A stretch of DNA of 64,000 bases from Pachysolen tannophilus NRRL Y-2460 (GCA_001661245.1 KV454015.1:475465-539464); one strand, 5' to 3'; shown: positions 1-64,000, counted from the first letter of the stretch. The notes: a model not told the origin generated them from the letters alone. Numbers and translations: made by a program.

Positions 1-2959
1 GGTGGTGGATAATAATTTTATTAATGGAAATGGTAATAATAGAATACATCATAATCTTAGAAAAAGATCAAATACAACACTTTCTACAATGTCAACGAAT
101 TCAGCGGTTAGTTCATCTAATTTATCTTTGGAACAAAAATTGGAGAATGCTCGTTTAATAAAACATGAAATGATTGGGAAATGTGGTGGTGATGAATTGA
201 TTAAAGGTGAAATACGAGTTGAAAAGGGTAATATTTTTGCTTTTGTATTTGATAATACATTTAGTAAAACAACTGCAAAGAAAGTTTTATTTACACAATA
301 TGTTCATAATGAAAATGGTGGTGTTATAAATTGTAATACTGCAGAAATTTCTCAAGAATTAAATCATAATATTGAAAATAGTAATTCTATTGAAAATAAT
401 AGACATTTTTCTCTTGCAGCTCCAACTTTATCACAAAGAAATTCTTTTGCTTATGATAAAAAAATTTCTACTTCATCTTCTTCATTATCTAATCATAAAT
501 ATTCACCTGAAATTACTCCAACGAATATTAGATTTGAAATACCAGAATTATCCACAAGTAAATTAGAAGATGATGATACTATATTAAGAGTTAAAGGTGG
601 GAAATATTTACAAGGATTTTTATTAAAAAGGAAAAGAAAAAGAACTGGGAAAAATTTTAATAAAAGATTTTTCACTTTAAATTTTAAATATGGAATTTTA
701 AATTATTATTTAAATGATAAATCAAAACATGTTAGAGGTAATATGTTTATTAAATATGTTGCTATAACAGCAAGTCAAAGAGAAAAAATTATTGTTCTTG
801 ATTCAGGTTTGGAAATTTGGACTTTAAAAGCATTGAGTGATGAAGATTTTAATGTTTGGGTTGCAGCTTTTAATCAAATAAAACAAGAAGGAAATAAAGA
901 TATTTTACAATTTAATAGAAACCATAATCATGGTTCAATGGAAACAATGTTAGAAAATAATTCACAAATAGAATTGGAGCTGGAACAAGATGAAGATGAA
1001 AATAATAAAAATTTTGGTGTTATTCCAGATGAACAACTTGTTAAAAATTTACAAACTTTACAAAATAAATTGGAATCAATAAAATTTAACACTTCATCCT
1101 TAATTGAAAATTTGGAAAATTATTCATTAACTAATTCAGATCAGCAACCACCACCACAATCAACTACAAATATACCTCCTTTATCTTCATCTTCACTGCC
1201 ATCTGTAACTTTATCTAGAAAATCTTCATTTTGGAGAAGAAAGAAATCAATGGAAGGTAATACCTTAAGAGCAAGAAATAATTCTATTGATGATAGTTCA
1301 AGTACTTTCAAACCTGGTATAAACAATAACACTACAACGGCTGTTGTAGCAACAAATAACTTTAACCCTTATCTGTCATCAAGAGATATATATAAAGAAA
1401 TTGAAGAAATGGGTAAAATGCTACAACAAATAATTGATAAACAACAATTAAATCTTCAATTGACAAAACAAATATCTACAAAATCGACTACAGCCAATAG
1501 TATCTTTTCTCAGGAATTCTTTGATGCTAATGAATTTATGAATGAACTTAATAGTGGTGTGCTAATGTTAAGTGACGATTCTAATGATAGTTCAAGTGTT
1601 ACCAATAATAAAGGAATTGCATCTATTAATGGGAAAGTACCTAGGACTCCTTTAGGTGTAAGAGAAGATCTTTTATCATCAACAACAATCGAAGAGGTTA
1701 CATCAGTTATAAGTTCAAGTGAAGAAGATGATGACGATTTAAAGAAAATTGAACCAGTTAAACTGTCATCGACAATTTATGAAGAAGGTGATTTATATCC
1801 TTTAAGTTCCATTAAGACAAAAGTTAAAAGAAGAAATGACGTAAACCCTAGTACTGTTTCACCACCATCAATTATATCATTTCTTCGTAAAAATGTTGGT
1901 AAAGATTTGTCAACAATTGCTATGCCTGTTTCTGCTAATGAACCTTTAACATTATTACAAAAATATAGTGAAATTATGGAATATTGTAATTTGTTAGATG
2001 ATGCATTTAATTCTGACTCTAATTCAGGGGAGAAAATCCTTAAAGTTGCTACTTTTGCAGTTTCTTATCTTTCATCATTAAGAGCAAAAGAAAGAAATAT
2101 TCGGAAACCTTTCAATCCATTACTTGGAGAAACTTTTGAGTTAGTTAGAGAAGATTTAGGTATGAGATTAATTACAGAAAAAGTTAGTCATAGACCTCCA
2201 ATTATGGCAATTTTTGCAGAATCCGAAAATTGGACAATAAATTATAGTCCTTCACCAGCTCAAAAATTTTGGGGTAAAAATGCTGAAGTTATCAATAAAG
2301 GTGTTTTGACACTTACTTTTAAGAAGACGGGAGAAGTTTATCAATGGTCACAGCCAACAACGTTATTGAAAAATATTATTGCAGGTGAGAAATATACTGA
2401 ACCTTCTGGTGCCATTACATTAACATCATCCAATGGTCAACGTGCTATAGTTGATTTTAAGCAAAATGGTGTATTTAGTGGAAGATCAGAATCTTTAACT
2501 ATTCGTTGTTTTGATGCTGATAATGTGGAATTGAACAAAATTATCAAGGGAACTTGGACTGAACAATTATTGCTCAAAGATTTGAATACAAAAGAAGAAA
2601 CTTTGATTTGGAAAGCAGGTAATTTGGTCAATAATTTTGATAAAAAATATGGATTTACTGAATTCTCTGCCTCGTTAAATGAAATCACAGAAATAGAAAA
2701 AGATAAAATAGCACCTACAGATTCCAGATTAAGACCTGATTTACGAAGTTACGAGAATGGAAGTGTTGATAATGCTGAAGCATTGAAATTAGAATTGGAG
2801 CAAAAACAAAGAGATAGAAGAAATCAAGGCGAAGTTTTTAAACCTAAATTCTTTGTGAAGAATGGAGATGATGATAGTTATAAGTTCATTTCAGGTAAAG
2901 ATAGTTACTGGGAGAAGAGGAAGAAGCAAGATTGGGGAGATTTGGTGAAATTGTGGTGA
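1..2959 (+). CDS. OSH3: Oxysterol-binding protein Osh3 (GOLD-PH-ORD), 5'-truncated by the window
   Basis: GOLD-like FAFVFDNTFSKT, PH domain (LQGFLLKRK...RFFTL), ORD motifs DLSTIAMPVSANEP, KPFNPLLGETFE, EKVSHRPP, PTDSRLRPD. Confidence 0.93.
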   Translation, partial: VVDNNFINGNGNNRIHHNLRKRSNTTLSTMSTNSAVSSSNLSLEQKLENARLIKHEMIGKCGGDELIKGEIRVEKGNIFAFVFDNTFSKTTAKKVLFTQYVHNENGGVINCNTAEISQELNHNIENSNSIENNRHFSLAAPTLSQRNSFAYDKKISTSSSSLSNHKYSPEITPTNIRFEIPELSTSKLEDDDTILRVKGGKYLQGFLLKRKRKRTGKNFNKRFFTLNFKYGILNYYLNDKSKHVRGNMFIKYVAITASQREKIIVLDSGLEIWTLKALSDEDFNVWVAAFNQIKQEGNKDILQFNRNHNHGSMETMLENNSQIELELEQDEDENNKNFGVIPDEQLVKNLQTLQNKLESIKFNTSSLIENLENYSLTNSDQQPPPQSTTNIPPLSSSSLPSVTLSRKSSFWRRKKSMEGNTLRARNNSIDDSSSTFKPGINNNTTTAVVATNNFNPYLSSRDIYKEIEEMGKMLQQIIDKQQLNLQLTKQISTKSTTANSIFSQEFFDANEFMNELNSGVLMLSDDSNDSSSVTNNKGIASINGKVPRTPLGVREDLLSSTTIEEVTSVISSSEEDDDDLKKIEPVKLSSTIYEEGDLYPLSSIKTKVKRRNDVNPSTVSPPSIISFLRKNVGKDLSTIAMPVSANEPLTLLQKYSEIMEYCNLLDDAFNSDSNSGEKILKVATFAVSYLSSLRAKERNIRKPFNPLLGETFELVREDLGMRLITEKVSHRPPIMAIFAESENWTINYSPSPAQKFWGKNAEVINKGVLTLTFKKTGEVYQWSQPTTLLKNIIAGEKYTEPSGAITLTSSNGQRAIVDFKQNGVFSGRSESLTIRCFDADNVELNKIIKGTWTEQLLLKDLNTKEETLIWKAGNLVNNFDKKYGFTEFSASLNEITEIEKDKIAPTDSRLRPDLRSYENGSVDNAEALKLELEQKQRDRRNQGEVFKPKFFVKNGDDDSYKFISGKDSYWEKRKKQDWGDLVKLW

Positions 2960-3515
2960 AAAAAAAAAATGAAAAAAAAAAGAAAAGAAAGAAGAACTTG
3001 AAACTGATGTATATTTAAAAGATTATTCGATTGTGATAGAGTATTTTTATAGAATGAAGAAGAAGAACACAAAGAAGAACACGCTAGCCCTTTTTACTTT
3101 AATTTATTCTATCTATTTTTATTTTTGTTTTTTTGTTACTTATTATTATTTTGTTTTCTGTTAAAACTTTACTATACTTTATTTACAATTAGATTAATAA
3201 AAGATCATTCAAACATAAATTTGGAAACCTTACTCAGCAAAGAAAAAGGAAAGTTACTTTATATCAAAACTTGTGGTTAATTGCAATTAATTTTGACATT
3301 TTTTTGTTAATTTTGTTAATTTTCAATTTTTCAATCTGGTAAACAAAAAAAAAAAACAAAAAAAAAAAAAAAAATCAAAATATCATCTACAAAGATGCCT
3401 TTTATTAGTAATTTTTATTTATTTTATAATTCATTTAAAAAAAATAAAAACTCTTTTTGATTCCTTGATTCCCTTGGTGATTAGGTGATTGTTAAGCTTG
3501 ATAACAAGATTAGAA

Positions 3516-4655
3516 ATGGAGAGTGTGAATGATATAAAGAATAAGGAGAATAAACAGCTTATTGCTAAATACAAGAAATATATATCGTCTGCGAAATATG
3601 ATCCGAATACGGGCGAAGAATTATACTGCATTTGCAGAAGACCAGATAACGGAGAATTAATGGTTTGTTGTGATGGATGTGACCAGTGGTTTCATTTCAA
3701 GTGCAAGGGGTTGGATCTTAAACTTGATAAGTTGGTTTCAAATTATTATTGTATATTTTGTGATGAGCTTTTTGAAAAAGGGAAAACATTATGGAAGAAG
3801 AAATGTCTTTTAAAAAATTGTTACAATCCAATTAATATAGACTTGAGTACAGGTAAAGTTTCCAAATATTGTTGTAATGAACATGGGAAATTATATTTAA
3901 GGCACAAATTTTCAAACAAATTTGATAATGATAGTTCAATCAAGTTGGATGAGTTTAGCAAGATTTTAAAAGATGTTAGTAGTTTTGATAGTTTTCTTCG
4001 ATTAGGAGATCATTTACCAATGGATTATAAAAATAATCCAAATTTCCCTGAAAAGATTAAGATTAAGATAGACAATATGAATAATGAATTAAAAAAATTG
4101 AATGAATCTTTAAAAATGGTGGAATTAAAAAAATCTTATTTAAATAATACACGTGAAAAGGTCAAAATTTATAACGATGAGATATTTAAGATAAATAATC
4201 TGATGAATGAAGCAAAGCAAGTTGCTGATCTAAAGCAAGAAGAAGAACAAGAAGAGGCGGCAGCTGTTAAGAAATCTAAAAAAAATAGCAAATCTAAGAA
4301 TAAGAATTTAGTGAAAAAAGTGGACATTTGTGGCTATGATTATAAACTTAGCCAAATTGAAAATGCAGTATCTCTTAACAACATTCAAATACACCCAATA
4401 AAGTCTCTCTCAGATTTTTTAAGCGAGGAAGAAGTTTCCAATTTTGCTACAAATTATAAAGACAATTCGGATAATATATTATACAGTTTATGCATTAAAG
4501 AGAGAAATAAATGTTTTAAACATTCATACTGGTATGATATCAAAATTGATAGTTTGAATTTACAATTTCAAGAATTAAACTTACAGAAACTGAATATTAA
4601 CAAGAAAATTGAATACTTGATATCAAATGGGTGGGATTACTTGGAAGATTACTAG
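3516..4655 (+). CDS. SPP1: COMPASS PHD-finger subunit Spp1/Cps40
   Basis: PHD finger YCICRRPDNGELMVCCDGCDQWFHFKC, SKYCCNEHG, C-terminal C..KH..W motif; first ATG at 3516. Confidence 0.9.
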   Translation: MESVNDIKNKENKQLIAKYKKYISSAKYDPNTGEELYCICRRPDNGELMVCCDGCDQWFHFKCKGLDLKLDKLVSNYYCIFCDELFEKGKTLWKKKCLLKNCYNPINIDLSTGKVSKYCCNEHGKLYLRHKFSNKFDNDSSIKLDEFSKILKDVSSFDSFLRLGDHLPMDYKNNPNFPEKIKIKIDNMNNELKKLNESLKMVELKKSYLNNTREKVKIYNDEIFKINNLMNEAKQVADLKQEEEQEEAAAVKKSKKNSKSKNKNLVKKVDICGYDYKLSQIENAVSLNNIQIHPIKSLSDFLSEEEVSNFATNYKDNSDNILYSLCIKERNKCFKHSYWYDIKIDSLNLQFQELNLQKLNINKKIEYLISNGWDYLEDY

Positions 4656-4799
4656 ATATTTAATCACAATTGTATTTAAATGTAATAAAAAAAACGAATA
4701 ACAAAATTAATATAGTATAACAACGCAAAAGGTCGAAAAAACGAGTCCTTTCTTTTTTCTATTTTTTTTTTTTTTCCTAGTAAAACAGTGGTAAGTAAA

Positions 4800-6266
4800 C
4801 TATTCCTTCATTTCGACATCTCCTTCTTCTTGTTCTTTTTTTTCTTCTTTGTGGTCATTTTCATCTTCTTTTGATTTTTCATTTTTCTCTTGTTCAACTT
4901 CACGTTTTACTTCTTGGTGTTCTTGTTCTTCTTCCTCCTCCATCTTCTCATCTCCATCTCCTTCATCCTCTCCTTCTTCTTCTTCTTCTTCTTCAGCTTC
5001 TTCAACGATATGTGGCTTGAAAATTTCAATCAAGTTATCATCACCAGAAGCAATCACTAAATCTTCCAAGATAGGACTCCATTGGAAATCACTAATTCCA
5101 CTAGTGAAACCTCCATGAATAAATTTCAGTATAGGATCATTATAATCAATATTTTTCACAAATTCCTGTTCATCAAAATCCTCATCATTCAATTTACTTA
5201 AATCCCAAATCATTAGTCTTCTATCTATAGAAGAACTCATCAACTGATTTGGTTTTAAAGGATTGAATTGTAATTGCAATATAGAAGCATTATGTCCATA
5301 TAATTTTCTAAAAGGTTTTGACATTTTTCTCAAATCCCAACAGTTTATCAAGTTATCAGAACCACCAGTGACTAATAAGTTTCCCAATTCTGGATTAAAA
5401 GACACTGCGTTAATATCGAAATTAGGTCCATGAGCCTGTTCTATTTTCAATAGTGGATTTTTAACATCTACTCCATTTTCAATCCTCAAATCATGAATTT
5501 GTAAAGTCTTATCATCACTAACAGAAGCAATCAAATAATTATATTTTTTATTCCAAGAAATATCGTTAATAACAGAATCATGTGTTTCAATAATTTTCTT
5601 TGGTTTAGAAACAGAAAAGGTTAAATCCCAAAAGGCAAGCTTTGTATCCTGAGTACCACTAATTAACTGATTTGGATTATTAGGATTCCATTCCAAACCA
5701 AATCCATCTTTAGTATGAAATTTCAATTCATATTCATAACTGGCTTCATTCTTGTCAACATTAAAAATTAAAATTGATCCAGAATTAGTTAAAGTTGCAA
5801 TCTTATTTCCTAAACAATTGAACCTAGCCTTGTTAACTTCACCAGGATGTTCCCACTGATGTAATAATTTTAAACTCTGCTCAATCCTAGATGAAGAAGT
5901 AGTAGATATTGGTAACAGTGTCTTATAATCATTTGATAATGATGCTGGTAAGTCAATGGAATAAATTTTCAAATAATCTTTTGAATTGGACGAAGTATTA
6001 GTTCCAACTAAAAACTTCAAGCTCACCATAGTCTTAGATTCATTCAACTTATAATAAGTTGGATGCCACTGAATGGTAAGATTTGGCCATTCAAACAGTC
6101 TAGTATAAATGGTATCATATAATAATGGAACCGTCTTCTTCCATATTTTAAATTCTTCATTGATGATTTTTTCATTCTCTTGATACCTCTTATTTCTATC
6201 AATTGGAGTCGGTACAGACTCCTTCTGAATACTATTGCTACCTCCTACTTCAGTTGCCGGTGCCAT
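4800..6266 (-). CDS. RbAp46/48-family WD40 histone-binding protein (Msi1/Hat2/Ume1-like) with acidic tail
   Basis: NEEFKIWKKTVPLLYD, EWPNLT, HPGEVNKAR, WD repeats, FIHGG; paralog identity unresolved. Confidence 0.88.
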   Translation of the reverse strand: MAPATEVGGSNSIQKESVPTPIDRNKRYQENEKIINEEFKIWKKTVPLLYDTIYTRLFEWPNLTIQWHPTYYKLNESKTMVSLKFLVGTNTSSNSKDYLKIYSIDLPASLSNDYKTLLPISTTSSSRIEQSLKLLHQWEHPGEVNKARFNCLGNKIATLTNSGSILIFNVDKNEASYEYELKFHTKDGFGLEWNPNNPNQLISGTQDTKLAFWDLTFSVSKPKKIIETHDSVINDISWNKKYNYLIASVSDDKTLQIHDLRIENGVDVKNPLLKIEQAHGPNFDINAVSFNPELGNLLVTGGSDNLINCWDLRKMSKPFRKLYGHNASILQLQFNPLKPNQLMSSSIDRRLMIWDLSKLNDEDFDEQEFVKNIDYNDPILKFIHGGFTSGISDFQWSPILEDLVIASGDDNLIEIFKPHIVEEAEEEEEEEGEDEGDGDEKMEEEEEQEHQEVKREVEQEKNEKSKEDENDHKEEKKEQEEGDVEMKE

Positions 6267-6465
6267 TTTTCAAGAGAAAGAGCTAATTAGAACACAATTA
6301 TAGTAATAAAATATTCAATTTAATTGTTAAAAATATATAAATATAAATATATATAAAAATATATATAAATTTAATAAAAATATGTTGAAACTATTTTTGA
6401 GCATAGATTTAAAAAATTTTGGAAACCAATATTTAATTATAAAATTGAATATACAAATATATACG

Positions 6466-7716
6466 ATGATGAACAGGTATAGAGTGCTTTATCTGGTGTT
6501 GCCTGTGTTATCTAGCTGTGCTAGCATTATTAATAGTCCATTTGGTGAATTACAAAACTATTTATCGATTTTTACAAATTCAGACACCAAATATTCACCT
6601 CAATGTCCAATTGATATTCCATATTCATGTTCTAACGATACACCAATATATGATTCTTGTTGTTTTGAGTCTCCTGGGGGTGTTGTTCTTCAAACTCAGT
6701 TTTGGGATTATTATCCACTGGTGGGGCCTGATGATATGTTTACGCTTCATGGGTTATGGCCTGATAATTGTGATGGTTCATATGAACAATTTTGTGATAG
6801 CAGTTTAAATATTCATGGTGATATTGAACAACAAGTTTTCCTAAAATATAATGAGACTGAATTATTGCATAAGATGAAAAAATATTGGAAGAATTTCAAT
6901 GGTGATGATGAGGAATTATGGGTTCATGAATTTAATAAACATGCAACTTGTATGACTACAATTAAACCTAGTTGTTATGGTAATTTTTATAAAGAATTTA
7001 TTAATGCTTTAAATTTCTTTAATGTTACTGTTAATCTTTTTGAGCAATTACCTACTTATAAGTGGTTGACTAGTAATGGGATTGTTCCATCAGAATCTCA
7101 AACTTATACAAGACAACAAATTGAAAATACTTTATCTTCACAATTTGGTCAACCTGTATATATTGGTTGTAATAGATATAATGCATTACAGGAAGTCTGG
7201 TACTTTCATCATGTTAAAGGTTCCATATTATCAGAAAATTTTGAACCAATTCCATCATTGTTAAATTCTCATTGTCCAGAAAGTAATATTAAATTTCTTC
7301 CAAAAAATTTTAAACCAACACCAACTGGTATTCCACCTCCTTCAAAACCTACAGATGGTACTTCATTACAAGGTTTTATCAAGCTAACAGGTAATGATGG
7401 ATGTTTGATAAGTAATGGTAAATGGTACAAGAGTGGTACATGTGCAACCTATCATCTAGTTAAAGCACCATTTGGTGGTTATAATTTAAGAACAAGCAAA
7501 GGTTATTGTGGTATTGATGATTATAATCAATTAGCATGTAATAGTAAGATAAGTCCAATGCAATTTCAATTCGATAAAGCTTCTAAATTGATTACTTTTG
7601 GTGGGAAATTTATTTGGAGTGCATATGAAGAACCTACAAAATGGAAACAAGTTCCAATTAGTCCAGGAGATGAAGGTGGAAGTCACATTTTTAAACTTAG
7701 ATTTGATTTTAGATAA
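6466..7716 (+). CDS. RNY1: Secreted/vacuolar RNase T2
   Basis: CAS I FTLHGLWPD, CAS II WVHEFNKHATC, signal peptide after ATG 6466, fungal C-terminal extension. Confidence 0.93.
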   Translation: MMNRYRVLYLVLPVLSSCASIINSPFGELQNYLSIFTNSDTKYSPQCPIDIPYSCSNDTPIYDSCCFESPGGVVLQTQFWDYYPLVGPDDMFTLHGLWPDNCDGSYEQFCDSSLNIHGDIEQQVFLKYNETELLHKMKKYWKNFNGDDEELWVHEFNKHATCMTTIKPSCYGNFYKEFINALNFFNVTVNLFEQLPTYKWLTSNGIVPSESQTYTRQQIENTLSSQFGQPVYIGCNRYNALQEVWYFHHVKGSILSENFEPIPSLLNSHCPESNIKFLPKNFKPTPTGIPPPSKPTDGTSLQGFIKLTGNDGCLISNGKWYKSGTCATYHLVKAPFGGYNLRTSKGYCGIDDYNQLACNSKISPMQFQFDKASKLITFGGKFIWSAYEEPTKWKQVPISPGDEGGSHIFKLRFDFR

Positions 7717-7900
7717 TTCAACATACAAAATTTTTCAATTACATTAAATCATTTTATTATTTTTTTATATTTTTAATTTTTTTACAAGAAATACATTTTG
7801 GTATCATCACTTTTAATCATTCCAATTTTCATTTTGATGCTATATGCTATCCGTAAAATTCCAAATGTCAAATTCGCCAAACCCCCCAAATCAAACAATC

Positions 7901-8308
7901 TTATGAAAGTAAATTTTTTTCAATCTTATCTGAAGCAACAAAATCCTTTGCTTTTTCTAAATTTTCACTTCTATCCTCATCATCTGAATTTTGATAATAT
8001 AAATTCTTTAGTTGGTTTCTCATATTACTATTATAAATATTATTAAATAATGTTGGTCAATCAGTAATTTTTAAAAATCAATTAAAAATACTAAAGAAAA
8101 AAAGAAAAAAAAATTAAACTTACATTGAGTACTCGGTAGCAGGTACTGATGAATTGGAAACTGAAATACCAATACCCATACCTTGTTGATTCCCATTTTT
8201 CTTACCGCCATTTTTCTTGCCGCGTGAAAATTCCTTATCATGCTGTGTTGTAATTTCATGTTCCTGCTGCATACCATCCAGATTAATCGATGAATTTTGC
8301 TGATCCAT
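7901..8308 (-). CDS. Putative two-exon orphan protein, 103 aa (exons 8308-8124 and 8027-7901)
   Basis: GTAAGT at 8123 overlaps the ORF-track stop; branch-like TACTGAT (8066-8060) or GACCAAC; TAG acceptor at 8028; phase-2 join restores an open frame to TAA at 7903-7901. Confidence 0.5.
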
Positions 8309-9699
8309 TATCTAACGAGATTCTATAATAAACCAAAAGAAGGAACTAACAGCTTAATCTAAAATAATATATATTACTTATGTCAAAACTAAAATTGGTA
8401 TTTCTTTAGATATATATATTTATATATATATATATAAATAGCAAGAATTAAAGAATTATAAAAGACAAGACATACACATAAATAGATACAGAAACAGAGA
8501 CAGAGATCAGGGGTATTAATGATTTTATTTTGTTGGTATTATTGAATCTTCACTATGTATAATATGCATGTGAATAACTTGCTGCGGAATAATTATTAGG
8601 ATTCACGCATAGAAAAGCAATCCAACAAGTAAGTAGTTGGCAGTATCACAACAACCAAAAGAAAGGGAAAGAAAGAGAGAGAAAGTGTGTGTGTATATAT
8701 ATGGGAAAAGAGGCAACAAATTAGAAATCTAGAATTGTACTAGAACTCATTGCTTGTACAAGAACTCATTGCCTTCATTTACCAGTGCCCAATGGTATTT
8801 TATTATATATAGCCTTCTGGAAGGAAGGAAAAAACAATGAAAAAATGAACTTAAAAGCACAGTATTTTATAATTGACTTAAAAGAGAATTAAAAAAGGTT
8901 TGGGGGTTACATCTGTTTCCCCCAAATAACAAAAAAGAATAACTCACATAAAAAAATAATTAAAGTAAAGCTTTATATGTATGAAGAAGAATGCATAATA
9001 ATAATAGAAGTTGTATCTTTGTAAGGAAAGAATAATTTTGTAATTGCTGTTCTGCTTCAAGATAAATTTTTTTTTTATTTTCAATTTTTCATATTAAACT
9101 AAAAATTTATTTAACATGTCTTTTAATTCGTTTAAGCTAAGGCTAATTTTAGTTTGAAATAGAACAAATGCCTTTTTCTTTTCTTTTTTCAAAAATAAAA
9201 AAAAAAAGAAAAAAAGAATTGTATCAAACTTTAGTAAACTATTAAACGGTAATAAACACTAAATATACTTGAAGTAAAATAAATAGTTGATCATCAGTTG
9301 GCGGAAAGTTGGACAAATACCAGTATAAATCCTCGGACAATTTTTTTACTATTAGTATCTATCTATCTATTTATCTATATCTATTATTTGCATTATCTAA
9401 AGGCAAGAAGAATAAGGCAAGAATAACAACATGACTTTTCTTTTTTTGCTTTTATTTAGTTTGTCAAGTTTTGCTTGCTTGTCTCAGATTTAACAATAAT
9501 TCTTCTTTATCACCAAGACAAAAAAAGAAAGAAAAAAAAATTTAGCCGTGTAAAGAGATAAACTCTTCCGAATAATATTCTAAATCATCATCAAACTCAT
9601 TTTATAACTTACTAATTTTTAAATAAAATTGAATTTTATTTTTCCAGTTCTTCCATTTTTCAATTTTTCACTTTCCGAAAATGTAAAAAATTACATCAA

Positions 9700-10565
9700 A
9701 CTGATAAGGAAATTATAGCTTTTCTTCAAATAAGAAAAAAACTTTACAAAACCGTTATTTTTTAAAATAGAGCCAGTCATTTGACTGACCCATCACTCAA
9801 ATGTCTTTTGATGCAAAATCTAAATCAATAAATATAACTTCCACTAAATGGCTCGTGCAGCCGGGTATGTCGTTGATGAATTATAAAAGGCCTTTTCCTT
9901 AAATAACTCAAAAAAAAGATAAATAATACCGATAAAAAATAAGCTTTTTCTCCGTGCATTTATGCAGTTTGACGCTTATTTAGCTTTAGTTTCGATAATT
10001 TAATTCCAGTATGTTTAAAAGATAAGATGTGTTTGAGTTTGAGCAACAACACATTTATTTGAAAAAGAAGGAAAGAAAAAAAAGAAATTGTAGTTGATTT
10101 TTTTTTTGCTGATTTTTAGAAAAAATTGATTCGGTTCGGTTCTTTGAAGACAAGTTAGCCTATTATAATAAGGTTATTTGTTTTTTTAGTAATAATTGGA
10201 AAATTGTTTTACAAAGCATGATTTAAAATATTGAACTTGTGATAAAAATGTTATGTATTGTGTATTGTGTATTGTCTGTTGTGTGTTGTGTGCTGCTTTC
10301 ACTGATGTTGCAATTACAGAAAAAAGCTTAAAAAAGTCATTCGACTGATAACAAAGTAGATAAACTATAGAACTAAATGAGCAAAAAGATTACATACATG
10401 ATACCTGATTAAGTTTTTTTTTTTTTTTTTTTTTGGTTAATTTGAAGCCACATAACAGTCGGCAACGCATGAAGGTGAGGCACATACATTGGTTAGGATC
10501 AACTGTATAACTAGAATAAAAGAAAGAAAGAACAAAAAAAAAAAAAACTTGTCTCTCTCTTATCT
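9700..10565. promoter_or_regulatory. GATA (nitrogen-catabolite) elements upstream of the OPT gene
   Basis: GATAAG at about 9703 and 10021, CTTATC near 10560, further GATAA copies; fits a peptide transporter. Confidence 0.35.
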
Positions 10566-10700
10566 ATTATCTATCTGTATTGTATATATATTAAGCTGAA
10601 AATTTCCTCTTAAGTTTTATAAGAAAGGATCACCGTAGTTGGGAATCGTTAATAATTATTCATTATTTAATTATTTAATTATTTATTTAATAATTAAACG

Positions 10701-13529
10701 ATGAAGTTCCCAAAATTTTTCAGGGATAATACTGAAACAGCCAAAAGTGATGTTTCCATTGATGTTAATGATATTCAACGTCATAATGTAGCTTTGGAAT
10801 CAATTACTTCAAAAATTGGTATTTCTCCAGATAATGATAAGCAAGAACTTGATTTTACTGCAGTTACTTCAAATCCTATTTCTCTTGGAGAAGTTGGTGA
10901 AGATTTTACTGAAGAACAAAAAATTGCTCTTTTAAGACGTATGAATTATGATGGGTTATTAAATCTTGATGATTTACCTATTGATGCAACTTATATGATT
11001 GAAAAAATTCAAAGTTTAACTCTTAGTGAATCCATAAAAATTTTAAAGGATACTCTTAAAGAACATGAAGGTGATATTAACCTTACACCAGATTTAGAAT
11101 CATTTTTAAAACTGATTGTAGATGCTGCAGATTTTCATCAACCAATGGATTTAAATACAACTATTCCATTGGATCAAACCCTTGAAGATTCAAATGAAAA
11201 ATCGGATACAAAAGAAACAGGTTTTATCACTACTGATGATTTTGCTTCTTCTGGTTCATATTCAAAATCAAATAAACTTTATGAATTATATGATTGGAAA
11301 TTTCAAGCTCGTCTTGAAGCAGGTCTTATTAATTTCCATTCTTTATATCCAGAAGTTAGAGCTGTTACTCAACCATATGATTTCCCAAATGAACTTTGTG
11401 AAACTTTTAGAGCTTATTGTATTGCAATTCTTTGGCAATGTATTGGTACTTTTATAAATACTTATTTTTATATGAGACAACCAAGTATTTCTTTAGGTTT
11501 TGAAGCTGTTCAACTTTTCATTTATCCATGTGGTATTGCTTGGGCATATATTGTTCCTGATTGGTCAATTAAAATGCCATTTTATAAAGATTGGACAGTT
11601 AAATTAAATCCTGGTCCATGGACTGCAAAAGAACAAATGTTTGCAACTTTGATTTATATTGTTGAAGGTGGTCCTCCTCAATTTTATATCAATATTATTA
11701 CTCAAAGATCTCGTAATTTATTTTATAATTCTTGGGCTACTTGGGGATATCAAATATTGATTGGATTATCTTCTCAATTTTTAGGTTTTGGTATAGCAGG
11801 GTTTTTAAGACCTTTCTTTGTTTATGATGTAACAGCAATGTGGCCATCTTTACTTCCAATTGTTGCTGTTAATAAAGCATTGATGATTCCTGAAAAAAAG
11901 GAAAACATTAATGGTTGGAAAATTTCAAGATATATGTTCTTCTTGGGAGTATTTACATTATCATTTTTTTACTATTGGATTCCAGATTATTTATTTAATG
12001 CAGTTTCTGAATTTAGTTGGATGACATGGATAAGTCCAAATAATCTTAACCTTGAAAATATCACTGGTTTCAATAATGGATTGGGATTGAATCCAGTTAC
12101 AAGTTTCGACTTTAACGTTATGTGGTATTCAACACCATTGGTCAATCCAGTTTTTACAACTTTATTGACTTATGTTGGTGTTTTAATTGGATTCATTTGT
12201 ACCCTTGCAATCTATTATAAAAACTATTTTTACACTGGATATTTCCCAATTTTTAGTCAAACATTATATGATAACACTGGTAATGAATATGATCTTACAA
12301 ATATAGTCACTTCGGAGGGAACTTTAAATTCCACTGCTTATGAAGCATATAGTCCACCTTTTTATACAGCTGGATATATCGTTTATTTGGGTTCAATGTA
12401 TGCATTAATCCCATTTATGTTTGTCTATGTTTCAGTCATTTATCGTAAAGTAATTTGGAAAGGACTTAAATCAATTAAAAATGCAGTTACAGGTGGTGGA
12501 TCATCATACAAGTTTTTCCATGATCCATTTTGTCGTATGAATTCAGTATTCCCAGAAGTACCAGAATGGTGGTTTTTCGTCATATTGGTAATTTCAATTG
12601 TTCTTGGTATTGTTGGTGTTGAAATTTATCCAACAGATACACCAGTTTGGAGTATTTTCTTTTCTCTTGGGTTCAATATTGTTTGTATGATTCCATTTCT
12701 TATAATTTATTCAAGAACAGGAAGTTATATTTCACTTTCTGGTGTTATTGAAATTATTATTGGATATGCATTACCTGGTAAAGCAACACCTATAATGTTA
12801 GCATCTCTTTTTGGTTATAACATTGATGAACAAGCTCAAAATTATTTAACAAATCAAAAAATTGCTCATTATTCAAAAGTTCCACCTAGAGCAATGTTTA
12901 GAGGTCAAATAATTACTGTCACAATTAATCTTTTCGTAGTATTGGCTATAGCAAACTGGCAAGTTAGTAGTATAACAGATTTCTGCGAGTCAGATCAACT
13001 GGATAACTTTACTTGTCCTGATGCTGTTAACCTTTATGATACTTCAGTTGTTTTTGGTCTTATTGGTCCAAAGAATGTTTTCCATCATCTCTACCCAGTT
13101 TTGAAATATGGATTTTTAATTGGATTCCTTTTAACAATTCCATTTATACTGTTTAAACTCTATGCACCAAAGAAATGGACCCATTATGTTGAACCAGTTG
13201 TTATTTTGAACGGTCTTTCATCATTTTCACCACCTTATAATTTGAGTTATTATACACCAGGTTTATACTGGGGTATTGCATTTATGTGGTATTTAAAGAC
13301 AAGATATAGAGCATGGTGGGAAAAATACAACTATATTTTCTATAGTGGTATTCAAGCTGGAATTGCGTTTTCCGCTGTTATCATCTTCTTTTCTGTTCAA
13401 TATAATCCAAAAGATCTCGACTGGTGGGGAAACAATGTTATTGCAATAGGTTTAGAAGACACAACTGTAGGAATGTTGAATGCCACAGATACTCCAAAAG
13501 GATATGTAGGGCCAGACACATGGTGGTGA
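10701..13529 (+). CDS. OPT-family oligopeptide transporter (Opt2/Isp4-like)
   Basis: SLYPEVRA, NPGPWTAKEQ, YSKVPPR, DWWGN motifs; many TM helices. Confidence 0.93.
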   Translation: MKFPKFFRDNTETAKSDVSIDVNDIQRHNVALESITSKIGISPDNDKQELDFTAVTSNPISLGEVGEDFTEEQKIALLRRMNYDGLLNLDDLPIDATYMIEKIQSLTLSESIKILKDTLKEHEGDINLTPDLESFLKLIVDAADFHQPMDLNTTIPLDQTLEDSNEKSDTKETGFITTDDFASSGSYSKSNKLYELYDWKFQARLEAGLINFHSLYPEVRAVTQPYDFPNELCETFRAYCIAILWQCIGTFINTYFYMRQPSISLGFEAVQLFIYPCGIAWAYIVPDWSIKMPFYKDWTVKLNPGPWTAKEQMFATLIYIVEGGPPQFYINIITQRSRNLFYNSWATWGYQILIGLSSQFLGFGIAGFLRPFFVYDVTAMWPSLLPIVAVNKALMIPEKKENINGWKISRYMFFLGVFTLSFFYYWIPDYLFNAVSEFSWMTWISPNNLNLENITGFNNGLGLNPVTSFDFNVMWYSTPLVNPVFTTLLTYVGVLIGFICTLAIYYKNYFYTGYFPIFSQTLYDNTGNEYDLTNIVTSEGTLNSTAYEAYSPPFYTAGYIVYLGSMYALIPFMFVYVSVIYRKVIWKGLKSIKNAVTGGGSSYKFFHDPFCRMNSVFPEVPEWWFFVILVISIVLGIVGVEIYPTDTPVWSIFFSLGFNIVCMIPFLIIYSRTGSYISLSGVIEIIIGYALPGKATPIMLASLFGYNIDEQAQNYLTNQKIAHYSKVPPRAMFRGQIITVTINLFVVLAIANWQVSSITDFCESDQLDNFTCPDAVNLYDTSVVFGLIGPKNVFHHLYPVLKYGFLIGFLLTIPFILFKLYAPKKWTHYVEPVVILNGLSSFSPPYNLSYYTPGLYWGIAFMWYLKTRYRAWWEKYNYIFYSGIQAGIAFSAVIIFFSVQYNPKDLDWWGNNVIAIGLEDTTVGMLNATDTPKGYVGPDTWW

Positions 13530-13690
13530 ATTGTAAATAATGAAGGTGATAAATTAATTGATAATACTGAATAATAGTATCGCAGTTAGTTTTTTTTCTT
13601 TTTTTCTTCTCTCGTTTTCTCTCTCTTTCTCTCTTATTTTTTTTTTTTTTTTTTTTTTTTGCTTTGTATATATATAATAACATTATTTAC

Positions 13691-14503
13691 TTAATAAATA
13701 AATAATATAATTTGCTTTTTGGAAACTTTTTCCATTAATTTTAAAAAATTTGAATTTTTAAACTTTTCTGAAGTTATTGTAGAATTATTTTTAAACGACA
13801 TTGCGTTTACAACCAATGAAGCAGTTTTAGCAAATTCATCTTTATCAAATAAAATTTCTTTTTCTTTTTCCTTTTCCTTTTCCTGTTCTTTTTCTTGTTC
13901 TTCTTTTTCAATATTTTCAAACATAGTGTTAAATTCCGAATCTTGTAATTCTATATGGTGTAATTCCTGATGCTCTGTTGGACCTTGTTGAATTGGACCT
14001 GCCATATACTGGGTGGTGTTATCAAGCATCAAGTTTCTTGATATAACGTTATCATTACTAACTGTGGATCGGAATCTTGGGGCTTGTTGTTGTTGTTGAA
14101 TATATTCTCGATTCCACTGGAAATCATTTTTCTGGCTATGAACATGACCTGCACTTGTATTATTCAAAGATAACCGAGAAAATTCATTTGTCCATTGTTG
14201 AGTAGAGTTATTATTTAGCTGAGGACCTTGATGTATCTCGTTCACACCACGATGCCCACTTGAAACAATAACATCATGATTTAATGGACTATAACTCAAA
14301 CTACTGTGAATATTATTATTAAAATTTTGGAAATCATTTTCAAGTCCTTTGTCTATTTGATTAAACTTATTTAAAAATGGACTTTGATGATTTTGCCGCC
14401 CTTGATTTCTTATTATATGATCTTGTTGTAAACTTCTATCTGCATGAGCATGATTAGAAAATTTCTGCAAAGCATTTGAAGTACCGCAAGATGATTCATT
14501 CAT
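13691..14503 (-). CDS. PEX20: PTS2 co-receptor Pex20/Pex21-like
   Basis: N-terminal Cys motif SCGTSNALQKF, WxxxF/Y motifs WTNEF and WNREY, Pex7-binding KFKNSNFLKLM. Confidence 0.8.
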   Translation of the reverse strand: MNESSCGTSNALQKFSNHAHADRSLQQDHIIRNQGRQNHQSPFLNKFNQIDKGLENDFQNFNNNIHSSLSYSPLNHDVIVSSGHRGVNEIHQGPQLNNNSTQQWTNEFSRLSLNNTSAGHVHSQKNDFQWNREYIQQQQQAPRFRSTVSNDNVISRNLMLDNTTQYMAGPIQQGPTEHQELHHIELQDSEFNTMFENIEKEEQEKEQEKEKEKEKEILFDKDEFAKTASLVVNAMSFKNNSTITSEKFKNSNFLKLMEKVSKKQIILFIY

Positions 14504-15495
14504 AATAAAATTAATTAATTAATAGAATAAATAATAATAATTATATGGGTATTGCAAACATTTTATACTTTAACCATAATAATTTCGATTTTTTTTTTTG
14601 TTTGCTGTTTTAGTTTTGGGAAAGATAACAAAGAGAAAGTAATTTCCCAAAATGGAATATTGATAAGAACAAAGAACAACACACGACCATTTTGTTTTTT
14701 TTATGATTTTGAACTATGAACTATCTGCTTGAGTTGCCGAAAACGGACGTTTTGGTAATTACATAGAGCACATACACGACATATAATACAGGGGCTATTT
14801 GATTTCTTTTTTTCTCAAAAAAAAAAACAAAAAAAACAAAAACAAAAACAGCCCTAGAGATACGTACTTATACACACGACTTTTCTGTTTTTTAAAAAAG
14901 TCATCAGGAGATAACAGTTTGGTTAAAACATGCTATCCATCGGCGGATGACAAAAAAAAAATCAACCACTTTTCTCTGCACCGATGGATCTTGTAGTTTC
15001 GTGACTGATAATAAATGATGGTTTAGAAGTAATAAAAAAAAATAAAATAAATAAAAAAAACAAAAAAAAAAAAATAGGAAAAAAAGTAATGTCGAGGGTG
15101 TTTATCCGTTAATTATTCGGTCACTAAATGTACTATGTCATGTGATATAAGTACTGTAAAAACAACCATTTCCGGGTTTTTAAAAGTCGGTGGCTGCTTA
15201 AATTTCTTTCTTTTTTTTTTTTTTTTTTATTTTATTTATTTCTTTTTTCTTAAAAAAACATCATCTCCATAATCCATAATAATAATAATAACAATAATAA
15301 TAATAATAATAATAAGATATATATCAATATATTGAATTCTGGTTTTAAAAAATTTTCTTGTCTTTGCAAGAGAGCTTTGTGCTTTGATATATATATATAG
15401 GTATTTTTTTTTNTTTTTTTTTTTTTGATTTTATTTGAATTGAAAAAAAAAGATTGATTGCCGCCGTTGTGGTAATTTATTATATTTTCAGCAAG

Positions 15496-16551
15496 ATGTC
15501 TATTACTATGTTGCAAGATCTTTATGATCGCGTATTTGATTCCAAATATTTACAACAGTTAGATTCAACTTTTCCTCCACCAGTTTCTATTTCGTTAAAG
15601 CCATCCTTAGTGAAGGGAATACCTGATGGGATACTTGCACTTGTTGCTCCAATAGTTGCTTATTGGACTTATTCAATTTTTTTCCATATTATTGATGTTT
15701 ATGAATTAGCTGAATATTATAGAATACATACTCCTGAAGAGATTTTGAAAAGAAATAAATCAACTCAATCAGAGGTTATTAGAGATGTGATAATTCAACA
15801 TATAATTCAAAGTATTGCTGGGATAATTGTTTATTCATTTGATCCACTTCCAACAACAGGTTTTGAAATAAATGCAATGTGGCAAATTAAAAAGAGAATT
15901 CCATTTCCTATACCAAATGAACTTATCTTTATACTTTATACAGTGGTGATTCCATTTTTAAGAATTTTTATTGCTTTCATAATAATAGATACTTGGCAAT
16001 TTTTCCTTCATAGATTGATGCATTTGAATAAATATTTGTATAAACGGTTTCATTCAAGGCATCATAGACTTTATACCCCATACGCTTTTGGTGCCTTATA
16101 TAATGACCCTGTGGAAGGGTTCTTACTAGATACTGCAGGATCAGGGTTAGCTGCAATAATTACAAATTTATCTCCAAGAGAACAAATCATCTTGTATACT
16201 TTTTCAACATTGAAAACAGTGGATGATCATTGTGGATATGCATTCCCTTGGGATCTTTTCCAAATAATTTTCCCAAATAATTCAATTTATCATGATATCC
16301 ATCATCAACATTTTGGTATAAAAAATAATTTTTCACAACCTTTTTTCACATTTTGGGATAAATGGTTTAAAACAGAATATCACGGTATTGATGAATACAA
16401 GAAAAACGCAAGAAAGATGAATATTGAAAAATATCATCTGTTTTTAGAAAATAGACACAAAAAGAGATTACAACAACAACAGAACAATAAAGAAAACTCA
16501 GAATACTCAGAGAATGATGATGAAAATCCATCTACCAAGAAGAAGGAATAA
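15496..16551 (+). CDS. SUR2: Sphinganine C4-hydroxylase
   Basis: His boxes HRLMH, HSRHH, DDHCGY, HDIHH; YAFGALYN; NFSQPFFTFWD. Confidence 0.96.
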   Translation: MSITMLQDLYDRVFDSKYLQQLDSTFPPPVSISLKPSLVKGIPDGILALVAPIVAYWTYSIFFHIIDVYELAEYYRIHTPEEILKRNKSTQSEVIRDVIIQHIIQSIAGIIVYSFDPLPTTGFEINAMWQIKKRIPFPIPNELIFILYTVVIPFLRIFIAFIIIDTWQFFLHRLMHLNKYLYKRFHSRHHRLYTPYAFGALYNDPVEGFLLDTAGSGLAAIITNLSPREQIILYTFSTLKTVDDHCGYAFPWDLFQIIFPNNSIYHDIHHQHFGIKNNFSQPFFTFWDKWFKTEYHGIDEYKKNARKMNIEKYHLFLENRHKKRLQQQQNNKENSEYSENDDENPSTKKKE

Positions 16552-16952
16552 ATAACTAAAAAACCAAAAAAAAAAAAAAAAAAGAAAATAATAATAATAA
16601 TAATTTTTTTTTTATCTTTATCATACATACATATAATAATTACCGCGGTGACACATAAGATATCCTATATCATTTATTTTTTTTTACACTATACTTTCTC
16701 TTTAATATAATTTGACCCTATGATGAAAGTTGAATGAACAATTACCTTTTTGTAAGTCTCTTTCTCTACCTTTCGAATAACAATTCAGTTAAAATGATTT
16801 TAATAATAATAACAAAAAAGTAGTGCACTCAAATATCAAATTTGAATTGAGTGTTTCCGATGTTGAACTCAAAAAACTTTTCATTTAATATATATAATAT
16901 ATATAATATATATGTTATAATTATTGACAAGTTCGAATCTAAATCTATTAAA

Positions 16953-17761
16953 ATGTCGAATAAATTCCGGTCAGCCAAATGGTTGGAAAAAAATGGATTT
17001 GCTCCACAGGTCTATCTTTTTAGAAATATAGAAAGTGGGCAAGTTGTTTATTCTCAGCTTCCTCATTTAAATGTATGTTAAATCATGTTTGAAGTTTTTT
17101 TTTTTTTTTTTGTTTTCTTGTTTTTTTGTGGTTCAGTTTGACTAACAGTATGAATTATGTTATTTAGAATTATCAAATTAAGCAGCAGTTCAAGCGTCCT
17201 AACTGGGAGAATAAAAAACCAACAAAACGTCGTGATATATGGCAAATAATGGCCGTTGCAGATTTTGAAAGTTTTGATAAGGCTGTTGTTGCTTATAATG
17301 GTCTTGTTGAATTAAGATATATGAGAGATGTAACTAAAAGAAAAGAAGCTGAATCTATGAGGAAAAGGAACAGCGATGGGAATATATGGTATTCAGCTCA
17401 ATTTAGACCAAGCTATTCGCAAGAATCTATTGCAGATTTATCAGCAGTTGTTGATGAATTTAAATTTAAAACAAAAATTTATTGGGAAGATATATGGAGA
17501 AAAGGTGATGATAAATATTGGAATTTAGATTTGGCTCAACATTTAGAATTTCCTCAAAAGATACTAGTTGATAGATCGGTTATTTTGAATGAATTAAGGG
17601 AAAATTCAAGGTTAGATTTTATTAAATTGAAAAAAGAACAAGAACAATTAGAATCTCAAAGTTCAAAAGAAATTCCAAAGACTGAAATTATTGCAGCAAA
17701 AACTCAAAAACTCAAAAACTCAAAAAAAAAAAAAAAAAAAAAAAACAAACATAATCTGTAG
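16953..17761 (+). CDS. MHR1: Mhr1/mL67 mitochondrial protein, two exons (16953-17072, 17168-17761)
   Basis: [18 protein letters not shown] joined in phase 0 to [14 protein letters not shown]; intron GTATGT at 17073, GACTAAC at 17140, TAG at 17167. Confidence 0.92.
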
Positions 17762-17886
17762 AATTTTATTTGTTTCTATTTACATGGTAATTCTTTAACT
17801 TTTTTTTCTTTCTTTTCTTTTCTTTTCTTTTCTATTGTTTTCATACCTTTATCTCAGTAATATCCTTTGTACATTTTATTTAAAAT

Positions 17887-19866
17887 TTAAGCCAATTTAT
17901 CACCTTCAATCATCTCTTCTTCATCATAGTAAAACAAACTATCATCATCATCTAAATATTCTTTACCACTAAAACCTCCATTCAAATATTCACCTAATGC
18001 AATACCTATACCTGCCAAGACACTACTTATTGTGAAAACTTTATTGAACCAATCATCAACAAATTCAACTTCTAAAGGTGCACCTAATGCTTGATTTACA
18101 TTAGAAGATAAAGATTCAGGTAAATTTGATCTTAATAATAATACCGTTGCCAACATATATATTCCTGTTATTTCTGAAATCATAAGACTTCTAATAAAAG
18201 ATTTTGAATGTGTTGTGCTGGTAGAACCATTATTCAAAGTTGCTGTAGAAGATGTTGTTGATGTGGATAAATTAGTTGCCATTGAAGGTGCTGACACTGT
18301 TGTTGTCACTGTGGTATTTGTTATATTTATTGGGAAAAATTTTGAAATTGAATGGAAAGTAGTCATGACACTTGAAATTGAACATAAAAACAATGATCCT
18401 GCTAATACAAAACTTAATTGATTAACTAAAGCTTCTATATCTGATGTAGTTCTAATACTACTTATAATCTTGGCAACAGTAACTGCTAATGCATCTTTTG
18501 TAATATCCGAATCCCTTTCCTGTTGCAACAGACCAAGTCTATCATTATCATCATTTTTCCAAGCTTTAAATAAATCTGTTGGTAATTGAATACAAAAAAC
18601 GCAAAAAATTTTATAAACACAATATAATGAAAATAATTTTTTGAAAAAATTTGTAATTTTTCCTTCAAAAGTTTGAATCTTTTGTTGATTTTCAAATCTT
18701 TTAGATAAATTACCTAAATCACTATATAAAGAATTTTTCATTTGAATTAAAATGCTTATTTCATTTTCTAAATCATTTCGTAAAATATCATCACTATTAT
18801 TAATATTATATGATGGGTTATTATCATTGTCTTCATCTTCATCATTATTACCAAAGATTGTATTTTTAATAAAAATACCTGCAAGACTTCCTTTCCTGCT
18901 ACCATTTCTACCGCTATTATTTTTATTAATATTATTAATATTATTATTATTATTATTATTATAATAATTTTCATTTCTTAATATTTTTTCTTGAACTTCT
19001 TCTAATTCCAATTGTCTTTTCTTCAATAATTCATCTGTATTTTTCAAACTATCAGCAATTTTTTTAAGATCAAATTCTGTTACTATTCTTCTTTTTTTAA
19101 TAAATTCATAATATGGATTCGATATTGTTCCAACACCACCAAGACATCCAATAGCACTAACTCCCAATAATGTAATTTCTGACAAAGATTTAGACAAATA
19201 AGTATGTTGTAAACCATCTGTATTTATCCCACTAATAACATCTAGTTCACTCAAGAGATAAAGCCATGCTGTTAATGAAGTAATCATAATTAATAATATC
19301 GATTTTAATCCCAAAGTAGGGAAATTTCTCTTAACGAAAAGTAATACTAATAATGCTGGTATAATGTAAATTAAAAAAATTATTAAAAAGGGTAAAATAA
19401 CATTCCATACTATAAGTCTACTATCACGATTAAAAATTTCATCAACTTCACATAAACATAATTCCATAATAAGTAAACTTAATGAAAATGTGATTGCAAA
19501 AATATGTTCTATCAAATAATGTAAATCTAGCTTTGCAAAAAATGAAAATGGAAACCGAAATAATTGATAAGAATTATGATGAGGATGATGATTATGAACA
19601 TGATGGAAATGATGATGAGTATTACTGTTATCATTAGGAGGTGGTGAATGTATTTTCTTTACCATCTTATAAAGTGATGACGATATAGAATCATTATGGT
19701 CTAGCTTGAAATCAGCCAAACCCAATTCCTTATGATTGATTGAAACAGAAGACAATCCAAATAGTTTCGGTATGAGCGGGAATATCACATGGGTTGACCA
19801 TATATAAAGCGCCAGAAACGATAGCACAAACGGAAATACTCCAACTATTATGGTTAAAGAAGCCAT
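17887..19866 (-). CDS. Golgi pH regulator/GPR89 (ABA-GPCR) family membrane protein, YHR078W-like
   Basis: IFAITFSLS..MELCLCE, GVSAIGCLGGVGTISNPY, SEITGIYMLATVLLLRSNLP, FVDDWF. Confidence 0.85.
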   Translation of the reverse strand: MASLTIIVGVFPFVLSFLALYIWSTHVIFPLIPKLFGLSSVSINHKELGLADFKLDHNDSISSSLYKMVKKIHSPPPNDNSNTHHHFHHVHNHHPHHNSYQLFRFPFSFFAKLDLHYLIEHIFAITFSLSLLIMELCLCEVDEIFNRDSRLIVWNVILPFLIIFLIYIIPALLVLLFVKRNFPTLGLKSILLIMITSLTAWLYLLSELDVISGINTDGLQHTYLSKSLSEITLLGVSAIGCLGGVGTISNPYYEFIKKRRIVTEFDLKKIADSLKNTDELLKKRQLELEEVQEKILRNENYYNNNNNNNINNINKNNSGRNGSRKGSLAGIFIKNTIFGNNDEDEDNDNNPSYNINNSDDILRNDLENEISILIQMKNSLYSDLGNLSKRFENQQKIQTFEGKITNFFKKLFSLYCVYKIFCVFCIQLPTDLFKAWKNDDNDRLGLLQQERDSDITKDALAVTVAKIISSIRTTSDIEALVNQLSFVLAGSLFLCSISSVMTTFHSISKFFPINITNTTVTTTVSAPSMATNLSTSTTSSTATLNNGSTSTTHSKSFIRSLMISEITGIYMLATVLLLRSNLPESLSSNVNQALGAPLEVEFVDDWFNKVFTISSVLAGIGIALGEYLNGGFSGKEYLDDDDSLFYYDEEEMIEGDKLA

Positions 19867-20271
19867 TTCCCTTATACACAAAACTTAAAAACCCCTAAAA
19901 GTTAAAAAAAAAAAAAAAAGAAAAGAAAAAAAAAGAATAAACCCACACTCACTCACACACACCACTATATCAAGAACCTCCAAACCAAAAAAAAAGAAAA
20001 AAAGAAAAAAAAAACACAATCAAAGTTTCAATTAAATAAAAATAAAAAGACTATTGTTTATATATCTATCTTATTGTATAAAAAAGATAAAGAAAAGAAA
20101 ATTTCATCTTCTTTTAAAAAGATGTAGAAATAGTTATTTCCGTTTTGGGAAATAACTTGCTTAAAAGCACGACCTCTTTAATCCAGCCATTTTTCTTCTT
20201 TTTTTACTTTTTTTTGGCGACAGAAAGAGACATGTTAGAGCAACCGGTGGGGCCGACAGTATGGGAAAGAA

Positions 20272-20351
20272 GCACATGATGAGTCTATGTTTTAAAGAGA
20301 GAACCAATGAAAACGTTAAAAACAAAAACAATTGTGTACTTTTCTGATTGT
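20272..20351 (+). ncRNA. Candidate box C/D snoRNA
   Basis: Box C ATGATGA 20276-20282, box D CTGA 20344-20347, 11-nt segment CTATGTTTTAA complementary to a remembered 25S rRNA sequence. Confidence 0.3.
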
Positions 20352-20418
20352 ATTATTGAGTTCGGGTGTTTTCCAGCACGATGGAGTTGATATGCGCTTT
20401 TGTTTAATAAAAGTTTCT

Positions 20419-20490
20419 GGGCGTGTGGTCTAGTGGTATGATTCTCGCTTTGGGTGTGAGAGGCCCTGGGTTCAATTCCCAGCTCGCCCC
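20419..20490 (+). tRNA. tRNA-Pro(UGG), intronless
   Basis: 72-nt cloverleaf GGGCGTGTGGTCTAGTGG...anticodon TGG...GGTTCAATTCCC AGCTCGCCCC; oligo-T Pol III terminator from about 20498. Confidence 0.97.
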
Positions 20491-20879
20491 TAGATTACTT
20501 TTTTTTTTTTTTTTTGTATCTCTATTTCTTTTAAAAACTTAAATTTATTTCAGATGTATTATTATTATTGCAAAAATACTAAACTATACTTGTATTAAAT
20601 GATTAAATTCTCTTCTTTTTTCTTTTCTTCTTCATATATAATAAAAATAACGGAAATGACTGAATAAAAGCACAATATAAACTCAAATACTTGCACAAAA
20701 GTGTATATAAAAAAAAAAAAAAAAAAAAAAATATTAAAGAAAAGAAGAAATACACATTTCTAATGATGATAAATGATGTCCCAAACAAACACAAGAAATG
20801 AACTAACTTTAATCGTTAAACACTCTCACACACAATAAAATAAAAAATAATAATCAGAAAAATAAAAAAAAAAAAAAAA

Positions 20880-21286
20880 NNNNNNNNNNNNNNNNNNNNN
20901 NNNNNNNNNNNNNNNNNNNNNNNNNNNNNNNNNNNNNNNNNNNNNNNNNNNNNNNNNNNNNNNNNNNNNNNNNNNNNNNNNNNNNNNNNNNNNNNNNNNN
21001 NNNNNNNNNNNNNNNNNNNNNNNNNNNNNNNNNNNNNNNNNNNNNNNNNNNNNNNNNNNNNNNNNNNNNNNNNNNNNNNNNNNNNNNNNNNNNNNNNNNN
21101 NNNNNNNNNNNNNNNNNNNNNNNNNNNNNNNNNNNNNNNNNNNNNNNNNNNNNNNNNNNNNNNNNNNNNNNNNNNNNNNNNNNNNNNNNNNNNNNNNNNN
21201 NNNNNNNNNNNNNNNNNNNNNNNNNNNNNNNNNNNNNNNNNNNNNNNNNNNNNNNNNNNNNNNNNNNNNNNNNNNNNNNNNNNNNN
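20880..21286. other. Assembly gap (N run)
   Basis: Ns flanked by poly-A. Confidence 1.
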
Positions 21287-21477
21287 AAAAAAAAAAAAAA
21301 ATTCTTTCTCTAGGAAAAAAAAAAGTACTAATAACAATAAAAAGAAAATAAATAAAAAATTAAAAATTAGAAATTAAAAATTGAAAAATTGCAAAAAATC
21401 CCCTTCTCGCTTTATCAAATAAATAACAATTAAATTAAACCAGTAAGCTCCTGCTTTACACCCAAGATTAAAATGAA

Positions 21478-21509
<32 letters not shown>

Positions 21510-21555
21510 CACACAAAAAACCAAAATTTTATTTTTTTATTTTTTATTATTACCA

Positions 21556-23202
21556 TCAAAAAGAGCTCCAGGTCCAATCGGCAGGAACCACTGAAGACGT
21601 TTCTATATTATTTCTATTACTCTCGTCAATACTAGAAATACTTTTGTTCCTTCCATTAGTAGCACCATTATGTTTCCCATTTGTACTGCTGAAATTTTCA
21701 TTTATATATGTATTCCACAGTTGAGCACATGAATTACAAACTTTAACAGCATGACCATTAAGTAAATCAAATTGTGCTTTAAGATTTAAAGAAGCTCTTC
21801 TGTTTGAACAATTTGAACAAAAAATCTCTCCACATTTCCGACAATGATGTCTTCTATTTATTAATGAAAATTTAATATTACAACCATGACATACATTTCT
21901 TTGATTATTAGGAACCCAATGTCTCTTCATGGGCTCATAACTATAAGCAGACATAGATGAAATTGAAGTTCCACTTCTTGGTGAAGTTGATGGTGATGAC
22001 TGAGAAGTTGTAATACCTTTTGAATTCGTTTCATTAACAGCATCTGTCAGTGTCGGGAAAAGCGATATTCCAGTATTCACTAAAGTATTAGTCATATTAT
22101 TATTATTATTATTATTATCAAGCGAAGAAATTGAAGTGTTTGAATGCCTTTTAGAAGGAATGGATGAATAATTATATGCAAGAGAATTACTCGATTGATA
22201 CAGAGGCGGCCTTAATACTGCTGGTATATAATTAGGAGTTTTCAAATCATCAATTTGTCTAATCGGTCCATCCAGATTTATTCTCTCTCTTGGATCTTTC
22301 CCATTCGATTGTTTTCTTCTGCAAAGTGATTGTGGAATAGGAGTTGCAGATTCTGATGTAGTTGTATTTGTTTCCAAATTATGTAAAGCTCTTCTTGCAA
22401 TATCTGCATAATTCATAGGACGTCCATTCTCATCAGTAGCACCAAACCGATTCTCTTGTTTCCCACCATTATTCCTAGCAAAATTTAATTGAAAATAACT
22501 GCTTGACCGACTCTTATTAGTATTAGTATTACTATTATTATTATTATCATCACCACTATTATTATTATTATTCTTATTATTATTATTATTATTACTATTA
22601 CTTTCGCCTAGTGAATTTGAAGAAGAATATTTCCCATATGGTTGTGATAGATCATAACTTGCAGGAAAGTATTGTTTTGTATGTGCATTTTTGGTAGGTG
22701 AATTATTATTTGATGAATAAGAAGTATTCGATGTATTAGAAGTTGTAGTTGATGTATTTCTTGATGAATTAGAAAAATTATTATTTGATTCTACTGATAA
22801 ATCAATTTTTTTCTGTTGTTTATCTTTATTTTCCCTTCTAGGATTTTTTTTATTTATGTAATCACAATCACCTAAAGGTTCATGCTCAGCAATTTTAACA
22901 ACATTTGATTTAGCCATCAGTACTACATTACTCATCCTTGGCAGCCGTATTTGTTCATCATAACTTAAATTTGCTTCTCTTGTATCATCACCAGAAGAAT
23001 TATTATATTCACCATTTGTTGAAACAGATCCCGGATTTGAACCAGGTAAAATATGTAATTCTGGTTCTATTATACTTGATATAGCAGAATGAGCAGCAGT
23101 CCTGGAACGTATAGGTTGCTTTTTAAATGAAAACAAACATGAATCCATTGAATGATTTGTATATTGTGGTTTAACATCTGGTGACATTATTTTAAAACTC
23201 AT
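21556..23202 (-). CDS. Fungal FYVE-domain protein with C-terminal PxDWxWSSF motif
   Basis: YIPAVLRP, HWVPN..C..C..RRHHCRKCG..C..C..KVC; ends VPADWTWSSF. Confidence 0.85.
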   Translation of the reverse strand: MSFKIMSPDVKPQYTNHSMDSCLFSFKKQPIRSRTAAHSAISSIIEPELHILPGSNPGSVSTNGEYNNSSGDDTREANLSYDEQIRLPRMSNVVLMAKSNVVKIAEHEPLGDCDYINKKNPRRENKDKQQKKIDLSVESNNNFSNSSRNTSTTTSNTSNTSYSSNNNSPTKNAHTKQYFPASYDLSQPYGKYSSSNSLGESNSNNNNNNKNNNNNSGDDNNNNSNTNTNKSRSSSYFQLNFARNNGGKQENRFGATDENGRPMNYADIARRALHNLETNTTTSESATPIPQSLCRRKQSNGKDPRERINLDGPIRQIDDLKTPNYIPAVLRPPLYQSSNSLAYNYSSIPSKRHSNTSISSLDNNNNNNNMTNTLVNTGISLFPTLTDAVNETNSKGITTSQSSPSTSPRSGTSISSMSAYSYEPMKRHWVPNNQRNVCHGCNIKFSLINRRHHCRKCGEIFCSNCSNRRASLNLKAQFDLLNGHAVKVCNSCAQLWNTYINENFSSTNGKHNGATNGRNKSISSIDESNRNNIETSSVVPADWTWSSF

Positions 23203-23379
23203 GTTAAATAAATAAACTCAAAGAGCAAACATAGAAAAAAGCAAAAAAAAAAAAATAAAAAAAATATCTCAGCTTGTTTAATATATCAATTAGGATATTA
23301 GTAGTACCACTAATAATAATAATGATGATGATGAATTATATATTAATTAATTAATTAATTAATTAATATATGTAAATAT

Positions 23380-23416
<37 letters not shown>

Positions 23417-24649
23417 TTAAAGGATTGAAATAAAATCAAACCCAAAGTAAAACTTTAGTTTTTAATAAAAGTTTGAACAAGTTAGCGGTTAAAAAAGCTA
23501 ACGTTATTATTTTTTATTAAATGATTTTAATAATATATATATATATTTTTTATATATATATATAAAGATAAGTATTAGATAAAGGGCAAATTTGATTTAA
23601 TGTGCCGTAAACTTTAAATTGCCGCTGAATCATTAAAAGTAGTGTACCTAAAGGACAAAAGAAGATTCAAAGATTTAACAAGAGAAAAAAAACAAATGAA
23701 ACATATGGAGCAAATAAATTAACCGCTGTTGAATTAAAGATATATCTGCTTGTTACCAGATAGACTCTTTTTTTTTGCCTTTTCTTTTTCATTTGATTGA
23801 TTTGTTGTTTTATTTAATTCTCCTTTATTCTTCCAATAATTCTAGTTTTTTTTTTAAACTCTTAAGATTCGGGTTTAATGGAAGGCAAGTCGAATTATGC
23901 ATCCTTAATTTGTCCCTGGTACATACATATATATACATATACATTAGGAATTTTTCTTTTTTTTTCTTCTTGTTTCTTTTTTTTTTCTCTTTCATTTCCC
24001 CTTGTTTGACATTTGAATGATTTGAATAAGTAGAAACACAATTGGCTATTATATATATATGGTAAGCTGTTATGATAACTAATACTAGAACCTATTCTTT
24101 AATTCTATATCTTTGTGAATAGATAAAACTCAAAAATTATAGTCAGAAAAGGAGAACATAATTTTAGAATATATAATAAAAAAAATTAGACTGTCCGGGT
24201 AACTAATTTTTAGCTTAGAAAATTTTTAGGGGGACTAAAAGTACAATTTTTCCATTTTCTAATAGTTTTCGTTAACAATAAGTAACATTAGTTTGAATGT
24301 TGATGTAATATGAAAAGACCAAAATACACTCGCGAAATAAACTTTATATAATTGCTAAAATACGTAAGCTAAGCTGTTGTTACAAAGAGCCAAGAAGAAG
24401 ATCTGTCCAATCAGAGCCTGTTCTCACGTCTTGTGCATCATATAATTTATCGGGGAGAAAAACTTCAACATAAATTATATATAAACAAAAGAGACAATAA
24501 AACAATTTTTCTTTTGTCTCATTTGTTTGATACCTATTTAGTCAACAAAGAGAAAGACAAAAAAAAAAATCTTGTGACCTAGACCAACCTACATTACATG
24601 ATGAAATTAAATAAATTAAGACAATTAAGACAATGAATTAATGAATGGA

Positions 24650-26053
24650 TTAGCCATTTTGTCTTAGGATTTTAGATACAATTTCGGCATTTTCTCTTGG
24701 GATCATGACTATACTTGATCTTGCCATTGATAAGTAACTCATCTCAAATATTGTATCAGTTTCGGTATTTTTACCATTGTTATTGTTATTATTATTATTA
24801 TTATTATTATTAGTTTGTTCGCTTATCTTTGTTTCTTCTTTTATTAATCTGCTAGCTACACCAGCAACAATTCCTTTTGAATCCACAGGTAATTTGAATA
24901 AATCTATAGTTATAGGTATTATTATATCACTTGTAGAACCAACTAAATTTTTAGAATAAAATCCTAATCTTGAACGTTGTCTTGAAGAACAAGGTAATAA
25001 TAATGCAACTTCTTGAGGTGATGTTTTAGTTATAGCAAAATATTTAGGAAATTCTGCAGATGCATTTGGTGGATATTTGGAAAGTGCATTTGCAGCTGTT
25101 ATTACTGTTTTTGAAGCTTCCCTTGAGCGTGCACCAGTAAGTAATAATTTGATTCCAGGAAAAATTTTAGGTTTAACGTTGACCCGTTTGAATAAGTTGA
25201 AAGTTTTAACATCTAAATCTTCATCTATGTTATCTTTATTATCAGTATCATTATCAGTATCAGCATTGGCATCAGTAGATTCTAATCCAACATTTTGGCT
25301 CGAGTCTTGTCTCAAGTCTTGGCTCACTATATAACTTCCTGCAATATTTGAAAAACTATAACCTTTCTCTTCTAATAATTTAATTACTTTATCTTTAGCT
25401 TGTTCTGGTATAACTACAATATCTGAAAAATAACTACTCAAGAAAAATAACGAAATACCAGCTTTCGATAATGGTTCAGTTAATTCCAATACTCTTTTAC
25501 CAACGTTTAAACCATCTCCTGCAACTTGTAAAAAATAAAAATTATCTTCTAAAAGTTTAACATTATAATTTAATTTTTGTGAAATTTCAATAGCTTCTTT
25601 AAAAAAATAAAGAAAAATTGTAGGAAACATTAACGTACATTCATCTGGTGTTAAAGCTAAATGGAAAAATTTTTCATCCTCAACATCAACTTCCTCATTT
25701 TCTTCATCTCGTTTTTCATGATTCCCATTCGTGGCACTCGGCACTTGTGGTATTAATGAAACCTGTGATTCAGTTAAAGAATCTTTCTTACTAGATGCCG
25801 ACCAATCTGATACGTCCGACACCCCACCACCACCGCCACCATTACCTTCAAATTCATTCTCATCATCATCTTCATCATCATCATCACTGGAACCTCCTGA
25901 CCCGTTCGAGAATAACTCCTCACTAACACTATCAAATGTCTCTATTGAATTATGCAATAATCTTTGAATGCCATTTGAAAAAAGCCAATAATTTTCTCTA
26001 GGAATCGATAAAATCGATATCTTTGTACTAGATAATTGAACTTGTGTATTCAT
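24650..26053 (-). CDS. CASTOR/GATS-like ACT-domain protein
   Basis: FFHLALTPDECTL, RVLELTEPLSKAGISLFFLSSYFSDIVVIP, GIVAGVASRL, MSYLSMA; ATG at 26053. Confidence 0.8.
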   Translation of the reverse strand: MNTQVQLSSTKISILSIPRENYWLFSNGIQRLLHNSIETFDSVSEELFSNGSGGSSDDDDEDDDENEFEGNGGGGGGVSDVSDWSASSKKDSLTESQVSLIPQVPSATNGNHEKRDEENEEVDVEDEKFFHLALTPDECTLMFPTIFLYFFKEAIEISQKLNYNVKLLEDNFYFLQVAGDGLNVGKRVLELTEPLSKAGISLFFLSSYFSDIVVIPEQAKDKVIKLLEEKGYSFSNIAGSYIVSQDLRQDSSQNVGLESTDANADTDNDTDNKDNIDEDLDVKTFNLFKRVNVKPKIFPGIKLLLTGARSREASKTVITAANALSKYPPNASAEFPKYFAITKTSPQEVALLLPCSSRQRSRLGFYSKNLVGSTSDIIIPITIDLFKLPVDSKGIVAGVASRLIKEETKISEQTNNNNNNNNNNNNGKNTETDTIFEMSYLSMARSSIVMIPRENAEIVSKILRQNG

Positions 26054-26914
26054 ATCCAAACCACAAAAGTTTTTATAATCACAAACAAATTCCAATACTT
26101 AACTGAACAAAAGAAAATTCAAACAATTTATAAATTATATATATATATATATATACTTAGTTATCTTGCATATGATTAGTACCTAAAAAGGCTCTTTTGA
26201 TTTCTTTAGCTTAAAAAAAAAAATTTTTTTTTCTTTTTTCTTTCTGACTCATTCAACTTAACTAATTTACAATGTTCAAAACTAAAAAAACAAGAGAAAT
26301 TATTTATATAAATCGCAGATGAGTCAAGATATTTACATTCTTTAATGGAAACGGAAAAAATAAAATAAAAAAAAAGAGAAAATAAATTATTGTCCTTGCG
26401 AAGTTCTTTTATATTTTTTTCATATCAGAGATGCCACTATTAATATAGTATTATATAGTATTGTATCCACACAAATTAGATAATGCGCTTTACACAATTT
26501 TTTCAAAAATTATTTCCTCTTTAGGTGAATTGATTGATAGATAGAAAAGCGAATGAATAAAACAGTAAAATAAAAAAAAAATAAATACATACACACACAA
26601 TTTACAATGATCTCTCACTTATTCATTATACAAGAATTGAAAAAAACAACAACAACAACAAAATGAACAACAGGTATTCAAGCAAACTTGACAATTTTTA
26701 TCTTTTTATTTTATTTTTTTTTTTTTTTTTCTTAATTTTTTAATTTTTTGTTTGTTTTTGTTTTTAATGACCAATCTTTTTACTTTATCTTTCTAATACA
26801 AATACTGAAACTTTTAATTATACAAAGGAATGAGGATTTAAAGGTATAATAATGATTTCGATTAATCCCCAACTTTTTAGTTTTTTTTTTTTTTTTTTTT
26901 TTATTTATTTATTT

Positions 26915-27208
26915 NNNNNNNNNNNNNNNNNNNNNNNNNNNNNNNNNNNNNNNNNNNNNNNNNNNNNNNNNNNNNNNNNNNNNNNNNNNNNNNNNNNNNN
27001 NNNNNNNNNNNNNNNNNNNNNNNNNNNNNNNNNNNNNNNNNNNNNNNNNNNNNNNNNNNNNNNNNNNNNNNNNNNNNNNNNNNNNNNNNNNNNNNNNNNN
27101 NNNNNNNNNNNNNNNNNNNNNNNNNNNNNNNNNNNNNNNNNNNNNNNNNNNNNNNNNNNNNNNNNNNNNNNNNNNNNNNNNNNNNNNNNNNNNNNNNNNN
27201 NNNNNNNN
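26915..27208. other. Assembly gap (N run)
   Basis: Ns flanked by poly-T. Confidence 1.
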
Positions 27209-27255
27209 TTTTTTTNTTTTATTTATTTATTTTTTTTTTTTTCGGTGGTTGCTGT

Positions 27256-28815
27256 TTAAACAATTACAGCTGGTAATAATTCATTGATTTTTTCATAATC
27301 ATTTTTTGAAGAATCACTATCTTCTTCTTTATTACTATTATTTTGTAAATCTTCTTCTTGTTCTCCTTTGATGTCCTTTGAAGAAGAATAAGGGTTTTCA
27401 CTACTGAGTATATTTAAAGTATTAGCATTACTCAACATGGAAAGTCTTGATCTTCTAGAGTATCTTGCAGCTTTAAAACTAAGTAAAGCATCATCTAAAT
27501 TATCATAATTTAAATAATTAGAAAATTTTCCTTCAGATTGTTGTTGTTTACCATTTTCTTGTTTATCTTCATGTGGTATTGGGGAAGGTAATATAAATGA
27601 TCCATTTTTATATTTTTCAGATGTGACTTGTTGTGAAGCATTAATTTGCAGTTGAACCATTTTTGGATCAAGTGTAGATAATGAATCATTTTGATTTGAA
27701 CTATAAAAAGATGATCTATCTGGAGAATTAATAACGCTTGCGTTATTAATAACATTAACATTTTTCACCGAAAGTTGCGAATAATCAGGATTATCATATA
27801 TCCATGATTGTCTAGTGAAAAAATCTGTTGGTGGAGGAGTCCACATAAAATTATCTTGATCTTTTGATAATGTTGCTAAATTTGGTGTTTCAAATTGTGG
27901 TGATGAAATATAATTTGTATTTTGTTCTATTTGTTCTTGATGTGAAATAACATTGAATTGAGGTTCTTCAACCAGTTGAACTTCTATTAAACTTTTTTCT
28001 GAAGAAGAATTTGAAGAATTTGAATGTGATGCTGTAACCAATTTTTTCTGTTGTTTTTCCAATTCTAATAATGATTTTAAACTATTTGAAGATGAAGCCT
28101 GTTTATGCTTCAAATAATCTTTATTATTATTATTATTATTATTTCTTGTATATGAACTAAGAGAATTGGAAGTAAGTGATGTAGCCAAAGTATTCATTGA
28201 ATTTGATCTTGTTGAAAGTATTGATGAATTAAAAGATTTTTCACTAAAAGAACGATTCATCATTGATTTTGAAGAAACACTTGTACTATATTTATGATTA
28301 ATAGGTAATGTAGTGAATGAAGAATAACCTATAATTTTATTACCATTTTTACGGCATCCATCTTCTTTATCATCATTATCACCATTATCATTATTAGTAT
28401 TATTATTATTTTCATCATCTTCTTCATCTTCTTCTTTAATAATTTCTGGTCTACTATCATGTCTTGTAACACCTAAATTTAAGACACTTTCATCTATAAC
28501 CATACCATTAAAACATTTTTCTAATCCAAATGAGGCACAATGTCCAATATGTGCAGTATGACTAAAATCAAATGGCGTTCCAATAACTATATGTTGATTT
28601 TTTTGATCATCATTATTAATATTATTTAATTCATCAAAATTTTCATCATTACCCCCATTTTTTGTTTGTTGCTTCCCAAGAGGTTTATTATAATTTGTAA
28701 CAACTGTACGATAAACTTTTTTAAAAAATTTTCTTCTTTTACTATTATCTTCAAACATTATTGAAGCTCTATTATTAGCTCCATAAGCATTATGATCATC
28801 ATCAACATCAACACC

Positions 28816-28851
<36 letters not shown>

Positions 28852-29058
28852 GCTATTCAACAATAAGGCAGATGAAAGTCTTCGTCTACCTTTTGAAAGA
28901 AAATTATTATTCAACGACAGAGAAGAAACCCCACGGCGGTAAAATCTAAAATCTGCACTATCATTATCATCAATCCAAAGAGAATCCATTTGAGATTTTA
29001 AATCTATTAACCTAACATTTGAATCAGAATCAGAAGTCATACTAGTACTAGTATCCAT
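27256..29058 (-). CDS. CRIB-domain Cdc42 effector, Gic1/Gic2-like
   Basis: CRIB IGTPFDFSHTAHIG preceded by a basic patch; rest low complexity; MCB-like ACGCGT near 29526 upstream. Confidence 0.7.
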
Positions 29059-30106
29059 ATTCTCAAATATGCGAAAAATAAAAGAATTATAATATATATA
29101 TAATTATATGTAGTAACAAAGGGGGATAATATATATATATATATATATATTTCTTTTTCTTCTTTTGTTTAACTTATAACAAAGGGGTAAAACAAAACAA
29201 AATTGATTAAAGTCCAAACTTTTCCACCAAAAAAAAACAAAAGAAAAAAAAAAAAGTCAAGATCAAGATTCCAATAGATTTATATATAGATATATAGATA
29301 TAGAGATCTATATACCTCTATATATATATATATATATAGATAGATAGATAGGTACATGAAATCTTGAGATCCAATTTAATTTAGTTCAAAGTTTTTTTTT
29401 CTAATTTTTTTAATTTTTTTGGTGTAACAGTGACTTTCAGTGTGACTTTCAGCGACTTTATCTTTAATCTTGTGCGAAAAGAAACCCCTAAAGGGGTAAT
29501 TCTATCTGTATTATTAAAAAATTGACGCGTTGAGTTCAAAAAAGCATTTCCTAATTAGGAAACCTAATTAAATGCAAATAGTTATGTAATCAAAGGGCGG
29601 CTTAAACTCACTTGAAACAAAAAAAACCAAAAAACCAAAAAACCAAAAAACCAAAAAAAAATTTAAGAGAGAAAGAGAGAAAGAGAGGAAAAAATCAGGT
29701 TCTAGATTAAAGGCGGATACGCGGGTTCTTTGTAGTTTGTTAATTTAATGAGCTTTTTTTTTTTGGTGTGTGCTTTTTTTTGTGTGTGAGCGATGAGAAT
29801 TTTCTCGGTGCATTAAGAATTTTGAGTTTAAAGGCACATGTTTCCTTTAAAATAGTGTAAAATTTTAACGTTTTAACGCTGTATCCTTTGTAATTTCTTT
29901 CCTTTAAACAACAAGAACTAAACTACAAACTATTATATATTATATTACTAAACTGAAAGGTTTTTTTTAAAAAAGGACATTATTATATTTAAAGATCCTA
30001 TTTATAAAAACTCTGGAACAAAGTATTAACGAGTAAGAAAAAAGCCAAAAAAAAAAAGGGTTTTTGGTTTCAAATTAATTTCAACCCCCTTACCTTATTT
30101 CTTTAC

Positions 30107-30139
30107 ATACGTTAGGCTACGTTACGTAGCCTAACGTAT
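30107..30139. repeat. 33-bp inverted repeat (16-bp perfect arms, 1-nt spacer)
   Basis: ATACGTTAGGCTACGT-T-ACGTAGCCTAACGTAT. Confidence 0.95.
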
Positions 30140-30177
30140 ATATTATGTACCATATAAAAAAAAACTACCATAAATAT

Positions 30178-30219
<42 letters not shown>

Positions 30220-30228
30220 GAAATTGAT

Positions 30229-30960
30229 TTAATTATGGCTTTCAAATGTCAGACAAGTTTTTGTGGCACACGAAGTTGCACTTGCGGGATTAACTCCAGT
30301 GACTATTCTATTATCAACAATTGAATAATCATCAAATGGCAGTGGAGGTTCTTGATAAATACCTTTATTTTTACTTGCAATATATTTAACTGTATGTAAA
30401 TTTAATTTTTTTAAAGAACCATCAACACCTGCCAATTTTTCTCCTTCATCTGTAAAACCAGTGACTTTAATACCTTCAATTAATGGTGTACCATTTGATT
30501 TGAGTAAATTATCAAAGATCACAGGGCCATGACAAACAGCAGCAACAACACCACCTTTATCATAGATTTCACTAGCTAATTTATGAAGACCTTTAGCATT
30601 AGGGAAATCAAATACAGCTCCATGACCTCCAGCAGCGAAAAATATACCATAATCAGAAGAAGAAACATTTTTAGAAGGTTTACACAGAGTTTCAAGTAAT
30701 TTTCTAATATTATACTTATCAGTATAATTCTTATAACCTTCTAATTCTTCAGAATTAAGATACATTGAAGAAATTGAATGTTCATCAACTGATGTTGAAC
30801 CTGTTTCTGAAACTATATCAACATCATAACCTTTTTCTTTAAAAACTTTATAAGGATGAGAAACTTCGGAATAAAAAACTCCAGTCTTGTCACCATTTTC
30901 ATAAAATGGCTCAGATGAAGAAGTAACAGCCAATAATACTTTCTTAGGTAAACCAGACAT
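30229..30960 (-). CDS. HSP31: DJ-1/PfpI glyoxalase III, Hsp31 family
   Basis: KKVLLAVTS, TGVFYSEVSHPY, AGGHGAVFDF, catalytic AVCHGP, VTGVNPASA. Confidence 0.93.
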   Translation of the reverse strand: MSGLPKKVLLAVTSSSEPFYENGDKTGVFYSEVSHPYKVFKEKGYDVDIVSETGSTSVDEHSISSMYLNSEELEGYKNYTDKYNIRKLLETLCKPSKNVSSSDYGIFFAAGGHGAVFDFPNAKGLHKLASEIYDKGGVVAAVCHGPVIFDNLLKSNGTPLIEGIKVTGFTDEGEKLAGVDGSLKKLNLHTVKYIASKNKGIYQEPPLPFDDYSIVDNRIVTGVNPASATSCATKTCLTFESHN

Positions 30961-31276
30961 TTTTTTTTTTCCCAACAATTCAAATTAAATTAAACTAAAT
31001 TGAATTTTTTGCTATTAATTAATTATTTTTTGGGTGGGTGCAAATTTATACAATTTATACAATTTATATATATGCAAAAACATCTTTATTGCTATTTTCC
31101 ATTATATTCCGTTATATAAATAAAAACTTCCCCAATTGCTAAAAAAAATAAAAAAATATTATCTAAACCAAAAATTAATTAACTCTCTATACATCCAAAA
31201 AAAAAATCCAAAGAAAAAAACTTTAAACTCATAAACTCGTAAACTCCTTTTATAACCGTACAAACTATCTCTAATT

Positions 31277-31526
31277 CTATCCATAATGTAATGTATGAAC
31301 AGGACATTCCCTAGCACCTTTTCTCTTAAACCAATCATGAATACATTTATAATGGAAAACACATAAACATTCCATTCGAACTACTTTATCTCCAGGCTTA
31401 AATTCTTCAAAACAAATAACACATTCATTATGATCATCACTTTCATCATCCTCATCAATATCTTTATTTGAAAATTTCTCAGTATTAACCAGTTGAGAAC
31501 GATTTTTCCTATTAACATAAGAATTG

Positions 31527-31558
<32 letters not shown>

Positions 31559-32586
31559 GTTATTGTTGTTGTTATTGATTAATGTACTGATAGAAGATCG
31601 AGAGGAATTTAAAGGTTCCATCAATTGATCAATCATATTCACAGGGGTTACCGCTCTAACTGTATCCATTGACGTTGTCAGTGTTGTTGACAGTGTTGTT
31701 GATCTTCCCGCTGAGGACGATAAAGCCGGTATTGGTGTTGACGAAGTTGCCGCAGTGGAATCCAAAGCTGTTGATGAAGAAGATTTACCATTACCTTCAT
31801 CTAAAGCATCATAAATAGAAGGTATTGTTAATGCCATTGTAGTTGCAGCTGCAAAAGATTTTTTTCTCTTTTTTTTAGGTAAAAATTCTTCTTTCTTAGG
31901 ATATGAAATTGTATAAATTAACATTCTATTATTTGTTCTATGCAGTTTTGGAGATCCAGAAAATTCTAAATTAATTAAACAATTATTAATATGATTTTCT
32001 TTTTCTTTTTCTGAAATTCCTGCAATACGCTCATTACATACTGGACATCGATTTTGTAAACTTTCCTCATCATCAAATTCAGAACTATCTTCATCTTCTG
32101 TATTATCTGAAGTGGATTTCCTTTTACTATCACCACCTCGATGACGAAACTTATAATTTTTTTTATTATGATTTCCCCCTCTAATATTCAAAGTTGATGA
32201 CCGACTAATATCCTTAACAGATGAAGAAGAATCATCTATTGAAGAATTAGTAGTGCCAGTGGCATTATTACTATTACCACCACCTCCATTGATCGCAAGT
32301 GTGGCTGAAACGTTCAACGCATTTCTAATCATTTCAATCTCCTCATAACATGTATCACAAGTTCTATGTGGAACATGAGGACTCTCCAAGAAAATCTGTG
32401 ATGGCGGAGAAACCACATAAGTTGATGGTAAATAAGTAATTTGTCTTGATGAACAATCATCACAAACAACCCTCCCACATTTCCTACAATGATGTTTCCT
32501 ATGCCAAAATGTAAACAGTGACCCACATATAGGACAATTCTCTACATCCTCATCTGCTTGCCATGTAGATACCGCCAACTGCTGAA

Positions 32587-32619
<33 letters not shown>

Positions 32620-32728
32620 TGTTATTATTATTAGAACCTGAACCCATTGAAGATAAAGAAGCAGCACTAACTGAATTCGATAAATTCTCTTCACCATTAT
32701 TGTGGCGGGGAGTATTATTAAAAGACAT
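31277..32728 (-). CDS. PIB1: FYVE-RING E3 ligase Pib1
   Basis: WQAD..C..C..RKHHCRKCGRVVC FYVE; RING-H2 ECVICFEEF..MECLCVFHYKCI..W..CPVH. Confidence 0.92.
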
Positions 32729-33037
32729 CTTTCACAAATCTTTATCTCCTTTAACTAAATCTCACTCTAAAACCACTCCACAAGGCAAAAATAAACAAAA
32801 AAAAAAAAAAACAAACACAAAAAAACACAAGCAATACTTCCAACCAGATAGATCAAATTAAATCCCTTTTAATTCTTTCCTTACCTCTATCTTTATTTCT
32901 TTTTTTCTTTACAATAAACAAGTTAATATATATTACAATAATTAGTTTTATAAAATTATATAGAAAATTGGTTTTAAAAAGATAAAAGACAATACTAAAT
33001 ACCTAATTTGGACTTTTGTGTTTTATCAAACTACCTT

Positions 33038-34392
33038 TTAGAAGAGGTTTTCATCTTCAACATCACTTTCAACGTCCATTTCTTCATCTTCAGAGTCAGT
33101 GGTTGAGTCGGAAGATATCTCTTCATCTTCTACTGCTTCTCCTCTTGCTCTGGCCTCTTCGCGTTGTTTTCTGCGTAATTTTTTAGCCAGTTTAGTGGCT
33201 TTCTTTGCATCGATGTTTGCCTTTTGTTCTTTTTTCCTTGCTTCTCTTTCTCTTTGTCTTTGAGCATGTTTAGCGTCCAATAATTTGACTTCATTTGCCG
33301 ATTTCTTGATATAGGAGTGGTAGAGGACTTTCCCAGAGCAAACACCTTCTTCAATCTTTATCAATGATAAGTTTAACCTAGGACCTATTTCTGTAAGTTT
33401 TACAGCTCTTTTCTTTACATCTGGAGCAGCAGCAGTAGAAGTTGTAGAAGCAGTTGTTTGTGCTTGTGATTGTGATTTCGACGACGGTACAGCTTTAGAT
33501 TTCACAATTGTTGGGGCATCGTCTTTTATTTCAACAACTGCATCTTCTTCAATTTCAGATTCACTAGTATATGCATTTGCATATGGATCTAAAACCAAAT
33601 CTACAACATCTGTTGATTTGGCTAAATTGGGTAATTTCTTATTTAAATGTGTCTTTGCATTAATTAATTTCTTAATTCCTTTAGTACCTTCAACTAATTT
33701 TGTATCTATAGCATAATGTCTTAAATCAATTATTCCAGTTTCTGGATCTTTATTTAACATCAATACTCTCTTGATAGAATTGATCTTTGTCAGTTGAGGA
33801 GAAATTGGAGGAAACATATTTTGAAACATCGTCACCAATAATGCTTCATGTGGCTCTGCAGTCTTTGGGTTTTTAAACCCATTCATCACTAATAATGGAG
33901 AATTTAAAAATTCAGAACTATCTTTACCTAAAGATTTTGGATTTCTCATAAATTTCCTAATATCTTTATTCAATGAATAATTATTAACTTTAAATGTAAA
34001 TGTAGGACCTTTTGGAATACTTGCAAATCTTAAATGTGTAGTTCCACTTTCAGATTTACTAAATACCATCAACTGTGTTACACCTAAAGGACCAGCCATA
34101 ACAATAAAATCCCGAAGTCTATTCGATTTCCTTTCTCTTAACTTAATAGCTGTATGAGGCTGCATCATATTCCTCATATCCTTAACTAATTGATTCAAAG
34201 AATGGTTCCCTAAAGAATCCCCAGTCCTTATCACCATAGACCGAGGTATCTTCAGAAGTTGTTCCTCAGATACTTTTGTATGAGTTCTCTTCTTGATCTA
34301 TAAATATTTTGAAAAAATATAAAAATATTAGTATTTAATTATTTACCATCATATATAAAAAAATTTTTATAACTTACTCTTCTCTTACCCAT
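33038..34392 (-). CDS. SSF1: Brix-domain ribosome biogenesis factor Ssf1, two exons (34392-34378, 34297-33038)
   Basis: MGKRR + IKKRTH..IPRSMVIR; intron GTAAGT at 34377, TACTAAT at 34333-34327, TAG at 34298; MQPHTAIKLRERKSNRLRDF, LTEIGPRL. Confidence 0.95.
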
Positions 34393-34497
34393 TACCTATT
34401 CTATTCTATTCTATCTATCTATCTATCTATCTATATCTCAATACTCTTCAACTAATAATAGTTTCTTTATATTCTTTATTTTATCTTATTTAAAAAG

Positions 34498-34568
34498 TGA
34501 AAAATTTTTTTTATTTTTTTTTATTTTTTTTTGCTTTTTAAACAATTTATAAATAAGAAAAATTTTCA
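34498..34568. promoter_or_regulatory. Two oppositely oriented RRPE elements in the SSF1-RRP3 bidirectional promoter
   Basis: TGAAAAATTTTT at 34498 and GAAAAATTTTCA at 34557 between two ribosome-biogenesis genes. Confidence 0.75.
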
Positions 34569-34668
34569 TTTAAATTTTTTCAATTTTTTTTATCTTTTAA
34601 ATAATATTAAATTCATTGGGATTGAGTAGTTTGGAGAAAGGGTAAAAGGTTGGTAAAAGGTTTGAATA

Positions 34669-36156
34669 ATGTCGTCTTCATTGGGAACATCTAGAGTTGG
34701 TAAGAAAACTGGTCATTTAAAGCACAAGAAGGAGAGTGCTATTGAATTAGCTGCAAAGATAAAGCAAAGAGCATTAGAAGCTAGTAAGAATAAGAATAAA
34801 AATAAGAGTAATGAAAAGTTACAACATCAAGAAATAACGAAACAAGAAGAAGAAGAAAATGAGAGTGAGGTTAGTGTTGGTGATAATGATGATGGTGGTA
34901 AAGTATTTGAATCATTTAAAGAGTTGAAACTTGTACCTGAATTATTAGAATCATGTGAGCAAATGAATTTTACAAAACCAACTCCTATTCAAGCAGAAGC
35001 TATACCTCATGCTTTAGAAGGTCATGATATTATTGGATTAGCCCAAACTGGGTCGGGGAAGACAGCTGCGTTTGCTATACCTATACTTCAGGCTTTATGG
35101 TATGCACAAACTCCATATTTTGCCTGTGTATTGGCACCAACAAGAGAATTAGCATATCAAATTAGAGAAACTTTTGATGCATTAGGATCAAATATGGGAC
35201 TTAGATGTGTTACAATAGTGGGTGGAATGGATATGATGGATCAGGCAAGAGATTTAATGAGGAAACCTCATGTTATTGTTGCAACACCTGGTAGATTAAT
35301 GGATCATTTAGAACATACAAAAGGTTTTTCATTAAGAGCATTAAAATATTTAGTTATGGATGAAGCTGATAGATTATTAGATATGGATTTTGGACCTGCT
35401 TTAGATAAAATTTTAAAAATAATACCAAAGGAAAGAATTACTTATTTATTTTCTGCAACAATGACAAGTAAAATTGAAAAATTACAAAGAGCTTCATTAC
35501 ATAATCCAGTTAGAGTTGCTGTTTCTGATAAATATTCAACTGTTGATACTTTAATTCAATCATTAATGGTTGTACCTGATGGTTATAAAAATACTTTTTT
35601 AATTTATTTACTTAATGAATATGTTGGTAAATCAATGATAATTTTTACAAGAACTTGTGCACATACTCAAAGAACTGCTTTATTAGCAAGAATTTTAGGA
35701 TTTTCTGCAATTCCATTACATGGTCAATTATCTCAATCTCAAAGATTAGGTGCTTTAAATAAATTTAAATCAGGTGAAAGACAAATATTAGTAGCAACAG
35801 ATGTTGCAGCAAGAGGTTTAGATATACCAGATGTTGATATTGTAATTAATTATGATATTCCAACAGATTCAAAAGCATATATTCATAGAGTAGGAAGAAC
35901 TGCAAGAGCTGGAAAATCAGGTAAATCAATATCATTAGTAACACAATATGATTTGGAATTAATCTTAAGAATTGAAAACGTTATTGGAACAAAATTACCA
36001 AAAGATGTTCCTGATAAAGATATAATTCTTTCATTACATGATAGCGTCGATAAAGCATTTTCAGAAGCAGTACGTCAAACAAAAGAGTTTCACGATAATA
36101 GAAAAGAAAATGGAAGAGATAGAAGACATAGAAATACAGACAGAAACGAAAAATAA
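34669..36156 (+). CDS. RRP3: DEAD-box rRNA helicase Rrp3
   Basis: [40 protein letters not shown] signature. Confidence 0.96.
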
Positions 36157-36361
36157 CTCTTCTCAAGACCCTATCCAAGAACTCCACCTTATATAGTTGT
36201 AATCTTTAAATATTTGTATTTGTTCTTTTAATTACTGCCAAATCATTTACTTTTAACCGTGTAGTGAAAATTTTTGGGAAAATTATCAAAAAGTTGAAGA
36301 TGATGATCAAAGAGAAGAGGTTTACGTATATCATTTATATTTTAATAAATATATAAATAAA

Positions 36362-36400
<39 letters not shown>

Positions 36401-36418
36401 GAGTGTTTAGAGTGGGAG

Positions 36419-37777
36419 ATGATTATGGGTTCATTTATTCAGTCGATTACTTCATTTTTTGAAATTCCTGGTTTTAATTGGAAATTATTAATTCTTGGTT
36501 TTACTGCAGCTAATTTTGTATTTGATTCTTATTTAAGTTTACGTCAAATTAAACATTTAAAAGCAACTCATGATAAAGTTCCAGTGGAATTACAAGAAAA
36601 GATAGATGCCAAGACAGCGCTTAAATCTCAAGATTATTCATTGAGTAAATTGAAATTTTCAATGTTTAGTGGTATTTATTCTTTAATTCAAGATGTTCTT
36701 GTTATGAAATATGATATATTACCTATTGTTTGGTCAAAATCTTTTGAAATAATGATTAAATTTAATGAAAAATTACCATTATTTAATTTTATGTCTGGTT
36801 CTATAACTCAATCATTAATTTTTTTTGGTCAATTTGGTTTATTAAGACTTTTATTATCACTTCCAATTAGTTATTATCAAAATTTTGTATTAGAAGAAAA
36901 ATTTGGATTTAATAAATTAACTTTTAAACTTTGGATTACTGATATGTTAAAAGAAATTCTGGTTTCTGTTATATTAGGTTTCCCATTCTTGGCTATTTTT
37001 TTAAAGATTATTGATTATTTTGGTGATAATTTTATGTTTTATCTGTCAAGTTTTTTATTTATATTTCAAATTTTTATTGTTATTGTTTATCCAAAATTTA
37101 TTCAACCATTGTTTAATAAATTAACACCATTAGAAAATGGAGATTTAAAATCATCTATTGAAAAATTAGCTGCAGATAATAAATTCCCATTGGATAAGCT
37201 TTACGTTATTGATGGATCAAAAAGATCTTCTCATTCAAATGCTTATTTTTTAGGTTTACCATGGGGACCAAAACAAATTGTTATTTATGATACTTTAATT
37301 GAACATTCTTCAGTTCCTGAAACAACAGCTGTATTAGGTCATGAAATTGGTCATTGGGCTTTATCTCATACAACAAAAATGTTATTAATTAGTCAAGTTC
37401 ATACTTTTGCTATTTTAACTTTATTTGCAGGATTTGTTAAAAATAATTCTTTATATCAATCTTTTGGTTTTTATAAAGATCAACCAATTTTAATTGGTTT
37501 CATCTTATTTGGTGATATCTTATCACCATTGGATGCTTTCATCACATTCTTAATGAATTTATTAAGTAGAAAATATGAATATCAAGCAGATGAATATTCA
37601 GTTAATTTAGGTTATGCAAAAGAATTATCCAATGCTTTAATTATTTTACACAAAGAAAACTTGAGCTCAATGAGTGTTGATTGGTTATACAGCGCTTACC
37701 AGTATAATCATCCTCACTTAACAGAAAGATTAAGAGCTATCAATAAATTAGTTGCAAATGAAAAGAAACAAGAATAA
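36419..37777 (+). CDS. STE24: CAAX prenyl protease (M48)
   Basis: DGSKRSSHSNAYF, HEIGH, EYQAD, HPHLTERL. Confidence 0.96.
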   Translation: MIMGSFIQSITSFFEIPGFNWKLLILGFTAANFVFDSYLSLRQIKHLKATHDKVPVELQEKIDAKTALKSQDYSLSKLKFSMFSGIYSLIQDVLVMKYDILPIVWSKSFEIMIKFNEKLPLFNFMSGSITQSLIFFGQFGLLRLLLSLPISYYQNFVLEEKFGFNKLTFKLWITDMLKEILVSVILGFPFLAIFLKIIDYFGDNFMFYLSSFLFIFQIFIVIVYPKFIQPLFNKLTPLENGDLKSSIEKLAADNKFPLDKLYVIDGSKRSSHSNAYFLGLPWGPKQIVIYDTLIEHSSVPETTAVLGHEIGHWALSHTTKMLLISQVHTFAILTLFAGFVKNNSLYQSFGFYKDQPILIGFILFGDILSPLDAFITFLMNLLSRKYEYQADEYSVNLGYAKELSNALIILHKENLSSMSVDWLYSAYQYNHPHLTERLRAINKLVANEKKQE

Positions 37778-38272
37778 AAAATAAGATAATTTTTTTTTGT
37801 AGATAGATATATAGCCATTTTAAGAATATATTTATAATCATTACTAAATAACAGATATCGCAGAATACACTCCTGCCCTACTTCTTCCGCTGCTTCTTCT
37901 AATGCTGCCGCTGATGTTTCTGCTTCTGCTACTGCTTCTACGATTAAAAGAATTCCACCTTATTAAAACCCCTCCTTCGTTTATTTTGGTTTTTTTTCTA
38001 TTTTTTGACTCAACTGATAACATATTTAAAGAGGAGAAAGTTACTTACAGTAAACAAACACAGATAAACAACAATAAAAGATTAATCTCTACTTTTTCCA
38101 TTTTCTCCATCACCTTTCCCCTTAGAATATATCTATCTATCTATCTATATATAAACGATGGCTAGCTCTATTCTTTTTATTCTTCTTCTTGTTCGTTCTT
38201 TCTTTTTGAATGAATTGAACTTTTGTGAGGGCTGTAGTTTTAATAATTTTTAAAAAATTTTGAAAAAACAAT

Positions 38273-39493
38273 ATGATGAAAAGGTTGCTGTCAAACTCCA
38301 TTATAACCAAGTTTGATACTGGAAGTTTATTCAAGAATAGGTTTAATTATCAAGAAATATCTGGTGAAAGTTGTGAGTTTGGTAAAAGATTTGATGTTGA
38401 GATAATACCTTTCTTTGATCAATCAAAAAGTTTACTGAATGTAAAGCCAAATATTAGTAAATTTGTGTTAATAGATATATTTAAATCACATAAGATGGAA
38501 TCTGAATTTTTACAAAATATAGCAAATTATAAACCTAGATATTTTAATAATTCTAAAGTTTCTATATGGCATAAGTTACCTATAAGTCGTCGTTCAGCGG
38601 TATTGGTGATATTATTTTTAGGGAAATCTGGAGAGTTAAGAGTTGTATTGAGTAAAAGATCTAGAAAATTAAGAAGTTTTCCTGGAAATATTGCATTACC
38701 AGGTGGAAGAGCAGATACTGGATTAGAAAGTGAATGGCAAACTGCTAGAAGAGAAACTGAAGAAGAAATTGGTATATCACAAAGTGATTTAATTTTAAAA
38801 GAAAAATTTGGATGTTCTATAGATCAAATAAATTTATTCCCATGTTATTTATCAAGAACTTTTTTAGCTGTAACTCCATGTATTGGATTTTTAAAATGGT
38901 CACCATCAAAATTGAAATCTTTTGAAGATCAGCATATTTCTTCAGTTATGTTAAATCCAGGAGAAAGTTCAAGTATATTCAGTGTACCATTAAAAGATTT
39001 CCTTCAACCAAAACCAAGAAATGAAAAACTTAAAGAATGTTTAAAATCTAAACATATAACTACAAAATGGGGGGATTTACCTTGGCAATATAGATCATTT
39101 ATTTTCCCAATAGATAATCCAAATGAAGTTAAATGGTTAGATGAAGTTCAAGATTTATCTTCATCAGAAGAAGAAACAGCAAAAGAAATTGAATTAAATG
39201 ATTTAGGAGAAAAGATAAAAATTAGAGATGTATGGGGGTTAACTGCTAATATATTACATGATTTAGCTGATATAACTTATAACGGTTCAAAACTGTATGA
39301 TAAAGAAATTGGCGAAGAAGAATTATTAAATGCATTACATGAAGAAGGTGGTCAACTCTCAACTAAACAAAGAACAGATTATGAATTAAAAATGATGAAT
39401 CATACATCTGCTAAAAATGCTAGTTTTAAAGAATATTTAAGTAAAGAAACTTTCCAAAAATTACAAAAAATATATAATGGTAATGTTGCTTAA
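38273..39493 (+). CDS. PCD1: Nudix CoA diphosphatase, Pcd1-like (alternative ATG at 38495)
   Basis: RRSAVL, LSKRSRKLRSFPGNIALPGG, Nudix box ARRETEEEIG, VWGLTANIL. Confidence 0.85.
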   Translation: MMKRLLSNSIITKFDTGSLFKNRFNYQEISGESCEFGKRFDVEIIPFFDQSKSLLNVKPNISKFVLIDIFKSHKMESEFLQNIANYKPRYFNNSKVSIWHKLPISRRSAVLVILFLGKSGELRVVLSKRSRKLRSFPGNIALPGGRADTGLESEWQTARRETEEEIGISQSDLILKEKFGCSIDQINLFPCYLSRTFLAVTPCIGFLKWSPSKLKSFEDQHISSVMLNPGESSSIFSVPLKDFLQPKPRNEKLKECLKSKHITTKWGDLPWQYRSFIFPIDNPNEVKWLDEVQDLSSSEEETAKEIELNDLGEKIKIRDVWGLTANILHDLADITYNGSKLYDKEIGEEELLNALHEEGGQLSTKQRTDYELKMMNHTSAKNASFKEYLSKETFQKLQKIYNGNVA

Positions 39494-39732
39494 TTATAAC
39501 TTTGAACATTTCAGAGGTCATAGATAAAGAATCATACTATATACTAGTGGAATAATATATAAAAAGAAAACAAATTTTACAAAAATTGACAAAATATAAA
39601 GTAAAAAAAGTCATAAAAACAAAGATAATAATAATGAAAATCAAAGAAATATAAATTTAAATTTTTAAGCGTACACAATGATGATCATCATGATAATAAT
39701 CATGATAATAATCAATAATCAATCATCTTTAA

Positions 39733-41730
39733 TTAATGTTTCTGGTCTTCAATGAAACAACTGGTATTTTCATAAATACCCATGTATTTGATAAACTCTT
39801 CAGTCTCCTTCTTAACTTTTTCCTTGTGATCATTATCCCAATTCAATTCCTCGCCCATGACTTTAACAACACCATCAACAGCTTCTAAACCAACTTTAGC
39901 ATCTAACATTGCTAATCTTGTTCTTCTTGCCAAGAAATCAATTGGATGTCTTGTATATTCATTAGCGATTGAATATTTCAATTCAGCAACAGTAAATGGA
40001 TATTGGAAATTATTATATGATGGTTTAACATTATCTGAAGCCAATCCAACAGGTAATTGATTTGCTTCATCTTTTTTGTATAATTCCAAAACTAAACCTG
40101 CTTTATCACCATAATATGCAGCCAAATGTTCTGCTAATTCTGATGGAACTTGATATTCTTGAGCTAATCTAGCAGCTAATGTTCTATCGAAAAATTCAGC
40201 ACCGTATAATTTATAACGTTTAGTTTGACATGGTTTTAAAGCAATTTTCTTGGAGTTATTTGTTTTCAATTCTGGGAATTTTTCAATTACAGTATCAATA
40301 GTTTCTTGAGCCATTTCTCTATAAGTAGTCCATTTACCACCACTAATTGTAATCAAACCTGAATCAGTTTGATGGATCAAATGATTTCTAACCAAATCTT
40401 GAGTAGTACCATCTTTTGGAACTTTCCTTGGATCTTTAACCAATGGTCTAATACCACACCAAGCACTTAAGACATCTTCTCTCTTAACTTCAAACTTAAT
40501 ATATGGTTGTAATTCTTTTAAAATATCACGGATTTCTTCTTCTGATGGAATAGGAGAATCTGGAACTTTTTTCAAAGGAGTATCAGTGGTACCAGCCAAG
40601 ACTCTGCCTTGCCATGGTAAGAAAAACATAACTCTACCATCGGATGTTGAAGGATCTAATAAACCCAAATCTTTTGGACAATAATAATCTGGAAGCATAA
40701 CGTGGACACCACCTGAAGGAACAACCATTCTTGGAGTATTGAGAGGAAGTGCTGGGGCAACACCTTTAACGTCATGGTCCATATCCAAGATAGTATCAGA
40801 TTTTGGACCAGTAGCATTAATAACGGCATCAGCACCAACCAAATATTCATTACCAGTTTCAGAGTCAACAACTCTGACACCTTTAACTTTGTTATCATCA
40901 GTCTTTAACAATTGTTTAACTTCCATATAGTTTAAAACCGTTGCACCATCCTTAATAGCGGTCAACGCTAACGCGACATTCATTCTTGAATCATTAAATG
41001 AACCATCATGATAAACCAAGGCACTTACCAAGTTATCAGCTTTTAACATTGGAGCAGCAGCAATAGCAGATGAAGGACTCAATATATATGAAGATTTTAA
41101 ATTTTGACTACCAGCAAAGAAATCGTACAGTTTACAACCAACATACATATATGGAACTTCCCACCATTTATAAACTGGAATCATAATTGGTAAAACTGAT
41201 GACAAATGAGGAGCATTCTCCAACATTGAAGATCTTTCATTCAAGGCCTCAATGACTAAATCCAATTGAGCCTTTGACAATTCCCAAAAAGCTTTTTCTA
41301 AATATCTAACACCACCATGTGCCATTTTTGTAGATTTTGAAGAAGTACCAGAAGCAAAATCATTCTTCTCCAACAACAACACATTTAAACCTCTTGTAGT
41401 AGCATCTACCGCACATCCAGTACCAGTAGCACCACCACCAATGATAATTAAATCATATTTAATTTGAGCATCAGAAGCGGAAAATTCATTTTCCTTTTTA
41501 GTAGTACCAAATTTCTCCGAAATTGTAGGACCTAATCTTTTAATTAAAGCTTCTCTTGAAGGTAATGGAGGTAATTCTTTGATGATCGCTGGAAGTTTAT
41601 CCTTTATAGCAGAATCATTCTCCAACTTGTCATGAGCATAACTATAACTCAGAAGTGAAGCACCACCAACAACAGATGTTAAAGCAGTCGCTTTTAATAA
41701 ACGCCCAAGAATCAGTGGAAATCTAGACAT
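39733..41730 (-). CDS. GUT2: Mitochondrial FAD glycerol-3-phosphate dehydrogenase
   Basis: IIGGGATGTG, GTSSKSTKMAHGGVRYL, GGKWTTYR, LARRTRL. Confidence 0.97.
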   Translation of the reverse strand: MSRFPLILGRLLKATALTSVVGGASLLSYSYAHDKLENDSAIKDKLPAIIKELPPLPSREALIKRLGPTISEKFGTTKKENEFSASDAQIKYDLIIIGGGATGTGCAVDATTRGLNVLLLEKNDFASGTSSKSTKMAHGGVRYLEKAFWELSKAQLDLVIEALNERSSMLENAPHLSSVLPIMIPVYKWWEVPYMYVGCKLYDFFAGSQNLKSSYILSPSSAIAAAPMLKADNLVSALVYHDGSFNDSRMNVALALTAIKDGATVLNYMEVKQLLKTDDNKVKGVRVVDSETGNEYLVGADAVINATGPKSDTILDMDHDVKGVAPALPLNTPRMVVPSGGVHVMLPDYYCPKDLGLLDPSTSDGRVMFFLPWQGRVLAGTTDTPLKKVPDSPIPSEEEIRDILKELQPYIKFEVKREDVLSAWCGIRPLVKDPRKVPKDGTTQDLVRNHLIHQTDSGLITISGGKWTTYREMAQETIDTVIEKFPELKTNNSKKIALKPCQTKRYKLYGAEFFDRTLAARLAQEYQVPSELAEHLAAYYGDKAGLVLELYKKDEANQLPVGLASDNVKPSYNNFQYPFTVAELKYSIANEYTRHPIDFLARRTRLAMLDAKVGLEAVDGVVKVMGEELNWDNDHKEKVKKETEEFIKYMGIYENTSCFIEDQKH

Positions 41731-42404
41731 TGTTATCTCCACTTATTTTTTTTTTCTGAATACTATAAATTTATCGAAGAAAAAAGCAAAAAAAGAAAGA
41801 AAGAAAAAAAAAAAAAATATTCAGAAACAAATATTCTCTTCTTTCAGAAACCAAATCAAGAACTAAATATTCATTAATTTGAATTGCGGTAGAATTGAAA
41901 AGAAATCTATATTCATATATATTTAAATATTATATGATAAATTTGGTTTTACCTGGATTTTTATAAGGAAAAACTAAAATTTGTCGCTGAAAGAAAAAAA
42001 AAAAAAAAAAAAAAAGTGTTCTTCAGAATACCGGAATATTTGTTTCCGCAATTACTCCACCAAAATTAAAGTCTTTCATAAATTGAGGTACAAATTTATT
42101 ACAACATTCTGAAATTGCCGGAGAAACTCTCTTGACCTTGCCTGTTTGGTTTAGCCCCGGGGTGAGTTTTCTGTTAATATGCCCCAATGACGAAAAGTTT
42201 TTCATACGGTTGTGAGAGGGTACCGCAGTTTTCTATTATATGTAAATAGCGGGGGGTGGAATATATAATTTAATGTTCAATAATAATCAGTAAATAATAT
42301 TTATTGCATTAAGGCTTGTAAGTATGTAAAAGTAAACTTTACATGTCAATTGACCAATTATGAATTAGTAGCGTTCACTTTTCTTGAAAATAAAAACAAA
42401 ACTG

Positions 42405-42441
<37 letters not shown>

Positions 42442-43093
42442 AAGTTTTCAGGTTTCTCCATGATTATCCGGAAAAACTAGATATTCCGGATAACGCTATA
42501 TTTTATTCTGTTCTATAATTGTTGATGAAATCGAAATCGAAATTAAAATCGAAATCTGGAGTTGAAAAAGCAAAAAAGAAGAAAAAACTAAATTAACACT
42601 CGCGCCATTATCACACGATTAGAATGTCATAAATCAAACCAAAAACCAAAACAAATGAAAAGACACTGTTTGCGATTTCTATTGCCTATTCTTTTGTCTT
42701 ACCAAAAATCATATGCTTTCCTTACTCGTTGAAAAATTGGTTTTCCAAAGTCATGCCAAAAATTTCAATTAGAATAAAATTTCAGAACGCTAATGTGCCT
42801 TTTTTCCGGTAAGTACTAATTATTCTTTATTACCAAGACCCCATTCATTATTATGAATAACATAAGCACACAAGATCCAGAATCAAATTGAAAAATATTC
42901 ATGCTATCAACCTTAATTCAAATGTTTTATCAAATATAAAGTTATCACAATCCAGCCTCTTTTCTTCGGATTCTCTTTCTTCTTCTTCTTTTTACAACCC
43001 CGCCAATTTTTTGAAAAATTATAAAGTCACCGATCACCGACTCCAGTTTTTTATATCAAAAAAAAAAAAAAAAAATATACACACTCAACACAT

Positions 43094-43335
43094 CTATGTA
43101 TGACAAACTCGCATAGAAGACAAACTTACCAACTACAACGAACTCTCATATCATCTACTCCCTTCAGAAATGGAGCAATTCTACCTCTTCTACCTCCTCT
43201 ACTTCTTCTTGTACTATGAAGCTCATCAAAAGGCTTCTTGATGACACGTCGGGCCTTATCCGCCAAATTGTTTTTCTTGGCAGATCATCAACATCTCTTA
43301 ATCTCTCGTACAAGTAAGTAGAAGTAGGCAAGTAA
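43094..43335 (-). ncRNA. Candidate structured ncRNA, H/ACA-like, about 240 nt
   Basis: Nested stems with G-U pairs on the minus strand, H-box AGATGA at 43156-43151, 3' hairpin ending in ACA at 43099-43097, TATA-like run near 43370, no ATG-led ORF. Confidence 0.45.
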
Positions 43336-43511
43336 ATAAGTAGTAATAATTGTAATACAATATTGTATATATATATGAAATATTGTAACGAGTTTATAAT
43401 TGAAGAATTAATCTATATCAATCTTCTGTTTAGCTTGATTTAGTTTAGTTGAGAGGTATATATTTATTGGAGCCAAAAAAAGAAATTATTTGTTTTTGCT
43501 TTTTGGGGAAA

Positions 43512-44951
43512 ATGGCTAGTCTCGAGGCAACTTTAAATGAGGAAAACCAAGCTATCTTAAGGACTAATAGAGGTAGATCGATATCTCCAAAGTTGAGGGC
43601 ACGTAGTCGCGGAAGATCAGAAAACCCTGATATTCGATCAACTTCTAGATCAAGACCACAGGATTTTAAATTTTCTATTACAGCACATGATCCATCAGAG
43701 AGATTAAGGTCTCCCTCACGTTTGAGGGAAGATTCGGATTCCGATAAAGAGAGAAATGATGATGAGGATGAAGAAGATGATGATGACCTTTCGTTTGAAG
43801 CGAGTGAAGAAGAGCAGATTACTGATTCGGAGAAAGAATTTGAATTTGATGAATGTGATGGTACTTTACCCAATTTTACTAAACCGGTAAGTTCTTCTGG
43901 GAAATTAAAATCTTTTAATAGTGTTGATTCTACTATAACTGCTCCAAGTTCAAATAGTGATCGCTTGGCGGTTGATGCTAGGAAGGCAATAGAATTGGAA
44001 CAGTTTGAAGCTGCTAATAGAGCTATTAATAATGCGAGAGAAACAAAGAGTGAAATTCCAGTGGAATCGTTAAGACAATTCAATGATGCTGCTGCAGATT
44101 TAGGTATTGTTAAATTGTCAGGACAATTGTATCAAGAACCAGAAGATAGAAGAGAAAAATTGAAATCTTATGCCATATATAAGAAAAAAATAATTTCACC
44201 AGATTCAAATAATGAATATACAAGTAGTGTTGAAGAAAAAATGGATAGTGAATTAGCACAAGAATTAAATGAAACTATAGTAAAATCACCAATAGATTCT
44301 AATATAAGAAATCAAAGGTCAATAAGAACTTTAACAAGAGGTAATTTTTTCGAAATAGTTAAAAAAAATAAAGATTTTCAACCAAAAACTTTTTTACTTT
44401 GTATGGATTTTTCACCAGAATCAATATACGCATTGGAATGGTGTATCGGAACAATATTAGTTGATGGATCAGTATTATATATCGTTAATGTCTTGGAAGA
44501 TACAGAAATAGCTTCTCCTACAATAAATGGTAATCATCCCCATTATAAACTGCCCACAGCAACATCTTCTGCAGTATTTGTTCCAAAATCACAAGATAGA
44601 GAAGGTATTAGAAACGAATCTGTTGAATATATAACAAATGCAACAATAGCGAAATTAAAGATGACCAAGTTACAAGTTCACGTTGTTATTGAAAGCATAC
44701 ATCATCCTATTCCAAGACACTTTATATTGGAAGTTATTGATCATTTGACTCCAAATTTGGTGATTGTAGGCTCAAAGGGAAGATCATCATTGAAAGGTGT
44801 CTTGTTAGGGTCATTATCAAATTATATTGTCACCAAGAGTTCTGTTCCTGTAATGGTTGTTCGTTCGAAGTTGAAAAGAATTACCAAGAAGAAGAAAGTC
44901 TTTAGTAATAATCTTAACCCAGTTCATCTTACTCAAGCAAGAGTTGATTAA
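43512..44951 (+). CDS. Universal stress protein (UspA) domain protein
   Basis: FLLCMDFSPESIYALEW, IVGSKGRSSLKGVLLGSLSNYIVTKSSVPVMVV. Confidence 0.9.
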   Translation: MASLEATLNEENQAILRTNRGRSISPKLRARSRGRSENPDIRSTSRSRPQDFKFSITAHDPSERLRSPSRLREDSDSDKERNDDEDEEDDDDLSFEASEEEQITDSEKEFEFDECDGTLPNFTKPVSSSGKLKSFNSVDSTITAPSSNSDRLAVDARKAIELEQFEAANRAINNARETKSEIPVESLRQFNDAAADLGIVKLSGQLYQEPEDRREKLKSYAIYKKKIISPDSNNEYTSSVEEKMDSELAQELNETIVKSPIDSNIRNQRSIRTLTRGNFFEIVKKNKDFQPKTFLLCMDFSPESIYALEWCIGTILVDGSVLYIVNVLEDTEIASPTINGNHPHYKLPTATSSAVFVPKSQDREGIRNESVEYITNATIAKLKMTKLQVHVVIESIHHPIPRHFILEVIDHLTPNLVIVGSKGRSSLKGVLLGSLSNYIVTKSSVPVMVVRSKLKRITKKKKVFSNNLNPVHLTQARVD

Positions 44952-45182
44952 AACAAATTTTTTATCTTTACGCTGTTTTCACTTCTATATCGTTTATCTC
45001 AGATAATATTTTTTTTTATTTTTTATTTTAGGCCCTTTTCCAATTATTCTTCTTAATGATTGATTGCTATTAATAGTATTTATATATGTCACAAAACGAA
45101 AGTATTCCAATTTCTTATTAACTGTTGTAATTCTATATAATTTCAATCTACTTCAGTAGAAAAAAAAAAACATAAAAAAAAA

Positions 45183-45475
45183 NNNNNNNNNNNNNNNNNN
45201 NNNNNNNNNNNNNNNNNNNNNNNNNNNNNNNNNNNNNNNNNNNNNNNNNNNNNNNNNNNNNNNNNNNNNNNNNNNNNNNNNNNNNNNNNNNNNNNNNNNN
45301 NNNNNNNNNNNNNNNNNNNNNNNNNNNNNNNNNNNNNNNNNNNNNNNNNNNNNNNNNNNNNNNNNNNNNNNNNNNNNNNNNNNNNNNNNNNNNNNNNNNN
45401 NNNNNNNNNNNNNNNNNNNNNNNNNNNNNNNNNNNNNNNNNNNNNNNNNNNNNNNNNNNNNNNNNNNNNNNNNNA
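45183..45475. other. Assembly gap (N run)
   Basis: Ns flanked by poly-A. Confidence 1.
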
Positions 45476-45668
45476 AAAAAAAAAAAAAAAAAAAAAAAGA
45501 TACTAAATGCTAATAAATAATATACAAAAAGAAAAAACAAATGGTAGATAATAAGTCAAGCTGTAAAAACATAAAATATATAAAAAGTCTAATATAGAAA
45601 AGGAAAATATAATGCACAAGAGAGAAAACCACCCAAAATAAAGAAAAGAAAAAAAAATATAGTATTCA

Positions 45669-47951
45669 TTAATCATTTTTGATTCGTTCGTAAAACAACA
45701 CATAAACTTCATCACTTTGTAAAGATTTAATTCCTCTAGCTAAATCACCATGGGTAACATTGTAAGCAACCCTTTCATCATCAAAAAAACACCAAAATGG
45801 AGAATGCAAATGACTGGATTTATTAACTACTGCAGTGTAATGACCAGAAGTTATATTTGGACCAGAATGGTTGATTATTGAATTCAACTTGTATCTCGTA
45901 GTTCTAGCTTCAACAAAACCATTGCTAAATGAATTAAAATCTGAATTTGACATCGAGGGAGAAGGTGGACTTGATGGTATTTGATCGTAAACTGGAATCT
46001 CCAATATTAATGGATAGATTATAGGTGTATGTAGCTTCCTTTGCATGTAATCAAACCTTGATAAATGAATAATCAAATATGAAGGTAAAGATATAAACCT
46101 CAATGATTTGATTGCTGCTCTATTTGGATCAACATTTTGCGACTGCTGTTTATTATGATGCTTTTTCTTATCATTAGAACTAGATGGTCTTGAAGGCGAA
46201 GATGATTTATTTCTGGATGTCATTTTTTTGAAAATATTCTTATTTTTTTTTTCAAAAATTTTTTCAACTGGTGAAATTGAAGGTGTAATATTTTCTTTTA
46301 CCCCATTTTCCTCCATTTTTTTCAAATCTTCTTCTTTCATATTTTTACATCTAGGACAATCCCAAGAATTTTCACCAGTTAAAAGTTCAGATTGAGTAAA
46401 AAATTTGATACATTCCGTAAGTTCAATCATTGATCTTTGATATTTCATTTGAGGAATATTCAATGATAATACATTAAAACTTGAAAATGTCTTGGATTCA
46501 AATCCACAAATTTGACATTGTAAATTACTTTCTAGTTGACCTTCAAAAAATGCATTAATTGGTGATAAACCTTCTTTACTAACTTTTTGCTCAAACCAAT
46601 CTTTATATTCTTTTGAATTTGAATGCATCACTATAGTTCTTGGAAATTCATAAATTGTTAATTCAGTTTTGCATAATTCATCATGTAATCTATTTAATAT
46701 AAGTAATAAAATTTCTTGAACATCTTGTTGATTATTAATTACAAATGAAGCATCTGATAAATTATCCAAATATTTCAAAAATCTAGAAGGAGCAACAGTA
46801 GAACCACCATTATTTGTAATAGTTTTCACCAATGAAGCCAAAGCATAACTTAAGAAAACTTGTGGATGAATATTATCATTAGATACAGGTTGAACATATC
46901 TTTGGTATTCATTCATTCTAAAAAGTCCCATAAATGTTCTTGCATTATATAGACATTGAATTAATGAATTTAAATAACAAGTGCTACCATAATTTTTCAA
47001 ACCACAAATGCTGAATTGAACTGGAGGATTCGTAATTTGCAGCTGCGGTGGTGGTGTATAATACGCTGGAGGAGGAGGCAGATACTGTTGATATTGATAA
47101 GGCAAAGTGTTTGAAGAAGAAGAAAAAGAAGTATGTGGTAACGGGAACAGCGGCCTGTTGGTAATTGACGAGCTTGGAGGTAAAGGTCCTTTTGTTGGAT
47201 ATGGTTGTTGTTGTTGTTGTTGTTGTTGTTGTTGCGACAAGTTCCGGGAACCTTCAGTGTTATAAACCGATGACAAAGGGATCGGAGGAGGGAAAACATG
47301 GGGAGCATTTAACGATGTATTAACAGAAGCAGCAGCACGAACAGCACGCACATCTGGCGAAACTTCAATAGCGTCCTTTGGTAAAGGCGGTAAAGGGATC
47401 TCAGGTGGAGTGGCGTTGAGGCTATTATGACGATTATGACTAAAAGGATAAGACCTAGTACCTTTCGGTCTGTTATTAGAAAATTCATGATTTGAATATA
47501 AAGAATCGTTATAAGAACCATTACTTAAAGGTAACGACAGTGATACATCTTGGACCAATAAATCCTGACTATACTGATTCTCTCTCAAGTATTGAAGATT
47601 ATCCATTAGTGCGGTATTATTCGTATGCAGCGATATATCACGAATCTTGTCAGATTTTACCAAACGATTATTATTTCCACCATTTTTAGGATTAAAATCA
47701 TCACTAGCCATCTGAAGAGCTTTTTTCTTTAATACGGAATCTACCATTATTATTAATCTTCCAAAAATATCATAATTATGATATAATCCATCTAAATCGC
47801 TAATAATGGCCATTAATGTCCCATCATGAATATCCAAATTAAATCGAACTATATTCACCAACAAATAACCTTCAATGAAAACATGAGCACACTCGTTGTA
47901 ACTTGTCAGCTGAAACAACTTTAAAGAAGATTCAAGCAGATTTTCAGATAT
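45669..47951 (-). CDS. UBP7: Ubiquitin-specific protease Ubp7/Ubp11 (true start unresolved; first ATG at 47813)
   Basis: Cys box GLKNYGSTCYLNS, QQDVQE, GENSWDCPRC, His box HSG..SGHYT, VYVLFYER; neighbours GUT2 and BAS1. Confidence 0.82.
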   Translation of the reverse strand: MSENLLESSLKLFQLTSYNECAHVFIEGYLLVNIVRFNLDIHDGTLMAIISDLDGLYHNYDIFGRLIIMVDSVLKKKALQMASDDFNPKNGGNNNRLVKSDKIRDISLHTNNTALMDNLQYLRENQYSQDLLVQDVSLSLPLSNGSYNDSLYSNHEFSNNRPKGTRSYPFSHNRHNSLNATPPEIPLPPLPKDAIEVSPDVRAVRAAASVNTSLNAPHVFPPPIPLSSVYNTEGSRNLSQQQQQQQQQQPYPTKGPLPPSSSITNRPLFPLPHTSFSSSSNTLPYQYQQYLPPPPAYYTPPPQLQITNPPVQFSICGLKNYGSTCYLNSLIQCLYNARTFMGLFRMNEYQRYVQPVSNDNIHPQVFLSYALASLVKTITNNGGSTVAPSRFLKYLDNLSDASFVINNQQDVQEILLLILNRLHDELCKTELTIYEFPRTIVMHSNSKEYKDWFEQKVSKEGLSPINAFFEGQLESNLQCQICGFESKTFSSFNVLSLNIPQMKYQRSMIELTECIKFFTQSELLTGENSWDCPRCKNMKEEDLKKMEENGVKENITPSISPVEKIFEKKNKNIFKKMTSRNKSSSPSRPSSSNDKKKHHNKQQSQNVDPNRAAIKSLRFISLPSYLIIHLSRFDYMQRKLHTPIIYPLILEIPVYDQIPSSPPSPSMSNSDFNSFSNGFVEARTTRYKLNSIINHSGPNITSGHYTAVVNKSSHLHSPFWCFFDDERVAYNVTHGDLARGIKSLQSDEVYVLFYERIKND

Positions 47952-48702
47952 CTAGAGTTTATAGTTGGAAGTCCGAATAATATTCCTTATTAAATTGTTT
48001 TCATTATTTATGTCACTAAAAACATAGTAGTTGGTCAGTGAGTACTTTTTTTTTTTTTTTTTTTGTTAGCATCAGCTATGGTTGTTGATAATAATAATAG
48101 TTATTATCATTCTTTGACGCAGCTGCCGAGAATGCTGCCGAGTGTGCCGCCGAGTATGCCACCAAATGAAAATCGAGATCGTAGTGGTGGTAATGGTAAT
48201 GGTAATGGTAATAGTGGCCAGGATTTGAATTTGTCGTATTCGGATGATGATTTGGTTCGGTTTACGCAGACAAAGTTACAAGGGTTACAACATCAAATTT
48301 TAGGTTCTAGAGATTATCTTTCATCACGATATTTATTAAATTTGGTTGAGAAATCTTCTAACGCTGATTCGTATTCTTTTTGTTGTTGTTCTTCTTCTTC
48401 TTCATTATCATCATCAACTAATTTAGATCTTTTAAACGGGGATTTAAACTACACGACCAAAATTTTCATTTTGTAAAATTTTATTCACATAGAAAAATAT
48501 TGAAAAGTTGAGTTGAATAATAGGTAGGATATAAGGTGTTTGGTTGGTTATTTAGAGAGAGAGAGAGATAGTTGTAGAGAGAGTCAAATAGTTTTCTGAC
48601 TTTTTCTTTTTTTTTTTTTTTACAACGTTCAAGAGTTGTTTCAAACTTTTGTAAAAAGAGCAAAGATAGATTGAGATTAAACTTGAAACAAGAGAGTTAG
48701 TG

Positions 48703-51081
48703 ATGACATCGAAGAGGGAAGGAATCGAGATTAGTAGGGACATTTCTGTTGCTGGTAAGAATGGGAAGAAGGCTCCGATTGATTTGTTATCTATAACTGA
48801 GTCGTTGGGGTATCAGACTTTTAGAAGAGAGAGTAGACGACCATGGACTAAAGAAGATGATGAGATTTTAAAACTGGCTGTTATGGAACAACATATTAAT
48901 GGTGGGAACTCATCTTTGAGTTCTTTGGATGTTGATTTGATTAAGTGGGATTTGGTTTCTGGTAAGTTTAGTAATGGGTCGAGGAAGCCAAAGGATTGTA
49001 AGAAAAGATGGACTAGTTCTTTGGATCCGACTTTAAGAAGAGGTAAATGGACACCGATGGAAGATTCCAAGTTGATAGAAGCATTTAAGAAATATGGTGC
49101 TTCTTGGCAAAAAGTTTCAAAAGAAATTGAAGGAAGAAATGATGATCAGTGTGCTAAACGGTATATGGAAGTACTAGATCCAACTACAAAAGATCGGTTA
49201 AGACCTTGGGATAATGAAGAAGATTTAGCCTTAATAAGAAAAGTTAAAAAATATGGTACTAAATGGAGAGCAATATCTTTGGAGATGACTGGAAGGCCTA
49301 GTTTAACTTGTAGAAATAGATGGAGAAAAATAGTTACTGATGTTGTTAGAGGTAAGGCAGATGCTTTAATTACACGCGAGGTTGATTTAATTAATGGTAC
49401 AGGTGAAGGAACTCTGAGAATTGCAGGTATGATATTTGGTACTTCTAAATCGGAGAAACAAGATGAAGTAGAAGATCAAGAAGATCACGATAATGATGCT
49501 AATGACATTGATACGAATAAATACAACAATATTGGGAACAACTCTACTCCAGGGGTATCAGGGATTTTTTCTCAAAAAAATTCACCAAGATCTGATAGAG
49601 AAAATACCCCATTAACACAACTTTCAAATGTTTTAGAAAGACAAATGATTGATATTAATAGAAGGCAATATCAAGCTAATAATAGTGGGATTAATAATAA
49701 TAATAATAATAACGATATGAATTTAAATTTGAATTCCCCTCAATATTCATCAATTCATAGTTTACCTCCAATGAATTCTCAATCTCAGGGACCCGTACAA
49801 TCAAAAACCGAATGGAAATATTTCTTAACCACAAGTCAAGGTCAGGAGATACCAAATGGATTTGGAACTATCTCATCACAGGAAAGCGCACAGACTTTAA
49901 TAGATCTAGCGAAATCCCATAATATAAATATTACAGTTCATCAACATATTACACATCATTACGCACCACAACATCAGAGAAGCTTGGATCCGGAAACTCA
50001 GCTTTCAAGATATCAACATTTCAATTATCTTCCTCCATTAACAGAAGTTCCAAAGCTAACTAGTTCAAATTCAAGTCCAACTAGTAGTAATGGATCAAAC
50101 AATAAGGAAAGCGATTTAGCTAAACTATTGAACAATAGTGATAAAACTATTAGATCTAAAAACAATAGTAGATCTGAATATGAACTGGGAAAAGTGCTGT
50201 CTCAAAATTACTCTTCTTACAAAAATAAAAACGATACTGACAATAATGATAGATTTTCAAGTTATGGTACTTCCAGACAGCAGTTAGTTCCAAGCACACG
50301 ATCTGCAGAGTCTCATTTATCAAATGAGAGGAAAAGATTTACTCACTCATCTATACCTGAAACCGGTCATTCAACAACTTCAAGTACCAACACCGACAAT
50401 GGTAATGTTACTCATGATACTACTACCACTACTAATACTACTACTACCACTAATACTAACGCTAACGCTAATGCTAATGCTACTGTTAGTAATGGTTCTG
50501 TAAAAAACAACTATGATGGAATGTTTGTTACAGAAGATATAGATGAAGAATTGGATTTCTGGGAAACGATGAGATCTCTTACTCAAGTTAGACAAAATCA
50601 TCATACATCTTCTCATTATGCTAATAAAAACCAACCTCAAAATTTCGACAATAATAATGGGAAATTACCTGGATCCGGGTATAGCGGTAGCACCATACAT
50701 CACTCCAGTTATCATCCTATTCATAACCAGCCAACCGATACATCTGTGGCCAGCACATATGAAATTGTTTATGGTATAAATGATTATTATGGTATGGAAG
50801 AAGATGACGAAGATGAAGAAATGGATACGGAGAGTGATGATAACACGAATAACGACGTGGACAGTCCAAACTACATTACAAGTGCCACACCTCTTGCAAA
50901 CTCAGCAACTACCAATTCAGCAACTAACAATTCAGCAGCTACAAACTCAGCAGCTACCAATTCAGCAACTGCAAATGTTACAACAGTTGCTAGTGCTGGA
51001 ACTAATTCTAGCACCACGAACAATACCGCCGAAGGCTCTCAGTTCAGTATATTTGGACTATTTCCATTCAATCCTTCTTAA
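48703..51081 (+). CDS. BAS1: Myb transcription factor Bas1
   Basis: ITESLGYQT, three Myb repeats, DQCAKRY, RPSLTCRNRWRKI, C-terminal PFNPS. Confidence 0.93.
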   Translation: MTSKREGIEISRDISVAGKNGKKAPIDLLSITESLGYQTFRRESRRPWTKEDDEILKLAVMEQHINGGNSSLSSLDVDLIKWDLVSGKFSNGSRKPKDCKKRWTSSLDPTLRRGKWTPMEDSKLIEAFKKYGASWQKVSKEIEGRNDDQCAKRYMEVLDPTTKDRLRPWDNEEDLALIRKVKKYGTKWRAISLEMTGRPSLTCRNRWRKIVTDVVRGKADALITREVDLINGTGEGTLRIAGMIFGTSKSEKQDEVEDQEDHDNDANDIDTNKYNNIGNNSTPGVSGIFSQKNSPRSDRENTPLTQLSNVLERQMIDINRRQYQANNSGINNNNNNNDMNLNLNSPQYSSIHSLPPMNSQSQGPVQSKTEWKYFLTTSQGQEIPNGFGTISSQESAQTLIDLAKSHNINITVHQHITHHYAPQHQRSLDPETQLSRYQHFNYLPPLTEVPKLTSSNSSPTSSNGSNNKESDLAKLLNNSDKTIRSKNNSRSEYELGKVLSQNYSSYKNKNDTDNNDRFSSYGTSRQQLVPSTRSAESHLSNERKRFTHSSIPETGHSTTSSTNTDNGNVTHDTTTTTNTTTTTNTNANANANATVSNGSVKNNYDGMFVTEDIDEELDFWETMRSLTQVRQNHHTSSHYANKNQPQNFDNNNGKLPGSGYSGSTIHHSSYHPIHNQPTDTSVASTYEIVYGINDYYGMEEDDEDEEMDTESDDNTNNDVDSPNYITSATPLANSATTNSATNNSAATNSAATNSATANVTTVASAGTNSSTTNNTAEGSQFSIFGLFPFNPS

Positions 51082-51494
51082 AAACAATTTATACATGTAA
51101 TATTATCAATTTTCAATTACTTTTTTTCAGGCTACGTTTATATATATATATATATGATAAATATTGAATTAATAAAAATTAATTTAAAACACAAGACGGA
51201 TAAACTGCTATAAATCGAATAGATAAGATCCTTTCACAATCCTGATTTAAAAAAGTAAAAAAAAAAAAAAAATTAAAACCACTCACACAAATATTGAAAG
51301 GAGAAAAGAGATAAATAATCCATTTTAAACAAAGAAATGAAATCATCAACCTCTCTATATATATATGAAAAAAAAAAATATTATAAATTAATTGGTATAA
51401 ATAAAAAGAAGAAAATACCCCAAAAAAAAAAAAAAAAGAAAAGCATCTTATTCAACAAATTAACAACAATAAAAATTTCAAACTAGAATGGAAT

Positions 51495-51885
51495 TTATTT
51501 TCTTACAAAATACTCTGAGCTACTCATTGTTGCAGCACTAGAATCCAACAACCATTCTCCAAAATTTAAATACCTATCACCTATTTTCCTGAGTTCTGGC
51601 TGTGAATCCAAAAAATCCAATTTTGGAGTCAATCCTGTATTTCTCTTAACACCAGCCAAGAATCCCGATAATAAAGCCAAATCAAATGAATAGTGAACAA
51701 TTTTAGTAAACTATATTTTCGGAAATTGTTAATAATGTAATCCTTGATGGCAAAAACTTTTTTTAATGGCGCTAACAAACAAGTAATAATAAATCAAATT
51801 GAGCGCTTAAATCAATTCATCTCAAATCTTGTCATAATATACCTCCACATATCTCAGATTCATGGGAACTACTTACAAGAGCCAT
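51495..51885 (-). CDS. DUF1748 small protein, 74 aa, two exons (51885-51877, 51710-51495)
   Basis: MAL + FTKIVHYSFDLALLSGFLAGVKRNTGL..YLNFGEW; intron GTAAGT at 51876, TATTAAC at 51734-51728, TAG at 51711. Confidence 0.85.
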
Positions 51886-52680
51886 TTTTTGTTATTTTTT
51901 TTAATTTCTTCTTCTTCGTCTTCTCGTCTTCCAAGAAACAAATCTATAGAATTTAAAAATATAATTAAAAACCTTTTGTTTTGTTTTATTTAGTAAAGAA
52001 AATTAAATCTTTTATCTTATTTGTTTTAACATTACCCTGAATCTACCATTTTTACTGCCAAATATATATATATAAATATTTAAAAGCTTGATTCTAATTC
52101 CCTTTTAATTTGTTTAAAGATATTATACAATCAATCAAAATCTTGATAATGGGCAGGGCAGAGATATTCTATCTTTAGAGATAATATGGTATAATGGATA
52201 AGTTTCAAATTTCAAGTTATTTGCTGAATTGTTTTCATTTCAAAGTCGGTTAATTCGAGTACTAGAGTTTTTTTTTTTTTTTTGATTTGATTTTTTTTAC
52301 TATAGCTGATGGATATCTAAAGTCATTCAGTCGGTAACTGGCAAGATCTGTTTTGCTCTATCTTCTACATATCACACTGTCATTGGGAGCTTATCGAATT
52401 TGATTATCAATCTCCTTAATACTAAACCTACCTGTTAAGTTTTTTTTTTTTTTTTTTGATTATTTATTTATTTAATCATTTGATTTCCCGGTACAGCGCT
52501 AACTAACCGCCCATACCAATATTCATGCCAATAACTCGGAAATTCCTTCAAATGTCTTTGGCACCAAAGAATAAACTCAATCCTCCTCTAATTATAGCTT
52601 ATTATATATGATCTCGATGTAATTAATTATTAATGTCCAGGTTGGTTTGTTCGCTGTTGCTTTGTTACTTGATAGGTCTT

Positions 52681-52906
52681 CTCTGGGCTTCAGGGGATCT
52701 CAGGGGATCTCAGGGGATCTCAGGGGGTTCAGAGGGTTCAAGCGGGCGGGGCGACGGTACAATGAGGTGGGCCCTTGTTCAATGGCCCTTGCTTAAAGGT
52801 TCCTGCTTAAAGGGTTCCCGCGGAAAGAAAGAGGAAATTGGGCGGGAGCAAAGGGGAGATCCATAGGGAGGTCGTGCACCACTTCACCGGGCTGATTTCC
52901 GGGTAA
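52681..52906. promoter_or_regulatory. GC-rich regulatory island: (CAGGGGATCT)x3, AGGGG/AGGGTT motifs, Reb1 site
   Basis: 10-bp tandem repeat 52691-52720, duplicated GCTTAAAGG(G)TTCC, CCGGGTAA at 52899-52906. Confidence 0.6.
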
Positions 52907-53413
52907 AACAACAACAAAAAAACAAAAAATAAAAAAAAAAAAAACTTGAAAAGGCAGCTAACTAAAACTAACTAACATAACTAAATGATTAGCTCTTCCT
53001 ATTAAGAAAACCCATCTTTATTAAGTGGAAAATAAGAAAGTAATTGAAATTGAATTGTTTTTGTTTTAATACTAATTATAATTATAATTATAATTTTTTT
53101 TTTTGTTTCTTTGTTTTTTGTTTTTTTTTTTTTTTTTTGGAGAGTAAATCACTGGTTATTAAAAGGAAATTGGTTAGAATTTGAAAGTTAATTTTAAACT
53201 TATTGATAGATTTACAGTTTTATCTTGAAATTTTCTACAATTTTGAATCCGTGTTTGAAAATAAAAAGAAATATAAAGAAAATTTTAGTTTTTATAATTG
53301 TTATCAAGAGCTCATCAATACGTTACTGGTAATACTCATCAGGTATTTGTTTTATCTTAAATTTAATTTTTTTTTTTTTGATTTTTTGTGCTTAATTGTC
53401 CTTGAATGGCAAA

Positions 53414-55108
53414 ATGCCCGAAGGTAATGATAGAAAACGTGATATCTATAAAAGAGATAGTTATGTAAATTCAAACTATAGTAATAGAGGTGATTACGGA
53501 TATAGAGATAGGTATAATAGTAATTCAAGCCGAAGCGGTGGTGGGAGGTATTCCGGTGGCCATCTCAGTAGAGATAGAGATAGTTATCAAGGTGGTTCAA
53601 GTGGTGGCGGCGGGAATAGTAGGAAATATGTTGATTCTTCTTCACGTTCTTTTGATAGACCATTGCCAACTGGGCCGAGAAAGCAACATCTGCCAGAACA
53701 AGCATCATTATCGTCTTCGTATGTGCGGGATGAAGAAAAATCCAAGAGACCAAGAAAACTTGGTGATAGAGGTTTGGAACCAGATTTGATGGATGATAAG
53801 AGAAAAAATCCTCGTTATGATTCAAATCCCAAGGAAAAGAATAACAATAATAATAATAATAATAATAATAATAGTAATTCTAAGAAAGCAAGTGATTTGG
53901 TATTGCCCAGAGGTCCACGTAAAAGATTTAATCGTGATAATTATATTCCACATGGTAAAGTGAGATCATTCACTGAGCCTGTAACAAAAGTCAATGCTAG
54001 AAATAAATTAGGATTTGATGATGAAGAAGATGAAGAAGATGAGGATGGTGGTGATAATTATCCGGAGACTAATCATCATCATCAGTATGATAAACCTGCT
54101 CAAAGGAAACTTTTCCTTGAAATTCAAAAAAGGACAACCCCAATTTATGAAAGAATTCAACAAGTTGGCGAAGGAACATATGGAAAAGTTTATAAAGCCA
54201 AAAATAGATTAACTGATAAATTGGTGGCATTAAAAAGATTAAGATTAGAAAGTGAAAGAGAAGGTTTTCCAATAACTGCAATGAGAGAAATTAGATTACT
54301 TCAATCTTTTCAACATGAAAATGTATCTAGTCTTACAGAAATGATGGTTGAAAAAAATTCAATTTATATGATCTTTGAATATATGGAACATGATTTAACA
54401 GGTTTATTAACTCATCCACTGGTTGATTTAACATTGGCAAATAAAAAATACTTATTTAAACAATTATTAACTGGTATCAATTACCTTCATGAAAAGAGAA
54501 TAATGCATCGTGATATAAAAGGTTCAAATATCTTGATTGATAAATTTGGAACTTTAAAAATTACAGATTTTGGACTTGCAAGAAAAATGAAAAATATTAA
54601 ACCAGATGAATCTCCTGATTATACAAATAGAGTTATAACTTTATGGTATAGACCACCAGAATTATTATTAGGAGCTACTGATTATGGAAGAGAAGTTGAT
54701 ATTTGGGGGATAGGATGTTTATTAATAGAATTGTTCACTAAAAAAGCCATCTTTCAAGGAGCAAATGAAATCTCACAATTACAAAGTATATTAAAAATAA
54801 TGGGGACACCAACATATCAAGAATGGCCTGAAATGGATGATTTATTATGGTACCATATTTTAAAACCAGAATATCAAAAACGGAAATTTAATGAATTATA
54901 TAATAAAGTCTTACTTGATGATGAAAATTGTATTAAATTATGTGAAGATTTATTACAACAAAATCCTGCAAAAAGAATAACAGCTAAAGAAGCTTTAGAA
55001 TATGAATGGTTTAAAACAGAACCATTGGAAGAAAAATTGAGTCTTGAAGGATTAGAAGAAATGCATGAATATGAAGTTAAAAGGAGAAGAAAAGCTGGGA
55101 AGAAATGA
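53414..55108 (+). CDS. CTK1: CTD kinase catalytic subunit Ctk1 (CDK12-like)
   Basis: GEGTYG, EREGFPITAMREI, HRDIKGSN, DYTNRVITLWYRPPE, EMHEYE. Confidence 0.92.
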   Translation: MPEGNDRKRDIYKRDSYVNSNYSNRGDYGYRDRYNSNSSRSGGGRYSGGHLSRDRDSYQGGSSGGGGNSRKYVDSSSRSFDRPLPTGPRKQHLPEQASLSSSYVRDEEKSKRPRKLGDRGLEPDLMDDKRKNPRYDSNPKEKNNNNNNNNNNNSNSKKASDLVLPRGPRKRFNRDNYIPHGKVRSFTEPVTKVNARNKLGFDDEEDEEDEDGGDNYPETNHHHQYDKPAQRKLFLEIQKRTTPIYERIQQVGEGTYGKVYKAKNRLTDKLVALKRLRLESEREGFPITAMREIRLLQSFQHENVSSLTEMMVEKNSIYMIFEYMEHDLTGLLTHPLVDLTLANKKYLFKQLLTGINYLHEKRIMHRDIKGSNILIDKFGTLKITDFGLARKMKNIKPDESPDYTNRVITLWYRPPELLLGATDYGREVDIWGIGCLLIELFTKKAIFQGANEISQLQSILKIMGTPTYQEWPEMDDLLWYHILKPEYQKRKFNELYNKVLLDDENCIKLCEDLLQQNPAKRITAKEALEYEWFKTEPLEEKLSLEGLEEMHEYEVKRRRKAGKK

Positions 55109-55394
55109 TTTTTAATGTTGTTGTTGTTGTTGTTGTTGTTGTAAATCGTATATATTTGCTAATTAAAAAATTGTATATGTATTATTATGCATGAACCCCT
55201 TTTTTTTTTTTTTTTCACTTCATATATACTAAAAAAAAAAAGCTGCTTTTGTGTAAGAAAGAAAGTTCAACTTCAACAATATATATGGCTGTAACAATTC
55301 TTTTAAACTAAGAAAAAAAGGATAGCAAGATCTTTTAGCATTAGGATAAGAATAAGCAATCTTGAATTATTGTTTCAAATTAAAAGTAAGCAAA

Positions 55395-56962
55395 ATGCAT
55401 ATTTACTCGATGTATCCATTTATATTACTATTACAATCTTTATTATTACAGTATGTTTTATCAATTACAACATTAAACTCTAGAGATCTTTCAGATATAA
55501 ATTTTTTTTCAGATTCTTTTAAAAATATTTATGATAAAGATTTTTATAAATGTTCATGGGGTATTGAGAAAAATAGTAATTTTAAAAATGGGTTCCCAAC
55601 AAAAGATTATTTTACATGTAAAAGTTTTATTTCAACAGCTTCATGTAAATGTGATTTTTTAAAAACACTTCGTGAAAATTGTACAATCAAGGAAAATGTG
55701 AGTAATTCCAATTCAATTGAGAATGTCATGATGCAAAAAAAAAAAGTAGGGAAATCCATTGTTAACAACTTGTTTTTTTTTTTTGGGGGCCTTAGGATTG
55801 GTACTTGAGTGATTTAATTGAAATGACTTGTAAAGAAGCAGAATTAGAAGAGAAAACAGAGACATCTAAAATTGATAAAGATAAGAAAAAATTTCATCAA
55901 TTTTTAAAACAAGAAATTGCATTGCAAAATAATGAAGTTAAATTTATTGAAATTAATAAGAGATCACAATCAAATTTACGAAAAATAAATTCACCAAGCG
56001 AAGAATTTGAATGGGATTCATATGAAGATTCCAAAAAATTTAAAGATGAAGATTGTATTAATATGACACATCAACCTGCAAAAAGAGATGAATTAAATTA
56101 TCAAGAATTGAAAACCAATTTTGATAAATCAAATAGATTTAGTAATGTCAAAGATTATAACCATCATTTAAATGTTAAAAAATTTAAAGAAGCTAAAATG
56201 GATAAGGATAAAAACGTTGAATTTATAACAATTTATGGTGCTACAAAGACAAGAGAATATACAACAACTAAATCTACAACCACAAGTGTTTCAACTACTT
56301 TTACAACTTCTTATACAAGATATATTAAGACCCAGACTAAAACAATAACTACAAGTTTTGCAGGGGGGAATTTTCAAATAAATAATCAATTTCAAACATC
56401 TATTCCAATGACTACAATTGCTAAAAAAACAGTATATGTTCCACTTTCTATTACACAAACTCAAACAGAAATAAGTACTACTACAATTACAGCAAATAAA
56501 GAAGGACAATTTCTTAAAAAAATAATTCCATTCAATTCCAAGATTCTGAAAATTACTGCCAAAAATGATAATATAAATGATAATAATACCAATGATAAAA
56601 AAATTGTGAAAACACATCATGGCAACGATCAAAACAATAATAATAATAATAATATAGTTAATTTTTATCATGACGATGTTTTACTTCCAAAACTCAACAA
56701 AGAAGGAAAAGGAGAAACCCCTATCTTAGTCATTAACAGTTCGGGATCAATCAAATTAAAGCCATCTCTCCCACTTTGGGGGACAGCAATGGTCATGCTA
56801 GGAGTACTTTTCATTGGATATTCATTAGTTCACGATTACCTGGTGGTGACTAATGTGGAAACTAACGTGAAAAAGGAAAACAAACACAACAACGACTCAC
56901 CCAATAATACCAATGCAGATGAAGAATACTTTGACTGCTGTGAAGACCAAACTGATGGATAA
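55395..56962 (+). CDS. Orphan type-I membrane/cell-surface protein, two exons (55395-55697, 55796-56962)
   Basis: Intron GTGAGT at 55698, TGTTAAC at 55760, TAG at 55795 joins two ORF-track ORFs in phase 0; signal peptide, six-Cys domain, Thr-rich stalk, C-terminal TM helix. Confidence 0.72.
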
Positions 56963-57122
56963 CCAAGACCAAAAACCAAAAAAGAAAAAAACAAACTCCA
57001 ATTAGGGGTAAAGTTTTTGGGGGTAATTTTGGCCTTTTTTTTTTTAGGGGTAACACACAGAAACACATTATAAAAAACCACAGTCGTTTCCCAAATATCA
57101 AAAAGACAAAAAAAGACAAAAA

Positions 57123-57160
57123 GTCACGTGGAAAAATTTTTTTCTTGTTGAAAAATTTTA
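57123..57160 (+). promoter_or_regulatory. Cbf1 site plus RRPE elements upstream of SSZ1
   Basis: GTCACGTG at 57123, GAAAAATTTT at 57131, TGAAAAATTTT at about 57149. Confidence 0.6.
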
Positions 57161-57360
57161 AAGAGGAATTGAATTATAAAGTAGTAGGAAGAAGAAGAAG
57201 AAGAAGAAGTAGAATATGATTATTTTCTTTGAATTGTAATTAAGATATTATTAATAAGAGAGAATTTTTCTTTTTTTTTTTTTTTTTTGGATAAAATAAG
57301 GTTGAACAAGTTGAAGGAATTCAAGAAGTAAGACCAAAAAGAAAGAGAAAGAGAAAGAAA

Positions 57361-58953
57361 ATGTCGGCGGTTATTGGTATTGCTTTTGGTAATACTTCAT
57401 CTTCTATTGCTGTTGCAAATGTGGATGGTAAAGTTGATGTCATTGCTAATCCAGATGGGGATAGAGCTATTTCTTCTACTTTGTCGTATGTTGGGGAAGA
57501 TGAGTATCATGGTAACCAGGCGTTGTCACAATTAGTTAGAAACCCTGATAGTACTATAATAAATTTTAGAGATTTTGTTGGGTTATCATACTCTGAAATT
57601 GATGCAGAGACTTCAAATCATTCTGCACTTCCAATAGATATTAATGGTCAGATTGGTTATCAGATTAATGATAAGAAAATCACTATTGATGAAGTTGTTA
57701 AGAGGAATTTGAAACAAGTGAAATTAGCTGCTGAAGATTATATTGGTAAACCAATTGAAGGTGTTGTATTAACTGTTCCAACAAATTTTACGGATGCACA
57801 AAATTCAAGTTTAAAAAAAATTTCTAATGATGCTGGATTAAAAGTCTTGCAGTTAATTAGTGAACCTTCAGCTGCATTATTGGCTCATTTATCTGCTGAT
57901 GAAGAAAGATTTCAAAAAGATAAGTTGTATGTCGTTGCAGATTTTGGTGGTATTAGATCTGATGCTGCAGTTATTGCTGTAAGAAGTGGTATATTAACAG
58001 TTTTAGCTACTGCTCATGATTTAGGATTAGGTGGAGAAAAATTAGATGATGCTTTAGCAGAATTTTTTGCAAAAGAATTTGAAAAAAAATATAAATCAAA
58101 TCCAAGAAATAATCGTAAAGCTATGGCTAAATTAAAAGCAGCTTGTATTATTACTAAAAAAACTTTATCTAATGTTCAATCTTCAACAATTTCAATTGAT
58201 TCCTTGTCAGATGGATACGATTTCCATTCAACTATTAATAGATTGCGTTATGAATTGGTTACTAGAGATGTCTTGTCAAAAATGGCTGCTTTTACTGAAA
58301 TAGTTGTTAAAAAAGCTGGTTTAGAAACTATTGACATTGATGAAGTCTTATTGGCTGGAGGTGTTTCTCATACTCCAAAATTGGCTTCAAATATTCAATT
58401 TTTATTCCCAGAATCAACTGTTGTTATTGCACCATCTTTGGATACTAAAGTTATAGATCCAAGTGAATTATTATGTCGTGGTGCTGCTTTACAAGCATCA
58501 ATGATTGAAACATTTGATGATAGTGAAATTGAAGAAGCATTTAAACCTCATATAGTCAATACTCAACATATTCAAAAACCAATTGGTGTACGTTCTGTTG
58601 ATGGTTCTTTTATTGAAATTTTACCAAAAGAAACTGCATACCCAATTAGGAAAACTGTGTTATTAAAAGGTAAAGGTGATGTTTTAATTGAAGTTTATGA
58701 AGGAGATAGAACCGTTAAGGAAACCACTATTGAACCTGAAAAGCAATCGGGCGATGAAGATGACGAAGAAGAATATTCTGATGAAGAACCTGAAACTATA
58801 AGAGAAGTCGTTTACGTTCCAGGTGAAAAATTGGCCGATTTAGCTCTTAAAGGAGCCAACGGTGAAGTTGAAGTTATACTTGATATCAATAAAGATGGTA
58901 AGCTAACTGTTAGCGGAAGATCTGGCGATGTCACCGTCAAGGGTTCAATCTAA
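57361..58953 (+). CDS. SSZ1: Ribosome-associated complex Hsp70 Ssz1
   Basis: VIGIAFGNTSSSIA, VIANPDGDRAI, VADFGGIRSDAAVI; truncated substrate domain typical of Ssz1. Confidence 0.95.
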   Translation: MSAVIGIAFGNTSSSIAVANVDGKVDVIANPDGDRAISSTLSYVGEDEYHGNQALSQLVRNPDSTIINFRDFVGLSYSEIDAETSNHSALPIDINGQIGYQINDKKITIDEVVKRNLKQVKLAAEDYIGKPIEGVVLTVPTNFTDAQNSSLKKISNDAGLKVLQLISEPSAALLAHLSADEERFQKDKLYVVADFGGIRSDAAVIAVRSGILTVLATAHDLGLGGEKLDDALAEFFAKEFEKKYKSNPRNNRKAMAKLKAACIITKKTLSNVQSSTISIDSLSDGYDFHSTINRLRYELVTRDVLSKMAAFTEIVVKKAGLETIDIDEVLLAGGVSHTPKLASNIQFLFPESTVVIAPSLDTKVIDPSELLCRGAALQASMIETFDDSEIEEAFKPHIVNTQHIQKPIGVRSVDGSFIEILPKETAYPIRKTVLLKGKGDVLIEVYEGDRTVKETTIEPEKQSGDEDDEEEYSDEEPETIREVVYVPGEKLADLALKGANGEVEVILDINKDGKLTVSGRSGDVTVKGSI

Positions 58954-59437
58954 TTGGAAAAATAATTAAATGAAGAAATAAATAAAAAAAAAAACAAAAA
59001 AAACTCGTATATAGAAGTATAGTTTGATTTTTTTTTTTTTTTATTTATTAATATTTCAAATGGTACCTTATTTACTGTTCTTTTTCCGTTTTATAATAAA
59101 GTATAGACTAGTATAACTCTTTTGGTTTCATAAATCTCATGATATTTCTCTACCATCAAACTGATCCTGTTTCTCTTCATCTTTCTAGAAACTATCTTCC
59201 ACCGGAAAAGGTCAGCGCCGCCCAAACTCCAAGGGAAGTCTCCGCCAAATATTTACAGGGGCTCCCCGGCCTTCCTTTTAGTACGCGTTTATTTTTTTTT
59301 TTTTTTCATTTCTTTTATTTACTTTTTTTGCAAACCTGAAGAACTAGCTAGATTTAAATATATTTCTATTATTATTTATAGAGTTTATGATATCTTGAAA
59401 CTTTCTGTAGGAAAGTTGAGAGGTAGAGGCATCGATA

Positions 59438-61699
59438 ATGTCAGATGCTTTGACTAAGGAAAATGGATTGGATGTTTTGGGAAAAGCTATTGATCTTGGG
59501 ATAAATCATTTTATGCAACAAAATTATCATAAAGCCTTAAAGATTTTTTCAAAAGCTATATCATTAGCTGAATCTTATGATGAAGATGAGATAATAAAAT
59601 TAAGGAAGACTTTGAAGTTGCCTCAGAAGTGGAGTTCTTGCAAGATAATACATCCCAAGTTGGGTTCTTTGTTAGATCATAGGGCTGCTACTTATGAAAG
59701 ATTAAATGATTTGACAAATTCTTTTAAAGATTGTGAAAAATTGATCGAGCTAGAACCTTTTGGTTGTAAAGGATACTTAAGAATGTCCAAAATATTTATG
59801 AGACAGGGGAAACAGACCAAAGCTTATGCTGTATTGGTTAAAGGAATTAAAAGGGTTAACTACGGAATTGAAAAATATAATATTCCAGTCTCTGGGAAAT
59901 TATTGGAAGCTTTACGGAGACAAAAAGAGGCTATAGGTGAAGATATTAAAAAAGATAGAATAGTTAAACAAATTGAAAATAAAGTAGAAGATAAATTGCT
60001 TGTTGTTCCTACTAAAAGAAAGCTTACAACGTTATCGGATATGATATCAGACCAATTGACCAAGAAACAGTCACCACTGGTCATTTACTTTTCAAAAGAT
60101 CCTTTAGAGAAATTACCATTAGAATTGATTAGAAAAATTTTCAAATATCTTCCATTTCAATCAATTTCTTCATGCGTATTAGTATCAAAAATTTGGTATG
60201 AAATTATAACGAGTTTTCCAGAGTTGTTTGAAGATATACAACTTAAAAGACAAATATCTGCAAGTGCTTTTAAAAAATTGTACAAAATTTTATCCAAGAG
60301 TAGCCAAAATCGTACTTTTAAAAGAATTAATAGATTAAAAATATATCCCAAGAGACAAGAGGAGAAATCTATCTTGAATACTTTGATGAATTTCACGAAA
60401 TTACAAATATTGAATTTAGAAATTTATTTAAGCGATATAAATTTAAGGGATTTATTTTTAATGATAAGAGAATCGAAATTAGCAAGATTCAATTTTTCCA
60501 ATTTGGAAACCTTGAGATTAGAAATACCATTATTATTAGAATTTGAAGAATTTTTCATCGATTTATTACCAAAATTGAGTGTTTTTGAAATAGTTATATC
60601 AGAAATTACCAAAATAAAAAATCAATCTGATGCAAAGAAAATTTCAGATAACTTGAAGACTTTAAAAGATGAAGAAGATCGGAAGCTACTATACAAAAAT
60701 TTAAAGTGCTTATCAATAGTAATGAATCCATCATTTAGTACGAATGTGAAAAAATTGCCTTTTGAAAGATATTTCTTAGATAAAAAATTGCCAAATTTAG
60801 AGACTTTAACAATAGCAGGATTCAATTTCAAAAATTTCAATCAAGAATTTGTAAAGAGTTTTATTCAAAATCTTTCAAATTTAAAGCATTTAGTTTTGGA
60901 ACATAATGATGGGTTGACTATACAGGATTTGATCTTGAATTTTTCTAAATGGAAAGAATATGACTACTGTCTTGAAAATGATATAAAACCAATTACAAAA
61001 ATTTCATCTAATTTGCAAACTTTATATGTTCGTGAACCTTCAATCACCTCTGTTCAACATTTGCGTCTCGTGTCACCTTCTCTGTTAATTCCATTCAAAA
61101 ATATAGTGTCATTAGACATTACTGGATCATCGCTCTCTTTTGAAGCATTGATAAAAATATTGGCAAACTTGAACCATAAAGGTTCTCGTTTCAAAAGTTT
61201 ATCCATTGGCATGTGTCAGTTTATTGTATGGCAGTCTTCTGCCTTTGATAGATATACCAGTGGAGGTCATGTTGATTTTGCCGCAGTATTGCGGTGCTGT
61301 CCTAAATTGGAGAGACTTTCATTAAATCAATCTTCAAACTTGAATGATTTTTCATTGGCGTCAATTGGAAGAGCCTACTTGGAACTGATGGCTTTGCAGG
61401 CCAATCATGAAGATGGAAAAAAGGAATTCATTTTAGATCGGTTAGATCTATCTTTTAATAGCATTTCAGGGCATGGGTTGATAGAGCTATTCCAGATAAA
61501 CCACAAGATGAATATATCACTTATAGAAAGTGGGAACAACCCTGTGTTTCGCGTCAACAAATTGATTATAGACGGTATTGATTTTAAGGTTGAAACTTTG
61601 AAGTTATTAGAAAAAAGAGGTTATGTCAGCGAGATACAATGTAATTTGACAAAGGCAAGGTGGAGGGAATATGGGGTAAACAGTATTTTACCATTCTAA
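59438..61699 (+). CDS. DIA2: TPR-F-box-LRR protein Dia2
   Basis: TPR (HPKL..LLDHRAATYE, KGYLR), F-box DPLEKLPLELIRKIF..W, LRRs, GVNS C-terminus. Confidence 0.88.
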   Translation: MSDALTKENGLDVLGKAIDLGINHFMQQNYHKALKIFSKAISLAESYDEDEIIKLRKTLKLPQKWSSCKIIHPKLGSLLDHRAATYERLNDLTNSFKDCEKLIELEPFGCKGYLRMSKIFMRQGKQTKAYAVLVKGIKRVNYGIEKYNIPVSGKLLEALRRQKEAIGEDIKKDRIVKQIENKVEDKLLVVPTKRKLTTLSDMISDQLTKKQSPLVIYFSKDPLEKLPLELIRKIFKYLPFQSISSCVLVSKIWYEIITSFPELFEDIQLKRQISASAFKKLYKILSKSSQNRTFKRINRLKIYPKRQEEKSILNTLMNFTKLQILNLEIYLSDINLRDLFLMIRESKLARFNFSNLETLRLEIPLLLEFEEFFIDLLPKLSVFEIVISEITKIKNQSDAKKISDNLKTLKDEEDRKLLYKNLKCLSIVMNPSFSTNVKKLPFERYFLDKKLPNLETLTIAGFNFKNFNQEFVKSFIQNLSNLKHLVLEHNDGLTIQDLILNFSKWKEYDYCLENDIKPITKISSNLQTLYVREPSITSVQHLRLVSPSLLIPFKNIVSLDITGSSLSFEALIKILANLNHKGSRFKSLSIGMCQFIVWQSSAFDRYTSGGHVDFAAVLRCCPKLERLSLNQSSNLNDFSLASIGRAYLELMALQANHEDGKKEFILDRLDLSFNSISGHGLIELFQINHKMNISLIESGNNPVFRVNKLIIDGIDFKVETLKLLEKRGYVSEIQCNLTKARWREYGVNSILPF

Positions 61700-61808
61700 T
61701 GGGAAATCTTGATTTATACTTTAGGTAGGAAGGTATAAGATATTAGGTTTATTTAGCAATACAAAATTAATTTTTATGTATACAAGAATACAAAGACAAT
61801 ACACAAAA

Positions 61809-64000
61809 CTAAGTGTTTAAAGTCTTCACTTTGCTTATAACATCAACTTCTTTACCATCATCAATATCATCATTTGCAAGAAAAACATCCAAATCCCCAT
61901 TTTCAAAATCGTATAGTCCTTCTTCGACTTCTTCCTCTGTAGCACAGTCGTTGAAATTATCATCAAAACTTCCTGAACATTCATGATAAAATTCACCATC
62001 TGTGTCCATATTCTCGGTTTGGTCATTATCGTACTGCACTGATGTACTAGTAGAATTTTCGTGATAATCATCAGCGGGACTTAGATCTGACTTATACAGA
62101 TTACTTTGGGGTTTATGGCGAACTTTTTCTGAAAGATCACCAGAATGTTGATCCTTTTCCTCAACTAGAGAATAAAAACTATGCTTCAGGTTATTATTCT
62201 TAGACTTTAATGGGCTGCCATTGACAGACAGTGGAGAGTTATTCGGGTGTGATATACCATTTACCAGTGATTTCAGCCTTTCGAAATTTGAAGTTGGTGA
62301 AGATTTATTGCCGCTTGAAACCATAGTAGTGGGCAATTCTCTTTCACCACTAGAGTGAGTTAATTTAGATGCAATTGGAATTCCACGATCAAAGAAATCC
62401 TTCGTTCGAATCTTTGCAGAATATGGTGTTGATGGTTGTGAGGCGCTAATTGAATTTGACAGAGTATTAGGCAACTGGTTACTATTCCTTCTAGCAACAA
62501 GTGCGCTTGGAGATGCTGTTGACAGAGAATAAGTAGAAGTAGATAGCGTCCTTCTCCTAGAATCCAAAGGCATTTTTTTGAACTGATGAGATGATGAACG
62601 AAATGACGGTACAGAATTTTTAGGTTTCACATGCCTTTGTAATTGTTGTCGATGCAGAATTTGGTCATATTGCAGATTATCAGACATAGAACCAATATTT
62701 AAAGTTTCTGATCGTGGTCTTATATAGTTTCTTGGACTAACAGCTGGTCTGTGCCAAAACGAAGAGCGTTTATAACTGGAGAACAGGGGGCTTTCGATAT
62801 CCATATCCATGCCATTGACAGCTGTACTTGCGGAAGAAGAATCTGGTGAAAGTATAGCCGTGATAGGTTCTTGAAATTGAACAGAACTTCTGGAAAAATC
62901 TTCAAAGCGGGAAATCCAACTTGCAGGAGAATTACGAGGACTATTTACCAATGCCAATGGAGAACTTCCAGCAGGGGTTCTCATATTGATCAAGCGAGAC
63001 CGTAGTAATATTATTGATTTGTCCAAGGCAAATTCTGTAGCACAATGATTCCGAATAATCGTGATCTTTGGCCACGTTGCTCTTGTTCCTCTTACAGTAG
63101 CATCCAAGAGAAATTCTGGAGTTGGATTTACCAATAACTTGTTCAACTCTGTGAATTTGAGATCCGAAAGAATAGTTACATTACCTGAATATTGCTGTGA
63201 TAGAACTGATCTCAATTTTGTAGACAAATTTTTCGCAATTCCTAGTTCAGACATTACTTCCAAGTAATGTATGACCTCTGATGAAAATAAATCGTATGCA
63301 TAACTCAAGTATGCTTTGATTTTCGCAGAATACTCATTTTCTGTTTCTCCACCTACACATGCAATTGACATTTTTAAAAATGGAACGACATGAGGGTTTA
63401 CCTGGCATGCGATTATATGATCAACATTAAACATCTCAGAAAGACGTTTTATCGGTAAATCATTATCGACAGATCCATCTACAAACTTGACTGAAGCATG
63501 ATTCCACTCTTGCATTGCACCTGTTTCCAAGTTTTTTTCATAGATGGTGGAAGAAGAGAAAATACCTGGAAGTGAGCATGAAGCACAAACTGCAGACCAA
63601 ATTAATACGTTAGGTGCCGTTAAATAGTTCAATAATGTAGGTTGTTCATGAATAGATACAGAGGAAACTGTAACGTTTAGGATCCTGCCTGTTCTGTTAT
63701 AGGATTCTCTAAATGTCAAATCACCTAAAAATCCTATCATAGTTTTTCTCAAGTATCTATTATCGAACAAAGTACCATATTTTAAAAAACGAGCCAAATA
63801 TACCAAGAAACCCTCTTCTTTATTTGTTTCATTAAATATATCAAATGTTCTATGTTCAATTGTGGATATTAACAGTATAGTTTCCTCGGGCGATTGTACA
63901 CATAATATACTGGCCATGATTGCGCCAGCTGAAGAACCTGAAATAATTCTTGGAAGTAAGTTAAGTTCTAACAAATTAGACAAGACGCCAATATGAAATA
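61809..64000 (-). CDS. TGL4: Patatin-family TAG lipase Tgl4/Tgl5, 5'-truncated by the window
   Basis: LPRIISGSSAG nucleophile motif, LLNYLTAPNV, DGSVDNDLP, QVNPH. Confidence 0.9.
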   Translation of the reverse strand, partial: FHIGVLSNLLELNLLPRIISGSSAGAIMASILCVQSPEETILLISTIEHRTFDIFNETNKEEGFLVYLARFLKYGTLFDNRYLRKTMIGFLGDLTFRESYNRTGRILNVTVSSVSIHEQPTLLNYLTAPNVLIWSAVCASCSLPGIFSSSTIYEKNLETGAMQEWNHASVKFVDGSVDNDLPIKRLSEMFNVDHIIACQVNPHVVPFLKMSIACVGGETENEYSAKIKAYLSYAYDLFSSEVIHYLEVMSELGIAKNLSTKLRSVLSQQYSGNVTILSDLKFTELNKLLVNPTPEFLLDATVRGTRATWPKITIIRNHCATEFALDKSIILLRSRLINMRTPAGSSPLALVNSPRNSPASWISRFEDFSRSSVQFQEPITAILSPDSSSASTAVNGMDMDIESPLFSSYKRSSFWHRPAVSPRNYIRPRSETLNIGSMSDNLQYDQILHRQQLQRHVKPKNSVPSFRSSSHQFKKMPLDSRRRTLSTSTYSLSTASPSALVARRNSNQLPNTLSNSISASQPSTPYSAKIRTKDFFDRGIPIASKLTHSSGERELPTTMVSSGNKSSPTSNFERLKSLVNGISHPNNSPLSVNGSPLKSKNNNLKHSFYSLVEEKDQHSGDLSEKVRHKPQSNLYKSDLSPADDYHENSTSTSVQYDNDQTENMDTDGEFYHECSGSFDDNFNDCATEEEVEEGLYDFENGDLDVFLANDDIDDGKEVDVISKVKTLNT

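Follow-up and report, generated by a model that had tools for sequence, protein, structure and literature searches.

CTG codons in a 64-kb budding-yeast window fit the known CUG-Ala code

CTG codons and the genes that carry them

The window, by which we mean the whole 64-kb stretch of DNA that was analysed, contains 27 open reading frames (ORFs) of at least 150 aa. Together they hold 73 CTG among 14,357 codons (5.1 per 1000), with at least one CTG in 23 of the 27. The genome is that of an AT-rich budding yeast (28% GC), and still CTG is commoner than CTA (CTG/CTA ratio of 1.66 in the window ORFs). In the GCN, TCN, CCN and ACN boxes of these ORFs, the G/A ratio ranges from 0.09 to 0.16 (GCG/GCA, 0.11; TCG/TCA, 0.16); CTG usage is uncoupled from the CTN box. 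Rfam and ARAGORN searches of the 64 kb returned no tRNA(CAG), the sole tRNA being a tRNA-Pro(TGG) at 20419-20490.

A first-pass annotation of this DNA had listed a series of in-frame CTG codons and proposed that they encode Ala. When checked against the sequence, all of these codons were found where they had been placed and in the peptide contexts given for them. The sites are compiled below, with X marking the CTG-encoded position and residues counted over homologues where deep alignments exist. Entries from solved structures and other single homologues draw on only 2 to 5 PDB homologues for each site, and most of the sites are variable; these entries are descriptive and were kept out of the likelihood analysis.

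5127..5129, minus strand: CTG codon 380, Hat2/RBBP4-like WD40 gene, DPI-X-KFIHGG, counter-example; L 117, F 2, V 1 of 120; public record Ala
5916..5918, minus strand: CTG codon 117, Hat2/RBBP4-like WD40 gene; variable column with poor alignment, F 46, gap 17, S 15, others (120 homologues)
6096..6098, minus strand: CTG codon 57, Hat2/RBBP4-like WD40 gene (4803-6266), YTR-X-FEWP; A 77, V 19, S 18, gap 3, T 2, I 1 of 120 homologues, Leu 0; public record Ala
6718..6720, plus strand: CTG in the RNase T2 (Rny1-like) gene, YYP-X-VGP; solved homologues S (actibind), G (RNase Rh), K and T (plant enzymes); public record starting at 6466, Ala
12999..13001, plus strand: CTG codon 767, OPT oligopeptide transporter gene (10701-13526); K 33, R 19, T 17, P 16, A 14, S 10 of 119, Leu not among the residues listed; public record P0245, Ala
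13149..13151, plus strand: CTG codon 817, OPT oligopeptide transporter gene; A 71, L 24, I 16, V 6, C 1, P 1 of 119, Ser 0; public record Ala
16438..16440, plus strand: CTG codon 315, Sur2-like fatty-acid hydroxylase gene, KYH-X-FLE; outside the Pfam domain; Ala translation in the public collection, without Leu or Ser versions
30340..30342, minus strand: CTG codon 207, Hsp31/DJ-1-like gene (30232-30960); G 72, D 16, S 8, T 8, A 5 of 119, Leu not among the residues listed
31679..31693, minus strand: CTG codons 346 and 350 (starting at 31693 and 31681), Pib1-like gene, STT-X-STT-X-TT; low-complexity tract, unalignable
32516..32518, minus strand: CTG codon 71, Pib1-like FYVE/RING gene, CGS-X-FTF; solved FYVE domains G, V, K, E
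33188..33190, minus strand: CTG codon 350, Ssf1-like Brix gene, KATK-X-AKK; homologues D, E, E; variable charged tail
33791..33793, minus strand: CTG codon 149, Ssf1-like Brix gene, SPQ-X-TK; A in S. cerevisiae Ssf1, T in Chaetomium, K in human
34253..34255, minus strand: CTG in the Ssf1-like gene, EEQL-X-KIP, putative exon 2; in frame, ahead of the long ORF's first ATG
36959..36961, plus strand: CTG codon 181, Ste24-like CAAX protease gene; transmembrane column, L 45, A 25, V 25, F 17, I 11, G 8, S 3 of 150; public record starting at 36425, Ala
37043..37045, plus strand: CTG codon 209, Ste24-like CAAX protease gene; L 42, V 38, A 28, I 11, C 9, T 8, S 3 of 150; A in human ZMPSTE24, I in S. 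mikatae
41128..41130, minus strand: CTG codon 201, Gut2-like glycerol-3-phosphate dehydrogenase gene, GCK-X-YDF; solved bacterial homologues V, L, M; public record Ala
48874..48876, plus strand: CTG codon 58, Bas1-like Myb gene, ILK-X-AV; in frame; PDB alignments reach parts other than the first Myb repeat
54419..54421, plus strand: CTG codon 336, Ctk1-like CTD kinase gene; E in S. cerevisiae Ctk1, L in human CDK9

The CTG at 34255 probably belongs to the second exon of an SSF1-like gene that has a putative intron at 34377-34298. Within the Hat2/RBBP4-like gene, the two sites singled out by the first-pass annotation point in opposite directions, each as described there. The Ala given there for RBBP4 (THALEWP) at the position of codon 57 is borne out by the 77 Ala among 120 homologues, and the counter-example at 5129-5127 (codon 380) is genuine, its column being Leu in 117 of 120. 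The closest relative, P0001, also has Leu at codon 380, and judged by its alignment this codon is the strongest single datum against CTG=Ala. The motif beside it has diverged as well, with I in the window versus C in 107 of 120 homologues.

Likelihood scoring of CTG columns

CTG was scored in a Codetta-like manner over 10 usable columns, taken from four genes whose deep alignments comprise 119 to 150 homologues apiece. Codon 92 of the Hsp31-like gene, a CTG that sits within an insertion (gap in 112 of 119 homologues), was left out of this 10-column test and was taken in for an 11-column robustness run only. The test placed Ala first of the 20 amino acids, as the first-pass reading would have it, at 6.1 nats over Leu and 8.4 nats over Ser. 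In the same alignments, all 44 other codons with at least five usable columns recovered their standard meaning. With 11 columns, nine pairings of pseudocount with sequence cap all ranked Ala first, as did 98 of 99 leave-one-out runs. Its lead over Leu spanned 2.1 to 9.2 nats across all parameter settings, and its lead over Ser 3.6 to 8.4 nats over the base test and the parameter settings.

Resampling was used to put these margins in context. Because none of 5000 sets of 10 genuine Leu columns, drawn at random from these four genes, gave the observed Ala-minus-Leu score (0/5000), the CTG pattern is beyond chance; sets of 10 genuine Ser columns did not reach the observed Ala-minus-Ser margin either (0/5000). 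Genuine Leu columns had a mean Ala-minus-Leu score of -22 nats per 10 columns versus +6.1 for CTG. The column probability of Ala was at least 0.05 in 8 of the 10 CTG columns, and probabilities of 0.03 or lower were obtained for Leu in five and for Ser in four of them.

The Ala signal that can be drawn from the window alone is modest, and CTG falls mostly in weakly conserved columns. The summed Ala score for CTG lies only 2.7 nats over background, and just 0.2% of resampled genuine Ala column sets were as low as CTG on Ala-minus-Leu. The plurality residue was Leu in three of the 10 CTG columns (Hat2-380, Ste24-181 and Ste24-209), Lys in three, Ala in two, and Gly and Phe in one each. When Hat2-380 was retained and the best Ala column removed, the Ala-minus-Leu margin shrank to between 0.3 and 2.2 nats, depending on the parameters.

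Public records of the same DNA and known CUG codes

Nine window ORFs have public protein records (NCBI/UniRef). Between them these ORFs contain 21 of the 73 CTG codons, and the records show Ala at every one. Exact look-ups of CTG=Ala translations (NCBI/UniRef/nr) retrieved 7 of 17, all from one contig of 1,269,836 bases. For five Ala-matched genes, exact look-ups were repeated with Leu and with Ser translations, and neither set had a match in the public collection (0/5 each). Two of the window's own records, P0125 and P0245, were found by homology and carry Ala at 6 of 6 CTG sites, including all three in the Hsp31/DJ-1-like gene (P0125). The remaining 10 of 17 exact look-ups returned no match in the public collection. 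We attribute these misses to differing start codons or introns, a cause demonstrated for two genes only: alternative start codons recovered matches for the RNase T2 and Ste24-like genes. Alternative starts at the second Met of a NUDIX gene and at the 30th codon of the RNase T2 gene gave no match.

The public protein records of this DNA also read CTG as Ala, in agreement with the interpretation of the first-pass annotation. Since they do so, the source is already handled as a yeast with the CUG-Ala code. The records form the decisive link to the CUG-Ala code, as a choice of the annotators rather than a measurement. Among the matches listed in three homology searches, the best non-self homologues were 56 to 64% identical and none bore the name Pachysolen. 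The named best matches came from Pichiales, Phaffomycetales and Serinales yeasts at no more than 64% identity, which fits Pichiomycetes, and best identities of 56 to 64% would be consistent with a monotypic, long-branched genus. The stretch itself is present in five sequencing runs from two studies; no RNA runs were among those listed by the sequencing-run search.

The caveat that CUG=Ala is established for Pachysolen tannophilus finds confirmation in the report on that yeast (PMC4937558). There, LC-MS/MS is described as giving Ala at 97.2% of 907 fully supported CUG positions, with a non-Ala fraction near the error level at the unambiguous AUG codon, and the tRNA-Ala(CAG) as bearing G3:U70 and A73. 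According to PMC5951914, the Ala clade comprises Pachysolen, Nakazawaea and Peterozyma, and PMC11182611 names CUG=Ala as diagnostic for the order Alaninales. The window resembles this code in that its CTG columns fit Ala best and in the Ala carried by its public records. CTG occurs in 23 of the 27 window ORFs, compared with the 80% of genes reported for P. tannophilus (PMC4937558), and nothing that we tested set the window apart from the P. tannophilus code. The CUG-Ser1 code (Candida, table 12, Serinales) likewise reassigns this codon in budding yeasts, in that clade via a tRNA with anticodon CAG, but reads it as Ser, unlike the window with its poorer Ser fit and its public translations that are not Ser. 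In the CUG-Ser2 clade (Ascoidea, Saccharomycopsis; PMC5951914), budding yeasts reassigned CUG independently for a third time. Two tRNAs compete there and the outcome is Ser/Leu, stochastic in Ascoidea asiatica; the window carries no sign of either.

Alternative readings and the origin of the code

Under the standard code, CTG would be a plain rare Leu codon of an AT-rich yeast. This would suit the Hat2-380 column, the Leu plurality at Ste24-181 (45/150) and Ste24-209 (42/150), and the Leu found in human CDK9 at the Ctk1-like site and in one bacterial GlpO at the Gut2-like site. It has next to no chance of being correct, however: Leu is absent or almost so from five of the 10 deep columns (0/120 at Hat2-57, for instance), Ala leads Leu under every parameter setting, no resample of genuine Leu columns reached the observed margin, CTG outnumbers CTA despite a GC content of 28%, and the public collection holds the Ala versions of five genes and lacks their Leu versions. 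The chance that CTG is read as Ser, in the fashion of Ser1 (Candida) or of Ser2 (Ascoidea/Saccharomycopsis), appears equally negligible. Ser is missing from OPT-817 (0/119) and Hat2-380 (0/120) and rare at each Ste24 site (3/150); its deficit relative to Ala, the failure of genuine Ser columns to reproduce that deficit and the lack of Ser translations of five genes in the public collection all weigh against it, even though Ser does occur among the small or polar residues at Hat2-57 (18/120), OPT-767 (10/119), Hsp31-207 (8/119) and, in actibind, the RNase T2 site, and the Thr/Ser-rich Pib1 tract would read naturally with Ser too.

Mixed or stochastic decoding, in which CTG would be mostly Ala and to a meaningful degree Leu, would be comparable to the Ser/Leu decoding described for Ascoidea asiatica in PMC6041473. 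Such ambiguity is beyond detection by sequence alone; we consider it very unlikely here. The CTG columns are less Ala-like than ordinary Ala codons, lying in the 0.2% tail of resamples, and one to three of the 10 are Leu-type. Yet the P. tannophilus report puts non-Ala residues at CUG about as low as AUG errors (PMC4937558). Moreover, young Ala codons that had mutated from TTG, CTN or GTG neighbours would be expected in hydrophobic, weakly conserved columns, and given such an origin, ambiguity is unnecessary to explain the Leu-type columns. There is likewise a slim chance that a minority of CTG codons, such as Hat2-380, may be relics at which Leu decoding of CUG persists, either at a rate that is low but functionally relevant or in a manner that depends on context.

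We return to CTG=Ala, which in this DNA is a genuine code change, already known and not new. We infer with high confidence that a CUG-Ala budding yeast (order Alaninales), most probably Pachysolen tannophilus itself, is the source of the window; in the cells of this group nuclear CUG would be read as Ala. Following the mechanism in the literature, the ancestral tRNA-Leu(CAG) would have been lost and an alanine tRNA would have gained the anticodon CAG. Alanyl-tRNA synthetase would still charge this tRNA with Ala, since the enzyme reads G3:U70 in the acceptor stem together with A73, and not the anticodon. With such a history, present-day CTG codons would mostly be young Ala codons, scattered over weakly conserved positions.

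The discovery value is nil, as the reassignment, its tRNA and the proteomic proof were published in 2016, with the limits of the clade drawn in 2018 and its name given in 2023. Should relic CTGs of the kind considered above be real, they would represent a Leu/Ala dual-decoding remnant of the reassignment and not a clean switch. Translation of this DNA with the standard code would put Leu for Ala at 73 codons in 23 of its 27 long ORFs, so that NCBI translation table 26, the CUG-Ala code, is needed for it.

Gene content and CTG usage of the window

The window is AT-rich (GC 24 to 34% per 4-kb bin) and contains 27 ORFs of at least 150 aa, which Pfam identified as ordinary budding-yeast genes. These encode an oxysterol-binding protein, a Hat2/RBBP4-like WD40 protein, an RNase T2, an OPT transporter, a Sur2-like hydroxylase, a GPHR-family membrane protein, two FYVE proteins, an Hsp31/DJ-1-like protein, an Ssf1-like Brix protein, a DEAD-box helicase, a Ste24-like protease, a NUDIX protein, a Gut2-like dehydrogenase, a ubiquitin hydrolase, a Bas1-like Myb protein, a Ctk1-like kinase, an Hsp70-family protein, an F-box protein and a patatin-like lipase. 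The sole RNA gene within the 64 kb is a tRNA-Pro(TGG) at 20419-20490. The 995 N positions comprise three masked intergenic blocks of ~290 to 410 N each (20880-21286, 26915-27208 and 45183-45474) and two single positions (15413 and 27216); one block sits 390 bases downstream of the tRNA gene.

In-frame CTG codons had been read as probable alanine codons in the first-pass annotation, and every codon listed there proved to be CTG, in frame and in the peptide context described. Across the 27 ORFs, CTG accounts for 73 of 14,357 codons (2.7 per ORF), with at least one in 23 ORFs. It is commoner than CTA (73 vs 44), whereas the ratio of G-ending to A-ending codons in the GCN, TCN, CCN and ACN boxes is only 0.09 to 0.16, and its usage is thus unlike that of a CTN-box leucine codon in this AT-rich genome.

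The window maximum of 11 CTG codons was found in the patatin-like lipase ORF (61812-63917, minus strand), ten of them outside the Pfam domain, within a Ser/Pro/Asn-rich C-terminal half. Four ORFs are free of CTG (34669-36156, 57361-58953, 24650-26053 and 13691-14503), two of which encode the DEAD-box helicase and the Hsp70-family protein; such an absence would be in keeping with highly expressed genes shunning a rare codon.

The CTG at 34255-34253 is in frame with the Ssf1-like ORF (minus strand), though upstream of that ORF's first ATG. Further upstream, ATG GGT AAG AGA AGA (34392-34378) is followed by GTAAGT, a TACTAAT box lies at 34333-34327, and a TAG directly precedes the point where the frame resumes. 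These signals suggest a short first exon (34392-34378) and an 80-base intron (34377-34298), which would place this CTG in exon 2 and the true start 155 bases upstream of the long ORF's first ATG.

Residues aligned with CTG

Four genes with CTG in alignable regions were examined:

4803-6266, minus strand: Hat2-like gene (WD40/RBBP4-like)
10701-13526, plus strand: oligopeptide transporter gene (OPT)
30232-30960, minus strand: Hsp31-like gene
36419-37774, plus strand: longest ORF of the Ste24-like gene

Homologues were collected by word-index homology searches and an exhaustive search, the window's own records being excluded for Hsp31-like and OPT, and aligned with MAFFT with CTG masked as X. For six further sites, a few residues each came from solved-structure searches.

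Residues of homologues at CTG sites (gene name and codon number; n, homologues aligned)
Hat2-57 (6096-6098), n=120: A 77, V 19, S 18
Hat2-117, n=120: F 46, gap 17, S 15, others
Hat2-380 (5127-5129), n=120: L 117
Hsp31-92, n=119: gap 112, unusable
Hsp31-207, n=119: G 72, D 16, S 8, T 8, A 5
Hsp31-237, n=119: K 24, E 20, A 19, Q 14, I 13
OPT-138, n=119: K 29, R 26, E 13, L 12
OPT-767, n=119: K 33, R 19, T 17, P 16, A 14, S 10
OPT-817, n=119: A 71, L 24, I 16, V 6
Ste24-181, n=150: L 45, A 25, V 25, F 17
Ste24-209, n=150: L 42, V 38, A 28
Ssf1-149, solved structures: A (S. cerevisiae), T, K
Ssf1-350, solved structures: D, E, E
Gut2-201, solved structures (bacterial): V, L, M
RNase T2 site, solved structures: S, G, K, T
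Ctk1-336, solved structures: E (S. cerevisiae), L (human CDK9)
Pib1-71, solved structures: G, V, K, E

By plurality residue, Leu ranks first in three of the ten usable columns and Ala in two. The six solved-structure sites are variable positions rather than Leu columns and fail to discriminate between Ala and Ser.

All codons of the four genes were then scored against weighted, pseudocounted column frequencies, much as Codetta does with Pfam profiles. CTG aside, all 44 codons with at least five usable columns recovered their standard amino acid, making CTG the sole exception among 45. Over its ten columns Ala scored best, followed by Leu at -6.1 nats, with Ser at -8.4 nats. When 10 genuine Leu columns were resampled per set, none of 5000 sets matched the observed Ala-minus-Leu margin, and sets of 10 genuine Ser columns likewise yielded 0/5000 for the Ala-minus-Ser margin. 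With the gap-rich Hsp31-92 column included (11 columns), Ala remained on top whichever of nine pseudocount and sequence-cap settings was applied and lost its lead in just one of 99 leave-one-out runs, its margin over Leu ranging from 2.1 to 9.2 nats across settings; dropping the best Ala column reduced that margin to 0.3 to 2.2 nats. In absolute terms the signal is small, with Ala just 2.7 nats over background. Only 0.2% of genuine Ala column sets were as low on Ala-minus-Leu as CTG, which indicates that the CTG columns are much less conserved and more hydrophobic than those of ordinary Ala codons. From the window alone, CTG=Ala is favoured but not proven.

The strongest single argument against alanine is codon 380 of the Hat2-like gene, which had been singled out as a counter-example lying in a usual Leu column. 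The exception is real: Leu fills the column in 117 of the 120 homologues, and the closest relative, P0001 (56% identity), is one of these. The preceding residue has diverged too, being I here vs C in 107 of the 120. Should P0001 stem from a CUG-Ala yeast but have been translated under the standard code, a CTG codon might also underlie its own Leu. P0001, whose sequence comes from read assemblies only, has Val at the column of codon 57 and shares an unusual HGGF motif with the Hat2-like protein.

Public records and the published code

An exact look-up of 17 CTG=Ala translations matched a public collection (NCBI/UniRef/nr) in seven cases, each on one contig of 1,269,836 bases: the Hat2-like, Gut2-like, PHD-finger, Sur2-like and GPHR-like genes, and two genes in a shorter form only. 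These two are the RNase T2 (longest ORF 6382-7713, plus strand), whose public model begins at 6466 (29th codon), and the Ste24-like gene, whose model begins at 36425 (3rd codon); their longer ORFs had been missed because of the different start codon. The remaining misses among the 10 of 17 Ala look-ups without an exact match likely reflect introns or alternative starts. For the first five genes, neither the Leu (table 1) nor the Ser (table 12) translations were present in the collection (0/5 each). The window's own Hsp31-like and OPT records (P0125 and P0245), retrieved by the homology searches, have Ala at all six CTG sites; overall, 21 of the 73 CTG codons have Ala in public records. To our knowledge, Ala for CTG is given by NCBI table 26 alone, so the depositors had already treated the organism as a CUG-Ala yeast.

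That CUG=Ala is established for Pachysolen tannophilus, as the first-pass annotation stated, is borne out by Mühlhausen et al. 2016 (PMC4937558). There, the tRNA(CAG) carries G3:U70 and A73, both of them alanine identity elements; of 907 CUG positions with full support, 97.2% had Ala by LC-MS/MS, and residual non-Ala resembled the deviations at AUG. The same study places CUG in 80% of genes (16,824 codons in 5288 proteins), with which the CTG density and the proportion of CTG-containing ORFs in the window are consistent. Krassowski et al. 2018 (PMC5951914) recognise a single Ala clade comprising Nakazawaea, Peterozyma and Pachysolen, with the Leu2 (Pichia/Ogataea) clade as its sister, and Groenewald et al. 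2023 (PMC11182611) call the Ala clade Alaninales and treat CUG=Ala as diagnostic of it. Among the matches listed here, the closest relatives that bear a name are yeasts of the Pichiales, Phaffomycetales and Serinales, none exceeding 64% identity, and Pachysolen is not among the names. Most simply, the window would belong to P. tannophilus itself.

Origin and meaning of the CTG codons

The one-base neighbours of CTG are codons for Leu (TTG, CTN), Val (GTG), Met, Pro, Gln and Arg, so that tolerant sites, whether hydrophobic or variable, are where new CTG=Ala codons should arise. Young CTG=Ala codons at such positions would account for the weak column signal, and likewise for an occasional Leu column, without ambiguous decoding. 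Likelihood and public records agree on this assignment: the CTG columns fit Ala best, and the records use Ala. The mechanism of CUG-Ala reassignment described in the literature would, we infer, apply to this DNA. The observation of in-frame CTG codons is thus confirmed and their interpretation as alanine supported, the phenomenon itself, CUG=Ala, being already known.
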